Virus record (IMG/VR): IMGVR_UViG_3300037791_000006
Span: 2,530-66,529 of that record
Length of the DNA stretch: 64,000 bases
Reading direction: 5' to 3' (one strand)
Origin: a virus
The position numbers were made by a program, and so were the translations under genes. Positions within the stretch are counted from its first letter, which is position 1. Every line of letters begins with the position of its first letter. The notes beneath the pieces were generated by a model. The model was not told the origin of the DNA, did not search any database, and saw only the letters and a program-made list of their open reading frames with translations. Positions 1 through 64,000 of this stretch are shown piece after piece.

Positions 1-80
1 CCTAACAATCCCGCTAACTCGGGATTGTTCGGAATGGAAACCCGCGAATTCCTAGCACGGCAACACAAGGAGTCCAGACC

Positions 81-443
81 ATGACCCGCAAACCCGCAAA
101 CCCGCCCCTTGCCGCATTGCGCCACCATGTAAGCGGGGCGATTGAACGGGGCGAGTCTGCCCCCATTGAGGCACAAGACGCGCAAGTCTCGGGGCGCATT
201 GCCGACTCCGTCGGGGCGGGGGCACGCATTGCCCTAGCCATTTTGCAAGAATGGATCGCCCCCGACGATTTGGCCAAGTGCCCCGGCCTTGCCGCAACAC
301 ATGACTATTGCGACTCCAACGTCGCGCTATATGGCGCATTTGCTGCAATCCATTTCGCGGAATGTGACGCGGGGCAGGATAGCGACTCCGCTTGGCTAGA
401 TGCGGTTGCAGATCGACTCGACTCCATGATCCGCGCCACCTGA
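81..443 (+). CDS. hypothetical early-region protein
   Basis: AAGGAG RBS before the ATG; 120 aa; followed by a terminator. Confidence 0.7.
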   Translation: MTRKPANPPLAALRHHVSGAIERGESAPIEAQDAQVSGRIADSVGAGARIALAILQEWIAPDDLAKCPGLAATHDYCDSNVALYGAFAAIHFAECDAGQDSDSAWLDAVADRLDSMIRAT

Positions 444-473
444 CCCGCGCCCCGCTCATAGATCGAGACCCGA

Positions 474-500
474 GACCCCGCCCCTTGTGGCGGGGTTTTG
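474..500 (+). terminator. intrinsic terminator
   Basis: ACCCCGCC-ccttgt-GGCGGGGT hairpin followed by a T-run. Confidence 0.65.
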
Positions 501-912
501 TTTTGCCGGGTCACTTGCCCCCGAGACCCGCGCCCCCCGCCCCCTGGCCCATGTGACCGCCTGGAAAGCGCATTTTCGCGCCCTGTCGTCGCGCTCATGA
601 CCCGCGCGCCCCCTATCCCCCGCCCCCGTCGCCCTGTCGCATCATGCGCCCCGCTGCAAACAAGCATACCCCCCCCCGAAACATAGAGACGGGGGCAACC
701 CGGTTGCGCCCTGCCCCCGTCGCCTTGCCAGAGCTGCACCTTGCCACCGTGGCCACGGTTGCGCCCCTTTCCATGTGTCGCCCTGCCCTAGTGACCAGAT
801 CATGCCCCCGCCCTGCTACATGCGCCCCCATGCCCATTATTGACCATTGCCCCGCTTGTCGAATGTCGCGCGGTTGCGCGTATGCGCTCGCCTAGAGTCT
901 CACGGGATCATG

Positions 913-1035
913 CGGGGCACGGTTGCACGGGGGCACGGTTGCACGGGGGCACGGTTGCACGGGGGCAGGAAACAACGGGGGCGAGCGGGGCACGGTTGCA
1001 CGGGGGCACGGTTGCACGGGGGCACGGTTGCGGGG
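913..1035 (+). repeat. 16-bp tandem repeat GGGGGCACGGTTGCAC, ~6 copies in two blocks
   Basis: read directly from the sequence. Confidence 0.9.
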
Positions 1036-1110
1036 CAATTGTGTTGCGGTTTTGCGGGGTTGAACGGTTGCATCTTGTGCCCTGTCGCATGTTGCGCCCC
1101 TGTTGGCTTT

Positions 1111-1159
1111 AGGTTCTATTCCGCTATGGCAACAGTCCGCGGGGGACGCCGACCGCGGA
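1111..1159 (+). other. putative cos site (cosQ-like AGGTTCT plus cosN; predicted 12-nt cohesive end GGGGACGCCGAC, 1142-1153)
   Basis: TCCGCG/CGCGGA inverted arms around a 12-nt core; layout resembles lambda GGGTCCTTTCCG...ACAGGTTACG^GGGCGGCGACCT; the terminase is GpA-type. Confidence 0.65.
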
Positions 1160-1418
1160 ACGTGCACAATCTTAAATTTCGCTCAATTAAACTGGAATAA
1201 TCATGAGGTTTATTCATGAAAAGTCATTACATGACTAGGTGGTCGAGCAATAATCTTTCGCTTTGTTGCGAAATTGGAAACTCTGCCACATTTGGCCATG
1301 GAAACGTGATTTTCACGGGTTCCGGGACTCATACCCAGGGTTGGGCACGGCGACCTCGATCGCGCATAAGCTACTGAGACGACCAGTGGTGAAATCGGTC
1401 CTACGCCATCTTGGAGGG

Positions 1419-1761
1419 GTGCTGACATCCAAGTTGTTGAAAAGTATCACTTATTCCGGCCCTGTCAGCAGCGGGCCATTGGGGTGCTGACACCAGTGCT
1501 GACACCTTAAATCCTTGTTTTTTAACAAAAATACCCTTCCTGTCAGCAGAGTCAGCAGATTTTATATAGAGACTAGTATAGGAGAAGGGGTAAAGAGGGG
1601 GCCAAAGGCCAACACTGGACGCGAGACACGGGGGAAGACTAGAGGAGTCTTGAAACGGTGCTGACGGTGCTGACTCGGCGTTTTTAGCCTATAAACCCTT
1701 GATATTTATCAATATTCTTGTCAGCAGGGGGGTGCTGACATGGTGCTGACACGTGCTGACA
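1419..1761. repeat. putative replication origin with 12 TGCTGAC iterons
   Basis: 8 forward and 4 reverse copies, AT-rich spacers, downstream of the primase-helicase. Confidence 0.65.
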
Positions 1762-1965
1762 TCTTCGACGCTCGAAACGCACATACAGCCCATCATGCAA
1801 CCCGTCTCATGATGCGATATACGCCATGATAGCATACGATCCATTTCGGCACGCATTTTGTCGCTGTGTCTCATGATGGCACGTATTGCATTTCACTTCA
1901 AAATTGACTATCTCTCATCATGTGAAATATCACATCATAGAAAATACAGCATGATAGGAAACACG

Positions 1966-2211
1966 ATGTCAATTACACTACCGCTCACGCGCGACCTCGA
2001 TGGGCTTCAAGTGGGCGCCGCCGCCCGCATCGCAGATATTGCGAAGCATTTTCCCGAACCGATCAAGGGATACGTGGATGAGGCGAACCTTCGGAACCAT
2101 GCGCGCGATGCCGTGCTGTGGGCCAAGCAGATCGTCATCGAAGCCGAGAAAGTCGCCTCCGAGATCCCGGTTGATGGTCATGGTGTCGGCCCTGACTTGG
2201 GGGACGAGTGA
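1966..2211 (+). CDS. hypothetical protein
   Basis: AGGA RBS; TCAC-N7-TTGAC promoter upstream. Confidence 0.55.
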   Translation: MSITLPLTRDLDGLQVGAAARIADIAKHFPEPIKGYVDEANLRNHARDAVLWAKQIVIEAEKVASEIPVDGHGVGPDLGDE

Positions 2212-2510
2212 TGTGCATGGCGGCAGGAATGCTGCGCTACCGCGCCCTTGAAGACCTGGTCCTCAGCCAAGTTCCCGAGCCTGACTCGGAATGGGTCGTG
2301 TATGCGAGCGCCGTAGCCAAGGATACCGGTATCCCGGTGGACGTGTGCAAGGCGGTCCTGCGCGAGCTCCGCAATAAGGGGCTTGTCCGGCTCACCGTCG
2401 CATGTGACCAGGATACCGGCGCCCCGCACGGCTCGGGCTATGTAAAGGTGACGCCGCCTAGCACCGGGCATCGAAGACCGCACCCGGAGGACGTTGTGCC
2501 TACCCCCTGA
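2208..2510 (+). CDS. winged-helix-like hypothetical protein
   Basis: VAKDTGIPVDVCKAVLRELRNKGLV wHTH pattern; GTGA overlap. Confidence 0.55.
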   Translation: MMCMAAGMLRYRALEDLVLSQVPEPDSEWVVYASAVAKDTGIPVDVCKAVLRELRNKGLVRLTVACDQDTGAPHGSGYVKVTPPSTGHRRPHPEDVVPTP

Positions 2511-2529
2511 TCCACTTTAGGCGGGCCAA

Positions 2530-2560
2530 GCCCGAACCCAGCGCCAAGAAGAAGGGCCAC
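2530..2560. terminator. hairpin between convergent genes (stem continues to ~2579)
   Basis: AAGGGCCACC-cgatgc-GGTGGCCCTT, ~2552-2577. Confidence 0.5.
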
Positions 2561-2579
2561 CCGATGCGGTGGCCCTTTC

Positions 2580-5192
2580 TCATCCTAGCAGGTCGAGTTC
2601 TTCGTCGGGGTTCGATTTCGGCGGTGTCAGCACACGCTTTTTCGGACGCGCCGGGAACGCCCCTGCCCTCACCCAACCCCGTCTCCGCGTCCCGTCCTCG
2701 AAACGAATGGTCGCGCGCGGTTCCCACTCGGACAGATACTTCATTGCCGTCGTGATGGCGGTCAACTCGTTCGCCGGGATCGACCGGCGGTCATCCTGCC
2801 CCATGAACTCTTTCCAGATGATCGCCGTCGTGATGCGGTCGCGATAACGAGGTTCATCGTTGTCCAGTTCCTCGAACTCGGCGTCAATCGGGCTGTCCAG
2901 CCAGTCACGCAGATTGTCTGCCAGAACCTCAGCCGACGACTGGACCTTGGCACCATCTTGAAGCTGCTTGGCTTCCAGCACGGCGTCCGGGTCGGTCAAA
3001 TAGAGCGGCAGGTCACCGTGGGGGCGCTCCGCGCGCATCTCCTGGTAAATCTGCCATGCTTCCCCGAGCATCTGGGGCCATTCTTGTTCGAAGGCGTCCG
3101 TGTCGATCTCACCTTCGACCCGCACCTTGATCGGCCAGTAGCGACGGTTGCCTGTCGGGTCTCTCAGGTAGGACGTATCGTTGGTCGAACCGACAAACAG
3201 GTAGGAGCGAGGGATGCGGCTCTGGAACGTGGCGTAGGGCACGCGGTAGTCGTCACTGGTCGTGGTGATATACCGCTTCATGTGTTCCGACTCGGCCTTG
3301 TTGAAGCCGACGAGTTCCGGGAATTCCATGATCCAGCGCCCGAGGCAGCTTTCGATCATCCCCTTCTTATCGCGATAGTCGAAGTCCAGTTCCCCACCGT
3401 AGCCAACGCCCATCGCGTGAATGAAGGTCGATTTCCGCTTGCCCTGCCCGCCTTCAAGGATCGGCATGAAGTCCCATTTGCAGCCGGGTTCGAGGATACG
3501 GGCAACCGCAGCCACGGCGAACAGGATCGCCGTTTGACGATGATACGGTGTGTCCGGGCAACCCAGATAGCGGATGAACATGGTTTCCAGCCGCCCGCGC
3601 ACTCCGTCCCAAGCCTCATGGTATCCTTTCAGCTTGTCGCGCAGCGGGTGAATGGTCTTCTTGTGGCAGGCGTTGATGAGTGCGGCCTTCAAATCTCGGT
3701 CGGCCACCTTGAGCGACCAGCCGCCTTGGCGCTTCGGGGTTTCGAGCCAAAGGCGAATTGAGTGCAGATGTTCGTCCTGGAATGAGCGTCCGTTGACAGG
3801 ATCGTCCAGTTGCCAAATCGGTCCTCTGAACTGGAAATGGCCCTTCGGCCCCTCCCGTTTCGGTCTGACCACCTGCGGGGGCTTCGTGAAGACCAGCGTC
3901 TTGTTGAATTCGTTGAAGGCGACACACCCTTCGAGTCTCGGATCGTTCTCGATGAAAAGCTGGACGTTCGGGAGGGTTGATTTCGCCCCACCTTCCTCTG
4001 TCAGGTCCAACTTTGACTTCCAGCCCACGGTGTCAGGTTTCTCGTCGCTTTCCGAACTGCCGGTCAGGTCGAGATCGCCGTCATCTACCGGGACAACCTC
4101 GCCGCCAGAGGAAGGTGTGCCCAGAAGGTCTTCGAAACCATCCCCGTCATCGTCGGCGAGATCCGCGAATTCGTCGGTGTCATCGTCCACCGGAATCAGG
4201 TCAAGGTCTTCCCGGTCGAAGCGCGCGGCCTTCGCGGCCTGAATGAGCGTGGGCATCCGCACCGGGTTGGCGCGATTTGTCTTTCCGAACGACTTCCAGA
4301 CACGCTTCTGGTCCTTTTCGTCGTATTTCTCGGATTGCTGTGACCACTCGCACCAGATTTCAAATCCGCGCTTCCCTCCGCGGAACTCGTGGTGCAGGGC
4401 CATCCCGGTCTGATACCATCCGTCGCGATCATCCGCCCAATCGTCGGGCAGATCGGCCACGATGCGCAGGATTTCTTCCTCGGAAAGCCCGATGGGTTCC
4501 CCTTTAACCTCGGCGAACAGCCAGTCCGCGTCGTCCTCGAAGTCATCCGCGCCGGCCGCGCCCTGACTGGCACCCCAACTCTCTACCGTGGCCTGGTCAA
4601 CGATGCCGATCCCAAGGTCCAGATCGTCGGTGTCAATCCGGCGCTCCCAGACATAGGGCTTCTTCGTGTCAGGGTGTATCGACGGCGGCACGACAACCTG
4701 CTTGCCGGTGCCGAACAGTTCGATTTCCCAATCGTTCTTTTTGACCTCGCGCCCCTTTTGGTCGTCCCAAACCATTGTGAAGGTCTTGGATTTCGCCAGC
4801 TTCTTCGAACGGAACGGGACCGGGCAGAAGAAATAGATGTGCAGGCTCGCCCCGCCGGAACCGGAGCGAACGACGGGGAACGACATCCCATCCGGCCAGT
4901 GGTCCGCAAACCACGAGAGGACTTCGTTGAGGCACGCTTCGTCGCGCACATCGACATCAAGCAGATGCAGGTAGCCCCACGGCGTCTTGGAATATTCTCC
5001 CAAGCGCACCCCGACATTGTTGTTCCTGCGATGGGTGTCCTTGAGCGTTTCCAGGTCACGGAACGGCTTCTCGGACCAATTATCGCCAATCGGACGCTTA
5101 GATTCGGGGTGCAACCAATGGAAGGAAACGCCGTTTAGGGCGAGCGGTTCGATTTCCGCAACAATGCGGTCCAGCGGCAAAGTCATTTCCAT
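2580..5192 (-). CDS. bifunctional primase-polymerase / PriCT-2 / VirE-family helicase
   Basis: N-terminal prim-pol motifs (LDVD, HIYF, QVVVPPSIHP), PriCT-2 (WYQTGMALH...WSQQSEKY), VirE P-loop GGQGKRKST and STND...GNRR. Confidence 0.9.
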   Translation of the reverse strand: MEMTLPLDRIVAEIEPLALNGVSFHWLHPESKRPIGDNWSEKPFRDLETLKDTHRRNNNVGVRLGEYSKTPWGYLHLLDVDVRDEACLNEVLSWFADHWPDGMSFPVVRSGSGGASLHIYFFCPVPFRSKKLAKSKTFTMVWDDQKGREVKKNDWEIELFGTGKQVVVPPSIHPDTKKPYVWERRIDTDDLDLGIGIVDQATVESWGASQGAAGADDFEDDADWLFAEVKGEPIGLSEEEILRIVADLPDDWADDRDGWYQTGMALHHEFRGGKRGFEIWCEWSQQSEKYDEKDQKRVWKSFGKTNRANPVRMPTLIQAAKAARFDREDLDLIPVDDDTDEFADLADDDGDGFEDLLGTPSSGGEVVPVDDGDLDLTGSSESDEKPDTVGWKSKLDLTEEGGAKSTLPNVQLFIENDPRLEGCVAFNEFNKTLVFTKPPQVVRPKREGPKGHFQFRGPIWQLDDPVNGRSFQDEHLHSIRLWLETPKRQGGWSLKVADRDLKAALINACHKKTIHPLRDKLKGYHEAWDGVRGRLETMFIRYLGCPDTPYHRQTAILFAVAAVARILEPGCKWDFMPILEGGQGKRKSTFIHAMGVGYGGELDFDYRDKKGMIESCLGRWIMEFPELVGFNKAESEHMKRYITTTSDDYRVPYATFQSRIPRSYLFVGSTNDTSYLRDPTGNRRYWPIKVRVEGEIDTDAFEQEWPQMLGEAWQIYQEMRAERPHGDLPLYLTDPDAVLEAKQLQDGAKVQSSAEVLADNLRDWLDSPIDAEFEELDNDEPRYRDRITTAIIWKEFMGQDDRRSIPANELTAITTAMKYLSEWEPRATIRFEDGTRRRGWVRAGAFPARPKKRVLTPPKSNPDEELDLLG

Positions 5193-5199
5193 CGACCTC

Positions 5200-5532
5200 T
5201 CAGCCGATTTTGATGAACGGGCGCAGATCGTCCGCAGTCAGTGTTCCGTGCTTCTTCCCTTTGACCTTTGTGATCTTGATGATTGCGTTGATGGAACGGG
5301 TGCTGATTCCGTGCTTGAACCAACGATAGACAGTCCAGCGCGCGACCCCTGCTTTCCGCGCAAAGACGCCCGTGTCGATTCGCCCTTCCTTGGTCATGCC
5401 CGGCACATTCTCGAAGTGCGGATAAAGGAACCGGTGCAGGTCCGTATCCCAGTAATTTGCGTCGTTTTTGTTGTTCGGGGGACGCCCTGTTCGCTTCTCT
5501 CGCTGGCAAGCCTTGGCCTGTTCGGTAGTCAT
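5200..5532 (-). CDS. HTH DNA-binding protein (Cro-like)
   Basis: FARKAGVARWTVYRW HTH; GAGG RBS; divergent promoter region. Confidence 0.65.
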   Translation of the reverse strand: MTTEQAKACQREKRTGRPPNNKNDANYWDTDLHRFLYPHFENVPGMTKEGRIDTGVFARKAGVARWTVYRWFKHGISTRSINAIIKITKVKGKKHGTLTADDLRPFIKIG

Positions 5533-5585
5533 TGCTGTCACCTCTTTTGTTGAAGCGAACCTACGGCGTCTCCCAGCGCGGATCA

Positions 5586-5671
5586 ACACGTTTTCCGTGA
5601 AAGTCTACTTATTCGGGCTTGTATAATCACTTTTCGTGTGATTTATATTCATCACGTCACGGGAAACGTGA
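5586..5671. promoter_or_regulatory. divergent promoter region with three TCAC-N7-GTGA operators
   Basis: sites at 5586 (ACAC variant), 5627 and 5657; TATAAT at 5622. Confidence 0.7.
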
Positions 5672-5702
5672 CAATCTATCGTCGCAACTATGAGGCTATG
5701 AA

Positions 5703-6176
5703 ATGGCACTTGAAGACAAAATCCAGGAACTCATCGACTCCGTGAACCGCAATACGGCAGTCACCGAGTCGCTCATGAACCTGCGCAAAGACGCAATTGA
5801 AGCGGTCAAAGGCGAAGCCGCCCCCGCCACCAAGAAGGCTGGCTCGAAGCCGCAGGAGAAGCCCGCCGCCAAGGAAGACAAGCCGCAGATTTCGGAAACC
5901 CCGGAAGATCGCCAGGACACTTCGGCCTACGACGGCCTCGGCGAGAAGATCAAGGAATACGTCGGTTTTGACGACGACACTGAAAAGCGCAAGGCGCGTC
6001 AGGCCAACGTGAAGAAAATCTTCGGTCACGAGAAGATTCAGGCGAAGAAGCACACCGAAGTGCCCGAAGCCATGATCCCGGTCGTCATCAAGAACATCGA
6101 CAAGCTGATCGAGAAAGCGCGCGAAGAAGCCGCTGCCGCCGCAGACTCCGGCGATGACGACGACCTGATGGGCTAA
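5703..6176 (+). CDS. hypothetical replication-module protein with acidic DDDDLMG tail
   Basis: first gene of the DUF2800/DUF2815 module; GAGG RBS. Confidence 0.8.
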   Translation: MALEDKIQELIDSVNRNTAVTESLMNLRKDAIEAVKGEAAPATKKAGSKPQEKPAAKEDKPQISETPEDRQDTSAYDGLGEKIKEYVGFDDDTEKRKARQANVKKIFGHEKIQAKKHTEVPEAMIPVVIKNIDKLIEKAREEAAAAADSGDDDDLMG

Positions 6177-6181
6177 GGGCC

Positions 6182-6481
6182 ATGGAGACCATGACCCGCC
6201 AACAGCGCCGCGCGGTCGAACGCCGCGCGGGCAAGCCCGAGCCGGGCACGATCCAAAGGACGAGCTATCGCTACGTCGGAAACCGGACGAAGGGTTTGCC
6301 TTTTAGCCGGTGCAAACTCGCCGCAATGACCCCCGGTTCACCAGGGCGTCCTGCCGTGCTGTTGCTGGAACACCCCACCAAGGGCCGTGCCCACGCGAAG
6401 CAAGCGACGGCTGAGTTGCTGCAAGTTTTCTTCCCGCGGCTTCCCGAAAACCTTGCTGCGTCCATGCTTGGGCACGGCTGA
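6182..6481 (+). CDS. hypothetical protein
   Basis: ORF packed in the operon. Confidence 0.55.
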   Translation: METMTRQQRRAVERRAGKPEPGTIQRTSYRYVGNRTKGLPFSRCKLAAMTPGSPGRPAVLLLEHPTKGRAHAKQATAELLQVFFPRLPENLAASMLGHG

Positions 6482-6556
6482 CTTGGTGCGGCACAACAAG
6501 GTAGCTCCTTCCCCCTTGTTGTGCCCACTACCACCGCAGATTCACACGAGGCGAAC

Positions 6557-7771
6557 ATGAGCGCACATGCAGAAATGGGACCGTCCGGCGCCGACCGCTG
6601 GATGACCTGCACGTCCTCTGTCCCCCTGATTGCGCGCCTTCGCGAACAAGGGAAACTCGTGGTGGAAGGGGATGAGGACGGCGACGAATACAGCGCCGAG
6701 GGCACCGCTGTTCACGACATCCGCGCCCGCTGCCTTGAGGACGGAACAGACCCCTACGATTATGTCGGGGAGACGATCCGTGAAGGACGGCACGCCTTCG
6801 AATTTACCGAGGAAATGGCCGAGAGACTGTTGCCCGGCGTGGACTGGCTGCGCGAGCGCCTGGACGAAATCGAAGTGGAACTCCGCGTCCGGCTTGACCC
6901 GTGGATGCCCAACCAGTTCGGCACCCTCGACAGCGGGGGTGTGTTCGACGGCACCCTCGTGATCTGCGATTACAAGAACGGCATCGGCGAGCCTGTTGAC
7001 GCCGTGGACAACCGGCAATTGCGCCTCTACGCCCTTGGCTACTGGCACCGGATCGGGCGGCCCCAAGTGAAGCGCATCCTGATCGTGATCGACCAGCCCC
7101 GTGCCGGTGGAATGAAGTTCTGGGAAATCACGATCAACGAACTCTTGGAGTTTGGGCGCGAGGCGGCTGATGCCTACTTGGCGATTAAGACCGGTAAAAC
7201 GGAATTCAAGCCCAGCCGGGAAGCATGTCGCTGGTGCCCGGCGAAAGAGACTGCCGAAGGGTGCCCTGCCTATACACGCTGGATGTTGGACATCTTCCTC
7301 GGGGCCTTTGACAAGGTGATGCTGTTGCTCGGCGAGGTAAAACTACCAGACCCAGACCTAATCACCCCGGAAAAACGCTGGATCGTCGTGCAGAACAGAG
7401 ATCTCGCCCGAAAGTGGTTGGAGAAGCTGTATGCCGACAGCCTGAAAGCCGGTCAGGAGGGCAACCCTGATCCCGGCAGCAAGATCGTTCTCGGGCGCCG
7501 TGGTGACCGCTTCCTGCGCGACGAGAAAACGGGGGAGAAAATCCTTGTCGAAGCCCTGGGCCTCGATGCTTACAAGCCCCCGCAACTGATCGGTATTACC
7601 GACATTGAAAAAGCCCTGAAACCCACGCGCCGCAAGGAAGGGCACCCGGAAGCGTGGGAGAAAATTCAGGAACTTATAGACCGGGGCGAAGGTAAGCCTA
7701 CCGTCGCCCCGGTGGATGATCCACGCCCTGCCATCATGGACTTGGACGCGGAATTCGAAGACCTCGATTAA
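6557..7771 (+). CDS. DUF2800 Cas4-like PD-(D/E)XK exonuclease
   Basis: HAEMGPSGADRWMTC, FGTLD, DYKNG, QLRLYALG, CRWCP motifs. Confidence 0.85.
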   Translation: MSAHAEMGPSGADRWMTCTSSVPLIARLREQGKLVVEGDEDGDEYSAEGTAVHDIRARCLEDGTDPYDYVGETIREGRHAFEFTEEMAERLLPGVDWLRERLDEIEVELRVRLDPWMPNQFGTLDSGGVFDGTLVICDYKNGIGEPVDAVDNRQLRLYALGYWHRIGRPQVKRILIVIDQPRAGGMKFWEITINELLEFGREAADAYLAIKTGKTEFKPSREACRWCPAKETAEGCPAYTRWMLDIFLGAFDKVMLLLGEVKLPDPDLITPEKRWIVVQNRDLARKWLEKLYADSLKAGQEGNPDPGSKIVLGRRGDRFLRDEKTGEKILVEALGLDAYKPPQLIGITDIEKALKPTRRKEGHPEAWEKIQELIDRGEGKPTVAPVDDPRPAIMDLDAEFEDLD

Positions 7772-7791
7772 CGGTCAAGAAAGGGAACCCC

Positions 7792-8058
7792 ATGGCTGAC
7801 AAGCACGTAAACTCCGCATCGGATGAGCGCACCGTCAACAACTCCGTCGCTCACAATTACCGAGTTCTTTCGGAGGAGGAGAAGGCGCGAATGGTCGCTA
7901 TCAAGGACCGAGGCGCGGAACTGATCGAAGCGATTTGCGCGATCGAGGGGCACCCCGTCCCCGATGGCAAAACCTCTCTGCCGGAACGCGACCTCGAACT
8001 CGCGCGCCGCCACATCGAAGATGCCGTGATGCGCGCCGTGCGTCACATCACGGCGTAA
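7792..8058 (+). CDS. Acb2/Tad1-like small helical protein (putative nucleotide-signal sponge)
   Basis: YRVLSEEEKARMVAIK...RDLELARRHIEDAVMRAVRHIT resembles the Acb2/Vs.4 family pattern. Confidence 0.55.
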   Translation: MADKHVNSASDERTVNNSVAHNYRVLSEEEKARMVAIKDRGAELIEAICAIEGHPVPDGKTSLPERDLELARRHIEDAVMRAVRHITA

Positions 8059-8089
8059 CCCTGACCCATCGAACGAAAAGGAGCTGAAC

Positions 8090-8794
8090 ATGGGCCGCGT
8101 AATGGATAAAGACCCCACGGGTCGCACGATCATCATCACAGGCGGGCGCCTGTCCTTCGGCGAAAGCCTCAAGGAAAAGCAGAAGCCGAAGAAGGCCGAC
8201 GATGATGCGAAGGCAGTGCATAGCTGCAACATCATCCTCGAATCCGATCACAAGGACTTCAAGAGCAACCAGGCTGCGGTGATCGCCGCCTGTAAGGCCG
8301 CAGCGCGCGAGTTCAAGAAGCCGGAAACCTGGTGGAAAGACCTGTTTGACGACGATCCGAAGCAGATTTGTTTCCGCCAGGGTCGCCGGTTCAAGAACAG
8401 CGATACGGGGGAAATCTACGCGGGTTACGAGGGCAACCTTGTTATCGTTGGCAAAGGCCCCCGTGGCGGCGAAAATCGCCCCAAACTCAAGGATCGCCGC
8501 AAGCGCGATGTCGAGGAAAAGGACATCCTGGACGTGTGCTATAACGGCACCTACGGCGACTTCATCGTGTCGTTCTACGCGACCGACAAGGGCGGCACCC
8601 AACGGATCACCTGTTCCGTTGAAGCGATCCGTTCCCACGAAGAAGGCGAGCGCATGGGCGGCGGCGGCATCACTGTTGACGACGACGACTTTGATGATCT
8701 TCCCGACGATGACAGCTTCGGCGACGACGAGTTCGGCGGCGAGCGCGGCGGTGGCTCCGTTGTCGATGACGCCGACGATGACCTTCTGGGTTGA
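8090..8794 (+). CDS. DUF2815 phage ssDNA-binding protein
   Basis: GRLSF...YNGTYG OB-fold pattern, long acidic tail, position next to DUF2800. Confidence 0.8.
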   Translation: MGRVMDKDPTGRTIIITGGRLSFGESLKEKQKPKKADDDAKAVHSCNIILESDHKDFKSNQAAVIAACKAAAREFKKPETWWKDLFDDDPKQICFRQGRRFKNSDTGEIYAGYEGNLVIVGKGPRGGENRPKLKDRRKRDVEEKDILDVCYNGTYGDFIVSFYATDKGGTQRITCSVEAIRSHEEGERMGGGGITVDDDDFDDLPDDDSFGDDEFGGERGGGSVVDDADDDLLG

Positions 8795-8804
8795 TCCGAC
8801 GACC

Positions 8805-8831
8805 GAGGCGGCAGGCGTAGGCTTGCCGCCT
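8805..8831 (+). terminator. hairpin after the SSB gene
   Basis: AGGCGGCAGGC-gtag-GCTTGCCGCCT. Confidence 0.5.
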
Positions 8832-8856
8832 AAATCACCTTTTTCGTGAGTTTCAC

Positions 8857-9462
8857 ATGAACCATCTGATGATTGACCTCGAAACCTTGGGCACGTCGCC
8901 CGGCGCACCGGTTCTCTCGATTGGTGCGTGCTACTTCGATCCGGTCACCGGAGAGATTGGCGACAAGTTCCACCAGCGCATCGACGCCGCAGATGCTCTC
9001 CGCTACGCGCGCATGTCCGGTGACACGTTCAAATGGTGGCTACGACAGTCGGACGATGCTCGTCGCAAGGTGGTGCAAAATGCCGGAAGCGCACGTGAGG
9101 CGTTCGAAGGGTTCGACGCCTTCTGCCGAAAGCATGGGACTCGAAATCTGCGCCCGTGGGGCAACGGGGCGTCGTTCGACATCACGATCCTCGACGTTTC
9201 CTATCAGCGGATCATGGATCGGGAAGCCCCGTGGGCGTTCTGGAATGTCCGCGATGTGCGAACCATCAAGGAACTCGGCGAAGCGGCAGGGCACCACTGG
9301 TCGGAGAAGCTGGAAGGGACAGCGCACGACGCACTAGACGACGCGGTATTCCAGGCCCGCTATGTCAGCTTCTACTGGCAAGGGCTTCTGGGGATTGGAG
9401 GCTCGGAGACGGCGACCGGCGAAGCGTCACAATCCGACGACGACATCGACCTGTTGGGGTGA
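8857..9462 (+). CDS. DEDDh 3'-5' exonuclease (Rv2179c/exonuclease VIII-like)
   Basis: HLMIDLETLG, WGNGASFD, RDVRT, HDALDDA. Confidence 0.85.
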   Translation: MNHLMIDLETLGTSPGAPVLSIGACYFDPVTGEIGDKFHQRIDAADALRYARMSGDTFKWWLRQSDDARRKVVQNAGSAREAFEGFDAFCRKHGTRNLRPWGNGASFDITILDVSYQRIMDREAPWAFWNVRDVRTIKELGEAAGHHWSEKLEGTAHDALDDAVFQARYVSFYWQGLLGIGGSETATGEASQSDDDIDLLG

Positions 9463-9466
9463 GCAG

Positions 9467-9811
9467 ATGAAATTCCGCGACATCCCAGTAACGTCCATGG
9501 CCGACGCTGACACCGTGGAACGCACTCTCGCACAGGATCGCGAGGCGAGCGAACAAGATGCCGTGATGCGATGGCTGGCCGAAGGGCACCGGCCCACGGT
9601 CGTGGAGCGGGGTCGCAGTGCCCTCTTTGACGAGTTCGGCTTGCCGATGGAGAAGGCCAGCCACTCCATCACTGAGAGGACCGCGCGCCGCGTTCGAATT
9701 GCCCGCAAGTTGCAGGGCTTCGGGGTCACCCCGAAAGGTATCGCACAAGCCCTCGGGATGCCCATCACAAGCTATCGCTCGATGATGAACCGTTGGGGGA
9801 CTGGTTCCTAA
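9467..9811 (+). CDS. hypothetical HTH protein
   Basis: GVTPKGIAQALGMPITSY C-terminal HTH. Confidence 0.55.
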   Translation: MKFRDIPVTSMADADTVERTLAQDREASEQDAVMRWLAEGHRPTVVERGRSALFDEFGLPMEKASHSITERTARRVRIARKLQGFGVTPKGIAQALGMPITSYRSMMNRWGTGS

Positions 9812-11775
9812 TGCGACGTAAGCCTGACACCTTGTTCCTCGACATTGAGGTCTACTGGGACTTCTTCTACCTCGGGATGAAGCGTCTGAGCGACGGGGTG
9901 CGCCATGGCATTGAAATGTCTACACGCAACCCATTCGGGGCAGACAGGCGCGAAACCGTTCGTAATTTCCTCCTGCAATATCAGACCGTAGGCTTCAACA
10001 GCCTCGGCTTCGACCTTCCGTTGATATGGCTTTGGATCGACGGAGCGGACAACGACACGCTCAAGCGGGCCTCAGATCGAATTATCCAAGGACGTGTTCG
10101 CTGGTGGGAAGCTGAGGACGCTCTCGACATCCGCATCCCTTGGAAGATCAAAGATCAACACATCGACCTGATTGAACCGCAGCCGAACCCTTTTGCTAGC
10201 CTGAAAACACTCAACGGACGGCTCCACGGGAAGCAGTTGCAAGACCTGCCGTTCGACCCCGCACTGGTCCCAAGTCCGCAGGAAATGGACATCCTCGCGA
10301 ACTACTGCCTGCACAGCGACCTGGACGCCACGCACAACCTTTGGGATGCGATGGGCGAAGCCATTGAACTTCGCCGCAACGTGTCCGCGCAGATCGACAA
10401 GAACGTAATGTCGAAGTCCGACACGCAGATGGGCTTGGCGATCATCAAGAAGCGTGTCGAGGATAAACTCGGGCGCCGGATCAAAAAGCCGGAACCAAAA
10501 CCTGGTCAAACCTTCCGTTACAGCCCTCCCGACTTCATCGAATTCAAGACCCCGCAGATGCGGGACATCCTCGCGCACATCAAACAGCACGACTTCATCG
10601 TCGGCGAGAACGGCAAGGTTGACCTGCCGAAGTGGCTCAAAGACGCACACATCCAACTCGGCTATTCGACCTACAGCATGGGTATCGGGGGCCTACACTC
10701 GACGGAGTCCAATAGGGCAGTTCGGTCTAGTTCGACCCACGCTTTGTGCGACTTCGACGTTGCCTCCTACTACCCGGCAATCATCCTGAACGCCGGTTTG
10801 TATCCAGAAGCGACGGGACCGGCGTTCATTGATGTCTATGCTGACATCCGCCGCGAACGCATTGCGGCCAAGAAGGTCAAGGACAAGGTGACCGACAAGT
10901 CGCTGAAAATTGCGCTGAACGGCACCTTCGGCTCGCTCGGCTCCCGCTACGCATTCGTCTATGCCCCTCACCTTATGATCCACGTGACCCTTACGGGGCA
11001 GCTCTGCCTGTTGATGCTCATCGAGTGGGCCGAGGAAATGGGTATCGACGTGGTGAGCGGGAACACCGACGGCGTGGTCATGCGTTTCGACCGAGACCTG
11101 TGGGACGGACTCGACGGAGACCGCCCTCGCCCGTCGCCTGTTGCCGATCTGATCGAACGCTGGGAAAGCGTGACCGGGTTCACCCTTGAGGGGACCGAAT
11201 ACGAGAGCATCTTCAACCAGTCCGTGAACAGCTATTTCGCGATCAAAACGGACGGTTCTCACAAGCGCAAAGGCCCCCTCGGGAACCCGTGGTCACCGGA
11301 TGATTTCGACCCGCGTTCCCAGATGATGAAGAACCCGCAGATGACCATCTGTTCCGATGCGGCCCTCGCAAAGATCAAGCACGGGACACCCCTGGAAGAA
11401 ACGATCCGCTCCTGCCGCGACATCAAACAGTTCGTGACGGTCATCAAAGCGGACGGCGGTGCGACCTGGAACGACGAATACCTCGGGAAAGTGGTCCGCT
11501 ACTACTGGTCCGTTGACGGGCAGCCCATCTTCAAAGCGAAGGCCACGAAGACCGGTGCCTTTCCGAAGGTTCCGAAAACGGAAGGTGCCCGAGAGTGTAT
11601 GCGCCTGCCGGACGAGTTCCCCGACGACATCGACTATGCGCGCTACGTGGCCGAGGCCGACGCGATCCTCCGAGACCTTGGATATTACGGGGAAATCCAG
11701 CCTGACACCAAGAAGGTCCGCACCAACAAGCAAAACCGCAGAGCAGTCGATGCCGCTTGGGCGGTGGCACCATGA
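9811..11775 (+). CDS. family B-type DNA polymerase with 3'-5' exonuclease
   Basis: DIE and FNSLGFD exonuclease motifs; DVASYYP, KIALNGTFG, NTDG polymerase motifs. Confidence 0.85.
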   Translation: MRRKPDTLFLDIEVYWDFFYLGMKRLSDGVRHGIEMSTRNPFGADRRETVRNFLLQYQTVGFNSLGFDLPLIWLWIDGADNDTLKRASDRIIQGRVRWWEAEDALDIRIPWKIKDQHIDLIEPQPNPFASLKTLNGRLHGKQLQDLPFDPALVPSPQEMDILANYCLHSDLDATHNLWDAMGEAIELRRNVSAQIDKNVMSKSDTQMGLAIIKKRVEDKLGRRIKKPEPKPGQTFRYSPPDFIEFKTPQMRDILAHIKQHDFIVGENGKVDLPKWLKDAHIQLGYSTYSMGIGGLHSTESNRAVRSSSTHALCDFDVASYYPAIILNAGLYPEATGPAFIDVYADIRRERIAAKKVKDKVTDKSLKIALNGTFGSLGSRYAFVYAPHLMIHVTLTGQLCLLMLIEWAEEMGIDVVSGNTDGVVMRFDRDLWDGLDGDRPRPSPVADLIERWESVTGFTLEGTEYESIFNQSVNSYFAIKTDGSHKRKGPLGNPWSPDDFDPRSQMMKNPQMTICSDAALAKIKHGTPLEETIRSCRDIKQFVTVIKADGGATWNDEYLGKVVRYYWSVDGQPIFKAKATKTGAFPKVPKTEGARECMRLPDEFPDDIDYARYVAEADAILRDLGYYGEIQPDTKKVRTNKQNRRAVDAAWAVAP

Positions 11776-12587
11776 CTCCGCGGGACGGCGACACAATCGT
11801 CGTATGGTTCAGTTGCGGCGCAGCGAGCGCAGTTGCCGCGCATGAAACCCTGCGGCGCTTCGGGGACCGTTGCGATGTTCGGATCGTCAACAACCCGATC
11901 CTTGAGGAAGACGAGGATAACAGGCGCTTCCTGCGCGACGTGGAAGCATGGCTCGGGCGGAAAATCGAAATCGCCACGCACAAGGATTGGCCGAATGCGT
12001 CGTGCGAAGCGATCTGGGAGAAGCGCCGTTTCATGTCCGGGGTGGGCGGCGCCCCATGCACGATGGTCCTAAAGAAAGAGGCTCGCTATCAATACGAGTC
12101 TCGCATCCAGGTTGACTGGCACGTCCTTGGGTTCACCGCCGACGAACAGAAGCGATATGATCGCTTCGTCCTTACTGAGCGGGACAATGTGCTGCCTATC
12201 CTGATCGAAGCAGAGTTGACGAAGGTTGACTGCACTGCACGCCTCATTCGGCACGGGATCGCCCTGCCGAGGGTTTACGGAGAGGGTTATCCAAACGCCA
12301 ATTGCATCGGGTGTGTGAAGGCCACGTTCCCGACCTACTGGAATCTGGTTCGCAGGACGCGACCGGAAGTCTTCGCCGCTCGGGCGAAGCAATCGCGCGC
12401 ATTAGGGGCAAGGCTCGTTCGTCACAAAGGCGAGCGCATCTTCCTCGATGAACTGCCCGCCAACGCACGGGGACGCCCCCTGAAAACAATGGAAATCGAG
12501 TGCGGAATCTTCTGCGAAGAACACCCCGCGCGACAAGAGATAAGGGAGAGTCATTTCGACCTGATCGAATGGCTAGTAGCAGTATGA
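11772..12587 (+). CDS. PAPS-reductase-like (PP-loop, Cys-rich) protein
   Basis: VVWFSCGAAS PP-loop variant, APCT..LKK, NANCIGC, ECGIFC. Confidence 0.7.
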   Translation: MTPRDGDTIVVWFSCGAASAVAAHETLRRFGDRCDVRIVNNPILEEDEDNRRFLRDVEAWLGRKIEIATHKDWPNASCEAIWEKRRFMSGVGGAPCTMVLKKEARYQYESRIQVDWHVLGFTADEQKRYDRFVLTERDNVLPILIEAELTKVDCTARLIRHGIALPRVYGEGYPNANCIGCVKATFPTYWNLVRRTRPEVFAARAKQSRALGARLVRHKGERIFLDELPANARGRPLKTMEIECGIFCEEHPARQEIRESHFDLIEWLVAV

Positions 12588-12931
12588 GACTTGACGACAA
12601 TCCCATCAAATCGACCACCGCGAAAACTGCCGTGGTTGAAATCTTCATGGCCGGGCCGATTGAACAGGCGAAGAATTATCTATCGTCGCAGGCGGCAAAA
12701 TACGGCGCTTGTTGGTCCATAGAACCAGTGGAATTCATCTACACGGGAGGTCGGGAAAGCGGTTTCGTCGTTCGCTCTATCAATTACCCGCGCTTCCCGA
12801 AGGTCGAGGACGAACTGATGCTCGAAAGCGCCACCCTTGCCGAAGGGCTTCTGCTGGACCTGCACCAATCATCGTGCAGCGTGGTCGGCCCGAACCGGAC
12901 CCTTTGGCTTTCCCGCCGGGGGAACACCTGA
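12584..12931 (+). CDS. hypothetical protein coupled to the PAPS-reductase-like gene
   Basis: ATGA overlap; IYTGGRESG..INYPRFP motif. Confidence 0.65.
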   Translation: MRLDDNPIKSTTAKTAVVEIFMAGPIEQAKNYLSSQAAKYGACWSIEPVEFIYTGGRESGFVVRSINYPRFPKVEDELMLESATLAEGLLLDLHQSSCSVVGPNRTLWLSRRGNT

Positions 12932-13158
12932 TGACTTGGAAAATGGAAAACAAATACCGAGGCAAGTGTGATCGTTGTGGGAAAACCGTCAAGGCCGGGG
13001 AAGGTTTCCTGACGTTCGTGCGCCCACACTCCGTGGACTGGCCTCACCCCAAGGGAGTGCGTGGCGACATCGGCATCTTGGAACACCGCGAGTGCCACGA
13101 GAAATACGCAGGCACAAACGTCCACCACATCCACAATCCGGCACCCGCGAATGGCTGA
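12931..13158 (+). CDS. small zinc-binding protein
   Basis: KYRGKCDRCG...HREC; TGATG overlap. Confidence 0.6.
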   Translation: MTWKMENKYRGKCDRCGKTVKAGEGFLTFVRPHSVDWPHPKGVRGDIGILEHRECHEKYAGTNVHHIHNPAPANG

Positions 13159-13477
13159 TTTTGACCTTGGGGGATCGAACCGAGAGTCGTCAGTCGAAGA
13201 TGCGGTCGTAGCCTGGGCTGAGAACAACGGCTGGTTCGCTCGCTTCATGGCCTATCGCGGCCGGCGCGGATGCCGGGACGTGGACTTCTACGGCTATTCG
13301 TCAATCGTGATGATGGAATTCAAGAAGACCGGCGGCGGCGAACTCTCGGGAAACCAGATCAACGAACGCGCTCGGATGAGCAAAGCAGGGCTGATCGTCC
13401 ACGTTGTCGATTCCGCGGAACAGGGCATTTCGATCCTACGCGGCCAAATGGAAACCTTCGATCTATTGGATATGTGA
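13151..13477 (+). CDS. VRR-NUC domain nuclease
   Basis: ESSVE, GCRD, MEFK, LSGNQ, VHVVDS. Confidence 0.75.
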   Translation: MADFDLGGSNRESSVEDAVVAWAENNGWFARFMAYRGRRGCRDVDFYGYSSIVMMEFKKTGGGELSGNQINERARMSKAGLIVHVVDSAEQGISILRGQMETFDLLDM

Positions 13478-14046
13478 TGTTTGTGCATAACGAGATTCCC
13501 GTTGACGAATTGCGTGGCAAACTGCGGTATGACCGGCGCACAGGTAAAATCTTTTGGCACAACGAGTTCCGCAAGGGCGGGAGACGTAACCCTCTTTTTG
13601 GCAAAGAAGCGGGGACCACTGCAAAGGGATACGTGCAGATCGGATGGACAGTGCGGCAACGAAAAGTCTTTCTCGGGGGACACAGGGTCGCTTGGGCACT
13701 GCACTTTGGGGCATGGCCAGAGGGTCTGATAGACCACCTTAACCACGACACCATGGACAACAGGATTGAGAACCTACGGCTCGCCGCACCCGGCGAAAAC
13801 TCTTGCCACAGGCGCGAACTCCGGGGCGCGACACCTTACAAGGGTGTATATTATATGTCAGCGAAGGGTCGATTTGCAGCGCAAATCAAAGTGTCGGGCA
13901 AACACACATGGCTAGGTCTATATGAAACAGCGATGGGTGCCGCGTATGCCTATGACGCGGCTGCCGTGAGAATGCACGGCAACTTCGCATTAACGAACCA
14001 TCACCTCGGGCTATTACCACACACAGACTGGATCACAGCACCATGA
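13477..14046 (+). CDS. HNH-AP2 homing endonuclease
   Basis: HRVAW...IDHLNHDTMDNRIENLR HNH plus C-terminal AP2 (LGLYETAMGAAYAYD). Confidence 0.85.
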   Translation: MFVHNEIPVDELRGKLRYDRRTGKIFWHNEFRKGGRRNPLFGKEAGTTAKGYVQIGWTVRQRKVFLGGHRVAWALHFGAWPEGLIDHLNHDTMDNRIENLRLAAPGENSCHRRELRGATPYKGVYYMSAKGRFAAQIKVSGKHTWLGLYETAMGAAYAYDAAAVRMHGNFALTNHHLGLLPHTDWITAP

Positions 14047-15467
14047 ACAAACTCAGACGCCGTTCTGCCCTGCGGGACAAACAACATTTGATCTACGACT
14101 ACATAATCCAGAACGATGCACATTTGATCGTTTCCGCGATGGGGAGCGGTAAATCAGGGGCTACTCTGACCGCAATCCGCGACCTCTTGGATATGTTCGC
14201 GATCCGGCACGTCTTGGTGATTGCCCCGAAGTTCGTGGCCCAGAGAACCTGGCCGGACGAGATTGAAACTTGGGAACACACCCGCTGCATGTCCTATGCC
14301 GTGGCTGTCCATGACAATCCGAAGAAGCGCGCCGAGGCGATCGAGGAACGGGCCGAGATCACCCTCATCAACTTCGAAAGCCTGCAATGGCTCGCGAAGC
14401 ATCTCGGCACGATCAACAACTGGTATTGGGATTGCGTCATCATTGACGAGTCCAGCCGGTTCAAGGCGGGGAAGAAACGCACGACGCGCGCCCGCGTCAA
14501 AGACGCAAAGGGCAACATGAAGATCCGCAAGGGCGGAAACATGACCCGGTTCGGCGTGGTCAGCACCGCGCGGAAAAAGATCGACCGCATCTATGAGCTC
14601 ACCGGCACACCTTTCCCGCAGGGCATTCACGATGCCTGGGGGCAGATTTATTTGCTGGACCAAGGCGAGCGACTGGGACAGTCGATGACGGCCTTCGAGG
14701 ACCGCTGGTTCAACAAGAACAAATACACGCACCAGATCAAAGAGAAGCCCGGCGCGGAAGGTGAGATCATGTCGCTGATTTCGGACGTGATGGTGACGAT
14801 CCCGCAGGAACAACTGGTGGAAGAACCGCTTTTCATCCCGGTGAAAGTTTCACTCCCCCCAAAGGCTGCCCGAGAATACCGGGATTTTGAGCGCACACTC
14901 TACTCGGAAGCCTACGATGTTGAGGCTGTGAGCAAAGGGGTTCTTGCGAACAAGCTATTGCAGTTTGCCAACGGGTCTCTCTACCGGGAGGACAAAGAGG
15001 TCGTGCCGGTGCATACCGCGAAACTCGACGCTCTCGGGGAAATCGTAGCGCAGTCACAAGGTGAAAACCTTCTTGTGTTCTACGGGTTCAAGTTCGACAA
15101 GGACGCGATCTTGAAGAAGTATCCGCACGCGGTCGTCGCAAACGAAGACCCAGACGCCATCAGAAAATGGAACGCAGGTGAGATTCCCATGCTTCTCGCC
15201 CACCCGGCCTCGATTGGCCACGGGACGAACCTTCAATACGGCGGGCACATTGCAGTTTGGTATGGTCTGCCGTGGAGTTTGGAGCTCTACCTACAGGCCA
15301 ATATGCGGCTCCCGAGGCCGGGGCAGACAAAGAGGGTTCTGATTTATCAGATCATCGCAGAGGGGACTTATGACGAGGATGCCCTGCGCGTCTTGGGGAT
15401 AAAGGATGCGCGTCAGGACATGCTGACACAAATCACGTTGCATAGATTGGAAAATTTTTCCACATAG
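14043..15467 (+). CDS. SNF2-family helicase
   Basis: MGSGKS, IIDESS, LTGTP, GTNLQ, QANMRLPRPGQ. Confidence 0.9.
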   Translation: MNKLRRRSALRDKQHLIYDYIIQNDAHLIVSAMGSGKSGATLTAIRDLLDMFAIRHVLVIAPKFVAQRTWPDEIETWEHTRCMSYAVAVHDNPKKRAEAIEERAEITLINFESLQWLAKHLGTINNWYWDCVIIDESSRFKAGKKRTTRARVKDAKGNMKIRKGGNMTRFGVVSTARKKIDRIYELTGTPFPQGIHDAWGQIYLLDQGERLGQSMTAFEDRWFNKNKYTHQIKEKPGAEGEIMSLISDVMVTIPQEQLVEEPLFIPVKVSLPPKAAREYRDFERTLYSEAYDVEAVSKGVLANKLLQFANGSLYREDKEVVPVHTAKLDALGEIVAQSQGENLLVFYGFKFDKDAILKKYPHAVVANEDPDAIRKWNAGEIPMLLAHPASIGHGTNLQYGGHIAVWYGLPWSLELYLQANMRLPRPGQTKRVLIYQIIAEGTYDEDALRVLGIKDARQDMLTQITLHRLENFST

Positions 15468-15531
15468 CACTTGCTTTTTTCTTGATTTAGTTTCACATTT
15501 AGTGTGCTTTTCAATCTCAGGAGTGAGTCTT

Positions 15532-16266
15532 ATGCAAAATTTTGGCGCGGGTGAAACGACCTCGGAGGGCGAGTCAGCGAGAGACACGCCCAAGGACAAG
15601 GTTACTCACCCGGAATTCGCTTACCGTTTGGGCGTTGCGTGTGAAACCCACCCGCATTGCCCGCCTCCCAACCATGGTCGCCTCGGTTGGATTCGCGACC
15701 AATTGAAGGTCCGCTTCGAGCAATCGGTCACCAATGAGTCCGTTCGCAGGTGGCTCGCAGGCGAAGCGCGCCCCCGCGTCGGGACATTGGCACACCTTGC
15801 CGAAATCCTCCAGGTCGAGGAAGCATGGCTCTCCGTCGGCACAACGCAGGAGAATGCCAAGGAACTTCGCGCAGCCCAAGTCGTTGAAAAGGGTGCCGCA
15901 ATGGTCCTCGCCGGACTGGTGCAGATGAGCGGTGGTTCACCGGCTTTCCCGAGCGACGAAGACGCTCGTGCGAAACAGGAGGGCGTTGATCTTTACGCCA
16001 TCATCCGTGGTGCCCAATACGCATTCCATGTGTCGGCGGGCCTCACAAAGGACAATGAGGTCACCTTCAATGTCCCCGTGGAGAGCAAGAAACTTGTCGT
16101 CCTCGGGGCTATTTTGCGCGATGATCTCACCTTGGAGTTCTACGAGCTGCCTACGGAAGTCATTGAAAGTTTCCCGGTCAAATCCGGCTCCCATCAGGTT
16201 TCGGTGCGTGCCGACCTTGAGGGCACTGGCCTGCGCAGAGTGAACACCCTCTCGGAGCGCATCTGA
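15532..16266 (+). CDS. XRE-family repressor-like regulator
   Basis: VTNESVRRWLAGEARP...LAEILQVEEAWL; AGGAG RBS; operator upstream. Confidence 0.7.
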   Translation: MQNFGAGETTSEGESARDTPKDKVTHPEFAYRLGVACETHPHCPPPNHGRLGWIRDQLKVRFEQSVTNESVRRWLAGEARPRVGTLAHLAEILQVEEAWLSVGTTQENAKELRAAQVVEKGAAMVLAGLVQMSGGSPAFPSDEDARAKQEGVDLYAIIRGAQYAFHVSAGLTKDNEVTFNVPVESKKLVVLGAILRDDLTLEFYELPTEVIESFPVKSGSHQVSVRADLEGTGLRRVNTLSERI

Positions 16267-16347
16267 GGGAAAACGATATAAAATCACCTTTTAAGTTGCC
16301 ATCATCACTTTAAAAGTGTAATCCTCCCTTCGACATAGGGGGGTTTG

Positions 16348-18198
16348 ATGCGTTTCGGAAGTGTGTGCAGCGGCGTTGAGGCGGCAAGCGTGGCCTTTTC
16401 ACCCCTAGGGTGGGAGGCCGCATGGCTTTCTGAGGTAGACGTGCCTGCATCCGCAGTCCTGGCGCACCGCTTGGGGGCAACTGAGCCTCGCTTTGGTCTG
16501 ACCGAAAAGGCGAAGAAGCGCGCCGCACGCATTAAGTGGGGCGAGGCAGTCGTAAACTGGGGGGATATGACCGTCCTCCCTGACTTGGTTCGAAGCGGCG
16601 AAGCGGAAGCCCCCGACGTGTTGTGCGGGGGAACACCCTGCCAATCCTACTCTCTCGCCGGGCGCCGAAAGGGCCTCGGGGACGAGCGCGGTCAACTTAC
16701 TCTGAAATTTGTGGAACTTGCCGATGAAATCGACAACAAGCGCGGCCAACGAGGCGAGCGTCCCTGCATCATTTTCTGGGAAAACGTGCCCGGTGTCCTC
16801 ACCGACAAAGGGAATGCCTTCGGAAATTTCCTCGCGGATCTCGCAGGCGACGACGAACCTCTTGAACCAGGGCCGCGACCTGAACAAGGACGGTCCTCTG
16901 CCCACTGGACATGGAAAAAAGCAACCGGTGAGCATTGCCCGAAGTGGCCGCAGTCTGGTGTTGTTGTTGGACCCCGCAGGACAATCGCATGGCGGACCCC
17001 AGATGCCCAATATTTCGGCTTGGCCCAACGACGCGCGCGTGTCTTGGTTGTCGCAAGTGCTTGCGAGGGGTTCGATCCCGAAACGATACTACTTGAGTTC
17101 GACAGCGTGCGTCGGGATTCTGCGCCGAGCCGAGAATCGCGGGAAGGAACTACCACCCCTGCTGAACGCAGCCCTCTTGCACGCCATTGGGGCAGCCGAG
17201 GGTTCGCCGACGCCTTCCCCCGTGGAACACAGCCTTTCGGAGACGTGGTTGCTGGCTGCGTAGCGCCCCAGTGGTGGGACGGGCGCCCGGTCAGTCAGAC
17301 CTTGGATGCGGTGCTGCATAAGGGGCAGACGATGCCCGAGAAAGACCGCTTCCCGGCGGTGCTGCAACCTGTGCCGATCCTCGAAGCGGGCAGCCGCACA
17401 GGCCCGGCCAGCAACAACAAAAAAGCAGGCATGGGTATCGGCGAGCCGGGCGACCCGATGTTCACGCTACAAGCCAAGGCACAGCACGCAATCGCCGTGG
17501 CAGACCCCATACCGTTCAACTGGATGGCAGACGGCAACCAATCGACACTGGGTTTCGATCCGACGGCAAAGGTGGCGGCAACCTTGGGGGCAAACCAGCA
17601 TCCCGCTTTCGTGGAAACACTGGCCTTCGATACAACTCAGATTTCGAGTCCCTACAATTACAGCAATCCGAAGATCAACGACCCTTGCCACCCTCTTGCC
17701 GCAGGGGCACACCCGCCGGCCGTTTGCATCACCGGTGACATTGCACACACGCTGACCGGGGAAGGTTTTGACGCATCCGAGGATGGGACAGGTCGAGGCA
17801 CACCGATTGTCACCGATCTCCCTTACGCCTTCCAGCCTCGGATCGGGCGAAATGGCCGGGGTAACATGGGGGCACTGGTCAACGCCCTACAGGCCCAGTC
17901 CGGCGAAACCGGCAAGGGTGACGCCGCACCTTGTGTTGTCGATACCCAAATGGCCGTCCGCCGCCTGATGCCGGTTGAGGCGGAACGCTTGCAAGGCTTC
18001 CCTGACAACTGGACCCTCGTGCCGGTCGAGGGCGGCAAAGACGCGGCAGACGGCAATCGCTACAAGCAGATGGGCAATAGCTGGCCCACCGAGGTCATTC
18101 ACTGGGTTGGGCGCCGCATCGACGCCCGCGTGCGCGAACTGTGCGCCGAAGTGCTAACTATCGGTGTGGAGGATTACGAATGGCTGACGGCACCTTGA
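16348..18198 (+). CDS. DNA (cytosine-5)-methyltransferase with long repeated variable region
   Basis: motifs I (SVCSG), IV (GTPCQ), VI (ENV), VIII (QRRAR), IX (RLQGFP), X (KQMGNS). Confidence 0.9.
   Translation: MRFGSVCSGVEAASVAFSPLGWEAAWLSEVDVPASAVLAHRLGATEPRFGLTEKAKKRAARIKWGEAVVNWGDMTVLPDLVRSGEAEAPDVLCGGTPCQSYSLAGRRKGLGDERGQLTLKFVELADEIDNKRGQRGERPCIIFWENVPGVLTDKGNAFGNFLADLAGDDEPLEPGPRPEQGRSSAHWTWKKATGEHCPKWPQSGVVVGPRRTIAWRTPDAQYFGLAQRRARVLVVASACEGFDPETILLEFDSVRRDSAPSRESREGTTTPAERSPLARHWGSRGFADAFPRGTQPFGDVVAGCVAPQWWDGRPVSQTLDAVLHKGQTMPEKDRFPAVLQPVPILEAGSRTGPASNNKKAGMGIGEPGDPMFTLQAKAQHAIAVADPIPFNWMADGNQSTLGFDPTAKVAATLGANQHPAFVETLAFDTTQISSPYNYSNPKINDPCHPLAAGAHPPAVCITGDIAHTLTGEGFDASEDGTGRGTPIVTDLPYAFQPRIGRNGRGNMGALVNALQAQSGETGKGDAAPCVVDTQMAVRRLMPVEAERLQGFPDNWTLVPVEGGKDAADGNRYKQMGNSWPTEVIHWVGRRIDARVRELCAEVLTIGVEDYEWLTAP
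16724..17263 (+). CDS. nested alternative-frame ORF, M.EcoHK31I beta-like polypeptide
   Basis: ~180 open codons across motifs VI-VIII with LSQVL...RYYLSSTACVGILRRAENRGKELP. Confidence 0.55.
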   Translation: MKSTTSAANEASVPASFSGKTCPVSSPTKGMPSEISSRISQATTNLLNQGRDLNKDGPLPTGHGKKQPVSIARSGRSLVLLLDPAGQSHGGPQMPNISAWPNDARVSWLSQVLARGSIPKRYYLSSTACVGILRRAENRGKELPPLLNAALLHAIGAAEGSPTPSPVEHSLSETWLLAA

Positions 18199-18686
18199 GC
18201 TCCGAACGCCGGTCGCCCGAGTTTTGGGACCGGTTCTTTCTCGACATGGCGGAACACGTCGCAACGGCTTCTCGCGATCCCAGCACCAAGGTCGGCTGCA
18301 TCTTGGCTGACAGTCAGCGCCGCCTCGTTGGGATGGGCTACAACGGGTTCCCGCGCGGTGTGAACGATTTGCCGGAACGCTATGAAGATCGTCCTACGAA
18401 ATACCTCATGGTCCAGCACGCAGAAGCCAACGCAGTCCTGCAATCGCCGGCCGCATATCTCGAAGGATCGACCGCCTACGTCACGCACCCACCCTGCGCC
18501 AATTGCGCGGGCATCCTGATCCAAGCTGGCATCAAGCGGGTTGTGACTTACCTACCCTGCCCGGAGATGGCGAAGCGGTTCGGTGAAAGCTGGGGGGCCG
18601 CGAGCGTGATGTTCTCAGAGGCGGGAATCAGCACGACATTCCTTGAGCCGAAGGTTGAGTTTTCTCATGGCGAAATAGGCCAATGA
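18180..18686 (+). CDS. dCMP deaminase
   Basis: SRDPSTKVG, GYNGFP, HAEANA, PCANC. Confidence 0.9.
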   Translation: MADGTLSSERRSPEFWDRFFLDMAEHVATASRDPSTKVGCILADSQRRLVGMGYNGFPRGVNDLPERYEDRPTKYLMVQHAEANAVLQSPAAYLEGSTAYVTHPPCANCAGILIQAGIKRVVTYLPCPEMAKRFGESWGAASVMFSEAGISTTFLEPKVEFSHGEIGQ

Positions 18687-18736
18687 AAGGGGGTCCGCTA
18701 TGAACAGGCGGGCCAAAAACCCGCAAAAGAGAACCC

Positions 18737-18765
18737 GTCGCTTGACCGCGGCGGGTTTTTTCTTT
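18737..18765 (+). terminator. intrinsic terminator
   Basis: AACCCGTCGC...GCGGCGGGTT followed by a T-run. Confidence 0.55.
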
Positions 18766-18786
18766 TCAATGAAATCAGCCCATTAG

Positions 18787-19082
18787 TCCCCATGCGTCCC
18801 AGTGCGTCCCAAAGGTTTTGCCCAGAATGTGTTGCCCAAGGACAACTAAGCCATTGACTTCATTGGGGGTTGTTGTAGTTGCTAGCCCGACCAACTAACA
18901 ATCCCCTCCATCATCAAAGCCTATGAAATTGAGTTAAATCAATCTCATAGGCTTTTTTGTATCCCAGTGCGTCCCAGTGCATCCCAGCCCATGTTGCCCA
19001 GAAATGTTGCCCAAGGTATTATTTTGATGCCCGCAGCGGGCAACACCGGGCAACACCGGGACGCACTGGGACGCATAGGGAC
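18787..19082. mobile_element. attP: core TGCTAGCCCGACCA (18880-18893) with arm repeats
   Basis: core resembles a tRNA-Pro 3' end; TTGCCCA and GCGTCCCA repeats on both sides; IHF-like site; terminator hairpin 18917-18958; next to the integrase. Confidence 0.7.
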
Positions 19083-19101
19083 TCACCCGCAGGAGACGAA
19101 A

Positions 19102-20343
19102 ATGCCGCTGAACGCAATGCAGGTGAAGGCCGCCAAGGCCGACGCTAAGGACAAATTGCTGACCGATGGGGATGGCCTCTATCTGAATGTCAGGGTGAGC
19201 GGGACGAAGCAGTGGCAGTTCCGATACCGCTTGGCGGGCAAGCAGAAGAAGTCGATCCTCGGGCATTACCCGGAAGTCAGTTTGAAGGCTGCGCGGGATA
19301 TGCGGGACGCCATGCGCCGCGACCTCTCGCGAGGGGAAGACCCCGCGAGGACAGACCTCTCGGAATATAGCGCAGTGACCTTTGGCAAGATGGCGACCGA
19401 CTGGCATGAGAAGCAGTTGAACCGCTGGTCACCAGGTCATGCCCGGCGCGTCTGGTCGCGCATCGAGGGTGACCTTCTGCCGACCCTCGGTGATCGCCCT
19501 GTAGCGGCCATCACGCGAAAGGACGTGCTGACAGCACTGCGCGCCGTAGAGGCTCGTGGCGCAATCGACATGGCGAAGCGCGTCGGCCAGTATGCGACTC
19601 AGATTTTTGAATTCGCCCTCAGCGAAGAACACGTCGAGTTCAATCCCGCAGTGAACCTCTCGAAGAGTCTGTCGGCCAACCCACCGACAAAACATCACCC
19701 CCGTCTCACCGATGCCCAGCTTCCGGGCTTTTTCTCCAAACTGGAAACATACGATAGCAACCTGACCCGCACCGGCTTGAAACTCATCCTGCACACTTTC
19801 GTTCGCACCAAGGAACTTCTCGGGGTAACGGAAGCGGAGATTGATTTCGAAGAAATGTTGTGGCGCATCCCCGGCGAGCGGATGAAGCGGCGCCTTGACC
19901 ACATGGTTCCCCTGACGCCCACCAGTGCAGCGTTGTTCCGCCATCTGATTGACCTGAATCCCTCTGGCGGGCGCCTGTTGCCGATTAGTTCGAACACAAT
20001 GATCTTCGCGATGTATCGCATGGGCTACCACACTAAGGCGACAGTTCACGGCTTCCGATCCACCGCTTCCACCGTCCTCAACGAGTCCGGCTTGTGGCGG
20101 TCGGACGCAATTGAACGCCAACTAGCCCACGTGCCGGACGACCAAGTGCGAGCGGCATACAACGCCGCCCTCTACCTCGCGGAGCGCCGGGAAATGATGT
20201 CTTGGTGGTCAGACTTTCTGAACGAGAAAGAGGCTGAGGGGAGGCCAGTGACGAAAGCTGCCTCGTCGGTCGATGATTTCGAAGACCTCCTGGGCGAGGA
20301 CGACGACATCGACCTGCTCGCAGAGGTCGGCATCGAGTGCTGA
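19102..20343 (+). CDS. int: P4-like tyrosine integrase
   Basis: DGDGLYL arm-binding domain, LGHYPEVSLKAAR, R, HGFR, QLAH, AY catalytic residues. Confidence 0.95.
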   Translation: MPLNAMQVKAAKADAKDKLLTDGDGLYLNVRVSGTKQWQFRYRLAGKQKKSILGHYPEVSLKAARDMRDAMRRDLSRGEDPARTDLSEYSAVTFGKMATDWHEKQLNRWSPGHARRVWSRIEGDLLPTLGDRPVAAITRKDVLTALRAVEARGAIDMAKRVGQYATQIFEFALSEEHVEFNPAVNLSKSLSANPPTKHHPRLTDAQLPGFFSKLETYDSNLTRTGLKLILHTFVRTKELLGVTEAEIDFEEMLWRIPGERMKRRLDHMVPLTPTSAALFRHLIDLNPSGGRLLPISSNTMIFAMYRMGYHTKATVHGFRSTASTVLNESGLWRSDAIERQLAHVPDDQVRAAYNAALYLAERREMMSWWSDFLNEKEAEGRPVTKAASSVDDFEDLLGEDDDIDLLAEVGIEC

Positions 20344-20436
20344 CCACCCAATAGGAAAAATGACCTTGACCCTTACTGTAAGTTGTATATCACGTTTAAA
20401 GTGATTTTATGTCGAACAGAGGGTGCCCAGAGGCTC

Positions 20437-20637
20437 ATGCGATACTTACGTCTGTCCGAAGTGATTGCACGGACTTCCCTTTCCAGAAGCGAGATATACC
20501 GGAGGATCGCTGCGGGGAAATTCCCACGGCAAAAGCGCCTGTCACCTCGGGTCTCGGTGTGGCTTGACACAGAGATCGACGCATGGATGGGCGGCGACGG
20601 AGAATTGGATCAACTGCTAGGGGAACTGATCGGATGA
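20437..20637 (+). CDS. AlpA-family excisionase/regulator
   Basis: LRLSEVIARTSLSRSEIYRRIAAGKFP. Confidence 0.9.
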   Translation: MRYLRLSEVIARTSLSRSEIYRRIAAGKFPRQKRLSPRVSVWLDTEIDAWMGGDGELDQLLGELIG

Positions 20638-21350
20638 GTGACGAATTTGAGGACTTGTTGGGCGGCGAACCCGCCGATGAATCCGAGCCTGCCCTGCGCA
20701 CACGCTCCAACCGCGGGAAGGATAAGCGGAAACTTGATCCAAGCACATTTGAGGGTCGAACGCTTACCGATGACATGCCGATGACATCTGACCTGTTGCG
20801 TCCGGTGGGCATTTCCCTCTTGGCCGAGATAATGGGCAAGCAGCCGGTGCAAATCCGAAAGCGCCTCTCCCGGTGCCCCGTCGTCGGCACACACAAGCAC
20901 GCCGGTAGAGATCAACCGCTCTACGACTTCGTGACCGCAATGGCCTACCTGATCGAACCGAAAGGGAACATCGAGGAATGGTTCGCCAATAAGAACGCTG
21001 CCACGCTCCCACCATATGTGAACAAGATGTTCTGGGACTCGGCCCACCAGCGCAATCGCGTCATGCTGTCGTCCAACGATCTATGGCACAGCGATGACGT
21101 CTTGGCCCTTCTCGGTAGGATCGGCCTGACGATCAAAGAGGAAACGCTCCTGTGGCTCGAAAATATGCCAGGGCGAGACGAGCTTTCAGACAAACAGTTC
21201 AAGCACCTTTCTGACGAAGTGTCGAGGTTGCAGCACACGATCCGTGAGCGAATGATGGAACTGCCGACACTCAGCGAAACTACAGCGATGGCAGAGACCA
21301 TTCGTGACGAATTGAGCGAGGCCGGTGTGATGCCGGATGCAGACGTATGA
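20634..21350 (+). CDS. terminase small subunit (DUF1441-like)
   Basis: immediately upstream of TerL; LPP..KMFWDS...DLW motif. Confidence 0.75.
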   Translation: MSDEFEDLLGGEPADESEPALRTRSNRGKDKRKLDPSTFEGRTLTDDMPMTSDLLRPVGISLLAEIMGKQPVQIRKRLSRCPVVGTHKHAGRDQPLYDFVTAMAYLIEPKGNIEEWFANKNAATLPPYVNKMFWDSAHQRNRVMLSSNDLWHSDDVLALLGRIGLTIKEETLLWLENMPGRDELSDKQFKHLSDEVSRLQHTIRERMMELPTLSETTAMAETIRDELSEAGVMPDADV

Positions 21351-23533
21351 CATCCGCAAAGAAGATGCGCCCACCAACCATCGCGGAACTGGTGGGACGA
21401 GCGCAATTTCAGACGCTTGAAGAACTGGCTGCCCATGCGTTTTCCGGGATGGTGCCCACGGAAAATCTCAGTGTCACAGAGGCCGCGCAGCGATACACTC
21501 GTGTCCCCGCAGGCGGGAACCATGGTCAACCTTGGTCCCTTGATCGCACGCCCTATCTGCAAGAGCCGCAGGATGTCCTGACCTCAATGGACTATCAGGG
21601 CATGGTTTTCGTAGGCCCGGCTCGAACCGGCAAGTCCGTGATGCTCCAAAACTGGATCTCTCACACAGTGAAGCATGATCCGAGCGACATGATGTTCGTC
21701 CACAACACCATGGCGATTGCTCGACGCTGGTCGAAGGGGGCGTTGGATCGCTATCTGCGGCTCTCGAAGGAAATTCGGAAGGAACAACTCACAAGCAAGA
21801 AGGACGACAACACCTTCGACAAGACGTTCAAGAGCGGGATGATGTTGCTCTTGGCCTACCCCACAGTCGAAAACCTGTCAGACATCACGCTCAAGAATGT
21901 CGCCTTCCTCGACTACGACCGGAACGAAGATGACGTGGACGGGGAAGGTCCGCCCTATGACCTCGGGAAGAAGCGCACAACGACGTTCGGGCGCCTGGCG
22001 ATGGCCGCCGCTGAATCTTCCCCGAACCCCGACAAAGAAATCCTTGACCCAAAGTGGATCGCGGACCCACGCTTCCCACACCAAGCGCCGCCGATACGCG
22101 GTATCTTTGAGCTCTACAACCGCGGTGACCGCCGCCGATGGAATTGGACCTGCCCTTCCTGTGATGAAGGGTTCGAGCCTGATTTCTCATTGCTCCGATG
22201 GCCTGACAGCGAAGACCTCATGGAATCCGCGGAGCAAGTCGAAATGGTCTGCCCGTGCTGCGGTTTTCCGATGGCCCCGAGCATGAAGCAGGAATTGAAT
22301 AGCGCCGGCCGCTGGATCAAGGAGGGCCAGAGGATTCTTGACGGACAGATCGTTGAGCGGAACGGCGTAAAACTTGCAAGGTCGGACATCGCGTCCTTTT
22401 GGATGAAGGGACCGGCAGCCGGTTACCAGAAGTGGCAATCCCTCGTGTTGGAATACTTGCGCGCAGAGAGAACCTACGCTGAGACCGGCGACGAGGCTCC
22501 ATTGCGCAAAACGGTCACCGCCGACCAAGGCAGCTATTACATCTCCAAAGCCCGCCTATCGGAACGTGTGCCGGAAGACCTGATGAATCGCGCCGAGGAC
22601 TGGGGATCGACCGAAGAAGAACCCACCGTGCCCGAGGGCGTGCGCTTCCTCATCGCCACCGTTGACGTGCAGGCGCGCAGCTTTGTCGCGCAGGTCCATG
22701 GCTTCATGCCGAACGGTGACATGGTTGTGATCGACAGCTTCAAGTTGCGCTTGTCCAACCGTCTGAACCGGAATGGTGAACGGTTGCCCATGGAACCCCC
22801 GGCCTACCTTGAAGACTGGATGGTTCTGGTGGACGAAGTGATGCTGAAATCCTACGCCTTGGCCGACGGAAGCGGTCGCCGCATGAACATCCGCGCAACG
22901 GGCTGCGACTCCGGTGGGCGCGAGGGGACGACGGCCCAAGCCTACGACTTCTGGCGTAGGTTGAAGGAAGACCCGCGCCGACTGCACCGCCGGTTCATCT
23001 TGCTCAAAGGCGAGCCTTCAAAGACACGCCCCCGCGTAATGACAAACTGGCCGGACAGCCACAAGAAGGACAAATACGCCGTTGCCCGTGGCGATGTGCC
23101 GGTGGTGTTTCTGAACTCGAACCCGCTCAAGGATATTGTGGCAGGGATGTTGGCCCGGCGCATCGGCGAGGATCGCGACGAAAGTCTCGGGGAATCCGGC
23201 ATGGTTCGCTATGCGAATTGGATGCCCGACTGGTTCTACAAGCAGATGACCAACGAAATCAGGACCGAAAAGGGCTGGGAGAACCCGGCGTCTCGGCGGA
23301 ACGAAGTCTGGGACTTGTGCTACTACGCCCAGGGTGTCGCCCTGCGTCCGATGGAGCGCGGAACCCCTCATGTGCATTTCGGCATCGACAGAATGGATTG
23401 GGACAATCCGCCCGACTGGGCGAGCGACTGGGATGTGAACCCCTTGGTATTCGGTGGCGAGCAACCGGCGATCGAGGAAGTCGGCAGCAAGCGGAAACGG
23501 AACCTTGCTGACATCGGCAAAAACCTGTTGTAA
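21347..23533 (+). CDS. terminase large subunit, GpA family
   Basis: PYLQEP, ARTGKS, ESSP, CPSC/CPCC zinc motif, TVDVQ, DSGG, RNEVWD. Confidence 0.95.
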   Translation: MTSAKKMRPPTIAELVGRAQFQTLEELAAHAFSGMVPTENLSVTEAAQRYTRVPAGGNHGQPWSLDRTPYLQEPQDVLTSMDYQGMVFVGPARTGKSVMLQNWISHTVKHDPSDMMFVHNTMAIARRWSKGALDRYLRLSKEIRKEQLTSKKDDNTFDKTFKSGMMLLLAYPTVENLSDITLKNVAFLDYDRNEDDVDGEGPPYDLGKKRTTTFGRLAMAAAESSPNPDKEILDPKWIADPRFPHQAPPIRGIFELYNRGDRRRWNWTCPSCDEGFEPDFSLLRWPDSEDLMESAEQVEMVCPCCGFPMAPSMKQELNSAGRWIKEGQRILDGQIVERNGVKLARSDIASFWMKGPAAGYQKWQSLVLEYLRAERTYAETGDEAPLRKTVTADQGSYYISKARLSERVPEDLMNRAEDWGSTEEEPTVPEGVRFLIATVDVQARSFVAQVHGFMPNGDMVVIDSFKLRLSNRLNRNGERLPMEPPAYLEDWMVLVDEVMLKSYALADGSGRRMNIRATGCDSGGREGTTAQAYDFWRRLKEDPRRLHRRFILLKGEPSKTRPRVMTNWPDSHKKDKYAVARGDVPVVFLNSNPLKDIVAGMLARRIGEDRDESLGESGMVRYANWMPDWFYKQMTNEIRTEKGWENPASRRNEVWDLCYYAQGVALRPMERGTPHVHFGIDRMDWDNPPDWASDWDVNPLVFGGEQPAIEEVGSKRKRNLADIGKNLL

Positions 23534-23624
23534 GTTTCACAGTTTTTGTGTAATTCACTTTTAACTTGATTCTCACGTCCCGCGTCCGTTATTCCTTTGG
23601 GGAGTAACCGACACGGGGCGACTT

Positions 23625-23846
23625 ATGCCGACAACTTCCGAATTGCTGACCGAGGCCCGCAAAGCCTACCACGAGCTGATGATCGGCAATCAGGCCGTCG
23701 AAGTTCGCGACAGCAACGGCGAGTCTGTGCGCTTCACCCGCGCCAACGCAGAACGCCTGCGTGGATACATCAAAGAACTGGAAGTCCAGCTTGCCCAAGA
23801 AAACGGCACTGCCGAGCGCCGCCGCCCGATGAGGCTGCAATTCTGA
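23625..23846 (+). CDS. gpW-like head-tail joining protein
   Basis: LTEARKAYHELMIG...LRGYIKELE; between TerL and portal. Confidence 0.85.
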   Translation: MPTTSELLTEARKAYHELMIGNQAVEVRDSNGESVRFTRANAERLRGYIKELEVQLAQENGTAERRRPMRLQF

Positions 23847-25537
23847 TGGGTATGACCGGCGATCCTCTTGTTGACGAGCTGCTTGGGCACACGGGGGAAA
23901 TCCTCCCTCCCGTTGCCGATGCGGGCACCCCTTCGACTGTTGCGGCGGCAGTCGAAGGGGGAGGCGCATCTGTGGCCTATGACGCGAGCGACCGGGTGGA
24001 AAAACTGGCCGCATGGCGTCCCGCGATCCGCTCGGCGGACGGTGACATTCTTCCCGAAAAGAACATCCTCGACGCGCGGTCTCGCGACACTGGCCGGAAC
24101 GACGCCTACGTGGCCGGTGGGGCACAGCTTCACAAAGACAATATCGTCGGTTCCAACTTTCTCCTGAACGCAAAGCCAGAGACGAAAATCCTCTGGGGCA
24201 AGGACGATCCAACTTGGGAAGCCGAATTCCAGGAGGAAGTCGAAACCAAGTTCACACTCTGGGCCGAGTCCCCGCAAAACTGGCTGGACGCCCAACGAGT
24301 GAAAACCCTTACCGAGATTGTGCGCCTTGCCGTTGGCGTATGGTGCGCCGGTGGGGAAGTCCTCGGTGTGTCGGAATGGATGCGCGGGAACTTCCGCCCT
24401 TATCGCTCTGCCTTCCAGATGATCGACACGGATCGTCTTTCTACCCCGTGGGATCGACACGCGGACCCGAAAATCCGCAGCGGCGTCGAGCGCGACTATT
24501 TCGGTGCCCCGACCGCATACCACATCCGCTCGGTGCATGAGGGTGACGTGAATCTCACCGGCACCTGGGAAGACCGGATGAAATGGCGGCGCGTCCCGGC
24601 GCGCAAGCCCTGGGGTCGCCAAATGGTTCTGCACATTTACGATCAAATGCGCCCGGATCAAACTCGCGGCGTGGCTGCGATGGCGACCGCTCTCACCGAG
24701 ATGCGGATGACAAAGCGTTTCCGTCAGACGGAACTGGAACGTGCAATCATCGCCGCGAGCTATGCCGCGAGCATTGAGACCGAACTGCCGCCCGGCGAAG
24801 TCTATGCTGCGATGGGTGACTCGGCGGAGGACAACCCCTCCGTGGCATGGGCCAGTGATTTCCTCGGCGCCGTGTCCGAGTATTCCGGCGGCGCGAAGAA
24901 CCTCCATATCAACGGGTCGCGCATCCCCGTGTTCTGGCCGGGCACCAGCCTGAAAATCCAGAATCCCGGCGCAGCTTCGCCTGCGGGTGACCAGTTCGAA
25001 GCCTCACTGCTTCGCTACATCGCCGCCGCGATGGGCGTCAGCTACGAGCAGCTTTCGCGCGATTACACCCAGACCAACTATTCCAGTGCCCGCGCCTCGA
25101 TGGCTGAGACCTGGAAGGCAATGCAGGTGAAGAAGAAGAAGATCGCGGATCGCACGGCGACCTTCATCTACCGCCTGTGGCTGGAAGAAGCGATCAACTA
25201 CAACCACCTGGAATGCCTCAAACGCCAGAACGTGCCCGCCTTCTACGAGGGCCTGAACGCTGAGGCGTATTCCGGTGCCGAGTGGCTGGGCGCAGGTCAG
25301 GGCATGATCGACCCGCTCAAAGAAACTCAGGCTGACGTTCTCGCGATCAAGAACGGCCTCATGACGAAAGAAGCCGCTATCGCCCGGCGCAGCGGCACCG
25401 ATTACCGGAAGGTTGCGAAGCAACGTGGCCGCGAGCGCGACTTGGACCACGAACTTGATCTGCCGTCTGTGCATGACGGGGAATCGAGCGACATGGAGAA
25501 CGCCCTTTCCGGCACACCACAGGAGCGTGAATCGTGA
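23846..25537 (+). CDS. portal protein, lambda family
   Basis: RPDQTRG, VSYEQLSRDYTQTNYSSARAS, IDPLKE. Confidence 0.95.
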   Translation: MGMTGDPLVDELLGHTGEILPPVADAGTPSTVAAAVEGGGASVAYDASDRVEKLAAWRPAIRSADGDILPEKNILDARSRDTGRNDAYVAGGAQLHKDNIVGSNFLLNAKPETKILWGKDDPTWEAEFQEEVETKFTLWAESPQNWLDAQRVKTLTEIVRLAVGVWCAGGEVLGVSEWMRGNFRPYRSAFQMIDTDRLSTPWDRHADPKIRSGVERDYFGAPTAYHIRSVHEGDVNLTGTWEDRMKWRRVPARKPWGRQMVLHIYDQMRPDQTRGVAAMATALTEMRMTKRFRQTELERAIIAASYAASIETELPPGEVYAAMGDSAEDNPSVAWASDFLGAVSEYSGGAKNLHINGSRIPVFWPGTSLKIQNPGAASPAGDQFEASLLRYIAAAMGVSYEQLSRDYTQTNYSSARASMAETWKAMQVKKKKIADRTATFIYRLWLEEAINYNHLECLKRQNVPAFYEGLNAEAYSGAEWLGAGQGMIDPLKETQADVLAIKNGLMTKEAAIARRSGTDYRKVAKQRGRERDLDHELDLPSVHDGESSDMENALSGTPQERES

Positions 25538-26868
25538 GCGACCTCAACCCAATCATCGGCCAGTTCAACCACACCGCCGTGATGATCTGCGAGACCCAGA
25601 TCTCCTGGATGCAGGTGTGTGCGGACCAGCTTTCCGATGCCATGCCGAAGATCGAAGAAGCGGCAGCAAGCGCCTCCGAAGACTTCTGGTCGTTCTCGCC
25701 GGACAGCTTCTTGGCCCGCATTCGCCCTTACGAAGTCAAGAACGGCGTTCTGCGCATCCCGGTCAAAGGTTTGCTGATGAGCAAGTTCCCCTACACGCTC
25801 GGGAACTGGGCGACCGGATACGAGTATATCTGGGAGGCCGTAAAGCGCGGCATGGACGACAGCGAAGTCAAGGGCATCGCGCTTCTCATCGACAGCCCCG
25901 GCGGGGCTGTGGCCGGGCTTCTCGAATTCGTTGACAAGGTGTTCGAACTTCGCGGCCAAAAGCCGATCCAGGCGTTCGCAGATACCAAGGCATTCAGCGC
26001 AGCCTACGCAATCGCGTCCGTGGCGGATCGGATCACCGTTGCGCGCTCGGGCGGCGTGGGTTCCATCGGCGTCATCATCACCCACGCGGAGATGTCGAAG
26101 CAACTGGAAATGCGCGGCATCACTGTGACGAACATTCGCTCCAAGCCGCGCAAAGGCGAAGGCGGGCCTTTCGAACCGCTCTCGAAGGCAGCACAGGCTC
26201 GCCTTCAAGCCAGCGTGGATCATTCGCACAAGGAATTCGTGGCCCTCGTGGCCCGAAATCGCGGGATGGGGGAAGCGGCGGTCGAAGCGACCGAAGCCTT
26301 GCCTTACCTCGCTCATGAAGCCGTCGAAAATGGACTCGCCGACGAAATCGGCGCGCTTGACGACGCAATCACGGCCTTTGTGGCCTCACTGGACCCTCAA
26401 GAAGTAGGAGACAACGACATGGCCGAAAACAATCAGGCCGATTCCGTCGCACAGGCGGATCATGACGCAGCCGTGGCGGCGGCAACGGAAGCAGGTCGCA
26501 CCGCAGGTGTGAACGAAGAACGCGCTCGCATGACCGCGATCCTCGGTTCCGATGCTGCGGAGAACCGCCCAGCCGCCGCGATGATGATGGTCGAACTCGG
26601 CACCGACGCCGAGACCGCCATCGAGAAACTGGCGAAGCTGCCCGAAGAAACCAAGGCCGAGAGTTCGGAACCGGGTGCGCAGGAACCCGAGAAGCCCACC
26701 GGCGCGGGTGCCCCGGCAGGTATGCTGGAATCCGCGATGCAGGGTAGCCAGAACCCCGACCTCGGCGCTGGCGACGGTGGCGAACTCAACGATGAGCAGA
26801 AGGCGATGGCCCAGCTTTCTTCCGACATCAAATCCATGGGTCTGCCCGGCTTCAAAGCCGACAAGTAA
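25534..26868 (+). CDS. S49 head maturation protease with C-terminal scaffold
   Basis: IDSPGG, SAAYAIAS, VGSIGV. Confidence 0.9.
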   Translation: MSDLNPIIGQFNHTAVMICETQISWMQVCADQLSDAMPKIEEAAASASEDFWSFSPDSFLARIRPYEVKNGVLRIPVKGLLMSKFPYTLGNWATGYEYIWEAVKRGMDDSEVKGIALLIDSPGGAVAGLLEFVDKVFELRGQKPIQAFADTKAFSAAYAIASVADRITVARSGGVGSIGVIITHAEMSKQLEMRGITVTNIRSKPRKGEGGPFEPLSKAAQARLQASVDHSHKEFVALVARNRGMGEAAVEATEALPYLAHEAVENGLADEIGALDDAITAFVASLDPQEVGDNDMAENNQADSVAQADHDAAVAAATEAGRTAGVNEERARMTAILGSDAAENRPAAAMMMVELGTDAETAIEKLAKLPEETKAESSEPGAQEPEKPTGAGAPAGMLESAMQGSQNPDLGAGDGGELNDEQKAMAQLSSDIKSMGLPGFKADK

Positions 26869-26883
26869 CAGGAGACTACGACT

Positions 26884-27663
26884 ATGGGTATCATGAAACC
26901 GCCCTATGCCGATCCGGGTCGCGCAGCTTTCGAGGAACTGGACACCTACGTCCAGAACAACCTCCTGTCCGGCAACGACCCCGAGTTGAAACCGGCCTAC
27001 AGCTACCCGATGGCCAACAACACCGCGTTCAAGCAGTTCAGCGTCGTCGGCCTGGACAGCAACCGCAAGATCGCGCTCGCGACGAACGGTGTTGCCGCAT
27101 CGGCGGCGACCGGTGTTCTGACCTTCACCGGCTCCGGTTCCGCCGACGAGACTGTCACCATCGGCAGTGTGACCTACACGCTCAAGGCAGCACCGAGCGC
27201 GGCCAACGAAGTGCTTGTCGGCGCGGATGAGACCGAAACCGCCGCCAACATTGCGGCTGCGATCAACGCTTCCGGCACCGAAGATGTCGAATACGGCAGC
27301 GGCACCGTCGCACACCCGTCGGTCACCGCATCCGCAGCGGCCGGCGTTGTCACCGTCACCGCGAAGGAAGAAGGCTCCGACGCGAATGCAATCGGCACCA
27401 CCGAGACCGTTTCGACGGACGCCTCCTGGGGCGACACGACCCTCACCGGCGGCGTCGACTCGCAGGGCGTCAAGCCCATCGGTGTCATGGCACATGCCGC
27501 ATCTCTCGGGGCATCCGGCGATGCGAACGGTCAGGTGTGGTATTCGGGCTGCTTCGATCCCGACGCCCTGACCTGGCACGATTCCTTCGACACTGACGCG
27601 AAGAAGGAAGCTGCGTTCCACGGCGCCCCGACCCCGACCACCATCCTCATCAAGAAACGCTAA
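26884..27663 (+). CDS. head decoration protein with inserted beta-rich domain
   Basis: gpD position; YSGCFDPDALTW C-terminus. Confidence 0.75.
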   Translation: MGIMKPPYADPGRAAFEELDTYVQNNLLSGNDPELKPAYSYPMANNTAFKQFSVVGLDSNRKIALATNGVAASAATGVLTFTGSGSADETVTIGSVTYTLKAAPSAANEVLVGADETETAANIAAAINASGTEDVEYGSGTVAHPSVTASAAAGVVTVTAKEEGSDANAIGTTETVSTDASWGDTTLTGGVDSQGVKPIGVMAHAASLGASGDANGQVWYSGCFDPDALTWHDSFDTDAKKEAAFHGAPTPTTILIKKR

Positions 27664-27677
27664 GGGAGTCCCTGAAA

Positions 27678-28787
27678 ATGGCATCTGAAAGCCAAAACTA
27701 CGAGCTGTGGGAGACCAACACCTTCCTCGGCGTCATGCGCGACATGGAAGCGGACCCGCTCTACTGGCTCAACTGGTTCCAGAATGAAGCGGAAACCGAC
27801 GCGACCGGCTACATCGACTTCGAGAAGATGCCGATCCGCTCGCGCAAACTGGCCCCGTTCGTCATGCCGCTCGCACGCGGCAAGTCGATCTACGAGGACA
27901 GCGGCACCGCGTTCCGGTTCAAACCGGCCTACGTCAAACTGGAAGACCGGATCGACCCGCTCATGCCCCTCACCCGGCGTGTCGGCATCGACAGCAATAT
28001 GTCGCAGATGCCGGTCCAGCTTGATCCGGTGCGCCGTCTGAACCTGATCCGGGCCGCGATCACTCAGCAGCATGTTGACGCGATCCAGCGCACCTGGAAC
28101 TACATGGCCTGTGTCGCCCTTCGCGATGGTAAGATCACTCTCTCGGGCGAAGACTACCCGACGACTCTGATCGACTTCCAGCGCGATGCGGACCACACCG
28201 ACACCCTTGGCGCGGGCAGCCGCTTCGGCGACTCCGGCGTTTCCATCGTGGACTACTTCCAGAAGGTTCTGGACAAGATGACCTCGGCGACGTTCGGCGC
28301 GGTCCCGGCGCGGGCGACGATGGGCGGCGGTGTCTGGGCCGTTGTGCGCAAGGACGAGGAATTCCTCAAGCACATGGACACGAACCTGAGCGGCGGGAAT
28401 ATCACCATCGAGCGCGGTCTTGTGCCGGGTGCCGGTGAGAAGACCTTCAAGGTGGGGACCATGACCATCGGCGGTCAGTCCGGCCAGACCATCGAACTCT
28501 GGGTGGACAACTCCGAGTTCCTGCACCCGGAAACCGGTGTCAGCACCCGCTACATCGGCGCGCACCAGATTCTGTTCACCGGCTCGGCGAACGCAGTCAA
28601 CGGTTACCGCGCGTTCGGGGCGATCATCGACCGCTCCGCGGACTGGAAGCCGCTGCCGATCTTCCCGAAGAACTGGGTCACCCAGGGCGACGTGGAAGTG
28701 GAATACATCACCCACAAGTCGGCACCGCTCATGGTTCCGATCAACCCGAACGCCACCTTCCTCGGCAACGTGGTGGCCCCGGCGTAA
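27678..28787 (+). CDS. major capsid protein (lambda E family)
   Basis: LAPFVMP, FKPAYVK, SAPLMVP. Confidence 0.9.
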   Translation: MASESQNYELWETNTFLGVMRDMEADPLYWLNWFQNEAETDATGYIDFEKMPIRSRKLAPFVMPLARGKSIYEDSGTAFRFKPAYVKLEDRIDPLMPLTRRVGIDSNMSQMPVQLDPVRRLNLIRAAITQQHVDAIQRTWNYMACVALRDGKITLSGEDYPTTLIDFQRDADHTDTLGAGSRFGDSGVSIVDYFQKVLDKMTSATFGAVPARATMGGGVWAVVRKDEEFLKHMDTNLSGGNITIERGLVPGAGEKTFKVGTMTIGGQSGQTIELWVDNSEFLHPETGVSTRYIGAHQILFTGSANAVNGYRAFGAIIDRSADWKPLPIFPKNWVTQGDVEVEYITHKSAPLMVPINPNATFLGNVVAPA

Positions 28788-28798
28788 GGGCAGACAAA

Positions 28799-28824
28799 GA
28801 GGGATGGCTTTGCGGCCATCCCTT
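28799..28824 (+). terminator. hairpin after the capsid gene
   Basis: AGGGATGGC-tttgcg-GCCATCCCT. Confidence 0.55.
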
Positions 28825-28859
28825 CACCTTTAAATTGACTCTCACAGGAGGATTGAACC

Positions 28860-29249
28860 ATGGGTAAGAAACTCGCCTTCACGCTGCACGCGATCACGTC
28901 CGGCAAAACCTCTCACCGCCCTGGTCACGTTGTTGAAATCGACAGCGGCGACTTCGAGGACTTCATCGAACTCGGTGCGGTGCGCGAGCCGACCGACGAC
29001 GAACTGGCCCTCTACGAACAGGGCAAACCGAAGCAGGCAGCGAAGGTTGCCGTCGAACCCGCAGGCGAACCCGAAGCCGCAGGCGAACTTGACCCCGCCC
29101 CGCTGCGCCGCGAAACCTTGGAAGCGGAAGCGAAAGAACTCGGCGTCAAGTTCCAGAAGAACACTTCCGACGACAAGCTCGCAGAGCGTATCGCGGAAGC
29201 GAAGGCCGAGACCGCCGAGTCCGGCGAAGATGACGACCTGGTAGGCTAA
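28860..29249 (+). CDS. hypothetical protein (FI-position) with acidic DDDLVG tail
   Basis: AGGAGG RBS; LEAEAKELGV HeH-like motif. Confidence 0.75.
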   Translation: MGKKLAFTLHAITSGKTSHRPGHVVEIDSGDFEDFIELGAVREPTDDELALYEQGKPKQAAKVAVEPAGEPEAAGELDPAPLRRETLEAEAKELGVKFQKNTSDDKLAERIAEAKAETAESGEDDDLVG

Positions 29250-29665
29250 TGGCCGGGTGGCGTGAGAAAAAGGCGCGGGCACTCGCTAAAGTCCACGCCA
29301 CCTTTGAAGTCCCTGCGGTGTATCTGACTCACGCCGCAGGGACTCCTTTGCGTCTCATGATCCGCGTGCATACGAAGACGCGGAGGATCGAAAACGAGTT
29401 TACATGGCCGAACGCTCCCGGTTTCACCGACATCGAACCGACCCTGGTATTTCGCCAGTCGGACATGCCGCACGGCAAGGTGTTGCAGGAGTCGTTCGTC
29501 TTTGTGAGTGCGTCGGAGATCTACCGTGTCGGACCCAGCGAACCGGCACAGGACGGATTCATCCGCGCGAGCGTGGTCCCCGCCCGCGATGAGGACGTGG
29601 ACGAAGTGGTCGCAGATTATGTCAGTGACGGCTTCGGTGCTGAGTGGGACGGCATCTACCCATGA
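29249..29665 (+). CDS. head-tail joining protein
   Basis: synteny; TAATG overlap. Confidence 0.65.
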   Translation: MAGWREKKARALAKVHATFEVPAVYLTHAAGTPLRLMIRVHTKTRRIENEFTWPNAPGFTDIEPTLVFRQSDMPHGKVLQESFVFVSASEIYRVGPSEPAQDGFIRASVVPARDEDVDEVVADYVSDGFGAEWDGIYP

Positions 29666-30285
29666 ACACGCAGCTCTACATAGCGATCGAGGGACTCGAG
29701 GGCCTTTCCCATATCCCCGAGTTCACCCCGAAGGTGGAAAAGGCACTGGTGCAGGCCCTTAACCGCACTGCCGACCGGGGGCGCACATCCGCCGACAAAC
29801 GCATCCGCGAACAGGTGAATTTCCCGGCCTCCTACCTGCGCCCCAGCCAAGGGCGGTTGAAGGTCATTCAGCGCGCGGGCAAAGGGCATTTTGAGGCGAG
29901 AATCCGGGGTCGCGACCGCACGACATCCCTCGCCCGTTTCTCGCGGCAGAAATACCTCGGCGGGGGAAATCGCCGTCACGCAGGCGGCGGGGTGCGGGTG
30001 TCTGTCAAGAAAGGTGGGCCGCAGCGGATGATCCAGCGGGCCTTCATCATGAAGCTGCGCAACAACAACCTCGGTCTCGCAGTGAGGACGGACGGCAGCA
30101 AGCCCAAGGGGGCCTTCAAGCCGAAGGAAATCGGGAAAGGGCTGTGGCTTCTCTACGGCCCCAGTATCGACCAAGTGCTTAGTGCCGCCACTGACGGCGA
30201 CGGCGTGGTCGAGGAAATGACGCCCGAGACCCTGGAATTCCTTGAGTCCGAATTCGAACGCAACCTTCAACGAATGGGACTGTGA
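29662..30285 (+). CDS. neck/minor tail protein (Z-like)
   Basis: ALNRTA...LYGPSIDQV. Confidence 0.7.
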   Translation: MNTQLYIAIEGLEGLSHIPEFTPKVEKALVQALNRTADRGRTSADKRIREQVNFPASYLRPSQGRLKVIQRAGKGHFEARIRGRDRTTSLARFSRQKYLGGGNRRHAGGGVRVSVKKGGPQRMIQRAFIMKLRNNNLGLAVRTDGSKPKGAFKPKEIGKGLWLLYGPSIDQVLSAATDGDGVVEEMTPETLEFLESEFERNLQRMGL

Positions 30286-30827
30286 TGCCGACATACACCC
30301 ACGACGACCCCTTCCGCCTGCGCGTCCAGAAGGCGATGGGCAGCCTCATCAAAGGCGTCACCCCTGCCAACGGCTATCGCTTCGACCTGTCCGATTTCGC
30401 AGATGAGGCCGGGCGGCCTCGGCGCCGCGTGTTCCGCGGGCGCGATGACTTTGGCTCGAACGATCCCTTGCCAATGGTGGCCATCCTCGAAGACCCGCGT
30501 GCAATGGATGCCGAAAACGGGTCCGAGGGTTCCAGTGCCACCAAGGGGCGCTACCGCCTTTTCGTCCAGGGCTTCGTGAAAGATGACCACGAGAATCCCA
30601 CTGATCCGGCCCATCGCCTTGCCGCAGAAGTGATCTGCGCACTGGTGGAAGGCAAGCGGGATGATCGCAATATTCTCGGCATGGGGCACAAGAAGCCTTG
30701 TGTCACGGAAATGACCATCGGTCAGCCGGTGGTTCGACCCGCAGACAACGAGACCAGTTCGGTCGCCTTCTTCTTCGTGGCGGTGACCCTGCAACTTGTC
30801 GAGGATTTGGAAGACCCCTTTTCTTAG
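30285..30827 (+). CDS. tail terminator protein
   Basis: TPANGY, RVFRGR; before the tail tube gene. Confidence 0.7.
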   Translation: MPTYTHDDPFRLRVQKAMGSLIKGVTPANGYRFDLSDFADEAGRPRRRVFRGRDDFGSNDPLPMVAILEDPRAMDAENGSEGSSATKGRYRLFVQGFVKDDHENPTDPAHRLAAEVICALVEGKRDDRNILGMGHKKPCVTEMTIGQPVVRPADNETSSVAFFFVAVTLQLVEDLEDPFS

Positions 30828-30874
30828 GGATTGAATCACGTTATACGTGAGAAACACGCAAGGAGTGAATACCA

Positions 30875-31654
30875 ATGGCGGACAACGATTATCTTACCCT
30901 GGGGCGCGGCAAGGTCTACTTCGACCAGTTCAAGCCCGGCACCAAGGAAACCAGCGGGGCACTGTTCCTGGGCAACTGCACCGAGTTCAACCTCAACGTG
31001 GACTTCGAAGAACTGACCCACATGGACTCGACTGGCGGCTTCAAAGAAGAAGATGCCAACGCAATCACTTCCCGCACGGTCGGCGGGGCCATCACGTTCG
31101 ACAAGATGAAGCCGCGCAACCTCGCCTATTTCTTCATGGGCACCAGCACGATCCTTTCGCAATCCTCCGGGTCCAGCACGAAGGAAACCTTCACGGGTGT
31201 CGTTCTGGGTGCCCGCTACCAACTTGGCGTGAGCAATGCGGCACCGACCGGCGTCCGTTCCGTTTCCAACGTGGTTGTCGAGGACCAGGGCGGCACTGGT
31301 TCCACCTACACCCTGAACACCGACTACACGGTGGATGCTGAACGCGGCATTGTGACGATCCTTGAAACAGGGACCATTGCTGCCGACGCCGACCTGGACA
31401 TCACCTATGACAATGGTGCCACGTCCCGCACGCAGGTGATTTCCGGTCAGGCGCAGATCGAAGGTGCCATTCGCTTCGAGGCAGACAACCCGGAAGGCAA
31501 GGACATCGACTACCTCCTGCCCTACGTCAAACTGCGCCCGAACGGCGACCTCGCCCTGATCGGCGACGACTGGATGCAGGCATCGTTGAACGTCAAGGCC
31601 CTGCGGCTCCCCGACCGTTCGACCGTCTACGCCGACGGTCAGCCTTACGTCTGA
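30875..31654 (+). CDS. major tail tube protein
   Basis: LGRGKVYF...LGNC, DNPEG, PNGDLAL. Confidence 0.8.
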   Translation: MADNDYLTLGRGKVYFDQFKPGTKETSGALFLGNCTEFNLNVDFEELTHMDSTGGFKEEDANAITSRTVGGAITFDKMKPRNLAYFFMGTSTILSQSSGSSTKETFTGVVLGARYQLGVSNAAPTGVRSVSNVVVEDQGGTGSTYTLNTDYTVDAERGIVTILETGTIAADADLDITYDNGATSRTQVISGQAQIEGAIRFEADNPEGKDIDYLLPYVKLRPNGDLALIGDDWMQASLNVKALRLPDRSTVYADGQPYV

Positions 31655-31672
31655 TAAGGGAGGGACAGGAGG

Positions 31673-32113
31673 ATGAGCCTCAAAGGCTATAAAGTCCCGA
31701 CCGAACAGGTTGTCACCAAGAGCGCGGACGGTGAGGTCACTCATACCGTCCGCGGCCTCGGGGCGGAAGCTGTATCGGCACTCGTCCGTTCGCAAGGCCC
31801 TGCTATGCGCGAGCTCTACGCCCGTGCGCTCAAGGGTGATTTCACCGAAATGGACATCGAAGCCCTTCTCGGGGTGATCCTTGATGAAGCGCCGCTTCTG
31901 GTGGCTCTGACCATTGCGTTTGGCCTTGATGAGCCGGACGAATGGTCGGTCGCCGCAGAACTTCCCTTCGAAGATCAAGTGATCCTCGTGGACGCCATCG
32001 TGCGCCTAACCTTCGCTCGTGAGGGTGGCGCAAAAAAGGTGGCGGAGATCATCAAGGGGGCAATGGTGCGCGCGGTCGCGGCCAATCCCCTGCAACCCTC
32101 AGCGAATGGCTAA
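31673..32113 (+). CDS. tail assembly chaperone G
   Basis: position before the tape measure; slippery site. Confidence 0.75.
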   Translation: MSLKGYKVPTEQVVTKSADGEVTHTVRGLGAEAVSALVRSQGPAMRELYARALKGDFTEMDIEALLGVILDEAPLLVALTIAFGLDEPDEWSVAAELPFEDQVILVDAIVRLTFAREGGAKKVAEIIKGAMVRAVAANPLQPSANG

Positions 32114-32361
32114 AGGACATCCGCCGCCAAGTGAGTTTGCTCATGGCGGCGGGTCACCCGGAAGCAAGAGACTATCCGCTGGGACTATTGTTTGACGAAG
32201 CCGAATTGGTGTCAGAGAGGAAAAATCACGACATGGCTACCATTGCGCTTCTGACAGACTTGGCGATCTCCAAACAGCCGAACCAAATGGTGAAGCACCA
32301 ATCGACCGCGAAAACCGCACGCCGTTTCAATGACCTGATTAAAAAGCTGACAGGTGGGTAA
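32032..32361 (+). CDS. tail assembly chaperone GT extension via -1 frameshift at A AAA AAG (32032-32038)
   Basis: the -1 frame is open from the slippery site into ORF 32131-32361. Confidence 0.7.
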   Translation, partial: KKGGGDHQGGNGARGRGQSPATLSEWLKDIRRQVSLLMAAGHPEARDYPLGLLFDEAELVSERKNHDMATIALLTDLAISKQPNQMVKHQSTAKTARRFNDLIKKLTGG

Positions 32362-35300
32362 TGGCGACACGCGAGCGCAGCCTTGAAATTGCGATCAAGG
32401 CACGGGACGAATACAGCAAGAAGCTGAAAGCAGCACAGGCGGACTTCAACAAGTTCGCCGATGCCCAGAACGCAGCGAGCCGGAACCGCAAGGCCCAGGT
32501 TGACGCGCTGCAAGGTATCCGTGCGCAGCGCAAAGCCTATCAGGACGCCACCAACGACGTAGCGAAGTTCAAGCGCGCAGTCTCCGGTATCGACGCGAAC
32601 GGCCCCCTCTCACAAGAGGACGCTGAATTCTTCTCGCGGATGGGACACGGAATCGCGATCTCCGTGAAGCGAGCGCAGGAGGCAAAGCGATCTCTCGCGG
32701 AGTATCGCGAGGAATTACATCGCCTTCGCGGCGTGAAGCAAGGGGACATGCAGACCTCGTTGCGCCGGGCTGATGCGATTGAGCAAGAAGCTGCGGCAAC
32801 GCGCAACGCCGCCGCAGAGCAACGGAAACTGGTGGACGAGCAGCGTAATGCTCGCGTGACTCAATTCGGCCCCGCCGTTGGGCCTGCACGTCTGCAAGCG
32901 GCCGGAAACTTCGATCCGACCGGAAGCGCAAAACGGGACGCGCTCTTGGGAGTTCGCGCCGCTCGCGCAACCCTGGCAGCAGCCCAACGTGAAGCGCAAG
33001 AATACGGTAAGGCTCTCAAGCAGATGCGCAATGACGCGGGGGCCTCTGAGACCGCAATCGCCAAGTTGAACGCTGAGTTCGAGCGATCCCGCGCCGCCGT
33101 AACCAAGTCCAAGGCCGCATTGCTCGAAAAGCAGGCTACCTTGCACAAACTCAAGGGCGCCACCCAAAGCAACTTCGCCGACTCCATCCGTCATGCTGAC
33201 GCAATGGAGCGCGAAGCCATGGAGGCCCGCCAACTTGGCGAGGCGGTGGAAACCACCACGGTCAAACTGCGCCGCGTGTCCGGCGGGGCCGAAAGTTCGG
33301 AAGCGGCGCAGCGTCGGCTTGCTAGGGAAATTCGGGGCACCACAGCACAGATGCGCGCCCAAGCAAAGGTTGCAGGGGAGACCGCTCGCAAGGAACTGGC
33401 CGCATATCGCGCCAGCATCAACGAAGCCGGTCACGGAAATGTAGTCGCCCGCAAAGGTTTGGTGGACCGCATCGTCGGCTCGTGGGGAACACAGCATGGG
33501 CGCGGCCCGCTCGGCCTTCGCCCTTATGAGCTGACCAACCTGTCGTATCAGGTGAACGACGTGATTTCCGGTCTCGCCATGGGTCAGGCGCCCATGCAGG
33601 TGTTCGCACAGCAAGCAGGTCAGATCATTCAGATCTTCCCGAAGATGGCGGCGGCGATCCTGCGCCTCGTCCCCGCAATTGCAGTCATGACGCCGTTCGC
33701 CCTCGCACTCGCCCGCATCGGACAGGAGACCAGTCGCCTCTCAGCGATCCAACGCGACCTCGACCTTATGGCCCAAGGCTTTGCCTACGACGCCCGAGAG
33801 ATCAAAGCTGCGGCAGACGATATTGATGACGCAGGCGCTTCCTTCAAGGACGCCCATGCTGCGATGAAAGCCTTCCTCGGTGAGAATATCGGCGGCGACC
33901 TCTTGGCACCGCTCGGGAACGCCGCGCAAAACATGGCCAAGTTGACCGATGGGAAGCTGCCCGAAGTGGCCGAGCGGTTTGCCACTGCATTCGGCAACGG
34001 CATCGAAGGTGTCCGTGAACTGGACCAAGAGATCGGCTTTCTTACCGCAGAGCAATACGAGAACATCCGCGCGATGGCGGAGAGTGGGCAGGAGGCCGAA
34101 GCACTCGCAATCGCCGCAGGCGCACTGGAAGAACGACTGGCCTCTGTGTCGGGCGAACTGGAAGGGATGTCCCTGTTCTTCTATGAGGCAGGACGCGCGT
34201 GGGACGCCTTCATCGGGAACCTTGCCAAGAGCGACATCCTCGTCGGTGTCGCAGCGTCTATCGGCGAAGTAGGGAAACAGCTCGGCCTTTTCGCAGATGG
34301 TCTGAACGACGCCGCATCTGGTGCAAACAAGATCGAGGTCGAGATCGACCCGTCGATGTCGGATGAGGAACTGGACGAGCAGATCGCGAAATTCCAAGAT
34401 GCCGTGAACGCGAACAACCTTCTGGGGTTCTTCAAACCGGCCCTCTCGGCCACCGGACTCGCCGATGACTTCGAAGCCATGCGCGACGATGCAAACGCAC
34501 GGCTCGCCGCTCTCGAAGAAGAACGTCGCCGCCGGGAAAACATTGTTCGTGAGACGAACAACCAGGCGAAGGCCGAGCAAGACATTCAAGGTATCGTTGA
34601 CGAGACCGTGAAATCCCTCGGGAAGCAGGTCGAGCAGTCCAAGCTGACGAGCCGTGAGCGGGAGATACAGAAAGCCCTCGATGAGACACGCGAGGCGGCG
34701 CAGAAGCGGGCCAACGAACTCGGCATCGAATTCCTCGGCCTCACACAGGAACAGACTGCCGCTATCCGCGAGCAAGCGGGTGCGCTCTACGACCGTAACA
34801 ACGCTCTGTCCTCGAAACACTTCGAGAAAGGCTACACGCAGACACGTTTCGCCGGTGGCGGCGCGGCGGCTGACCAAGAGGAGCTTGTTGTTGCAGTCAC
34901 CGAGCTTGCGCGCAAGATGGATTGGTCTGCGAAAGACCTGTTGACCGTGATGTCCTACGAGACCGCGGGCACCTTCGACCCATGGAAAGCCGGACCTACG
35001 ACGCAATGGGGCCAACACCGTGGTCTGATCCAATGGGGTGAGCCGCAGGCCGCACGGTATGGCGTCGATGGGTCCACGTCGGTTTACGATCAAGTGATGG
35101 CGGCCGGCGAATACCTCGTGGACAGCGGGGTCAAGGCTGGTGACGGTCTGCTTCAAATGTATGCTGCGGTGAACGCCGGTGATGCGACCAAGGTTTACGC
35201 GAGCGATGTCAACAACGGCGGCGCACCCGGCACGGTCCTCGACAAAGTGAACGGAATGGGCGACCACGCTGCCCGTGCGGAAGGACTGCTTGCTGCCTAT

Positions 35301-36524
35301 AGCGGTGTTGCCGAACAAACCAAGGCTGCGGCAGACGCCGCTGAGAAGCGCGCCGACGAGGAAGAACGGGCGAGAGAGCGTGCGGAAGCATTCCATGCTT
35401 CACAGGCAGAGTCGCTCGAACTGGCCCAGCTTGAAAACAGCCTCGCGAATGCTACCGCCGAGGATCGCGCGGCTGCGCTTGCCGTCAAGAAGGCTGAAAT
35501 CTCCGCGCAGCGTGCCGGGACCGAGCTCACCGTAGAAGAACGGCGCTTGATCGAAGAAACCGCACGAGAGAAAGCACGGCAGGCAGAGACTTCCAAGGTT
35601 GGGAAACGGGATGAGAAAGAGCGCCGCGAAGCTCTGAAACAGGCGAAGCAACTGGAAGCGGAAATCACGCGCCTCAAAGAGCGTCAGAAGTTCCTCCAGG
35701 AAGAACGCCGATACGCGGCGGATCGCGGGGACTCCGAGACTATCGCCCATATTGACCAAGAGTTGTCCGGTATCAATTCCGAACTGGACACCGCTATCGA
35801 CAAAGCAATCGCCTTTTGGCGCGCACTAGGGGGCGAAGGTTCGGAAGCTGCGATCCAGAAGTTGCAGCACACCCGCAGCGAACTCGGTCGCATGGGTAAA
35901 CAGTCCGTCACAACCGCCGACCAGATGAACGATATGTTCACCGGCGCGATCCTGGGTGGGCTTGAGACCTTCGCACAAGCAATTGCCGAAGGCAAAGGGG
36001 CGACAGAGGCGCTTGGCTTGGCGTTCCGTCAGATGGCGTCGGAGGTTCTTCTTGAACTCGGTCGCATGATCCTCAAGCAGATGATCTTCAATGCCATTAG
36101 CGGGATGTTCGGCGGTGCAGGACTCGGTGGGCAGGTCGCAGGTGCCGTCAACGGCATCTTCTTCCATGACGGCGGGAAGGTCGGCTCCCCTGGCCACGGG
36201 AAAGTGCGCCCTGTGCCGGTCAGCGCGTTTGCATCTGCCGTTCGCTATCATTCCGGCGGCATCGCTGGGTTGAAGCCGAATGAAGTGACGGCGGTCCTCG
36301 AAGAAGGCGAAGAAGTCCTGACCGCGACCGACCCCCGCCACCGGGACAACATCGGCAAAGGTGTCCGACCCAGTGGTGGTGGCGGAATGGGCACCATCAT
36401 CAACGCATTCGATGCCCCGAGCTTCCTTGAGAGCGCGCTCGAATCCTCGGATGGGGGCGAAGTGTTCGTCAACTATGTGCGGGCCAATCGCGACACCATT
36501 GTGAGCATCCTGGAAGGCGGTTAA
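32361..36524 (+). CDS. tape measure protein with lysozyme-like domain
   Basis: 1387 aa, Ala-rich coiled coil, NLSYQVNDV..QQAGQI, MSYET..GLIQW, FHDGG/YHSGG C-terminus. Confidence 0.9.
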   Translation: MATRERSLEIAIKARDEYSKKLKAAQADFNKFADAQNAASRNRKAQVDALQGIRAQRKAYQDATNDVAKFKRAVSGIDANGPLSQEDAEFFSRMGHGIAISVKRAQEAKRSLAEYREELHRLRGVKQGDMQTSLRRADAIEQEAAATRNAAAEQRKLVDEQRNARVTQFGPAVGPARLQAAGNFDPTGSAKRDALLGVRAARATLAAAQREAQEYGKALKQMRNDAGASETAIAKLNAEFERSRAAVTKSKAALLEKQATLHKLKGATQSNFADSIRHADAMEREAMEARQLGEAVETTTVKLRRVSGGAESSEAAQRRLAREIRGTTAQMRAQAKVAGETARKELAAYRASINEAGHGNVVARKGLVDRIVGSWGTQHGRGPLGLRPYELTNLSYQVNDVISGLAMGQAPMQVFAQQAGQIIQIFPKMAAAILRLVPAIAVMTPFALALARIGQETSRLSAIQRDLDLMAQGFAYDAREIKAAADDIDDAGASFKDAHAAMKAFLGENIGGDLLAPLGNAAQNMAKLTDGKLPEVAERFATAFGNGIEGVRELDQEIGFLTAEQYENIRAMAESGQEAEALAIAAGALEERLASVSGELEGMSLFFYEAGRAWDAFIGNLAKSDILVGVAASIGEVGKQLGLFADGLNDAASGANKIEVEIDPSMSDEELDEQIAKFQDAVNANNLLGFFKPALSATGLADDFEAMRDDANARLAALEEERRRRENIVRETNNQAKAEQDIQGIVDETVKSLGKQVEQSKLTSREREIQKALDETREAAQKRANELGIEFLGLTQEQTAAIREQAGALYDRNNALSSKHFEKGYTQTRFAGGGAAADQEELVVAVTELARKMDWSAKDLLTVMSYETAGTFDPWKAGPTTQWGQHRGLIQWGEPQAARYGVDGSTSVYDQVMAAGEYLVDSGVKAGDGLLQMYAAVNAGDATKVYASDVNNGGAPGTVLDKVNGMGDHAARAEGLLAAYSGVAEQTKAAADAAEKRADEEERARERAEAFHASQAESLELAQLENSLANATAEDRAAALAVKKAEISAQRAGTELTVEERRLIEETAREKARQAETSKVGKRDEKERREALKQAKQLEAEITRLKERQKFLQEERRYAADRGDSETIAHIDQELSGINSELDTAIDKAIAFWRALGGEGSEAAIQKLQHTRSELGRMGKQSVTTADQMNDMFTGAILGGLETFAQAIAEGKGATEALGLAFRQMASEVLLELGRMILKQMIFNAISGMFGGAGLGGQVAGAVNGIFFHDGGKVGSPGHGKVRPVPVSAFASAVRYHSGGIAGLKPNEVTAVLEEGEEVLTATDPRHRDNIGKGVRPSGGGGMGTIINAFDAPSFLESALESSDGGEVFVNYVRANRDTIVSILEGG

Positions 36525-36528
36525 GGCG

Positions 36529-37752
36529 ATGGACACGATCTATTCGAAGAACGGTAACGTCATCACACCGCGTCCCAATTGGGCTGCGCCGGTAACAGAG
36601 TCGTTCGAATACCGCACCGAGATTTTCGAGGCGGAGACCGGGGAAGAACGTCGTTCCTCTCAGCGCACCATGCCGCGCATTAGCGTTCAATACCGTGCCG
36701 ATATGTTCGATGAAAGAGCGCGTCAGGCGTTCGAGGAAACGGTGCGCCCCACCGACCGCGAGTTCATCCTACCCTTCCGCTGGCGGCATGTTCGCTTGGC
36801 CTCGCCTGTCAACTCCGGCGCAACGCAGTTCACCTTCGACTCACCCCTGCCCTGGTGGCTTTCGGTCGGCACCAAGTTGGTGCTTGAATCCAGCGATACG
36901 CAAGAGGTCGTGACCGTGGCAAGCGTCACCGGCAGCGCGCCCCCCTTCACTATCGGGGCTTCCGCACCTTTCTCTGGCGACTTCGCTGCGGGCAGTCTCG
37001 TCATGCTTGGTCAGACAGCACGCTACCCTCAGCAAATGGACTACAACAGCATCGTGCGTTCGCACCGCAGAATTGCGCCGACGTTCGAAGTCTTGCCTGA
37101 AAGCCTCTTGGAGTGGGAGACCCCTCCGTATAGCGGAGAAACCTTCAAGGGCCTCGAAGTCCACCGGGGACGGCACAATTGGATCGGCGGTCTCGGAACA
37201 ACCTCCGACGACCGCCGTGAGGTCGTTGATTTCGGGCGCGGCGTTCGCGATGTCACATGGGCGAGGACGCACGTAATCTACACGGAGAAGCGCGTCTACA
37301 CGGCCATGGGGAAGGTCGAAGCTGACGCCCTGGTCCATGTGTTCATGCGCCACCGTGGGATGCGCGTCCCCTTCTGGACTCGGTCCACGCTTAAATCGCT
37401 CCCGCAGCACAGCCACGGTTATTCCGGCACCACTTCCTTGTGGTTCGACGGGACGCCCTTGCGGGCGACGTGGGACAATAATCCCGTGTTCAAATACCTG
37501 TGGGTGGAGTGGCCAGATGGTTCTCGCCAGATCAACCGCGTAACCTCGCGTAACGAAAGCGGTGGTGACGAGCGGTTCATCATGTCAGACCCTTGGGACA
37601 AAGGCATCGACCCCACCACTGAGATCCACTGGGCGGTCCTCGCGCGGTTCGCCACCGATAGACTTTCGCTCGAATGGGTCACCGACGAGCATTGTGAAGC
37701 ATCTCTCCCTGTTCGCTACCTGCATTGCGACTGGGCGGATGACGTTGTGTAG
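36529..37752 (+). CDS. distal tail protein
   Basis: PNWAAPVTESFEYRT; follows the tape measure. Confidence 0.7.
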   Translation: MDTIYSKNGNVITPRPNWAAPVTESFEYRTEIFEAETGEERRSSQRTMPRISVQYRADMFDERARQAFEETVRPTDREFILPFRWRHVRLASPVNSGATQFTFDSPLPWWLSVGTKLVLESSDTQEVVTVASVTGSAPPFTIGASAPFSGDFAAGSLVMLGQTARYPQQMDYNSIVRSHRRIAPTFEVLPESLLEWETPPYSGETFKGLEVHRGRHNWIGGLGTTSDDRREVVDFGRGVRDVTWARTHVIYTEKRVYTAMGKVEADALVHVFMRHRGMRVPFWTRSTLKSLPQHSHGYSGTTSLWFDGTPLRATWDNNPVFKYLWVEWPDGSRQINRVTSRNESGGDERFIMSDPWDKGIDPTTEIHWAVLARFATDRLSLEWVTDEHCEASLPVRYLHCDWADDVV

Positions 37753-37763
37753 GGAGAGAGTTG

Positions 37764-38630
37764 ATGGCCATAAACCCTATGAAGAAATCGCGGTTCGCGG
37801 GGAATTCGGTTGATCTTTTCGAATTCACCTACGGTGAAGGTGAAGGGGACGTTTACCGCTACTGCAATGCGGAGCGACCTGTCGGTCTGTCCGGCGAAAC
37901 CTTCGCCCCATTGGCGATCGAGCGTGACGCAATCACCAAGAAGGCCCGAGAGGCCGGTTCCCCGCTGAACGTCAAAGTTCCGCGGACATCCGAGATTGCG
38001 CAGTTGTTCCAAGGGACGCCCCCTCGCCGCGTGGTTTTCCTGCGCATCTTCGAGGGTGACATCCCGGAATTCGACAGCCCGGCGGAATGGGACTCTGCGA
38101 CTACGATGCACTTGGTTTGGAGCGGGCGTATCCTCGAAGCTACGCATAAGGGGGACGTAACAATCCTCTCTTGTGACACGCTCGGAGCGGGCATGAAGCG
38201 ACCCGGCCTGCGCCGATATTACCAGCGGGAATGCGGACACGTTCTCTACGGCACAAGATGTCAGGCCAACAAAACCTTGGCCACTTTCTCCTATTCCGCG
38301 CGCAACTTCTCCTCGGACCCGCGTAGGGTCCACCTTCCTGCAAACTGGATGGGCGACGATGCGACACGGGCGAACTTCATCGGCGGCCTCCTTGAATGGG
38401 ACGGCCCTGGGGGACGGGAGACTCGAGTCATCAAATCGGTAACGGGCAACTGGATCGACGTGGACTCGCCTGTGACTGGCCTCATTAGCGACTACCAGTC
38501 TGTCGATGTGATCCTTGGCTGCCAACGCACATTGGATGCGTGTGCGATCCTGCACGACAACACCCTGAATTTCGGGGGCCAACCCTTCATCCAGTCCGAC
38601 AATCCCCACGGGCGCAACAACCACACCTAG
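37764..38630 (+). CDS. DUF2163/BR0599-family tail protein
   Basis: CGHVLYGTRC, GCQRTLDAC..N..NFGG. Confidence 0.85.
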   Translation: MAINPMKKSRFAGNSVDLFEFTYGEGEGDVYRYCNAERPVGLSGETFAPLAIERDAITKKAREAGSPLNVKVPRTSEIAQLFQGTPPRRVVFLRIFEGDIPEFDSPAEWDSATTMHLVWSGRILEATHKGDVTILSCDTLGAGMKRPGLRRYYQRECGHVLYGTRCQANKTLATFSYSARNFSSDPRRVHLPANWMGDDATRANFIGGLLEWDGPGGRETRVIKSVTGNWIDVDSPVTGLISDYQSVDVILGCQRTLDACAILHDNTLNFGGQPFIQSDNPHGRNNHT

Positions 38631-38638
38631 GAAGCATC

Positions 38639-38881
38639 ATGGCACTCCCGTTCATCGCACAATTGGTTATCGGCGTCGGTATGCTGATCGGCGGCTATCT
38701 TTTAATGCCGAAGCCCAAGCAACCAAAGCCGCCCTCACTGGACGACTTCAAGGCCCCCACGGTCGATGCTGGGCGCCCAATCCCGAAACTGTTCGGCAGC
38801 AAGACTATCCGTGATCCGAATGCCATTTGGCATGGAGACAAGTCGATCCGAGAACGTCCTGCGGAGACCGATAAGAAATGA
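38639..38881 (+). CDS. small tail assembly protein
   Basis: PTVDAGRPIPKLFGS. Confidence 0.7.
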   Translation: MALPFIAQLVIGVGMLIGGYLLMPKPKQPKPPSLDDFKAPTVDAGRPIPKLFGSKTIRDPNAIWHGDKSIRERPAETDKK

Positions 38882-39078
38882 CCGAGTTTTTGACAGCGCG
38901 GGATTGCTTGCGGGCTAGGTTTTGCGTCCGTGGGATACGCGAGAAGTGCGAAGCTGTGGGGGCGGATTTCCAGGAGTTCGTGCGGAACGGGATACCCCTC
39001 TCCGAGGCAGAGAAAATAGACGACCACCATATTAAACAGGCGGTCGAAGTGGCGAAAAGACGTATCGGGAAAGGCTGA
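38878..39078 (+). CDS. small tail assembly protein
   Basis: FCVRGIR..DFQEFVRNGI; Chi-like synteny. Confidence 0.7.
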   Translation: MTEFLTARDCLRARFCVRGIREKCEAVGADFQEFVRNGIPLSEAEKIDDHHIKQAVEVAKRRIGKG

Positions 39079-39081
39079 AAC

Positions 39082-42048
39082 ATGGGTTCTGCTAAAAAGG
39101 GCGGCGCGAAGGTTTACGACTTCCTGATGTCAGTAGATTACGCCCTCTGCCATGGTCCTATTGACCACTTTAATCAGGTCTCATTTCGCAAGAAAGCGGG
39201 ATGGGTAGGCCCCGCATTCGTGGACGGTGCGACCTACATCGACAAAGCGGACTTGTTCGGCGGTGACGACGGCGGCGAAGGCGGCGTGGCAGGCACCCTT
39301 GAGTTCTACAAAGGCCGCTGGAATCAGAAGATGTCCTCCGCATTAGCGAGGCGCTTCGGGTTGACCCCGGATACAGCGCCCGGATACCGGGGACTCGCAC
39401 ACGTCTTTTTCCACGGGTCTCGCCCTCCCGGTGAACAACGCATCATTTCAATCCGTGACAACACGGTGGTGAGGCCGAACTACAGCGGGTCGCTTGACGG
39501 GACACCTGGGGTGGACTTCACACAGTTCCTTTTCGCAGACGTTGACCCTCTTGGAGAGTCTTGGATACCCAGTGTCGATAGTGGACGCTGCACGTTCTTC
39601 ATGGACTGGTTGTATTATCGGGAGGACACAGGTAGCGGCTCTCGGGTCTGGGACGGTGGCGCCAATGTTCAGTTCTACGACGCCTCCGACAACAACATCG
39701 GCTCCGCATACTACAACGCCTACGGCGACGGTTACGCCAGATACCCTGGGGGGCTTACCCCAGGTCGCATCCTCGCAGTCATCCCGCCTCTGACGAGGAA
39801 GATTCGCTATATTGCTGGCGTCACCATGGGTGGTGGTGGCGTGGTGCGTGATCTCGTGCAGATTGAAGCCGATGCCGGACCACTGGTGAACCATTTCGGC
39901 GATAACTTCGAATATAGCGACATCGACCCCGGCGGACGCAAAGGTTTCAAGTGGTCTACAAATAACCCCTATTTCCAAGGGCCTGAGTTTTCAGTGACAT
40001 GTGCCCCCCGTGGTCTTGAGGAATACCCGGAAGTCGAACCCTTGATCTGGCCTATCGTGGGCGTGAATGAGAACGGCGCATACCTCAAGGGCAGTATGGA
40101 ATCGGCTTTCGAGCGCGAAGACGTGATGGCTGATGATCGGTTCTGGGATAGGGTTGGTGAGCGCGTGAGGAACCTTGTTCTCGGCCCGTCCCATAGGAGG
40201 TCCGAACGCTTCCGCAATGAAAAGTGCAACCTCTCCCATCTACCAGACGCCAACCCTGCGGCAATGATCTTCGAATGTATGACCAATCCCGATTGGGGGA
40301 AAGGTGATCCGCTCGAAGCATTCGACGTGCAAAGCTACGTGGACTCAGCGGTAACTTTGCAAAACGAGAACTTCGGTCTCACAATGTATTGGGCCGGACA
40401 GGATACTATTGAGACCTTTGTTGCCGAAGTCCTCGACCATGTGAAGGGTATGCAGTTCCAGCACCCCCGCACCGGCCTCTGGACGCTGAAACTTCTGCGG
40501 GATGACTACGACCCAGGGGCGTGCAGGCAATTTGACCCTTCGAACTGTCTTGTCAGGAATGTTCGCACGCGCCTTTGGGGTGAGACGATCAACGAAATCG
40601 TTGTCAGCTATACGAACCCTGAAAACGAGGAAGAAGAAACGGTTTCTGCGCAGAACCTCTCGAACATCGCGATCCAAGGTGGGGTTTTGAGTGACGGGCG
40701 CGATTACCACGGTATTCGGAACCCCTGGCTCGCGAAGATCGTGGCCGAGCGCGACGTGAACGAAGCCTCGGCAATCCTCACTTCGTGCGACATCATCTTG
40801 CCCCGCTCCGACGACGACATTCTCCCTGGCGAGGTAATCTCCCTCGAATGGCCGCGGCAAGGTGTTAGCGGATATTTCCGCGTCAACAGCGTGAAGCCCG
40901 GTTCTTCACGGGACAAGAAGGTCACGCTCCAAGTAACCCAAGACGTGTTCTCGGTGACCAGTTACGACCGCTCGGTGAGCGCAATGCCGGTGCCGATCAA
41001 TCGGGACAGCGTTCTCCCGGAGGACGTGGACCAGAGGATCGTTCTTTCGGCCCCGTATGTAGCGTTGCAGAACGGTGCGGACACAGACATCGAGTATCCT
41101 TTCAACCGCTTGGCCATATCGGCATCCGACTCCGAGCGAGATTACTCTCGCATTGAAGTCCTGGGGGAAACTCTAAGGGCAAATGGGTCAGAAGGTTTCG
41201 GGATGATTCGCAGCATCGTCCCCCCTACTCCCGCACAGCTCGGAGTCGAGATGGCCCGAGAGGCACTATCGTTGCTCCCTGCCACCGTTGTCGAGAACGC
41301 CAGCGGTCTCAACGTCGAAGCCGGTGCCTTGTTCGTGATCGGCGAGAGCGATCTGCGCAACGAAATCGTCATGCTGGACACCTATGAACCGGCGACCGAC
41401 AGTTGGCAGATCATCAGGGGTGTTTACGACACGGTGCCCCAGGTTTGGTTGCCATCGGACATGATTTGGGACGGGGCATTTTTGTCGGAACCGCTCGCAT
41501 CCGGCACCTATGTCGAGCACGAGGAAGTCGATCTCTATTTCCTTTCGCACACGTTGTCCCGTTCCCAAGACATCCTCGATGTTTCGCCGGACACCCACGT
41601 GGTTGTCGAGCGTGCGAATGCCCCATTGCGGCCGGCGAACCTCAGTGTGGGCGGCGCCGGGTTCGCTGGCGCCTATTATATCGAAAGCGATCTCCCAGTG
41701 GAGATCCCGCTTTCATGGGCAAACAGAAACCGGACCTCTGAGGACACCGTCGTTCCTAGGTGGGACGATGGGAACGTGACACCGGAGACGGGTCAAACCA
41801 CAACCATTCGCTTCTGGGGCGGTGAAAATTTCGATGTTCTTGAACACGAACTGTCCGAGGTCGGGGGCACAACCGCTTCCGTTGATCCCAATCAACTCGT
41901 CACGTTCAAATTCTACGAGGTGGAATTCGTCGCAGTGCGAAACGGCATTGAAAGTTATCAGGGGGCGCGGCTGCCGCTCGAAATTGAAAGGCTCGGATAT
42001 GGGAACAACTACGACTTCGACTACGGTGAAAATGATGGAGGTATGTAA
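39082..42048 (+). CDS. tail tip / central fiber protein
   Basis: CHGPID, PGYRGL, NPAAMIFEC, LKLLRDDY. Confidence 0.85.
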   Translation: MGSAKKGGAKVYDFLMSVDYALCHGPIDHFNQVSFRKKAGWVGPAFVDGATYIDKADLFGGDDGGEGGVAGTLEFYKGRWNQKMSSALARRFGLTPDTAPGYRGLAHVFFHGSRPPGEQRIISIRDNTVVRPNYSGSLDGTPGVDFTQFLFADVDPLGESWIPSVDSGRCTFFMDWLYYREDTGSGSRVWDGGANVQFYDASDNNIGSAYYNAYGDGYARYPGGLTPGRILAVIPPLTRKIRYIAGVTMGGGGVVRDLVQIEADAGPLVNHFGDNFEYSDIDPGGRKGFKWSTNNPYFQGPEFSVTCAPRGLEEYPEVEPLIWPIVGVNENGAYLKGSMESAFEREDVMADDRFWDRVGERVRNLVLGPSHRRSERFRNEKCNLSHLPDANPAAMIFECMTNPDWGKGDPLEAFDVQSYVDSAVTLQNENFGLTMYWAGQDTIETFVAEVLDHVKGMQFQHPRTGLWTLKLLRDDYDPGACRQFDPSNCLVRNVRTRLWGETINEIVVSYTNPENEEEETVSAQNLSNIAIQGGVLSDGRDYHGIRNPWLAKIVAERDVNEASAILTSCDIILPRSDDDILPGEVISLEWPRQGVSGYFRVNSVKPGSSRDKKVTLQVTQDVFSVTSYDRSVSAMPVPINRDSVLPEDVDQRIVLSAPYVALQNGADTDIEYPFNRLAISASDSERDYSRIEVLGETLRANGSEGFGMIRSIVPPTPAQLGVEMAREALSLLPATVVENASGLNVEAGALFVIGESDLRNEIVMLDTYEPATDSWQIIRGVYDTVPQVWLPSDMIWDGAFLSEPLASGTYVEHEEVDLYFLSHTLSRSQDILDVSPDTHVVVERANAPLRPANLSVGGAGFAGAYYIESDLPVEIPLSWANRNRTSEDTVVPRWDDGNVTPETGQTTTIRFWGGENFDVLEHELSEVGGTTASVDPNQLVTFKFYEVEFVAVRNGIESYQGARLPLEIERLGYGNNYDFDYGENDGGM

Positions 42049-42698
42049 TGGCTGGTGAACGTCAACTGCCGGGTCTCGGGCTGCACGCATTCTGGACCCC
42101 AGGCACAAACGGCTGGGGCGCACAGAATGACGCGAACTGGCGTATCGTGTCCGCACTTTTGCAGGGGAGCGCCCTTTCTGCCACCACCTCGTTGCCTGGT
42201 AGCCCGGCTGACGGGGATATTTATATTATCCCCACCGGGGACAACGACGAGAACAAGGTGGCTCTGCGGGACAATGGGGCGTGGGTTCTCCTGACCCCAG
42301 AAACCGGCTGGATGCTCTACATTGCAGATGTGGCAGAGTTCTTTAAGTTCAACGGTTCGACGTGGGAACAAGCGTTTGTGCCGACGACCATCCCGACGGT
42401 AAACTTGGTCACTGAGACCGGGACTTCGAGAACGCTAACGGACGCCGATTTCGACGGCTACACGATCTTGTTGACCACCAATGCGGCAGCAACCTCTGTC
42501 ACTCTGCCTTCTGGGATCTCGGCTTCCGGGCCACTCATGATCGTTCAAGTGGGGGTCGGGGCGGTCTCCATTGTCTCCGGCGGCGGTGTGACTCTCAACA
42601 GTGCGGACAACAAAACTTCGCTTCGAACTCAGTATTCGTCGGCGGTCCTGATCCCGGTCGATGTAGACGAATGTGTTCTCGTGGGCGACTTGGCGTAA
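42048..42698 (+). CDS. DUF2793-containing tail protein
   Basis: PGSPADGDIYII...W..LTPETGW. Confidence 0.75.
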   Translation: MAGERQLPGLGLHAFWTPGTNGWGAQNDANWRIVSALLQGSALSATTSLPGSPADGDIYIIPTGDNDENKVALRDNGAWVLLTPETGWMLYIADVAEFFKFNGSTWEQAFVPTTIPTVNLVTETGTSRTLTDADFDGYTILLTTNAAATSVTLPSGISASGPLMIVQVGVGAVSIVSGGGVTLNSADNKTSLRTQYSSAVLIPVDVDECVLVGDLA

Positions 42699-42713
42699 AG
42701 AAGGCGGTAGAGA

Positions 42714-43490
42714 ATGCACATCCATCATTTCATTGCTGCGGTAGCATCTTCACGCCCTACGGACGGCGGGGGCACGGTGCCCGACCCAGAGCCGACCGCC
42801 GATCCTTGGGAGTTGGACCCGGCGACTATTGGCGCTTCACACACTCTTTCGAACGGAAATCTGACGCTCACCAACACAGGGGGAGCGTCAGATTACAGAC
42901 ACGTGGCAAACACGATTAATGTCTTCGAGGCCGATGCGGGGCTTGTTTACTGGGAGGTGGAGATGGTAGCGGGAGGGCCGTCCAGTTACAACGGTTATGT
43001 CCCCATACTTGACGGTAATTCTACCCCGGTAAACCCTGCCGACAACCCGATTTCCGGTGGGAATATCGGTCGCAGGGGGAACGGTTCCATTTGGGCCGAA
43101 GGGTCTCAGCAAGTCACAAGTCTCCAAACTTTTGGCGCGGGGGACACCGTTATGATCGCACTAGACGCCGTGACTGGGGACATATGGACAGGCGTCAACG
43201 GTAGTTGGGACCATGACCCGGCAACCGATCCCCCAACCTATTCCCCCGCAAATCCCAACGGAAGTTACGCACTTGGGGCGCAGGGTCGCGACCCCTATAG
43301 CGGAATGACGCTGCTTACCGCGGCCTCGCAGGTAAAATACACGGTTCCGGCAGGTGCGACCCTACCTGCGGAATATGTGCTTCCAGCAGACATGCGTATC
43401 GGAGAAGCGCGAACCTATGTGGTATCAGCACCCCCTCGCGCTTCCGTGACCATGCGCCAAGCGAAAACCTACGTTGTTATTCAGGAGTAA
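42714..43490 (+). CDS. SPRY/concanavalin-like putative receptor-binding protein
   Basis: TLSNGNLT, YWEV, GDTVMIALD..G.IW..VNG. Confidence 0.6.
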   Translation: MHIHHFIAAVASSRPTDGGGTVPDPEPTADPWELDPATIGASHTLSNGNLTLTNTGGASDYRHVANTINVFEADAGLVYWEVEMVAGGPSSYNGYVPILDGNSTPVNPADNPISGGNIGRRGNGSIWAEGSQQVTSLQTFGAGDTVMIALDAVTGDIWTGVNGSWDHDPATDPPTYSPANPNGSYALGAQGRDPYSGMTLLTAASQVKYTVPAGATLPAEYVLPADMRIGEARTYVVSAPPRASVTMRQAKTYVVIQE

Positions 43491-43494
43491 GAAA

Positions 43495-44478
43495 ATGGCT
43501 ATCATTTTTACCACCAATTCACCGGAAGCGTTTAGCTTGCAGCCGGTGAGAACTACAGCCTACCCCCGTGACCCAGATTACACGGCACACTCACTTAGGT
43601 TCCCGGTCACACCTTCCACCGGGAACGAAGTGGCCTCTTTTGCCAATTTCGCACCTCCTTCCGGCGACGTAATTTGGTTTCATGCGCGTATCTCTTATCC
43701 TCAATCTGTGAAATACATCGACAACTTCTTCGAATTTCAGGACGCGAACAACAACGCGGTGGCTCGACTAAGTATAGATTCGGAATTGCTATTCGTATCT
43801 GCACGCGGGGATACGACCGTGGGGGTCTCAGGTTCCGGGGTGTCTGATTACGCCACGGAGACACTTGATATAAAAGTGGAAGTGAATGCTAACATCACTG
43901 TCGAGGTTTACCGCGACGGGCTTCTAGATATGACCGCTATAGCAGCCAACACGGGGGGTAAGGGCGTTCCGCAAGTGCTAAAAATGTTACATAATGGCGC
44001 GCTTAGCACCGGCACTTCCTATAGACCGACCTACTCCGAATTAATCGTGGATGATGCCGATAGCACCATCGGATGCCGCCTTTCAGAACTACTGCCTGCG
44101 TCAGATGGGGCGCATACCGACTGGTCAGGCACGGGCTACGCCAGTCTCTCAGACTTCGACAATGCGACGTTTCTTTCGGCATCGGCAGAAGACGCGAAGC
44201 AAACTTGGGGCTTGAGTGCCTATGGGGGTAATCCATCGCCAACGCAGGTGCGCGCAGTTGTCCAAGAGGCTTTTGCACAGACCCAAAACACTGGACCCAA
44301 AACGCTTACCCCAATGGCACGGATTTCCTCCGTGGACTATTATGGCGGCGGCGATGACCTCGGGAGCGGAACTTCCGGTCTGTCACGCCATGTATGGGCC
44401 ACCAACCCCAGCACCTCAACATTCTGGGACATCTCCGATCTCACTTCTCTTGAGACCGGGTATCGCGCGGACCTGTGA
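43495..44478 (+). CDS. putative tail fiber/lectin-like protein
   Basis: beta-rich, lower GC, GGAG RBS, end of the tail module. Confidence 0.6.
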   Translation: MAIIFTTNSPEAFSLQPVRTTAYPRDPDYTAHSLRFPVTPSTGNEVASFANFAPPSGDVIWFHARISYPQSVKYIDNFFEFQDANNNAVARLSIDSELLFVSARGDTTVGVSGSGVSDYATETLDIKVEVNANITVEVYRDGLLDMTAIAANTGGKGVPQVLKMLHNGALSTGTSYRPTYSELIVDDADSTIGCRLSELLPASDGAHTDWSGTGYASLSDFDNATFLSASAEDAKQTWGLSAYGGNPSPTQVRAVVQEAFAQTQNTGPKTLTPMARISSVDYYGGGDDLGSGTSGLSRHVWATNPSTSTFWDISDLTSLETGYRADL

Positions 44479-44580
44479 ACATTCTTGGCACCCGGTTACG
44501 ACCGGGTGTATTTTCACCTTTTGATTGACTCTCCCATCATGTGTGCGGCATTCCTATATGCGAAAGAGAGGGATGTGATC

Positions 44581-45264
44581 GTGGTGAAAATGAAAACTTC
44601 CATTGCCGGAATCCTGGAAATTTTCGAGCACGAGGGCGTTGTCCCAGGCCCATATCTGGACAGCGTTGGGGTCTGGACCTGGGGAGTCGGCCACACCGCC
44701 GCCGCAGGCTCATTCGACCCGGAAAAATTGCCGCGCGGGATGGCCTCCGATATCGAGGCCGAGATTGACAGTGCGATCCGTGTCTTCCAGCACGACATCA
44801 CCAAATACGAAGCTCGCGTGAATGACGCGATCAAGGTGCCGCTCAAACAGCATGAATTCGACGCTCTCGTCAGCTTCGACTACAACACCGGTGGCATCTA
44901 TCGGGCAAAGCTGACCTCGGCCATCAACCGTGGCGACATGGACGCGGCGAAGCATTTCATGGGCTGGTTGAAGCCGCCCGAAATACGCGGGCGCCGCACC
45001 GACGAAATGCGCCTGTTTGAAACCGGGGACTACGGTGCGAACGGTGACAAGATCGCCGTCTGGAACGTGGATGTGAACGGGAAGCTCCGTGGCATCAATA
45101 AGACTGTCCGCGGTAAAGACCTCCTGAAACGGTTCGCAGAGATCGAACGGGAAACAGGGGGTCACAAGCGACCCATGGGCGGGAAGCCCGGCATCGCGAA
45201 ACTGTTCTCGCTGATCGCCGATTTCCTTGACGCAATTTTCGGGAAGAAGGGGGTCTCCGTATGA
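44581..45264 (+). CDS. endolysin, GH24 lysozyme
   Basis: HEG...YLDSVGVWTWGVGHT, FDALVSF. Confidence 0.9.
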   Translation: MVKMKTSIAGILEIFEHEGVVPGPYLDSVGVWTWGVGHTAAAGSFDPEKLPRGMASDIEAEIDSAIRVFQHDITKYEARVNDAIKVPLKQHEFDALVSFDYNTGGIYRAKLTSAINRGDMDAAKHFMGWLKPPEIRGRRTDEMRLFETGDYGANGDKIAVWNVDVNGKLRGINKTVRGKDLLKRFAEIERETGGHKRPMGGKPGIAKLFSLIADFLDAIFGKKGVSV

Positions 45265-45524
45265 ACCGCGCATTTTTCGAAGGCGAGATGCCTGCGTGGC
45301 ACGCCCGCAGCTTCTACGCAATGTTGCTGACCGCAGCAACGGTCCTGTGCAACGCTTTCGGTATCGACTTTCTGGCATTTCTCGGCGACCTCGGCCTCGG
45401 CAACGGCGAGCATGAAATCCTGAACAACATCGAAATGCTGATGCCTTTGTTGTTCGCACTGTGGGCCTGGATCGAACGCCGGGCACCGCGCTACCGCCTT
45501 GTCTGGCGTCGGATCGTCGGATGA
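45261..45524 (+). CDS. putative holin
   Basis: two hydrophobic segments, basic C-terminus, after the endolysin. Confidence 0.55.
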   Translation: MNRAFFEGEMPAWHARSFYAMLLTAATVLCNAFGIDFLAFLGDLGLGNGEHEILNNIEMLMPLLFALWAWIERRAPRYRLVWRRIVG

Positions 45525-45931
45525 GTAGATTGCTCTCATGGCTGACAGGGCCGATCATCGAGAAGTTCACTGGACCACTGGTGGAGGCGTATAGGCTCCG
45601 CCTTTCCGCACGGAACGACTCCGAGAGACTTGAGGTCGAGAAAACAATCGCGCAGTTGGAATCTGCGCGAGACATTGCGTTGGCTGAGGCCCATGACCGT
45701 TTCAGCGCGACACGCATGGGACGCTCCCTGATCGTCGTTCCGTATGGCATCTGGTGGGCAACGATATACCTCGTCCAGATCGCGAACCCGTGGATCTTCG
45801 AACCCTGCTTCGGCGTGACACTGGTAGTCTACGACGTGCCGCCCCAGATCAACGAAATGGCAAAATACTTGGTCCCGGCGATTGTCCTCGGGGACGCAAC
45901 CGTTTTTGCCGCCAAGAAATTCAAGCGATAG
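45521..45931 (+). CDS. membrane protein (3TM holin-like)
   Basis: hydrophobic segments; lysis cassette. Confidence 0.55.
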   Translation: MSRLLSWLTGPIIEKFTGPLVEAYRLRLSARNDSERLEVEKTIAQLESARDIALAEAHDRFSATRMGRSLIVVPYGIWWATIYLVQIANPWIFEPCFGVTLVVYDVPPQINEMAKYLVPAIVLGDATVFAAKKFKR

Positions 45932-45949
45932 ATCGAATAGGGCCTAGGC

Positions 45950-46336
45950 ATGTCAGAACACCAAAACGACCCCCAGACCCTTGCCATGGCGAGCATGGCG
46001 GAGGCCGTCAAGCAGCAGACAGAGGCTTTTGTGGGCGCGATGGCTGTCCAGACAGAGGAAATCAAGCGCCTCAGCAATAAGGTGGACGTTATGCAGTCCC
46101 GCGTCATCCGCCTCGAAGAACAGCGCCACGGCAAGGACATCGACACCCTCACCCAAGGACTCAGCGCCGCCAACGCGAAGATCGCGACCTTGGAGCTCAA
46201 CTGGGCCGAGGCGCGCGGGGCGGGAAAGATGGCGGGCTTGTTGAAAAGCATGGCGCCGGGACTGATCCCAACCATTGTGGCAGCCTTGATCTACATCGGC
46301 GTGGAATACGGAAAGAAAGGTAGCATCGGACAATGA
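45950..46336 (+). CDS. coiled-coil protein with C-terminal TM anchor
   Basis: heptad repeats followed by LIPTIVAALIYIGV. Confidence 0.6.
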   Translation: MSEHQNDPQTLAMASMAEAVKQQTEAFVGAMAVQTEEIKRLSNKVDVMQSRVIRLEEQRHGKDIDTLTQGLSAANAKIATLELNWAEARGAGKMAGLLKSMAPGLIPTIVAALIYIGVEYGKKGSIGQ

Positions 46337-47514
46337 GACGTGACCATGCGCTTGATGACACCCTGTATGAATTCGCATCTGAACGCCAGAAAGAATACTT
46401 GGACGCAATCAAGTTGCACGGTGGAGCCGAAGCTGCCGCGCGCAACCTTGGCCTGAGTTGCGGTGGGACGATCCGCAAGTCCATAAGTCGCCTCAAAGCG
46501 AAGGCTGCCATGCGCGGGCACAGCCCGGATCACGACATGACGCGCACCGTCCCAGAGCCATTCGTTGTGCGCGGTGTTTCAACCTACTATGACAAGGACG
46601 GCAAAGCGGCCGGCCAGTGGGTGAAGTCACGCCTGGACGATCAACGCTATTTCGAATTGATCCGTGCGACCGCAGAAGCCCTCTCCGAGGACATACGCCC
46701 TACCGCACCCGTCGAATTGCCCGAAAGCCTCAGCTTCGCTCGCAACCTTCTCACCACCTATATCCTGACGGACGTTCACCTGGGGATGCTGGCATGGCAC
46801 GAGGAAGGCGGTGCGAACTGGAACCTCAAAATCGCAGAAAAGACGATCGAGGGCTGTTTCGACCTCATGGTCAAACTGTCACCGGACAGCGAGACTGCTA
46901 TAATCTCGCAGTTGGGGGACTGGTTCCACTTCGACGGCATTCTGCCAGTGACTCCCACGAGCCGCCATGTCCTTGACGCTGACACGCGCTTTGCGAAGGT
47001 GATACGGGCTGGTTTCAGGTTGTTGCGCCGCCTTATTGGAAGGGCGCTTGAGAAGCATCAGAAAGTCGTGGTGTTGATGGCGGAGGGCAATCACGACGAA
47101 TCGTCCTCCCAATGGCTACAGGTGATGCTTGACACGCTCTACGAGAACGAACCTCGCGTAGAGGTCATCGTTTCAGCGAAGCCTTACTACGCCTACGAAT
47201 TCGACCAAACGGCGCTCTTTTTCCATCATGGTCACAAGAAGCGGGGTCAAAATCTCGCACTCCTGCTTGCCGCTGAGTTCCGTGAGATCTGGGGGCGCAC
47301 CAAGAAGGCTTACGGGCACACCGGTCACCTGCACCATGAGCTCGAACAAGCGTTCCCCGGCATCAAGATGATCCAGCACCCCACCTTGTCGGCTCGGGAT
47401 GCACACGCCTCCCGCGAAGGGTTCATGAGTGAAAGACAGGCGTCCGTTATCACCTACTCGCGAAAGTTCGGGGAAATCGGTCGCCATGTCGTAACACCGG
47501 ATATGCTAGGATAA
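46333..47514 (+). CDS. HTH + calcineurin-like metallophosphoesterase
   Basis: DVHLG, GD, GNHD, HGH, GHLH. Confidence 0.8.
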   Translation: MRRDHALDDTLYEFASERQKEYLDAIKLHGGAEAAARNLGLSCGGTIRKSISRLKAKAAMRGHSPDHDMTRTVPEPFVVRGVSTYYDKDGKAAGQWVKSRLDDQRYFELIRATAEALSEDIRPTAPVELPESLSFARNLLTTYILTDVHLGMLAWHEEGGANWNLKIAEKTIEGCFDLMVKLSPDSETAIISQLGDWFHFDGILPVTPTSRHVLDADTRFAKVIRAGFRLLRRLIGRALEKHQKVVVLMAEGNHDESSSQWLQVMLDTLYENEPRVEVIVSAKPYYAYEFDQTALFFHHGHKKRGQNLALLLAAEFREIWGRTKKAYGHTGHLHHELEQAFPGIKMIQHPTLSARDAHASREGFMSERQASVITYSRKFGEIGRHVVTPDMLG

Positions 47515-47524
47515 CACGCTTACA

Positions 47525-47758
47525 TCAACTCAGCGATTTGATGGCCAGTTCCCCGACGAAGGCGTAGAATCCCGCCCTGACAGCACTGTCCTCAATCTCA
47601 TCAGCTTTGTGCAGAAGTCCTCCCGGAAATCCTTTGGCCCGCAAGTCTTTCAGGACTGTTTCGGCATATTGTCGCCCAAGTTTGTTCCGGCGTTGGTAGT
47701 CATCATGGGCAGGTTCCCCACAGGTCGTGTCGGCGTCGATCTTAGCTCTTTGGCTCAT
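47525..47758 (-). CDS. hypothetical protein
   Basis: last ORF of the leftward operon. Confidence 0.5.
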   Translation of the reverse strand: MSQRAKIDADTTCGEPAHDDYQRRNKLGRQYAETVLKDLRAKGFPGGLLHKADEIEDSAVRAGFYAFVGELAIKSLS

Positions 47759-47782
47759 TGGTTTTTCCACTCATCTTGTTTG

Positions 47783-49099
47783 TCAGCCTAGGAGTTCGGC
47801 CAACATTTCTTCGATGCCCCCGCTCCCACTGGGGGTTCCTCCAAGCAAATCTTCGAATTCAATCTCCGATATACTTTGGATATTTTCTACTATCCTATGG
47901 GTAGATTCGCAATCGAATGTTTCACATTTTGTGTGCTGTTTTTCACTTATATTTGCATCGAAGCGTTGTTCGAGAAAAGTGAAATAATCGGCGTCTGACT
48001 CCATGAGAATGCAGTCCACACCTTCGCGTATAGCTGCCACCCCAGTTGTCCCGGAACCGGCGAACGGGTCCAAAACCACGCCACCAGGAGGCGTAACGTG
48101 GCGAACAAGGTGCTGCATCAAAGAAATTGGCTTGACCGTCGGGTGTTTCGAGCCATCTCTATCCTGTTTCGCAGCCTTGACGTTCCACAACGCTGCGGGA
48201 ACGTCAATCAGATCGCCATGTTCCGAGAGCATGGCGGCTTCCCAGTCACAGTCGTGTGAGAAGCTATTGAAATATCGCGCCGCGCCATCAGGGAACAGGG
48301 CCTCTGCGGCCTCGCTCCCGTCGTGAAGAAGGTTGGCCGGATACCGACCGAGCGCGTTGGTTCGCGCGACACTGGCTCTCTGGGCCGCGTGCATGGCATC
48401 GGTGTCGCGCCCACTGAGGCCGTATTCCCCGCCTTGTCGCCCGCGCTTGTGCGGGTCACTCTGAGGCGTGTGGATGATCTCCCCGTCGGAAAGAGGAACG
48501 CGGCAACCGTCGATATTGACAGCCCCCACCCCGTGTTTCACGAGATTGACCCCACCGCTTTTCTCGGACATGGGTTTCTGTGCCAGATAGATAGGCTCAA
48601 GCGCGGGCTTCTGTGCCTGCGTGCTGTATTTCCACCCTTCCCACCTGTCTCCGTCCCCACCGGCGTTGTTGACCTCGCGCTGGGCGTCCCGCGTCTTTGG
48701 GAAACCCTGCCCGTAAATCCACCCGTGCATCGGGTGCATGATAAATCCGGCCTGCTCCATAGCAACGGCTTGCCAGTGCCCAGTCCGAGATCCACTGAAT
48801 GCGAAGCAATAGCCGCCCGGCAACAGGATGTCGTGAATCAGGCGCCAGAACTCGGGATCACGCTCGATCTGGGTTCCGTCCCAAGTCTGCCCCATGAAGC
48901 CGGTAGACAACCGAGAAAACGAACCGTCATTTCCGTCCGATTTGGCTGCCGCCGCCCCTTTCTTTCCGAACCGCTTGACCATGCTTGTCAGGCCGTAGGG
49001 AGGGTCCGTCACAACACTGTGGACGCGCACCCCTTGGTCGATCAAGCGGCGAAGCGAGTCTCGGTTGTCACCTTGAAATAGCTGGATGGATTGGCTCAT
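47783..49099 (-). CDS. DNA N6-adenine/N4-cytosine methyltransferase, beta class
   Basis: TDPPY, HPTVKP, LDPFAGSGTT. Confidence 0.9.
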   Translation of the reverse strand: MSQSIQLFQGDNRDSLRRLIDQGVRVHSVVTDPPYGLTSMVKRFGKKGAAAAKSDGNDGSFSRLSTGFMGQTWDGTQIERDPEFWRLIHDILLPGGYCFAFSGSRTGHWQAVAMEQAGFIMHPMHGWIYGQGFPKTRDAQREVNNAGGDGDRWEGWKYSTQAQKPALEPIYLAQKPMSEKSGGVNLVKHGVGAVNIDGCRVPLSDGEIIHTPQSDPHKRGRQGGEYGLSGRDTDAMHAAQRASVARTNALGRYPANLLHDGSEAAEALFPDGAARYFNSFSHDCDWEAAMLSEHGDLIDVPAALWNVKAAKQDRDGSKHPTVKPISLMQHLVRHVTPPGGVVLDPFAGSGTTGVAAIREGVDCILMESDADYFTFLEQRFDANISEKQHTKCETFDCESTHRIVENIQSISEIEFEDLLGGTPSGSGGIEEMLAELLG

Positions 49100-49944
49100 G
49101 ACCCTGCGACCTCGCGCAGCTTGCGGTCCTGGATGAAACCGCTGAGGTTACCGTGAAGCCCAGGGCGTTCCCACCCTTCAAGGCCGCCGCTCATCGGGCA
49201 ACGAACGCGCCTGTCAGACGTGGCCTGATGCTCGAACGGGGACCAATGGTGCTGCCCGATGAGCCGTCGCGCCAACTCCAAGTCACGGGAAATGACCGGC
49301 TCGCTCTGATCGTGGTTCAGGTATGATGCGCGAGCGCACCGCGCCCCGCTCACCTTACGCAAGATGTCGGTATGGAAATTCAGCCGTTCCTCGACACCGA
49401 TGAGCGGTAGATGCCAATCACCGTGGGCGAGCCGGATCGGCACAGAAGCGTTGAACGCCTCGCGAACCGCAACTGCGAACTCCCGTATGGTCGGGTCGGC
49501 GTCGTCGTGAATGCGAAGATCGAAGAAGGACTGCCAGTCCGTGCCGCTGATAATCTCCACGGTGTGAGTCCAAGGTTCGATGATCCGATTTGCCACTTGC
49601 TTGTGGGCACCTGCTTTCGAGGCGACCCAGGCAAATCCTGCCGCCGCATAACCGGCTGCAAACCACGCGCCACGCGCAGTTGCCCGTCGCCAACCAAGAA
49701 GCGGCCCACCGGCCTGCATACCGGGCCGATTTGCACCGAACTCAACAGGCTCCGCCATGTCCGAGACCGTGTTGCGCAGCATACGGGACACGGGGATCGC
49801 GCGAGAAGAGCTGACCGAATGCGAGAGAGGGCGATGCCGCAAGACCTCGGAATGGATGATCCGGGGGTAGACCGCGCGAATGGTGGTCATTCTGTCCCCG
49901 TATTGGTTGATGGAGTCGGCCAGCACCGTCGCGGAAATCGTCAT
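49096..49944 (-). CDS. thyX: flavin-dependent thymidylate synthase (ThyX-like)
   Basis: RHRPLSHSVSSSR motif, KQVANR, HWSPFEH. Confidence 0.75.
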   Translation of the reverse strand: MTISATVLADSINQYGDRMTTIRAVYPRIIHSEVLRHRPLSHSVSSSRAIPVSRMLRNTVSDMAEPVEFGANRPGMQAGGPLLGWRRATARGAWFAAGYAAAGFAWVASKAGAHKQVANRIIEPWTHTVEIISGTDWQSFFDLRIHDDADPTIREFAVAVREAFNASVPIRLAHGDWHLPLIGVEERLNFHTDILRKVSGARCARASYLNHDQSEPVISRDLELARRLIGQHHWSPFEHQATSDRRVRCPMSGGLEGWERPGLHGNLSGFIQDRKLREVAGS

Positions 49945-50195
49945 CCCAACAAGTCCTCAAAATCGTCGTTTGCGGTGGTTTTTTCGCGGGGCACCTGCGG
50001 TTGCCCTGCATCCTGATCCATCAAGTCCCGCAGAGCCGCTTCGGCGGTGTCTCCTGCCCCATGATGCGGGCTGAGGTTTCGCGTCCTCGATGTGCGTAGC
50101 GCCGTGAAGTTCCCGAAAACCGAGTGCTTCCCGACGATCACTGAGTCCAGGTCGTGTTCATCCATGTAGGTTTCGAGTTCGGAAAATGCAGTCAT
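49941..50195 (-). CDS. small protein ending DDFEDLLG
   Basis: ATGA-coupled ORF. Confidence 0.7.
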   Translation of the reverse strand: MTAFSELETYMDEHDLDSVIVGKHSVFGNFTALRTSRTRNLSPHHGAGDTAEAALRDLMDQDAGQPQVPREKTTANDDFEDLLG

Positions 50196-50434
50196 CCCAG
50201 CAACCCCCCTAGGTCGTCATCTGCTTCGAGCGGTGCTTCGGGATCGTCGTCCACAAGCCCGGCATTGATGAGCGCCTGACGGAGAGTTCTCGCAGGCTTC
50301 GCCTCGTCCCAATGCAGCTTCACCGCGCCATCCTTTGTAGCCACTCGCACATCGCCATTCGGCAAGAAGCGGATGGCGAGCCTGTCGCCCCGCATTCTCA
50401 CCCGAGACGTCAATTCATCGAAAGGATCGCTCAT
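50192..50434 (-). CDS. small protein ending DDDLGGLLG
   Basis: ATGA-coupled ORF. Confidence 0.7.
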   Translation of the reverse strand: MSDPFDELTSRVRMRGDRLAIRFLPNGDVRVATKDGAVKLHWDEAKPARTLRQALINAGLVDDDPEAPLEADDDLGGLLG

Positions 50435-50694
50435 CCCAAGAGGCCCCCGGTAAGGTCGTAGTCGTCATCAAGGGACTGGGGTTCAGGCGCCCTGTCGGAC
50501 CAAGGCTTGAACGATTGCAATGCGCAATCCAAAGCCCGGTCAAATGTCTCTTGCTCGGTCCCGCAACACCAGCCACCAGCTTTTCTGCGCAGATTGACCT
50601 TCCACCCCTCGCGCGACCCGTCAGGTGGGAACACCGTCATTGCGGTGGCCCCTATCTCCGTCAGTGTGCCGCCTATGTCGCGAGGGGTGCCCAT
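50431..50694 (-). CDS. small protein ending DDDYDLTGGLLG
   Basis: ATGA-coupled ORF. Confidence 0.7.
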   Translation of the reverse strand: MGTPRDIGGTLTEIGATAMTVFPPDGSREGWKVNLRRKAGGWCCGTEQETFDRALDCALQSFKPWSDRAPEPQSLDDDYDLTGGLLG

Positions 50695-50697
50695 AGT

Positions 50698-51033
50698 TCA
50701 CCCGAGCAAGTCGTCAAAACCGTCATCGTCACCGGCGTCGGTTTCGTCCAAGTCGCCCATCAGGTCATCCGCATCATCACAGGTTGCCTGACTGGCGTCA
50801 TCGGACCCTTCGGCACCGGTAAGCACACCGTCCCCCTCAGCCATGAGGATACCGTCATCCGTCAGGATGAGGTTGGATTCGACGTTCTTGTGATCCCCGA
50901 ACGCTTCGAGAGTGTCCGAGACAAATGCCGTCTTCTGGACCGGGATGAGGACGACTTCCCCTGCGAGAGTCGCTTGGACGCGGATCGTCCCCTTGTGTCC
51001 GCGGATCGCGGATCGCAGTTCACCGAGTTTCAT
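50698..51033 (-). CDS. small acidic protein ending DDGFDDLLG
   Basis: AGGAG RBS. Confidence 0.7.
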   Translation of the reverse strand: MKLGELRSAIRGHKGTIRVQATLAGEVVLIPVQKTAFVSDTLEAFGDHKNVESNLILTDDGILMAEGDGVLTGAEGSDDASQATCDDADDLMGDLDETDAGDDDGFDDLLG

Positions 51034-51053
51034 TGGTTTCTCCTGATGAGTTG

Positions 51054-51374
51054 TCAGTAGTCGCTGATGGCCATTCCGAGGGCTTCGCGATACATTTGCA
51101 GGACCGCTTCTTCTTCCGACAGATCGTCCTTGTCGCGTTTGCGCTCGGCGATGAGCTTGCGCATGACCTTCGTGTCGTAGCCGCGTGCCTTGGCTTCGGC
51201 GAAGACTTCCTTGATGTCGTCCGCAATCTCTTTCTTCTCGATTTCGAGGCGTTCGACGCGCTCAATGAAGCTGCGCAGTTCCCCTGCCGTGACCTTGTAG
51301 GAGTCGTCGGCGGATTTGGTTTCCCCCGTCAAATCTTCTTCAAGTTCGGGTCCATCGTTGGAAGGATATGCCAT
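51054..51374 (-). CDS. gapR: GapR-like nucleoid-associated protein (DUF2312)
   Basis: LRSFIERVERLE.EKKEIADDIKEVFAEAKARGYDTK. Confidence 0.9.
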   Translation of the reverse strand: MAYPSNDGPELEEDLTGETKSADDSYKVTAGELRSFIERVERLEIEKKEIADDIKEVFAEAKARGYDTKVMRKLIAERKRDKDDLSEEEAVLQMYREALGMAISDY

Positions 51375-51455
51375 CTTGTATTTTCACCCTTGCTTAGTGT
51401 TTCTCACATTAAACGTGATTTTGTGGGGCGTCAACGCATAACGCCCTACGCGATG

Positions 51456-52721
51456 TCAGTTTTCACCGACGTAATTGTAGCTGGTCAAGTAACGGAGGAA
51501 GTCGCCCCGCAGCCCCTTTGGGATGTCCGGCACCTTCTTGTGGCCGTGGTAGTCCAAGAACCGCTTCACCCATTTGTTCCGACGCTCATCTCCCAGGGCC
51601 AGGAAGTCTCGTGCCATTTCCGTCACGACTCCTTCGGAAGGCTCAAGGGCGATAACCTGCGTGTCCCCGCTTTCCAAGAAAGGCGCTTTGGGTTTCGGAT
51701 GCCGATCAAAGATGGCTGTCACAACCTTCTGCATTTCCTCGCGCCAATGGTCCAGTTTTGCCTTGGGCGGGCGGTCATCGTTCAACATGTCCTGGATCAT
51801 GGCATCGCGCAGCACGACAAGCGAGCAAATGGCCTTGGTGACATGGGAAAGATCGGAGTCCTGATCGTAGTCCTCCCCTTCCCACCATTGCATGATATGA
51901 CCAATGGCGGCGTCCACGTAAACCGAAGCCGCCACCCCAGCCACGCGGTAGTTATGGCGACCGTATTTCCTTGCGCCTTCGAGCATACCGACGCCAACCT
52001 CGTTCATCACGGTCATGGGGACGCAGGAGAATTGACGGAACTTCTTGGTCCCAACAGCGTCTTTCGGATTCGTCGCCTTCTGGTCTGCGGCGAAATCCTC
52101 GATCGCACGGTCGAATTCCTTCGGCTCCATGTGGCGAAACATGATGGGTTCTTCTGTGGCCGCAGCCAAGATTTCTTCGTCGTCAAAGTCGCGCTCGGTA
52201 GCCCCCCAGTTCGCGGCTTCGAGGGACATTTTCCAGGAGTCCTCGTCCATGACCGGAATCCCGAGTTCCCGCGCCTTTTTGAGTTTTGAACCGGCCCCAT
52301 CGCCCGCTACCACGAGGTTACAGTGCTTGCCCACAGACCCGCTAACCTTCCACCCCGCTTTCTCGGACATGGACTTGGCTTCCGCGCGCGTGACGGTGTG
52401 AAGGGTGCCTGTGAAGGCCACGACCGTTTGCACCGGCCCGATCCCATTGTCCGTGCGAACGTATCCGACCTTCTGCCAGTCCAAGATGAATTCCTCTGCG
52501 GTGCAGACGCGAACGCCTGCGGCACGTGCCCAGTCGGACAAGGTGGTCACACGCCCGGTCGCGCTTTCTCCGAGGATGAAAACCTTGACGTTCTCGGAAA
52601 TGTTCTGCGTTACGCGGAATCCTTCGACCTCCGCAATGGTGCGGATCTCGTCGCGCTGACTCGGAGTCACGCCCACGAGCAAGATGCCAGGTGTCTGTTT
52701 CGTTTCCATTTTCGGCCTCAT
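51456..52721 (-). CDS. tandem BRCT + dATP/dGTP diphosphohydrolase (DUF5664-like) fusion
   Basis: FTGTL...[18 protein letters not shown]; [10 protein letters not shown]...GED.D.DS.LSH. Confidence 0.75.
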
Positions 52722-52948
52722 GTGATGTGTTCGCTAATGCTGAAATCGCACTGGTCGAGTGCGAAATCTCGGGTCGCGTTCTTGTCGTGATCGAACGCGG
52801 TCATGATCCACTGCGGCTCCGGGTGGTATTCCGTGGTCCCGAACCACGTTGACGACGGCGTGGCACATCGCACGCTCGGCTCGCCCCGGTAGTTCGTGTA
52901 GGCGAAGCGCAGTGTCTTTTCAGAAAGCGGGCGAGTGGGCTGCGCCAT
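52718..52948 (-). CDS. stand-alone WYL-like protein
   Basis: YTNYRGE.S.R...QW...AFDHDK.ATRDF. Confidence 0.65.
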
Positions 52949-53168
52949 GATGACTCCTTTTCATTTCCTCGTAGACTGCCGGATGGACGACGAGTCTGCC
53001 CATCAGGACATAAGCGCCGGGTCGAACCACCAACCAACTCCCGTATTTCCCGATCACGCGGCGGCGGCGGCGCTTGGTGTTTTTCTTGTCAGGGAACCTC
53101 GGGACGGTATTCGTGGCGTTCGAAGAAATATGGACACGCAGGCCCTTGTAGGTCTCGAAACCGCTCAT
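52920..53168 (-). CDS. hypothetical basic protein
   Basis: ATGA-coupled ORF. Confidence 0.5.
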   Translation of the reverse strand: MSGFETYKGLRVHISSNATNTVPRFPDKKNTKRRRRRVIGKYGSWLVVRPGAYVLMGRLVVHPAVYEEMKRSHHGAAHSPAF

Positions 53169-53392
53169 CGCCCCGTCCTTTCGAGCAGCCGCCCAATCCG
53201 AGCCGACTCCGCACCTGCGTCCTGTGCCACCCACGGCACGCGCGATGAACGAGGGCGCCCGTCAACGCGATAGAGAAGGTTCGAGCCGTGACAGAGACCT
53301 TCTGCCGACATATAGGCGACGGGCACGATCTTCATTCCGGTGACCCTGAGATTTTGACCCCCTGCCCCTTTTCGGAATATCTGGTCCACCAT
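53165..53392 (-). CDS. hypothetical protein
   Basis: packed operon. Confidence 0.5.
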   Translation of the reverse strand: MVDQIFRKGAGGQNLRVTGMKIVPVAYMSAEGLCHGSNLLYRVDGRPRSSRVPWVAQDAGAESARIGRLLERTGR

Positions 53393-54093
53393 CAGAACGC
53401 CTTCCCTCCGGCCGCCGCGCGGTTCTTTTTCTTGTGGTCGGGACGAATAAGGTTGAAGCGCATCTTGGCAATAATTGCCCCTCCGAGGTCGTATTCGCGA
53501 TGGCCGGATGTGTCTGCGATCCGAACAAGCGTGTCGGCAAACTCGACCTCCTGGCCGCAGCGATCCGGCAGCTTGTCGTCAACCATGCTCTTACGCTCTG
53601 CTTCAAACGCTTCCGTGATTTCGGAAACCATCAACATGCAACGCTCACCAAAGTTCATTTCCTTCGGCGTCCCGTCCGACAAATTGTGATACCATCCGGC
53701 ATCCATGGCGCGACGATGGGACAGGGCGCAGAGCGCGTTCACGCCCTCGTAGATCGCGCGTTCCTCGTCGCTCATGTTCGGCGGCTCACCACCGGCACAG
53801 AGATACCATTTCGAGGCTTCTTCCATCGCGTCTGTATAGTGGATGAGGCGGGCGTTCCCGGTCAGGCTTTCGAGGTCGCTCAAGTCGAAACCCACTGCGA
53901 CAAGGACAGGGTCTCCGAACTTGGTGCGCGCAACGGTTTCCAGGCACTTCAAATCAGTGTCGTTTCGACCGGTCGAGTTGCCCGTGCGAAGCCATGCTTC
54001 GCAGCCAAACGCAAGGCGCATCAGCTCCAATTGAGTCTCGTCGGCCCAGTCCCCATCGCCGTAGACAATGATGTCAGTTTTCCTTGTGGTCAT
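53392..54093 (-). CDS. MazG-like NTP pyrophosphohydrolase
   Basis: LMVSEITEAFEAERK...EFADTLVRIAD...KMRFN. Confidence 0.75.
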   Translation of the reverse strand: MTTRKTDIIVYGDGDWADETQLELMRLAFGCEAWLRTGNSTGRNDTDLKCLETVARTKFGDPVLVAVGFDLSDLESLTGNARLIHYTDAMEEASKWYLCAGGEPPNMSDEERAIYEGVNALCALSHRRAMDAGWYHNLSDGTPKEMNFGERCMLMVSEITEAFEAERKSMVDDKLPDRCGQEVEFADTLVRIADTSGHREYDLGGAIIAKMRFNLIRPDHKKKNRAAAGGKAF

Positions 54094-54713
54094 AGTGGTG
54101 CCCTCTTGTCGATAAACTGTTGAAATTGTTCGCTGATTGCCTGCACGGCTTCCCAGTTCGGTTCGGTCAGCCATTGCTGCATTCCGGGACCACTGCGCAG
54201 GTGCAGTGTCTTGTGGTATTCGGTGACGTTCCGCAGCCCTTTGTCGGCGTTACCGAGGGCCTTCATCACCGCGTAAGCCGCCCACGGGTGCGGTGGACCA
54301 CTGGCAATGCAAAAGCGGCGGGTGCGGTTCGCATTGCGGAAGTATTTGTAGACGCGGGTTTTGCCGTCCGCGATCATGCCCCAGTCGCTCGCGATGAGGT
54401 AGGAACCTTCGACCGGATGGCCCAGTTTTGGGAGGCCGTGCATCGTAACCACGCAACGCATCGGTTGCTCTTTGAACGGTTTGCGCAGATCGGCCCATTG
54501 GTAACCTGCCTTCCGCGTTATTTCCCCGTGGGCGCGGGTCCGCACAACGACAACGATCCTAGCGCCGTCACCCTTGAACATCACCGCACGGTCGCGCGTG
54601 CCGGTCCCCATGGGGCAAATGATGTATGGCCGAGCCGGGTCAGGTTCGACGGAACCGTCGATCTCGCGCAAAGCCGCGATGTCCCATTCCTCGATTTGAT
54701 CGCTGGTGAGCAT
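54090..54713 (-). CDS. hypothetical protein
   Basis: GGAGG RBS; packed operon. Confidence 0.6.
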   Translation of the reverse strand: MLTSDQIEEWDIAALREIDGSVEPDPARPYIICPMGTGTRDRAVMFKGDGARIVVVVRTRAHGEITRKAGYQWADLRKPFKEQPMRCVVTMHGLPKLGHPVEGSYLIASDWGMIADGKTRVYKYFRNANRTRRFCIASGPPHPWAAYAVMKALGNADKGLRNVTEYHKTLHLRSGPGMQQWLTEPNWEAVQAISEQFQQFIDKRAPL

Positions 54714-54714
54714 G

Positions 54715-54975
54715 TCAGCCTCCCACCCGCTGAAACGTGGTGCTTTGCAAGAGGTCAAGTTCGGCTTGCAGCTCAGCACATCGCTCTGCGCGCATGGTCT
54801 CAGCCTTCACCTTTGCCTCGTCCCATGTCGTCGCGAAGTTGTCGGAATGCAGAACCTTCTTCTCCATGCCGCTGCCGACAATGGCCTCCCCTTTCGGGGT
54901 GACGGTTGCCATGCGGCATTCGATGCTGCCCGTGCGCAGCGTGTCAGCAACGATAAAAATGCGCTTGGATTTCAT
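54715..54975 (-). CDS. hypothetical protein
   Basis: ATGA overlap. Confidence 0.55.
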   Translation of the reverse strand: MKSKRIFIVADTLRTGSIECRMATVTPKGEAIVGSGMEKKVLHSDNFATTWDEAKVKAETMRAERCAELQAELDLLQSTTFQRVGG

Positions 54976-55163
54976 TTCCGTTTTCTCCGTGATTTCCTAC
55001 TCGGCGGGGGCGGACCCACGTGCCACCCTCCGCAGAACCGGCACCGATAAGCGGTCATCGGAACCTTTGATTTCCTTGCTATTTTCCCAGCCGTCGCCCT
55101 GTCTAACTTTTGCTTTCCATGGCACGCTGCGGCTTCAACGCTGTCCATAAAATCACCTTTCAC
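54972..55163 (-). CDS. small Zn-finger protein
   Basis: CHGK...AYRCRFCGGWHVG. Confidence 0.6.
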   Translation of the reverse strand: MKGDFMDSVEAAACHGKQKLDRATAGKIARKSKVPMTAYRCRFCGGWHVGPPPPSRKSRRKRK

Positions 55164-55747
55164 GTGACTTCATTGGCAAGAGAAATGATGTCATCCCATT
55201 CCGAGACCCACCGGATCGTCGGCTCGGAATCTTCCCGGTCGCGCTGATTGTGGGATCGGTGGATCATGAACGTGTGATGCCCGGCAGAATGGCCTGCGAC
55301 GGCATTCGCATAGTTGTCCTCGACCCAGATGCAGCCTTTGGGATAGTGTATGAGCGCGTTTGACTTATCGAACCCAAGCGGCAAACACACGATGCGCTCG
55401 AATACATCGCCGAAGCAGCGTCGTAGGTTGGCATGTCGCATCTCACGGGCTTCCGACGCCGAAGAGCAGGACGTAATGACGTGCAGGCGATGACCGTCCC
55501 CAACCAATTGGGCGACCCCCCTCAAGGCATTGTGGCAGGGCCAGATATTCCCGAATGCCGGGGAATGGTTGAACTCGTCTACAAGAGCAAACACCTGGTC
55601 GCGATCTACTCCAATCCACTCCGCCAAATCCCAGTGCTTCGGGCCGCTCGCACAGGGTTTCGTGCCGAGGCGCGTAGCGCAAAAGCGAGCGAACGCGCGA
55701 TCCCACTCCAACAGAACACCGTCACAATCCAAGAGAACCGTCGCCAT
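55160..55747 (-). CDS. HAD-family 5'(3')-deoxyribonucleotidase-like
   Basis: LLDCDGVL, ITS, K, WVEDN. Confidence 0.8.
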   Translation of the reverse strand: MATVLLDCDGVLLEWDRAFARFCATRLGTKPCASGPKHWDLAEWIGVDRDQVFALVDEFNHSPAFGNIWPCHNALRGVAQLVGDGHRLHVITSCSSASEAREMRHANLRRCFGDVFERIVCLPLGFDKSNALIHYPKGCIWVEDNYANAVAGHSAGHHTFMIHRSHNQRDREDSEPTIRWVSEWDDIISLANEVT

Positions 55748-56136
55748 CACTTCGAATCCTCCGCCATTGAACGAAGGTTCTTCGGCAAGTGCTCCCAAAT
55801 CTCGCAGGCACTTTCCACGTCGCGAATTTTTCCAAGGGCATCCCCGAGCCGCCGGACCTTTTGGAGCGTCCGCCAATCCCTGCGCTCTGCTTCGATTTCG
55901 GCCACCAGTGCATCGCTCTTGTGGGCGATGAATGTGTGCCCACCGTAGTAAGTGAGCTCGCCGGTTCTCGTTCCGTCCTGCCGCCATTGTCTGTCCATCC
56001 CTTCGAGGACAAAGCGGCCGGTTTTATGAACCTTCTTGACCTTGTGGACCGTGTAAGAACGCGGCATATGCCACTGCGGGCGCGAGATTTTCAGAACCTC
56101 ATCACCGGCTACGAACGGCTTCTTGTCGTGGGTCAT
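55747..56136 (-). CDS. hypothetical protein
   Basis: GGAG RBS; operator/promoter upstream. Confidence 0.6.
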   Translation of the reverse strand: MTHDKKPFVAGDEVLKISRPQWHMPRSYTVHKVKKVHKTGRFVLEGMDRQWRQDGTRTGELTYYGGHTFIAHKSDALVAEIEAERRDWRTLQKVRRLGDALGKIRDVESACEIWEHLPKNLRSMAEDSK

Positions 56137-56215
56137 CCGCACATCTCCGTTTTCACTTTTTACGTGACTATTGATTTACATCTTCGGGTGGACCTGTCAA
56201 ATCCAAATCCTCCCC

Positions 56216-56341
56216 TTTTCCCCGAGACTCCTATTTCCCCGAGACTCCTATTTCCCCGAGGGGTCGCCCCCGCGTGCCCGCGCGTAGGTGTGCCCGCGCG
56301 TAGGTGTGCCCGCGGGTAGGTGTGCCCGCGCGTAGGTGTGC
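56216..56341 (+). repeat. tandem arrays: TTTCCCCGAGACTCCTA x3 and CCCGCGCGTAGGTGTG x4
   Basis: read directly from the sequence. Confidence 0.9.
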
Positions 56342-56479
56342 GTTTGCAAGCGGTTGTGTGTTTTCGTGCAGGTGGTTCCCAGGTAGCCTGGACGCCGCTC
56401 GACGTGCCGGGCCGCGACCGGTGCGCCCTCGACGATCTCCCCAGGGGGTGACCGGTGCTGGCGGCGATTTTTTCGAGAT

Positions 56480-56564
56480 AGTCACGTCTTGACTTGCCGG
56501 GGCATTAGTTTCACTTTTTGTGTGCAAGTCACGAATCAACAGACGAAAGGAATCTGGAAAAATG
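56480..56564 (+). promoter_or_regulatory. early promoter cassette copy 1 (diverged)
   Basis: AGTCACGTCTTGACTTGCC...TAGTTTCACTTTT...GAAAGGAA...ATG. Confidence 0.75.
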
Positions 56565-57509
56565 GCTTACTTGCTTGAAGACGAGACCCGCATAATTCGC
56601 GGCACCGGCGGCACGGTTTGCCGCGTGCAATGGTTTGCGGACCCCGACCCGTTCAAGCCGTGGGAAGGTGACGGCGCGGTGCCGCTCATTTCCACCGGCG
56701 GCCGGCGGGGACTGGATACCGACCCGGCGCGCGGTTTCGACCTCCTGAATCCCCTGCCCTATCTGAGCGACTCCAAAATCGCCGCCGGGTTGCCGAAGCT
56801 AGCCGAAGACTTCCGCCCCTATGGGATGTGGAATCCGCAAAGCCTCTACTCTGACGCCAAATCCTTTGACCAATTCGTCAGAGAGGAATTTTGCGAAAAC
56901 TACGGTTTCACGCTGCGCGAAGGGCGGCGCGAATTCCTGGCCGATATTCTCGGAAGCGGTGAGGACTCGCAAACCTTCTTGGAATTCGTCGCGGCGCTCT
57001 GGCAGTTGGCAGGCGTCCCGGCAAAGGTCAAGGAGTCGCGCGGTTACTGTCAAGGCGACTGGGCCGCGCTGCTTATCGTTGCACACCCGGAAGCCGTCAA
57101 AGCGTGGGGATTTGAGCAAAAGGACGGGCGCCCGAATTGGCGGCGCTATCGCAAAAATTGCCCCAACGATCTTGACCGCGCCGCCGAAACTTGGGGCGCG
57201 TGGGCTTGGGGCGGCGGCGTTGTCGGCTACAAGGTGCAAGAGATTGACGCCGAAGACGTGCCGGACCTCGAAGACGACGAAAACGGGCCGGACGGCGTGA
57301 CCGTCGACTCGTGCTGGGGTTTCTACCCTGACAAGGGTCAAGACGCCTTCGACCTGGACGACTCCCACGCTTACGCCATCGAACGGGCGACAGAGGCCGC
57401 GCTTGACCATGTGGGCACCCGAGACGACGAAAAGGCGACCGCGTGGGCGGCGGCAATGTATGCAGCGCGCCCCGACCTTGCGCCCGTAGAGCTGGGGGGC
57501 TTGGCATGA
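56562..57509 (+). CDS. early hypothetical protein (GYCQGD / DSCWGFY motifs)
   Basis: AAGGA RBS; 315 aa. Confidence 0.75.
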   Translation: MAYLLEDETRIIRGTGGTVCRVQWFADPDPFKPWEGDGAVPLISTGGRRGLDTDPARGFDLLNPLPYLSDSKIAAGLPKLAEDFRPYGMWNPQSLYSDAKSFDQFVREEFCENYGFTLREGRREFLADILGSGEDSQTFLEFVAALWQLAGVPAKVKESRGYCQGDWAALLIVAHPEAVKAWGFEQKDGRPNWRRYRKNCPNDLDRAAETWGAWAWGGGVVGYKVQEIDAEDVPDLEDDENGPDGVTVDSCWGFYPDKGQDAFDLDDSHAYAIERATEAALDHVGTRDDEKATAWAAAMYAARPDLAPVELGGLA

Positions 57510-57835
57510 CTTGGCTTGTCTATAGCGGGGGCGGCAGCTCCGGGGCCTTTCACCATTTTGAGGAAGCCGAAGACCTAGCGCACGCGCTTGAAATTGCGAG
57601 CTATGCCTTGGAAGCCGCTAACGAATTCGCCGCGCGCATGGGTTGGACTCCGTATTGGGCCGAGCTGGTGGAGATTCGCCGGTGCCCGGTCGCAGTCTGG
57701 CGCGAGTGGTGGCGGGACTCGGACGCCGTGGCGGCGCGCTCTGCGCTGCACCTGGACGCCGCCGCAATCCGCAAGCGCCTTGATCTGCCCCAGCCGACCG
57801 CGCCGCGCCCCGTGCCGAAGGGAGTCGCCGCATGA
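57506..57835 (+). CDS. hypothetical protein
   Basis: ATGA-coupled. Confidence 0.6.
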   Translation: MTWLVYSGGGSSGAFHHFEEAEDLAHALEIASYALEAANEFAARMGWTPYWAELVEIRRCPVAVWREWWRDSDAVAARSALHLDAAAIRKRLDLPQPTAPRPVPKGVAA

Positions 57836-58035
57836 CCGGCCCGCCCGAAGGGTTGCGGCAAGCACGGGAAGCGGCCGGAATGAGCCAAGCCGCCGCCGGT
57901 CGCATCATAGGACGCACGCAAAGCCATTTCGGCAAAATCGAAAGGGGCGAGTCCGTGTTGACTGCGCCGGATGCGGTGAAACTGGGGCGAGCTCTGCGCG
58001 CAACCGTGGAGTCCTTCTATCAAGTCACGTCTTGA
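57832..58035 (+). CDS. XRE HTH protein
   Basis: LRQAREAAGMSQ...KIERGE. Confidence 0.8.
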   Translation: MTGPPEGLRQAREAAGMSQAAAGRIIGRTQSHFGKIERGESVLTAPDAVKLGRALRATVESFYQVTS

Positions 58036-58096
58036 CTTGCCCCTAGTTTCACTTTTAGTGTGAAAGTCACAGAGAATCACGAAAGGAAAGCCAATG
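58023..58096 (+). promoter_or_regulatory. 74-bp early promoter/RBS cassette copy 2
   Basis: TTGACT -35, TAGTGT -10, operator and RBS; identical to 59887-59960. Confidence 0.85.
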
Positions 58097-58783
58097 TTTA
58101 ACGATACCGACAAAGACGCGGCCTTGAGCCTTGCGGACGCATTGCCCGCCGCGCTCGAAGCTGAGACCGGGAAACCCTGGGCCGCAGAGAAAACCCTTGA
58201 CCGTGACCGGGCCGAAGACCTCTTGTTCGTCACCCTGACCGAGGACGGCGGCGCCGGGTCGCCTTCAATCATCATGGGCGGCGGCAACTGGAACGAAAAC
58301 GGGAAAGCGCGGTTTTATATCAGCGTGCCCGACGACGTAGACGGGGGGAGGCGCGCTTGGGGATACCTTCCGGGAGTCGAATACGGGACTCCCGTGCCCG
58401 AAACCGCCGCCGCCCTTACGCGCCCGGCAAAGACCGTTGCGCGCCAGATTGTGCGGCGCGTCCTGACGCCGGAAAACCGCGCGATTCTGACCCGCTCCGC
58501 AGAACACGACGCCGCGACTCAGGGCGTGCGGAATGACGCCGAGACATGGCGCGAGAAAGTGGCAGGCGCCGCTGGGATTCCGTGCCGCATCAATGGCGAC
58601 CGCGCCGCCGTCCTCTGGGGGAACGGTTACGGTTCGCGCGACTGGGGCAAGATTGACTCCAGTTTCCACTGTCCCGGCGGTAGCGTCAAAATCGCCCTCT
58701 CAGACGATCCCGAGCAAGCCGCCACACTGGTCGCGAAGATCCGCGCCGCCGTCGAAGCCCACGAAAAGGAATTGAACCAATGA
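58094..58783 (+). CDS. hypothetical protein
   Basis: starts at the cassette ATG. Confidence 0.7.
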   Translation: MFNDTDKDAALSLADALPAALEAETGKPWAAEKTLDRDRAEDLLFVTLTEDGGAGSPSIIMGGGNWNENGKARFYISVPDDVDGGRRAWGYLPGVEYGTPVPETAAALTRPAKTVARQIVRRVLTPENRAILTRSAEHDAATQGVRNDAETWREKVAGAAGIPCRINGDRAAVLWGNGYGSRDWGKIDSSFHCPGGSVKIALSDDPEQAATLVAKIRAAVEAHEKELNQ

Positions 58784-59874
58784 CCGCCGAAACCTTCCCG
58801 CAAATCACTGTGACAGTGCGCCGGTTCAATTTCGAAACACGGCAAGACCCGGAATATCGCGCTATTCTGGCAGACGCTAAGGCGCGCGGCGTTAAGCTGT
58901 TCGACGCCTTGGGCGATGTTTCCGAATTGCCGAAAGACGGCGCGCAATTCGCTGTCACGCTCAACCCGAAAACGGTTTTTTCTAACCAATTCAGCGCAGA
59001 CAAAGGGCCGCGCTTGTTCGATCTGCGAGTCCTGTCACAATTCAACGCTTGTGGGAATCGCATCCCGCGCCGCGTGGGCTATTACATCGAACCCGACTCG
59101 GAATATGCCAAGCTGCAAGAATTCCGCGCCACCTGGACAATCTGCGGTTATTGCGGCGCGCGTCACCCTGCCAAGGTCGAACCGGGGCCGCACTGGTGCG
59201 ACCGTTGCGCCGGGTCCGAATACCTGAAACCCGGAGACCTGCAACTCCTGGAATTGCGCCCGCTCTCGGAATACATGCCCAAGCGCAACGCCGAGCCGCC
59301 CGCCGAGCTGGTGGAACGCTATCGCAAGGCCCAGGCTGAAACGTCGAAGCGCAAGACCGAGTCCGGTATTGCCCGGAAACTGGCCAAGCTGGAACAGGAA
59401 AAGCAAGACGCCGAAATTGAGGCAACATTTTTGCGCGCCGTCGCGGGCGCCGGTTTGGCGTGGCGTCATATCGACAACCTTATTTTTTACGCGCACACAG
59501 GGCGTTTCTGTTTCGGTTGGCGGCACAAGCTGGAAGACCCTGACGTTGCCGAGATCAAGGCCGCATTGCGCGCGGCGGGCCTTGTAGCGCCCCCGGTTGA
59601 CTTCAAGACCACGGGCGGCAAACCGCAACCTGGGGACACGTTCCGCACGCTACCCGACGCCGTGGGAAAGCTGGAGTCGCCGGGCACGTTTGGCGGCGGT
59701 GCAACCTTCACTTTTCCCGCCGGGCTGCGGTGCCGTCCTGTCGATGAAAGCGGGCGGGCGTTCTTCCTCGAAGACTTCCGGGAACACGTCGAATCTTACT
59801 ACCACCACGACGCAACGCACCGGGGAATCCGCATCGACGCGGAACACGTTGAACGCATCCCCGGCAAGCGTTGA
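58780..59874 (+). CDS. hypothetical protein with CxxC...CxxC zinc ribbon
   Basis: CGYCG...CDRC; ATGA-coupled. Confidence 0.7.
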   Translation: MTAETFPQITVTVRRFNFETRQDPEYRAILADAKARGVKLFDALGDVSELPKDGAQFAVTLNPKTVFSNQFSADKGPRLFDLRVLSQFNACGNRIPRRVGYYIEPDSEYAKLQEFRATWTICGYCGARHPAKVEPGPHWCDRCAGSEYLKPGDLQLLELRPLSEYMPKRNAEPPAELVERYRKAQAETSKRKTESGIARKLAKLEQEKQDAEIEATFLRAVAGAGLAWRHIDNLIFYAHTGRFCFGWRHKLEDPDVAEIKAALRAAGLVAPPVDFKTTGGKPQPGDTFRTLPDAVGKLESPGTFGGGATFTFPAGLRCRPVDESGRAFFLEDFREHVESYYHHDATHRGIRIDAEHVERIPGKR

Positions 59875-59886
59875 CCGGCTGGGGGC

Positions 59887-59960
59887 AGTCACGTCTTGAC
59901 TTGCCCCTAGTTTCACTTTTAGTGTGAAAGTCACAGAGAATCACGAAAGGAAAGCCAATG
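59887..59960 (+). promoter_or_regulatory. 74-bp early promoter/RBS cassette copy 3
   Basis: identical to 58023-58096. Confidence 0.85.
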
Positions 59961-60272
59961 GCAACCCCGACGATCTTAGACTCGCGAGACCTTGCGCCCT
60001 ATGCGCTGGGCCGCTTTGTCTTCCGTTTCAAATGGGCGGAATTCGACCGCTGCACAATGTTCTACCGTGGGCGCCGCCTGGGCCGCACCCTGACCGTGCG
60101 CGACGAAATGCGCCACAGTCTCGCCGGGGACTTCCGGTCGCAATGGGAGTCGGGTCAATTCGACCCTGAATCCCCGTTCATTCGCTGGGGCTTTTCCGAC
60201 ATTCCCGGCGCGCTCGAAGACTGGGCACACATCGCCAGAGTCGCGAACATGGGCGAAGGGGTTGCAGCATGA
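59958..60272 (+). CDS. hypothetical protein
   Basis: starts at the cassette ATG. Confidence 0.65.
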   Translation: MATPTILDSRDLAPYALGRFVFRFKWAEFDRCTMFYRGRRLGRTLTVRDEMRHSLAGDFRSQWESGQFDPESPFIRWGFSDIPGALEDWAHIARVANMGEGVAA

Positions 60273-60469
60273 CTCAGCTCGCCAAAATCCCCCGCGCCTC
60301 ACTTTTGCCGCCCATGGAAAACCCGCGCGAGACCGTGCCCTTCCAACTGTTGCGCGCCGCCGCACTGGCAGAACGGGCCAAGGACTCCGCAAGCGCCGAT
60401 AATTTCCGCCGCCTTGCCGCCGTCGAATTCCGCACCCGCGCGACCTTCTACCATGGGGGGAACAAATGA
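60269..60469 (+). CDS. hypothetical protein
   Basis: ATGA-coupled. Confidence 0.55.
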   Translation: MTQLAKIPRASLLPPMENPRETVPFQLLRAAALAERAKDSASADNFRRLAAVEFRTRATFYHGGNK

Positions 60470-60675
60470 GCCGCCCCAAGTTGTCAATCCATCGTTTCCG
60501 GGACCGCGCCGGAATCGCAATCACCGGACAAGGCGGCGGGACTCTCTACCTAGACGCCGCCGCCGTCGCAGAATTGACCGCCGCCGCAAGTGCCCTGTTT
60601 TACGACATGAGCGGCAAAACCTTCGCTGAGTCCGAATTTGAAACCGTAGAAATTGAAGGGGAAACTCGTGCCTGA
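60466..60675 (+). CDS. hypothetical protein
   Basis: ATGA-coupled. Confidence 0.55.
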   Translation: MSRPKLSIHRFRDRAGIAITGQGGGTLYLDAAAVAELTAAASALFYDMSGKTFAESEFETVEIEGETRA

Positions 60676-61408
60676 ATTCATCCTGAACAACCGCCCCGCC
60701 CTGACCCATGCCCGCGCCGCGGAGATTGCCGCCGCTTGGGGTAGCTACATGAACGCGGGCGACCCCGGCGCGATTTTCTACACCTTCCCCGCAGACGGCA
60801 CCGCGCCGAAATGGGACGAAAACGACCGCGCCGCCGCCCTGTCCTATTGCGACTCCTGCCTTTGGCAAGCGCGCCGGGCCGGTAGTGGTCCGACGGACGC
60901 CGCCGCCGTGGCAAAGGACGTTGCCGACCTCGAAGCCCTGCGCCGCTACATCGAAGGCGACTCCGCATTCGCGCAACTGGACCAATTCGCGCAAGGTTTC
61001 GTTGAGGCCGCGTTTTTCTGCAACGTGTGCCCCACATACGCTAAACAAGACTGGGGCTTCCCGGAATGCCAGCAAGCCGGAATCGACGGCACGCGGGGCG
61101 GCGATTTGCCGTCAGACGCCACGACGGCGGACATTGACCCGGCAAGCCTGGAAGCCGTGAAAGCCCTTTGCCAGAAATTCCAGAACGACGCCGCGCCGCT
61201 CTTGGCCGCTGCGCTCTTGCGCAAGGGTTACGACTCCACCCAAGCGGGCCGCGATCTGTATTTTACGCGAGCGGGCCATGCAACGGGCTACTGGGCGCGC
61301 TCCGAATTCTCGGAGAAACTGGCCGAGTCCCTGACCGAAGCGGCCGGCCGCGCCGAAATTCTGCTTTCCTATGACGCCGAGTCCGGCGTGATTTTCGAAG
61401 ACGTTTAA
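60668..61408 (+). CDS. conserved phage early protein (AGRDLYFTRAGHATGYW motif)
   Basis: C-terminal motif of the AG.D.W.TR.GHG.GFW type. Confidence 0.65.
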   Translation: MPEFILNNRPALTHARAAEIAAAWGSYMNAGDPGAIFYTFPADGTAPKWDENDRAAALSYCDSCLWQARRAGSGPTDAAAVAKDVADLEALRRYIEGDSAFAQLDQFAQGFVEAAFFCNVCPTYAKQDWGFPECQQAGIDGTRGGDLPSDATTADIDPASLEAVKALCQKFQNDAAPLLAAALLRKGYDSTQAGRDLYFTRAGHATGYWARSEFSEKLAESLTEAAGRAEILLSYDAESGVIFEDV

Positions 61409-61423
61409 GTGGGGGAGTCCGAC

Positions 61424-61525
61424 ATGACCAAGCAAAAACACGCCTTGCCCCTTTCCGCCCGCGCCTGGTTGGTTATGAGGGAAACCGGCCCGCGTTGCCC
61501 CCAAAACAGGAGCGAAAGAAAATGA
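61424..61525 (+). CDS. 33-aa small ORF (not in the ORF track)
   Basis: GGGGGAG RBS; its stop overlaps the next ATG (ATGA). Confidence 0.45.
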   Translation: MTKQKHALPLSARAWLVMRETGPRCPQNRSERK

Positions 61526-61851
61526 CCCCGCGCCCCTTGCGCCTTGTGCTTGGCGACAATCTGCGCCGCCTCATGGAACGGGACGGTCTCAGCAAGAGCG
61601 AGACCGCCGCCCGCCTGGGGATGCACCGGACTCAGCTTTACCGCATGTTGAACGGGGAAACCCGGCCGCACGCTTCCGAGCTGAAAGCTATTTGCGACCT
61701 GTTCGGCGTGCCCGCCTCGGTCTACTTCAAACCGCTGAAAATATCCCCGAATTTCAAAAGCGAACGCGAGCGCCTTAAAAAGGCCATGCGTGCCGCCTAC
61801 GGAATCGGGAAACCCACATTCGAACCGGAAAGGAAAGACCATGGATTTTAA
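61522..61851 (+). CDS. XRE HTH protein
   Basis: LGDNLRRLMERDGLS...QLYRMLNGE. Confidence 0.8.
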   Translation: MTPRPLRLVLGDNLRRLMERDGLSKSETAARLGMHRTQLYRMLNGETRPHASELKAICDLFGVPASVYFKPLKISPNFKSERERLKKAMRAAYGIGKPTFEPERKDHGF

Positions 61852-62005
61852 GCGTTTGATCTTGCAAGCACTGGGCGGGGCGGTCGCGCTCTATATGTTG
61901 GCCTGCACTGCTTTCGTCACCTATGCTTTTTTTGATGTCACAAGCCAGGCGCGGGCCATGATTAGCGCCTATGGCGAATTGCGCGAAATGCGGCGCGAGA
62001 ATTGA
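61841..62005 (+). CDS. small single-TM protein
   Basis: AGGA RBS; hydrophobic N-terminus. Confidence 0.55.
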   Translation: MDFKRLILQALGGAVALYMLACTAFVTYAFFDVTSQARAMISAYGELREMRREN

Positions 62006-62015
62006 GGGGAAGGAA

Positions 62016-62255
62016 ATGACCGAAGATCACAAACCGACGCGATATTTCTACGTCAACAACGGCGACTCGCACTTGGTCGCAGTCTGGAACGCGCGACTCG
62101 GCGCTGATGTTCCGGGCCTCACAGTGATTGAGCGTCACGACGACGACCGGGACGCAATGCGCCGAGTCGCGTTCTTGAACGCCGGAGGCTCGAATACAGG
62201 CAACGCGCCCCTTGTAGACCGTTCCCCCACAATCGGCGGCGATTTGGGAAAATGA
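62016..62255 (+). CDS. hypothetical protein
   Basis: GAGGGG RBS. Confidence 0.55.
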   Translation: MTEDHKPTRYFYVNNGDSHLVAVWNARLGADVPGLTVIERHDDDRDAMRRVAFLNAGGSNTGNAPLVDRSPTIGGDLGK

Positions 62256-63463
62256 CCCCTGCCCCCTTTGTGAATATCGGACCCGGCGCCCGCGTGCCGT
62301 TGCGCCACCTGACCCGGCACGCGGGCGTCTTCGGTGCAACGGGCACGGGTAAGACCACCACGGCGGGCGCATTGCTCGAAGGGTTGGCTGCGGCGGGCGT
62401 CCCGGTTCTCGCACTGGACGCAAAAGGCGACTTGGAGTCCCTGACACGCGGCCCAGGCGGGCGCATGTGGGATTGCACGGGGAAGCGCGGGGCCGTGCGG
62501 CGGCTTGATCTAGCACAAATGGGGCCGGACCTTATCGCCCGCGCCCTCGACCTATCCCCCGCGCAAGCCGGGGCACTGGAAATTGCAACCGCCTTTGCCG
62601 AGACGCGCGGGTTGCCGCTGCACACCTTGGCAGATTTGCGGGCGGTTCTCGGGGCCGTGATCCAGAACGCGGAGTCGCTTTCCTTCGAATTCGGACTCGT
62701 GACCCCGGCAAGCGTGGCGGCGGTGCAGCGGGCCTTGCTGCGCATCGAGCGCACCGCCCCCGGCGCATTCGGCACCCCGGCCCTTGACCCCTTCGGCGCA
62801 GATCGTCGCGACCCCCGAACCGGGCGCGGGCGCTTCACCGTGTTGCACGCTGCGCCCCTCATGGCCACCCCCGGACTCTATGGCGCGGCGGCGGCTTTCA
62901 TCCTGGAATCGCTCTACAAGCAAGCGGGCGAGCTGGGGGATGTTTCCGGCCCTGCCCTTGCGGTATTTATTGACGAGTCGCATTTGATCTTTGACGGGGC
63001 ACCGCGCGCCGTTGTGCAGAGACTCGAGTCGGTTGTCCGGTTGATCCGGTCAAAGGGGATTGCCTTGATCTTTGCCACGCAATCGCCGGGCGATTTGCCC
63101 CCGGCCATTTCTGGCCAACTGGCAACGCGCATTCAGCACGGACTCCGCGGATCAACGGCGCAAGGGTTGCGCGAGATCCGAGCGGCGGCGGACACACTGC
63201 CCACGGCGTCGAACCTGGACGCCTTCGAAGCCATCAAAGGACTCGGCACTGGTGAGGCGCTGGTCTCGCTTCCAGGTGAAGGCGGACAACCGCAACCGGC
63301 GAAACGAGTCCAGATTCAGGCGGGAAAAATCGCGCTTGAACCCTTGGCAGATTCCGAATTGCCGACGGCTTCCCATTTCCCCGACGGTCTGCCCCTTATT
63401 TCCCCGACGCGCCCCCGCTCTATCGTCGCAAGAATTCGCGCCAAACTATCACTTTTTAATTGA
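62252..63463 (+). CDS. HerA/FtsK-superfamily ATPase (DUF853/YjgR-like)
   Basis: TRHAGVFGATGTGKT, DAKGDL, FIDESHLIF, VRLIRSKG, ATQSP.D.P. Confidence 0.85.
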   Translation: MTPAPFVNIGPGARVPLRHLTRHAGVFGATGTGKTTTAGALLEGLAAAGVPVLALDAKGDLESLTRGPGGRMWDCTGKRGAVRRLDLAQMGPDLIARALDLSPAQAGALEIATAFAETRGLPLHTLADLRAVLGAVIQNAESLSFEFGLVTPASVAAVQRALLRIERTAPGAFGTPALDPFGADRRDPRTGRGRFTVLHAAPLMATPGLYGAAAAFILESLYKQAGELGDVSGPALAVFIDESHLIFDGAPRAVVQRLESVVRLIRSKGIALIFATQSPGDLPPAISGQLATRIQHGLRGSTAQGLREIRAAADTLPTASNLDAFEAIKGLGTGEALVSLPGEGGQPQPAKRVQIQAGKIALEPLADSELPTASHFPDGLPLISPTRPRSIVARIRAKLSLFN

Positions 63464-63537
63464 CTTTCCCGCTCGCCGGGCGCATAGGTCGAAACCTGAA
63501 CGGCTGAGTCTTTTGCCCGTTTGCCGCTCATCTACTA

Positions 63538-63570
63538 GCCGCCTGGACACTGTTCCAGGCGGTCTTTTTT
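63538..63570 (+). terminator. intrinsic terminator
   Basis: GCCGCCTGGA-cactgt-TCCAGGCGGT followed by a T6 run. Confidence 0.8.
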
Positions 63571-63602
63571 GTCTTGCGCCCAGGTTCTCGGATTCGATTC
63601 AG

Positions 63603-63735
63603 TTTTCCCCGACGGGTTGCGGGGCGAAATGGAACGAGTCCAATTTTCCCCGACGGGTTGCCGCCTATTTCCCCGACGGGTTGCCGCCTATTTCCCCGAC
63701 GGGTTGCCGCCTATTTCCCCGACGGGTTGCCGCCC
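63603..63735 (+). repeat. array of TTTCCCCGACGGGTTGC(CGCCTA), 5 copies
   Basis: read directly from the sequence. Confidence 0.9.
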
Positions 63736-63808
63736 TCGATCGTCGCAAAATCACACATGACGCCGGGCGCGGCCTGAGCTCGAAACAATCGGCCGGCCAT
63801 TGCGTGAC

Positions 63809-64000
63809 CGGGCGAGCGGGGCGAGCGGGGCAGAACGGGGCGAGCGGGGCGAGCGGGGCAGAACGGGGCAGAACGGGGCGAGCGGGGCAGAACGGGGCGA
63901 GCGGGGCAGAACGGGGCAGAACGGGGCGAGCGGGGCAGCGCAGGGCGAGCGGGTGCAACACGGGGCGAGCGGGGCAGCGCAGGGCGAGCGGGGCAGCGCA
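63809..64000 (+). repeat. G-tract array of GGGCGAGCG / GGGCAGAACG / GGGCAGCGCA units
   Basis: read directly; runs off the window end. Confidence 0.9.

Follow-up and report, generated by a model that had tools for sequence, protein, structure and literature searches.

About one sixth of the proteins of the phage described here end in a short acidic-hydrophobic tag, most often L-L-G, and we consider it slightly better than an even bet (a probability of roughly 0.55) that this tag is a lineage-specific docking handle of the kind carried by T7 gp2.5 and gp4, extended to proteins of recombination, methylation and packaging. The window, a stretch of 64,000 nucleotides, belongs to a 66,529-base genome for which 75 ORFs from a codon-usage caller, together with the manually added AlpA, make up a set of 76 proteins, three of them encoded to the left of the window start. 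Ends of the form [LM][LMVI]G occur on 12 of the 76, nearly all tagged proteins being DNA-handling enzymes, and LLG itself on eight; the internal rate of the pattern predicts 0.14 such ends (Poisson P 1e-19), and 1000 shuffles gave a mean of 0.138 and a maximum of 2, so that the motif is indeed more frequent than in shuffled proteomes, as the original prediction would have it. When all six frames are read, [DE][LM][LMVI]G is immediately followed by a stop in 10 of 29 cases, compared with a stop fraction of 0.023 (P 5.6e-10), and positions -11 to -4 hold 3.83 acidic residues in tagged proteins (n=12) as against 1.31 in the others (n=64). C-terminal tags number 5/21 in the block at 2.5–25.5 kb and 6/16 at 46.3–56.2 kb, but 1/20 in the virion/lysis block and 0/19 in the terminal early block, in line with their proposed absence from the early region and the tail proteins.

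Every tail originally listed is present in our own gene set, including those in the primase linker and the integrase and the weak ends. On the minus strand, the primase-polymerase/VapE-type helicase (gene 2580-5192; Pfam Prim-Pol, PriCT_2 and VapE-like) ends in DEELDLLG (2583..2606), with a terminator-like hairpin after it, and has an internal copy, GFEDLLG (4119..4139; residues 352-358), in the linker that joins the primase domain to the helicase domain, where recognised domains stop at residue 320 and resume at 527. The plus strand encodes orf157, an uncharacterised helical protein ending in DDDDLMG (6153..6173; gene 5703-6176); a Cas4-like DUF2800 nuclease with the variant tail EFEDLD (7751..7768; gene 6521-7771); the SSB, of the Enc34-ORF6/T7-gp2.5 type (Pfam PF10991), with the tip DADDDLLG (8768..8791; gene 8090-8794); an Rv2179c-like 3'-5' exonuclease ending in DDDIDLLG (9436..9459; gene 8857-9462); and a small nuclease with the weak end FDLLDM (13457..13474; gene 13061-13477). 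Also on this strand, the integrase (gene 18967-20343) bears two copies, DDFEDLLG and EDDDIDLL (20272..20319), in a 57-residue extension past its tyrosine-integrase catalytic domain, with the motif DDFEDLLGEDDDIDLL sitting 25 residues before the protein end, and the AlpA-type excisionase/regulator (gene 20383-20637) ends in ELDQLLGELIG (20602..20634). The motifs assigned to the small terminase (TerS) and the portal prove truly N-terminal once the starts are corrected: TerS begins MSDEFEDLLGG (20634..20666, plus strand) at ATG 20634, overlapping the AlpA stop, and the lambda-gpB-type portal begins MGMTGDPLVDELLG (23846..23887, plus strand) at ATG 23846, overlapping the stop of a gpW-like gene, with the motif at residues 7-10 and 11-14, respectively. 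Directly 3' of the major capsid gene, orf129 (28860-29249, plus strand) ends in EDDDLVG (29226..29246). The N6/N4 DNA methylase (MTase; gene 47783-49099, minus strand) carries FEDLLGG (residues 415-421) and a terminal EMLAELLG past its methylase domain (47786..47857). Four small ORFs occupy 49941-51033 on the same strand: s84 (49941-50195), with no match in Pfam or PHROG, ends in DDFEDLLG (49944..49967); s80 (50192-50434) in DDDLGGLLG (50195..50221); s87 (50431-50694), whose coding score is low, in DDDYDLTGGLLG (50434..50469), a tail listed as DLTGGLLG; and s111 (50698-51033) has DDADDLMG and a terminal GFDDLLG, both near its end (50701..50778). The family-B-like DNA polymerase (9793..11775, plus strand), by contrast untagged, has its own conserved W-x-x-A-x end and no acidic tail. 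Among the weaker variants, FEDLD, FDLLDM and TPDMLG are all found, but the last, on an SbcD/Mre11-like phosphoesterase (47494..47511, plus strand; gene 46333-47514), is a doubtful member and probably not a tag, because a homologous stretch, TPEM.., is found at the end of its orthologues and the acidic run is absent.

Selection targets the peptide and not the DNA, as had been proposed: the motif is written in varying synonymous codons, and it also turns up at N-termini and inside proteins. L-L-G is encoded differently in almost every tagged gene, and the twelve L-L-G ends employ at least 10 distinct codon triplets and two distinct stops, TGA and TAA. It is hardly credible, then, that the tag is an artefact of DNA or translation, such as a conserved gene-end signal, a ribosome-binding site serving the gene that follows, or a DNA cassette copied recently; several tagged genes do close with GGA-TGA or GGG-TGA, and in three the stop shares an ATGA with the start of the following gene, but in addition to the variety of codons and the N-terminal and internal copies, hairpins rather than coupled genes lie 3' of some tagged genes, and relatives behave alike with other residues. 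In addition, the tags lie on disordered linkers C-terminal to the catalytic cores: the Pfam domain stops at residue 174 of 201 in the exonuclease and 208 of 234 in the SSB, and, among the mobile enzymes for which such placement had been claimed, at 401 of 458 in the integrase, 69 of 84 in AlpA and 374 of 438 in the MTase. AlphaFold2 pLDDT is 50-70 across both the SSB tail and the orf157 tag.

The tip changes from lineage to lineage. The Rhodobacter phages RcCWillis and RcMrWorf have no G-type ends (0/96 and 0/98) and eight V/I-type ends (LLV/LLI) each, whereas the window phage has 12/76 of the former and none of the latter. This switch from G to V/I is seen in the orthologous exonuclease (ending DLLV or ELLI), integrase (TDLSDLL..TLLV at the stop), MTase (TDLSDLF...LLV), s111 (DDLLI or DDLFV), AlpA, orf129 and orf157, as expected of tails that are lineage-specific. 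Positional counterparts of orf129 end in DKSLV, ENALV, DDMVG, EDMGL, DESMI, EEDGLI and GAEGL; among uncultured relatives the tips are different again (LGI, L[VI]G, D[LM][IV], GLI, GL), and those of AH2 are as short as GL or DL. In TerS of relatives the motif is N- or C-terminal, and a comparable N-terminal motif is found on the portal in at least ten lineages. These differing endings on orthologous proteins point to what may be a private docking code.

Within a phage, the tips tend to agree. In a permutation test that ignores the relatedness of the phages, the same last residue is shared by 0.432 of 285 within-phage pairs (89 acidic-hydrophobic tails, 16 lineages), compared to a permuted value of 0.187 and a maximum of 0.305, with 0/5000 permutations as high as observed. 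Judged by sequence, the tag and the end of the phage's own T7-gp2.5/Enc34-type SSB are one and the same peptide, which would make the SSB tip the tag's prototype; the comparison with the bacterial SSB-Ct tail in the original prediction was therefore apt in kind, although the SSB concerned is not of the bacterial type. When identical positions in the last four residues are counted between a protein and the SSB of the same locus, again with permutations blind to relatedness, orf157 matches at 77/120 (permuted 33.4; reached by 0/10000), the exonuclease at 25/40 (15.0; 9/10000), Cas4 at 42/140 (31.5; 53/10000) and the primase at 23/116 (15.2; 94/10000), whereas the polymerase, serving as a negative control for co-variation, shares its last residue with the SSB in 1/27 (permuted 1.9), no match beyond permutation. 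LLG ends 22/109 SSB homologues, and a 35-row tree of the SSB core requires no fewer than 12 changes of the SSB tip. Sign tests on that tree, with only 1-3 independent supported-branch pairs per trait, include none that is significant (median p 0.5-1), and the pairs over five overlapping traits, an underpowered set, run about 7 in concordant direction to about 0.5 opposite. The concordance is imperfect: the SSB of the Rc phages ends in SLFDI or SLLDF, not LLV, and in lineages L056-L065 the SSB ends in FDF or LDF and orf157 in LEL or LLD. The Cas4 tail, F-[DE]-D-L-D, is retained in many lineages despite differing tips, which would suit two acceptors, the second more conserved, better than a single hub. 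To that extent the original idea of a single common hub is weakened, while peptide-level selection, placement past the cores and a shared reader as what seems the simplest account of lineage-specific co-variation hold.

In the mechanism we favor, the tag would be a short linear docking motif, consisting of a disordered acidic linker and a small hydrophobic tip (here D-L-L-G-COOH), appended, at times twice, to proteins acting on phage DNA: the primase-helicase, two nucleases, integrase, AlpA, methylase, small terminase, portal, the post-capsid gene and five small proteins. All of the tails would plug into the same acceptor site, or a few sites, on the phage DNA-transaction machinery, and the tagged proteins would gather on replicating phage DNA and be passed on there. 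Tails and acceptor would drift together because both must fit, and each lineage would come to have its own tip, LLG here and LLV in the Rhodobacter capsulatus phages. The reader may well be phage-encoded, and as candidates we would rank the family-B polymerase ahead of the primase-helicase, followed by the SSB's own DNA-binding groove and, for the packaging proteins, the large terminase. A BRCT protein and a HerA-like ATPase are likewise possible readers, but neither is universal.

Phages of a single host species provide a control. RcOceanus, RcHartney and RcSimone-Hastad infect R. capsulatus, as the LLV phages do, and have LLV- or LLG-type ends on 0/51, 0/52 and 0/52 proteins, respectively; RcSimone-Hastad has its own DPLA tag on three proteins, the primase among them, and one RcHartney protein ends in ...DDEIPF, which we take to be the canonical bacterial SSB tip. 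As R. capsulatus phages thus carry LLV, DPLA or no tag, the host does not dictate it. This makes it quite unlikely that a host component, such as the beta sliding clamp or the pockets that take up the host SSB tip, is the reader, with tips differing as hosts differ. Peptides that bind the clamp usually lie at a protein's end and are carried by polymerases, methylases, nucleases and mobile-element enzymes, and no clamp gene was seen among the 40 window proteins scanned, out of a set of 76; but the polymerase, the likeliest clamp binder, is untagged, the tag is unlike ...DDEIPF, and the GL and DL tips of AH2 have too little hydrophobic surface for a clamp pocket. T4 lends the idea a precedent, in that the gp43 end EKASLDFLFG, a similar loop in ligase, and gp33 are all listed as binding the gp45 clamp (PMC6212786). 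The same variation of tips within one host species would be unexpected for a host-protease degron, and we regard as unlikely a turnover signal in which a host or phage protease or adaptor reads the acidic-hydrophobic end and so limits the lifetime of DNA-acting proteins. Such a signal would suit a tag that mostly forms the very end of the protein, where the carboxylate is free, and the carriers of the tag include the integrase, excisionase and small early-type proteins, which are proteolytically controlled in other temperate phages. However, the N-terminal or internal tag of portal and TerS indicates that a free C-terminus is not required, the abundant and long-needed SSB and primase-helicase are carriers along with those two assembly proteins, and the S49 protease that the phage encodes is, by family and gene position, a lambda gpC-type head maturation enzyme.

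It is about as improbable that there is no dedicated hub and that the tails are DNA mimics acting mainly in cis, each masking its own protein's DNA-binding surface, an effect demonstrated for SSB tails, and all being alike through competition for, or displacement from, the phage SSB groove. Nearly all tagged proteins bind DNA, an acidic-hydrophobic SSB tail is present in all but one (L079) of the 42 relatives' loci tabulated, and Enc34 ORF6 binds dsDNA once its tail is missing and its crystal has the acidic C-terminus in the groove of a neighboring SSB (PMC5686142). Yet self-masking on unrelated folds would not explain why a single lineage-specific tip is shared by all of them, the portal and the small ORFs are without a known DNA-binding fold, and in an AlphaFold2 model of the SSB alone the tail (pLDDT 50-70) is not docked on its own core. 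We give very little credence to a capsid-targeting signal that would send proteins into proheads to be injected along with the DNA. C-terminal capsid-targeting peptides exist in other phages, and portal, TerS and the post-capsid gene are tagged here, but TerS functions outside the capsid, the presence of SSB, primase-helicase and several nucleases in a head would be unprecedented, and RcSimone-Hastad tags replication proteins despite a different structural module.

The docking handle that we prefer has relatives in print, as the principle of a docking tail is already published for two proteins of T7 and, in T4, for several proteins that meet on one clamp. The statement that no description of it was known survives for the proteome-wide, co-varying form, of which we found no description in the literature, but not for the principle. 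In T7, a DTDF peptide that imitates the end of gp4 occupies a site on the polymerase that has served to place the gp2.5 tail, such that one acceptor site on gp5 serves the tails of both SSB and helicase-primase (PMC12339929), and gp5 and the helicase are both binding partners of the gp2.5 tail (PMC4124056). The likeness extends to an SSB of gp2.5 type whose acidic tail is disordered and has a hydrophobic cap, to a primase-helicase with a similar tail, and to an SSB family in which the groove of the SSB itself also receives the tail (PMC5686142). But T7 has two tagged proteins and this phage about 15, including those of recombination, methylation and packaging; the tip is Phe in T7 and L-L-G here; the polymerase here is family-B-like and not of the T7 family; and here lineage-specific tips change together across the proteome. 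For many tails on one hub, the closest precedent would seem to be the T4 gp45 clamp motif (LDFLF), likewise a short hydrophobic/acidic peptide, C-terminal or in a loop, on unrelated proteins (PMC6212786). Here, in contrast, no clamp gene is recognised in the proteins scanned, the tag is dominated by an acidic run and equals the SSB's own tip, and the polymerase lacks it. Bacterial SSB differs in having one tail for many acceptors, where here there are many tail carriers, and the SSB here is of another family, its tip unlike the ...DDEIPF type seen in the control phage RcHartney. The set of tagged proteins itself varies by lineage, with extra carriers including the polymerase (L023, L026, L032 and L049), an SNF2 helicase (L028 and L034), RusA and ParB in AH2, and GapR in the Rc phages.

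The short acidic tail ending in D-L-L-G or a close variant is a real and strongly non-random feature of the proteins encoded in the window, and it is under selection at the level of the peptide. The window covers bases 2530-66529 of a single contig of 66,529 bases. Gene calling relied on a simple scorer of codon usage that had been trained on the longest ORFs; it gave 75 genes, and the addition of AlpA brought the set to 76. All of the tails listed in the original prediction were found at their positions, and a C-terminal [LM][LMVI]G is present on 12 of the 76 proteins (as LLG, the commonest terminal tripeptide, on 8 of the 12), where 0.14 would be expected from the internal rate of the same tripeptide class (35 in 19,242 residues; Poisson P 1e-19). 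The anticipated excess over shuffled proteomes was also seen, 1000 shuffles giving a mean of 0.138 and a maximum of 2; shuffles, internal rates and six-frame counts here take the place of a host proteome as controls. When all six frames are translated, a stop directly follows [DE][LM][LMVI]G in 10 of 29 occurrences, while stops make up a fraction of 0.023 (P 5.6e-10). Glycine is enriched 2.9-fold as the last residue, and acidic residues at positions -11 to -4 number 3.83 in tagged proteins versus 1.31 in the others. One of the 12 is a doubtful member, an SbcD-like phosphoesterase ending in TPDMLG, which has no acidic run and whose orthologues terminate in a homologous TPEM segment.

It is in the peptide that the conservation lies. 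The codons do differ as had been claimed: the L-L-G ends use CTG CTA GGA, CTG ATG GGC, CTT CTG GGT, CTG TTG GGG, CTG ATC GGA, CTG GTA GGC, ATG CTA GGA, CTC CTA GGC, TTG TTG GGA, TTG CTG GGA, CTC TTG GGA and TTG CTC GGG, with both TGA and TAA as stop codons. They also differ among the five internal or N-terminal copies of FEDLLG type, and the hairpins said to follow some tags are present 3' of the primase and SSB genes.

The motif [DE][LM][LMF]G occurs in frame 19 times, and 13 of these are listed tag copies: nine terminal tags, one copy each near the N-termini of the small terminase TerS (residues 7-10) and the portal (residues 11-14), one in the primase linker (residue 355) and one in the integrase extension (residue 440). 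Both N-terminal placements depend on starts corrected from the longest-ORF call, to the ATG at 20634, which overlaps the AlpA stop, and to the ATG at 23846; the latter overlaps the stop of an unlisted gpW-like gene ending in RRRPMRLQF. Two further occurrences, at residue 417 of the methylase and residue 90 of s111, one of the four consecutive small ORFs at 49941-51033 (minus strand), belong to tails with two copies and are the inner one in each. Four lie inside domains, in the primase (residue 158), the integrase (residue 283), a 118-residue protein encoded at 61495-61851 and a protein to the left of the window. In the tail module, a segment resembling the internal form of the tag, ADLFGGDD, is present near residue 57 (window 39250-39273) of the 988-residue tail protein encoded at 39082-42048, the sole such case there.

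That the tag is appended after the catalytic core was also upheld, as the Pfam domains stop short of the C-terminus in the exonuclease (2-174 of 201 residues), the methylase (26-374 of 438), AlpA (19-69 of 84), the integrase (to 401 of 458) and the SSB (14-208 of 234). AlphaFold2 assigns pLDDT values of 50-70 to the SSB tail and to the tag of orf157, a helical protein encoded at 5703-6176; the adjoining cores are well folded, that of the SSB at >90. The carriers with a known function are the primase-helicase (twice), the SSB, an Rv2179c-like exonuclease, the integrase (twice), AlpA, an N6/N4 methylase (twice), the small terminase and the portal, so that the same short motif is found at the termini or in loops of several unrelated proteins. 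The gene directly after the capsid gene, orf129, is also tagged; this is the position of FI in the lambda gene order, and the record of Burkholderia phage AH2 labels the genes neighbouring that position W, B, C, D and E. Neither tagged orf157 nor any of the four consecutive small ORFs has a Pfam or PHROG match, and variant tails are present on the DUF2800 nuclease and on a small nuclease. C-terminal tags are distributed over 5 of 21 genes in the replication-to-packaging block, 6 of 16 in the leftward nucleotide-metabolism block, 1 of 20 in the virion and lysis genes and 0 of 19 in the terminal early block.

The phage itself is recognizable from a lambda-type large terminase (gpA ATPase and nuclease domains), a lambda-family portal and an S49 head protease, and it also encodes a tyrosine integrase and an AlpA-type regulator. 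Its replication module comprises a primase-polymerase/VapE helicase, a DUF2800 Cas4-like nuclease, an Enc34-ORF6-type SSB, the Rv2179c-like exonuclease, a polymerase and a SNF2-type helicase. The closest cultured relatives are the Rhodobacter capsulatus phage RcCWillis and the RcD cluster (Casjensviridae), with ~67% DNA identity across the head genes; when 18.5 kb of the window was compared with the phage collection, no near-identical sequence was found, and a tRNA scan found none. A GapR-like DNA-binding protein at 51054-51374 (minus strand; Pfam E 1e-32) suggests an alphaproteobacterial host. Its orthologues in the Rc phages, annotated there as 'DsbA-like protein', end with an LLV tag, and the copy in the window ends in AISDY and is without a tag.

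Alignment of homologues bore out the expectation that the tails are lineage-specific, since the same proteins carry another tip, that is, other final residues, in related phages. Ends of the form [LMA][LMVI][VI] are found on 8 of the 96 annotated proteins of RcCWillis, where LLV is the most frequent tripeptide, and on 8 of 98 in the related R. capsulatus phage RcMrWorf, the G form being present on 0 in each; the corresponding figures for the window are 0 of 76 and 12 of 76. Thus IDLLG of the exonuclease in the window corresponds to VDLLV and SELLI in the Rc phages, AELLG of the methylase to ETLLV and DELLV, DDLLG of s111 to DDLLI and DDLFV, and the LLG of the integrase extension to TLLV and TELLV. 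In RcCWillis, RcMrWorf or both, LLGELIG of AlpA is matched by LGLLV, DDLVG of orf129 by DKSLV and DDLMG of orf157 by SDALV. Even the internal or N-terminal form has a counterpart, TDLSDL[FL] on TerS, portal, integrase and methylase of the Rc phages, for FEDLLG in the window. Uncultured relatives, found through the polymerase, the terminase and an alignment of SSBs and given locus numbers here, each have a tip of their own: DDLGI in L003, LLG or ILG in L011, L[VI]G in L014-16, D[LM][IV] in L023/26/32 and the Stutzerimonas prophage L049, EDGLI in L028/31, G[LI]I in L034, GGL in L033/35, [IL]GL in L038, GIG in L064 and DFG in L072. In AH2, [DEG][DEG]L ends the homologue of orf157, the Cas4-like nuclease, the SSB, TerS and the product of the gene that follows the capsid gene, as well as RusA, ParB and gp24.

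Counts across lineages were made with a tip-neutral definition of an acidic-hydrophobic tail, by which 14 of 76 proteins qualify in the window and from 6/20 to 8/21 per locus in its relatives. As further stand-ins for a host proteome, three other phages of the relatives' host species were used (RcOceanus, RcHartney and RcSimone-Hastad), together with STP-SP5, L005, L006 and L008, four phages or contigs whose polymerase or replication module is related. Control phages gave 1/51, 2/52, 2/41, 1/22, 2/30 and 2/30. Within a phage the tips tend to agree: among 285 within-phage pairs (89 tails, 16 lineages) the fraction with the same last residue is 0.432, versus 0.187 (maximum 0.305; 0 of 5000 reaching the observed value) under permutation of labels, which ignores kinship, and the last two residues are identical in 0.228 versus 0.059 under the same kinship-blind permutation. 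For HMM-defined families in all fetched loci, we also counted identical positions among the last four residues relative to the SSB tip of the same locus. With kinship again ignored in the permutations, orf157 scores 77/120 (permuted 33.4, maximum 55, 0/10000), the exonuclease 25/40 (15.0; 9/10000), the Cas4-like nuclease 42/140 (31.5; 53/10000) and the primase, which in most loci is without such a tail, 23/116 over 29 loci (15.2; 94/10000). The polymerase and the SSB share a last residue in 1 of 27 loci (permuted 1.9). On a quick tree of the SSB core (35 rows, tails excluded), the tip has changed a minimum of 12 times in SSB and 19 times in orf157, but supported branches provide 1-3 independent pairs per binary trait, and no sign test is significant, although the direction is consistent, at ~7 concordant versus 0.5 opposite when summed over five overlapping traits. 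The co-variation of tips is therefore strong as a description and in the permutations, which ignore relatedness; with phylogeny controlled for, where independent pairs are few, it is not yet proven.

The tip that most closely follows that of SSB is orf157's. Homologues of orf157 are present in 37 fetched loci, and in most relatives its gene is the first of the rightward replication operon. The model of orf157 has a long N-terminal helix, a disordered linker rich in lysine, alanine and proline, and a three-helix bundle; Foldseek searches with it against the PDB and BFVD returned no matches at E <= 0.001, the best rows being uncharacterised syntenic phage proteins.

In sequence, the tag is identical with the tip of the phage's own SSB. 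The SSB (8090-8794) belongs to the Enc34 ORF6/T7 gp2.5 family (Pfam PF10991, E 2e-14), with profile matches to the DUF2815 structures 4klk and 4jg2. A protein of this family is present in 42 of 42 relatives' loci tabulated, with an acidic-hydrophobic tail in all but L079, and the other tagged proteins vary between lineages. Homologues of the SSB (n=109) end in LLG (22), FDF (16) or LDF (6), among other tips; 42 of them finish with G, 22 with F, 20 with L and 11 with I. The primase end, DEELDLLG, and the SSB end, DADDDLLG, are tails of one kind. In the AlphaFold2 monomer the SSB tail, at low confidence, is not docked on its own core. Upstream of the tip, SSB residues 199-210 (window 8684-8722) form a second near-invariant acidic-aromatic block (D199, F201, D202, D208 and F210 in 50 homologues), and residues 198-201 are predicted by AlphaFold2 to form a short helix.

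Two known systems provide the closest likenesses. In T7, the tails of gp2.5 and gp4 share one site on gp5 (PMC12339929), and the gp2.5 tail binds the helicase as well and is required for stimulation of gp6 (PMC4124056). The phage here is similar in having a gp2.5-type SSB with a low-confidence tail and a primase-helicase with a tail of the same kind as that SSB, and it is unlike T7 in that the key contact there is a terminal aromatic Phe whereas the tip here is L-L-G. In T4, the gp43 end EKASLDFLFG and the ligase loop EPEGLDFLFD bind the gp45 clamp, as does gp33, which is also listed (PMC6212786); the likeness to this clamp motif is that several unrelated phage proteins carry one short motif, at a terminus or in a loop. 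The principle of a shared docking peptide already belongs to the T7 and T4 papers, and the tag is most likely a docking handle of that kind, in a new proteome-wide and lineage-coded form. In a literature search with most subscription journals and supplements outside its reach, the published descriptions found were limited to the principles known from T7, T4 and bacterial SSB. It found in print neither a tag across about one-sixth of a proteome, nor integrase, excisionase, methylases, terminase and portal as carriers, nor tips that are particular to a lineage and switch jointly. In the Rc phage genomics paper (PMC8601537), the terms 'C-terminal', 'C-terminus', 'carboxy' and 'motif' have no occurrences.

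What reads the tag might be set by the host or carried by the phage. Ends of LLV or LLG class are present on 0/51, 0/52 and 0/52 proteins of RcOceanus, RcHartney and RcSimone-Hastad, respectively, and RcSimone-Hastad (L042), whose primase/Cas4/polymerase module is of the same type as in the phage studied here and whose structural module is different, has a separate private tag, DPLA at the C-terminus of its primase-polymerase, of an ORF beside the Cas4-like gene and of one more protein. That phages of one host species have different tips or none argues against a motif set by the host, be it a degron, a clamp-binding motif or a ligand of host SSB partners, and for a reader travelling with the phage. 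A degron for a host protease would be expected to be shared among phages of the same host, and we consider it unlikely given that R. capsulatus phages carry LLV (RcD and RcCWillis), DPLA or none. Binding to the bacterial beta clamp is likewise judged unlikely: by eye, the tags misfit the pentapeptide and hexapeptide clamp-binding consensus, and tips in relatives can be as short as GL or DL.

Among phage-encoded readers, no sliding-clamp family was detected with Pfam or PHROGs among the 40 of 76 window proteins scanned. The protein encoded at 51456-52721 (minus strand) is a fusion of two BRCT domains and a dATP/dGTP diphosphohydrolase, and was dismissed as a universal reader since the BRCT pair is missing in the Rc phages, which keep their tags; the Rc orthologues, of 226 and 220 residues, align only to residues 212-355 (RcCWillis) and 218-321 (RcMrWorf), and the pair is therefore an addition specific to the lineage of this phage. 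A HerA_C/DUF87 ATPase at 62252-63463 (plus strand; Pfam E 1e-90), in the terminal early block, is kept in RcCWillis, RcMrWorf and L053 under no more than the annotation AAA-ATPase. A tblastn search found no match to it in AH2, a phage with tags, and it was set aside in the same role; most of the fetched loci are partial. The polymerase, which is weakly similar to family B (weak matches to Pol alpha and Pol II) and is without a tag in most lineages, would fit the T7 picture as a candidate acceptor of the tails. Its case as sole reader is weakened by L023/26/32/49, loci with a D[LM][IV] tag in which the polymerase itself ends in DHLI, although that tail has no acidic run. By analogy with the Enc34 ORF6 crystal, in which the tail occupies the groove of a neighbour (PMC5686142), the SSB groove is a second candidate reader.

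A hydrophobic C-terminal motif, W-[AIL]-x-[TV]-A-[PV] directly before the stop, is present on four further proteins: the polymerase, a PAPS-reductase-like protein, an HNH nuclease and a C5-methylase (window 11755-11775, 12567-12587, 14026-14046 and 18178-18198). In each of the four genes the stop overlaps a possible ATG, as ATGA. The polymerase of relatives almost always ends in W-x-x-[AL]-A-[AV], and an end of this type is sometimes common to the C5-methylase or a neighbouring ORF (L014-16, L029 and L036). This motif may represent another docking code, one that a processivity factor of the family-B-like polymerase might read.

It is tempting to speculate further, although we consider it improbable, at roughly one chance in five, that the tag is a private address code by which a single phage-encoded receptor brings the proteins of replication, recombination, DNA methylation and packaging together in one factory on the DNA of an ordinary 66-kb siphophage, with the W-x-x-A-x-COOH end directing its four carriers to a second receptor. 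Code and receptor would drift jointly, so that related phages in the same cell would have incompatible machineries, and a barrier between lineages would arise. Should the docking reading hold, a large group of phages infecting alpha-, beta- and gammaproteobacteria, the Casjensviridae-like phages and others with a module of primase, DUF2800 nuclease, gp2.5-type SSB and family-B polymerase, would organise its DNA transactions by a short evolvable peptide code and not by dedicated interaction domains. Such a code would account for the way methylases, integrases and terminases locate phage DNA under replication, provide a handle for assigning function to many small tagged ORFs, and offer both portable tags for recruiting cargo to phage DNA and a simple system for the co-evolution of linear motifs with their readers, as culturable R. 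capsulatus phages carry the LLV form.

One last observation concerns RcHartney (L041), in which a gene annotated 'replicative clamp' (25628-26857, minus strand) encodes a protein ending in DPDDEIPF, the canonical bacterial SSB tip.
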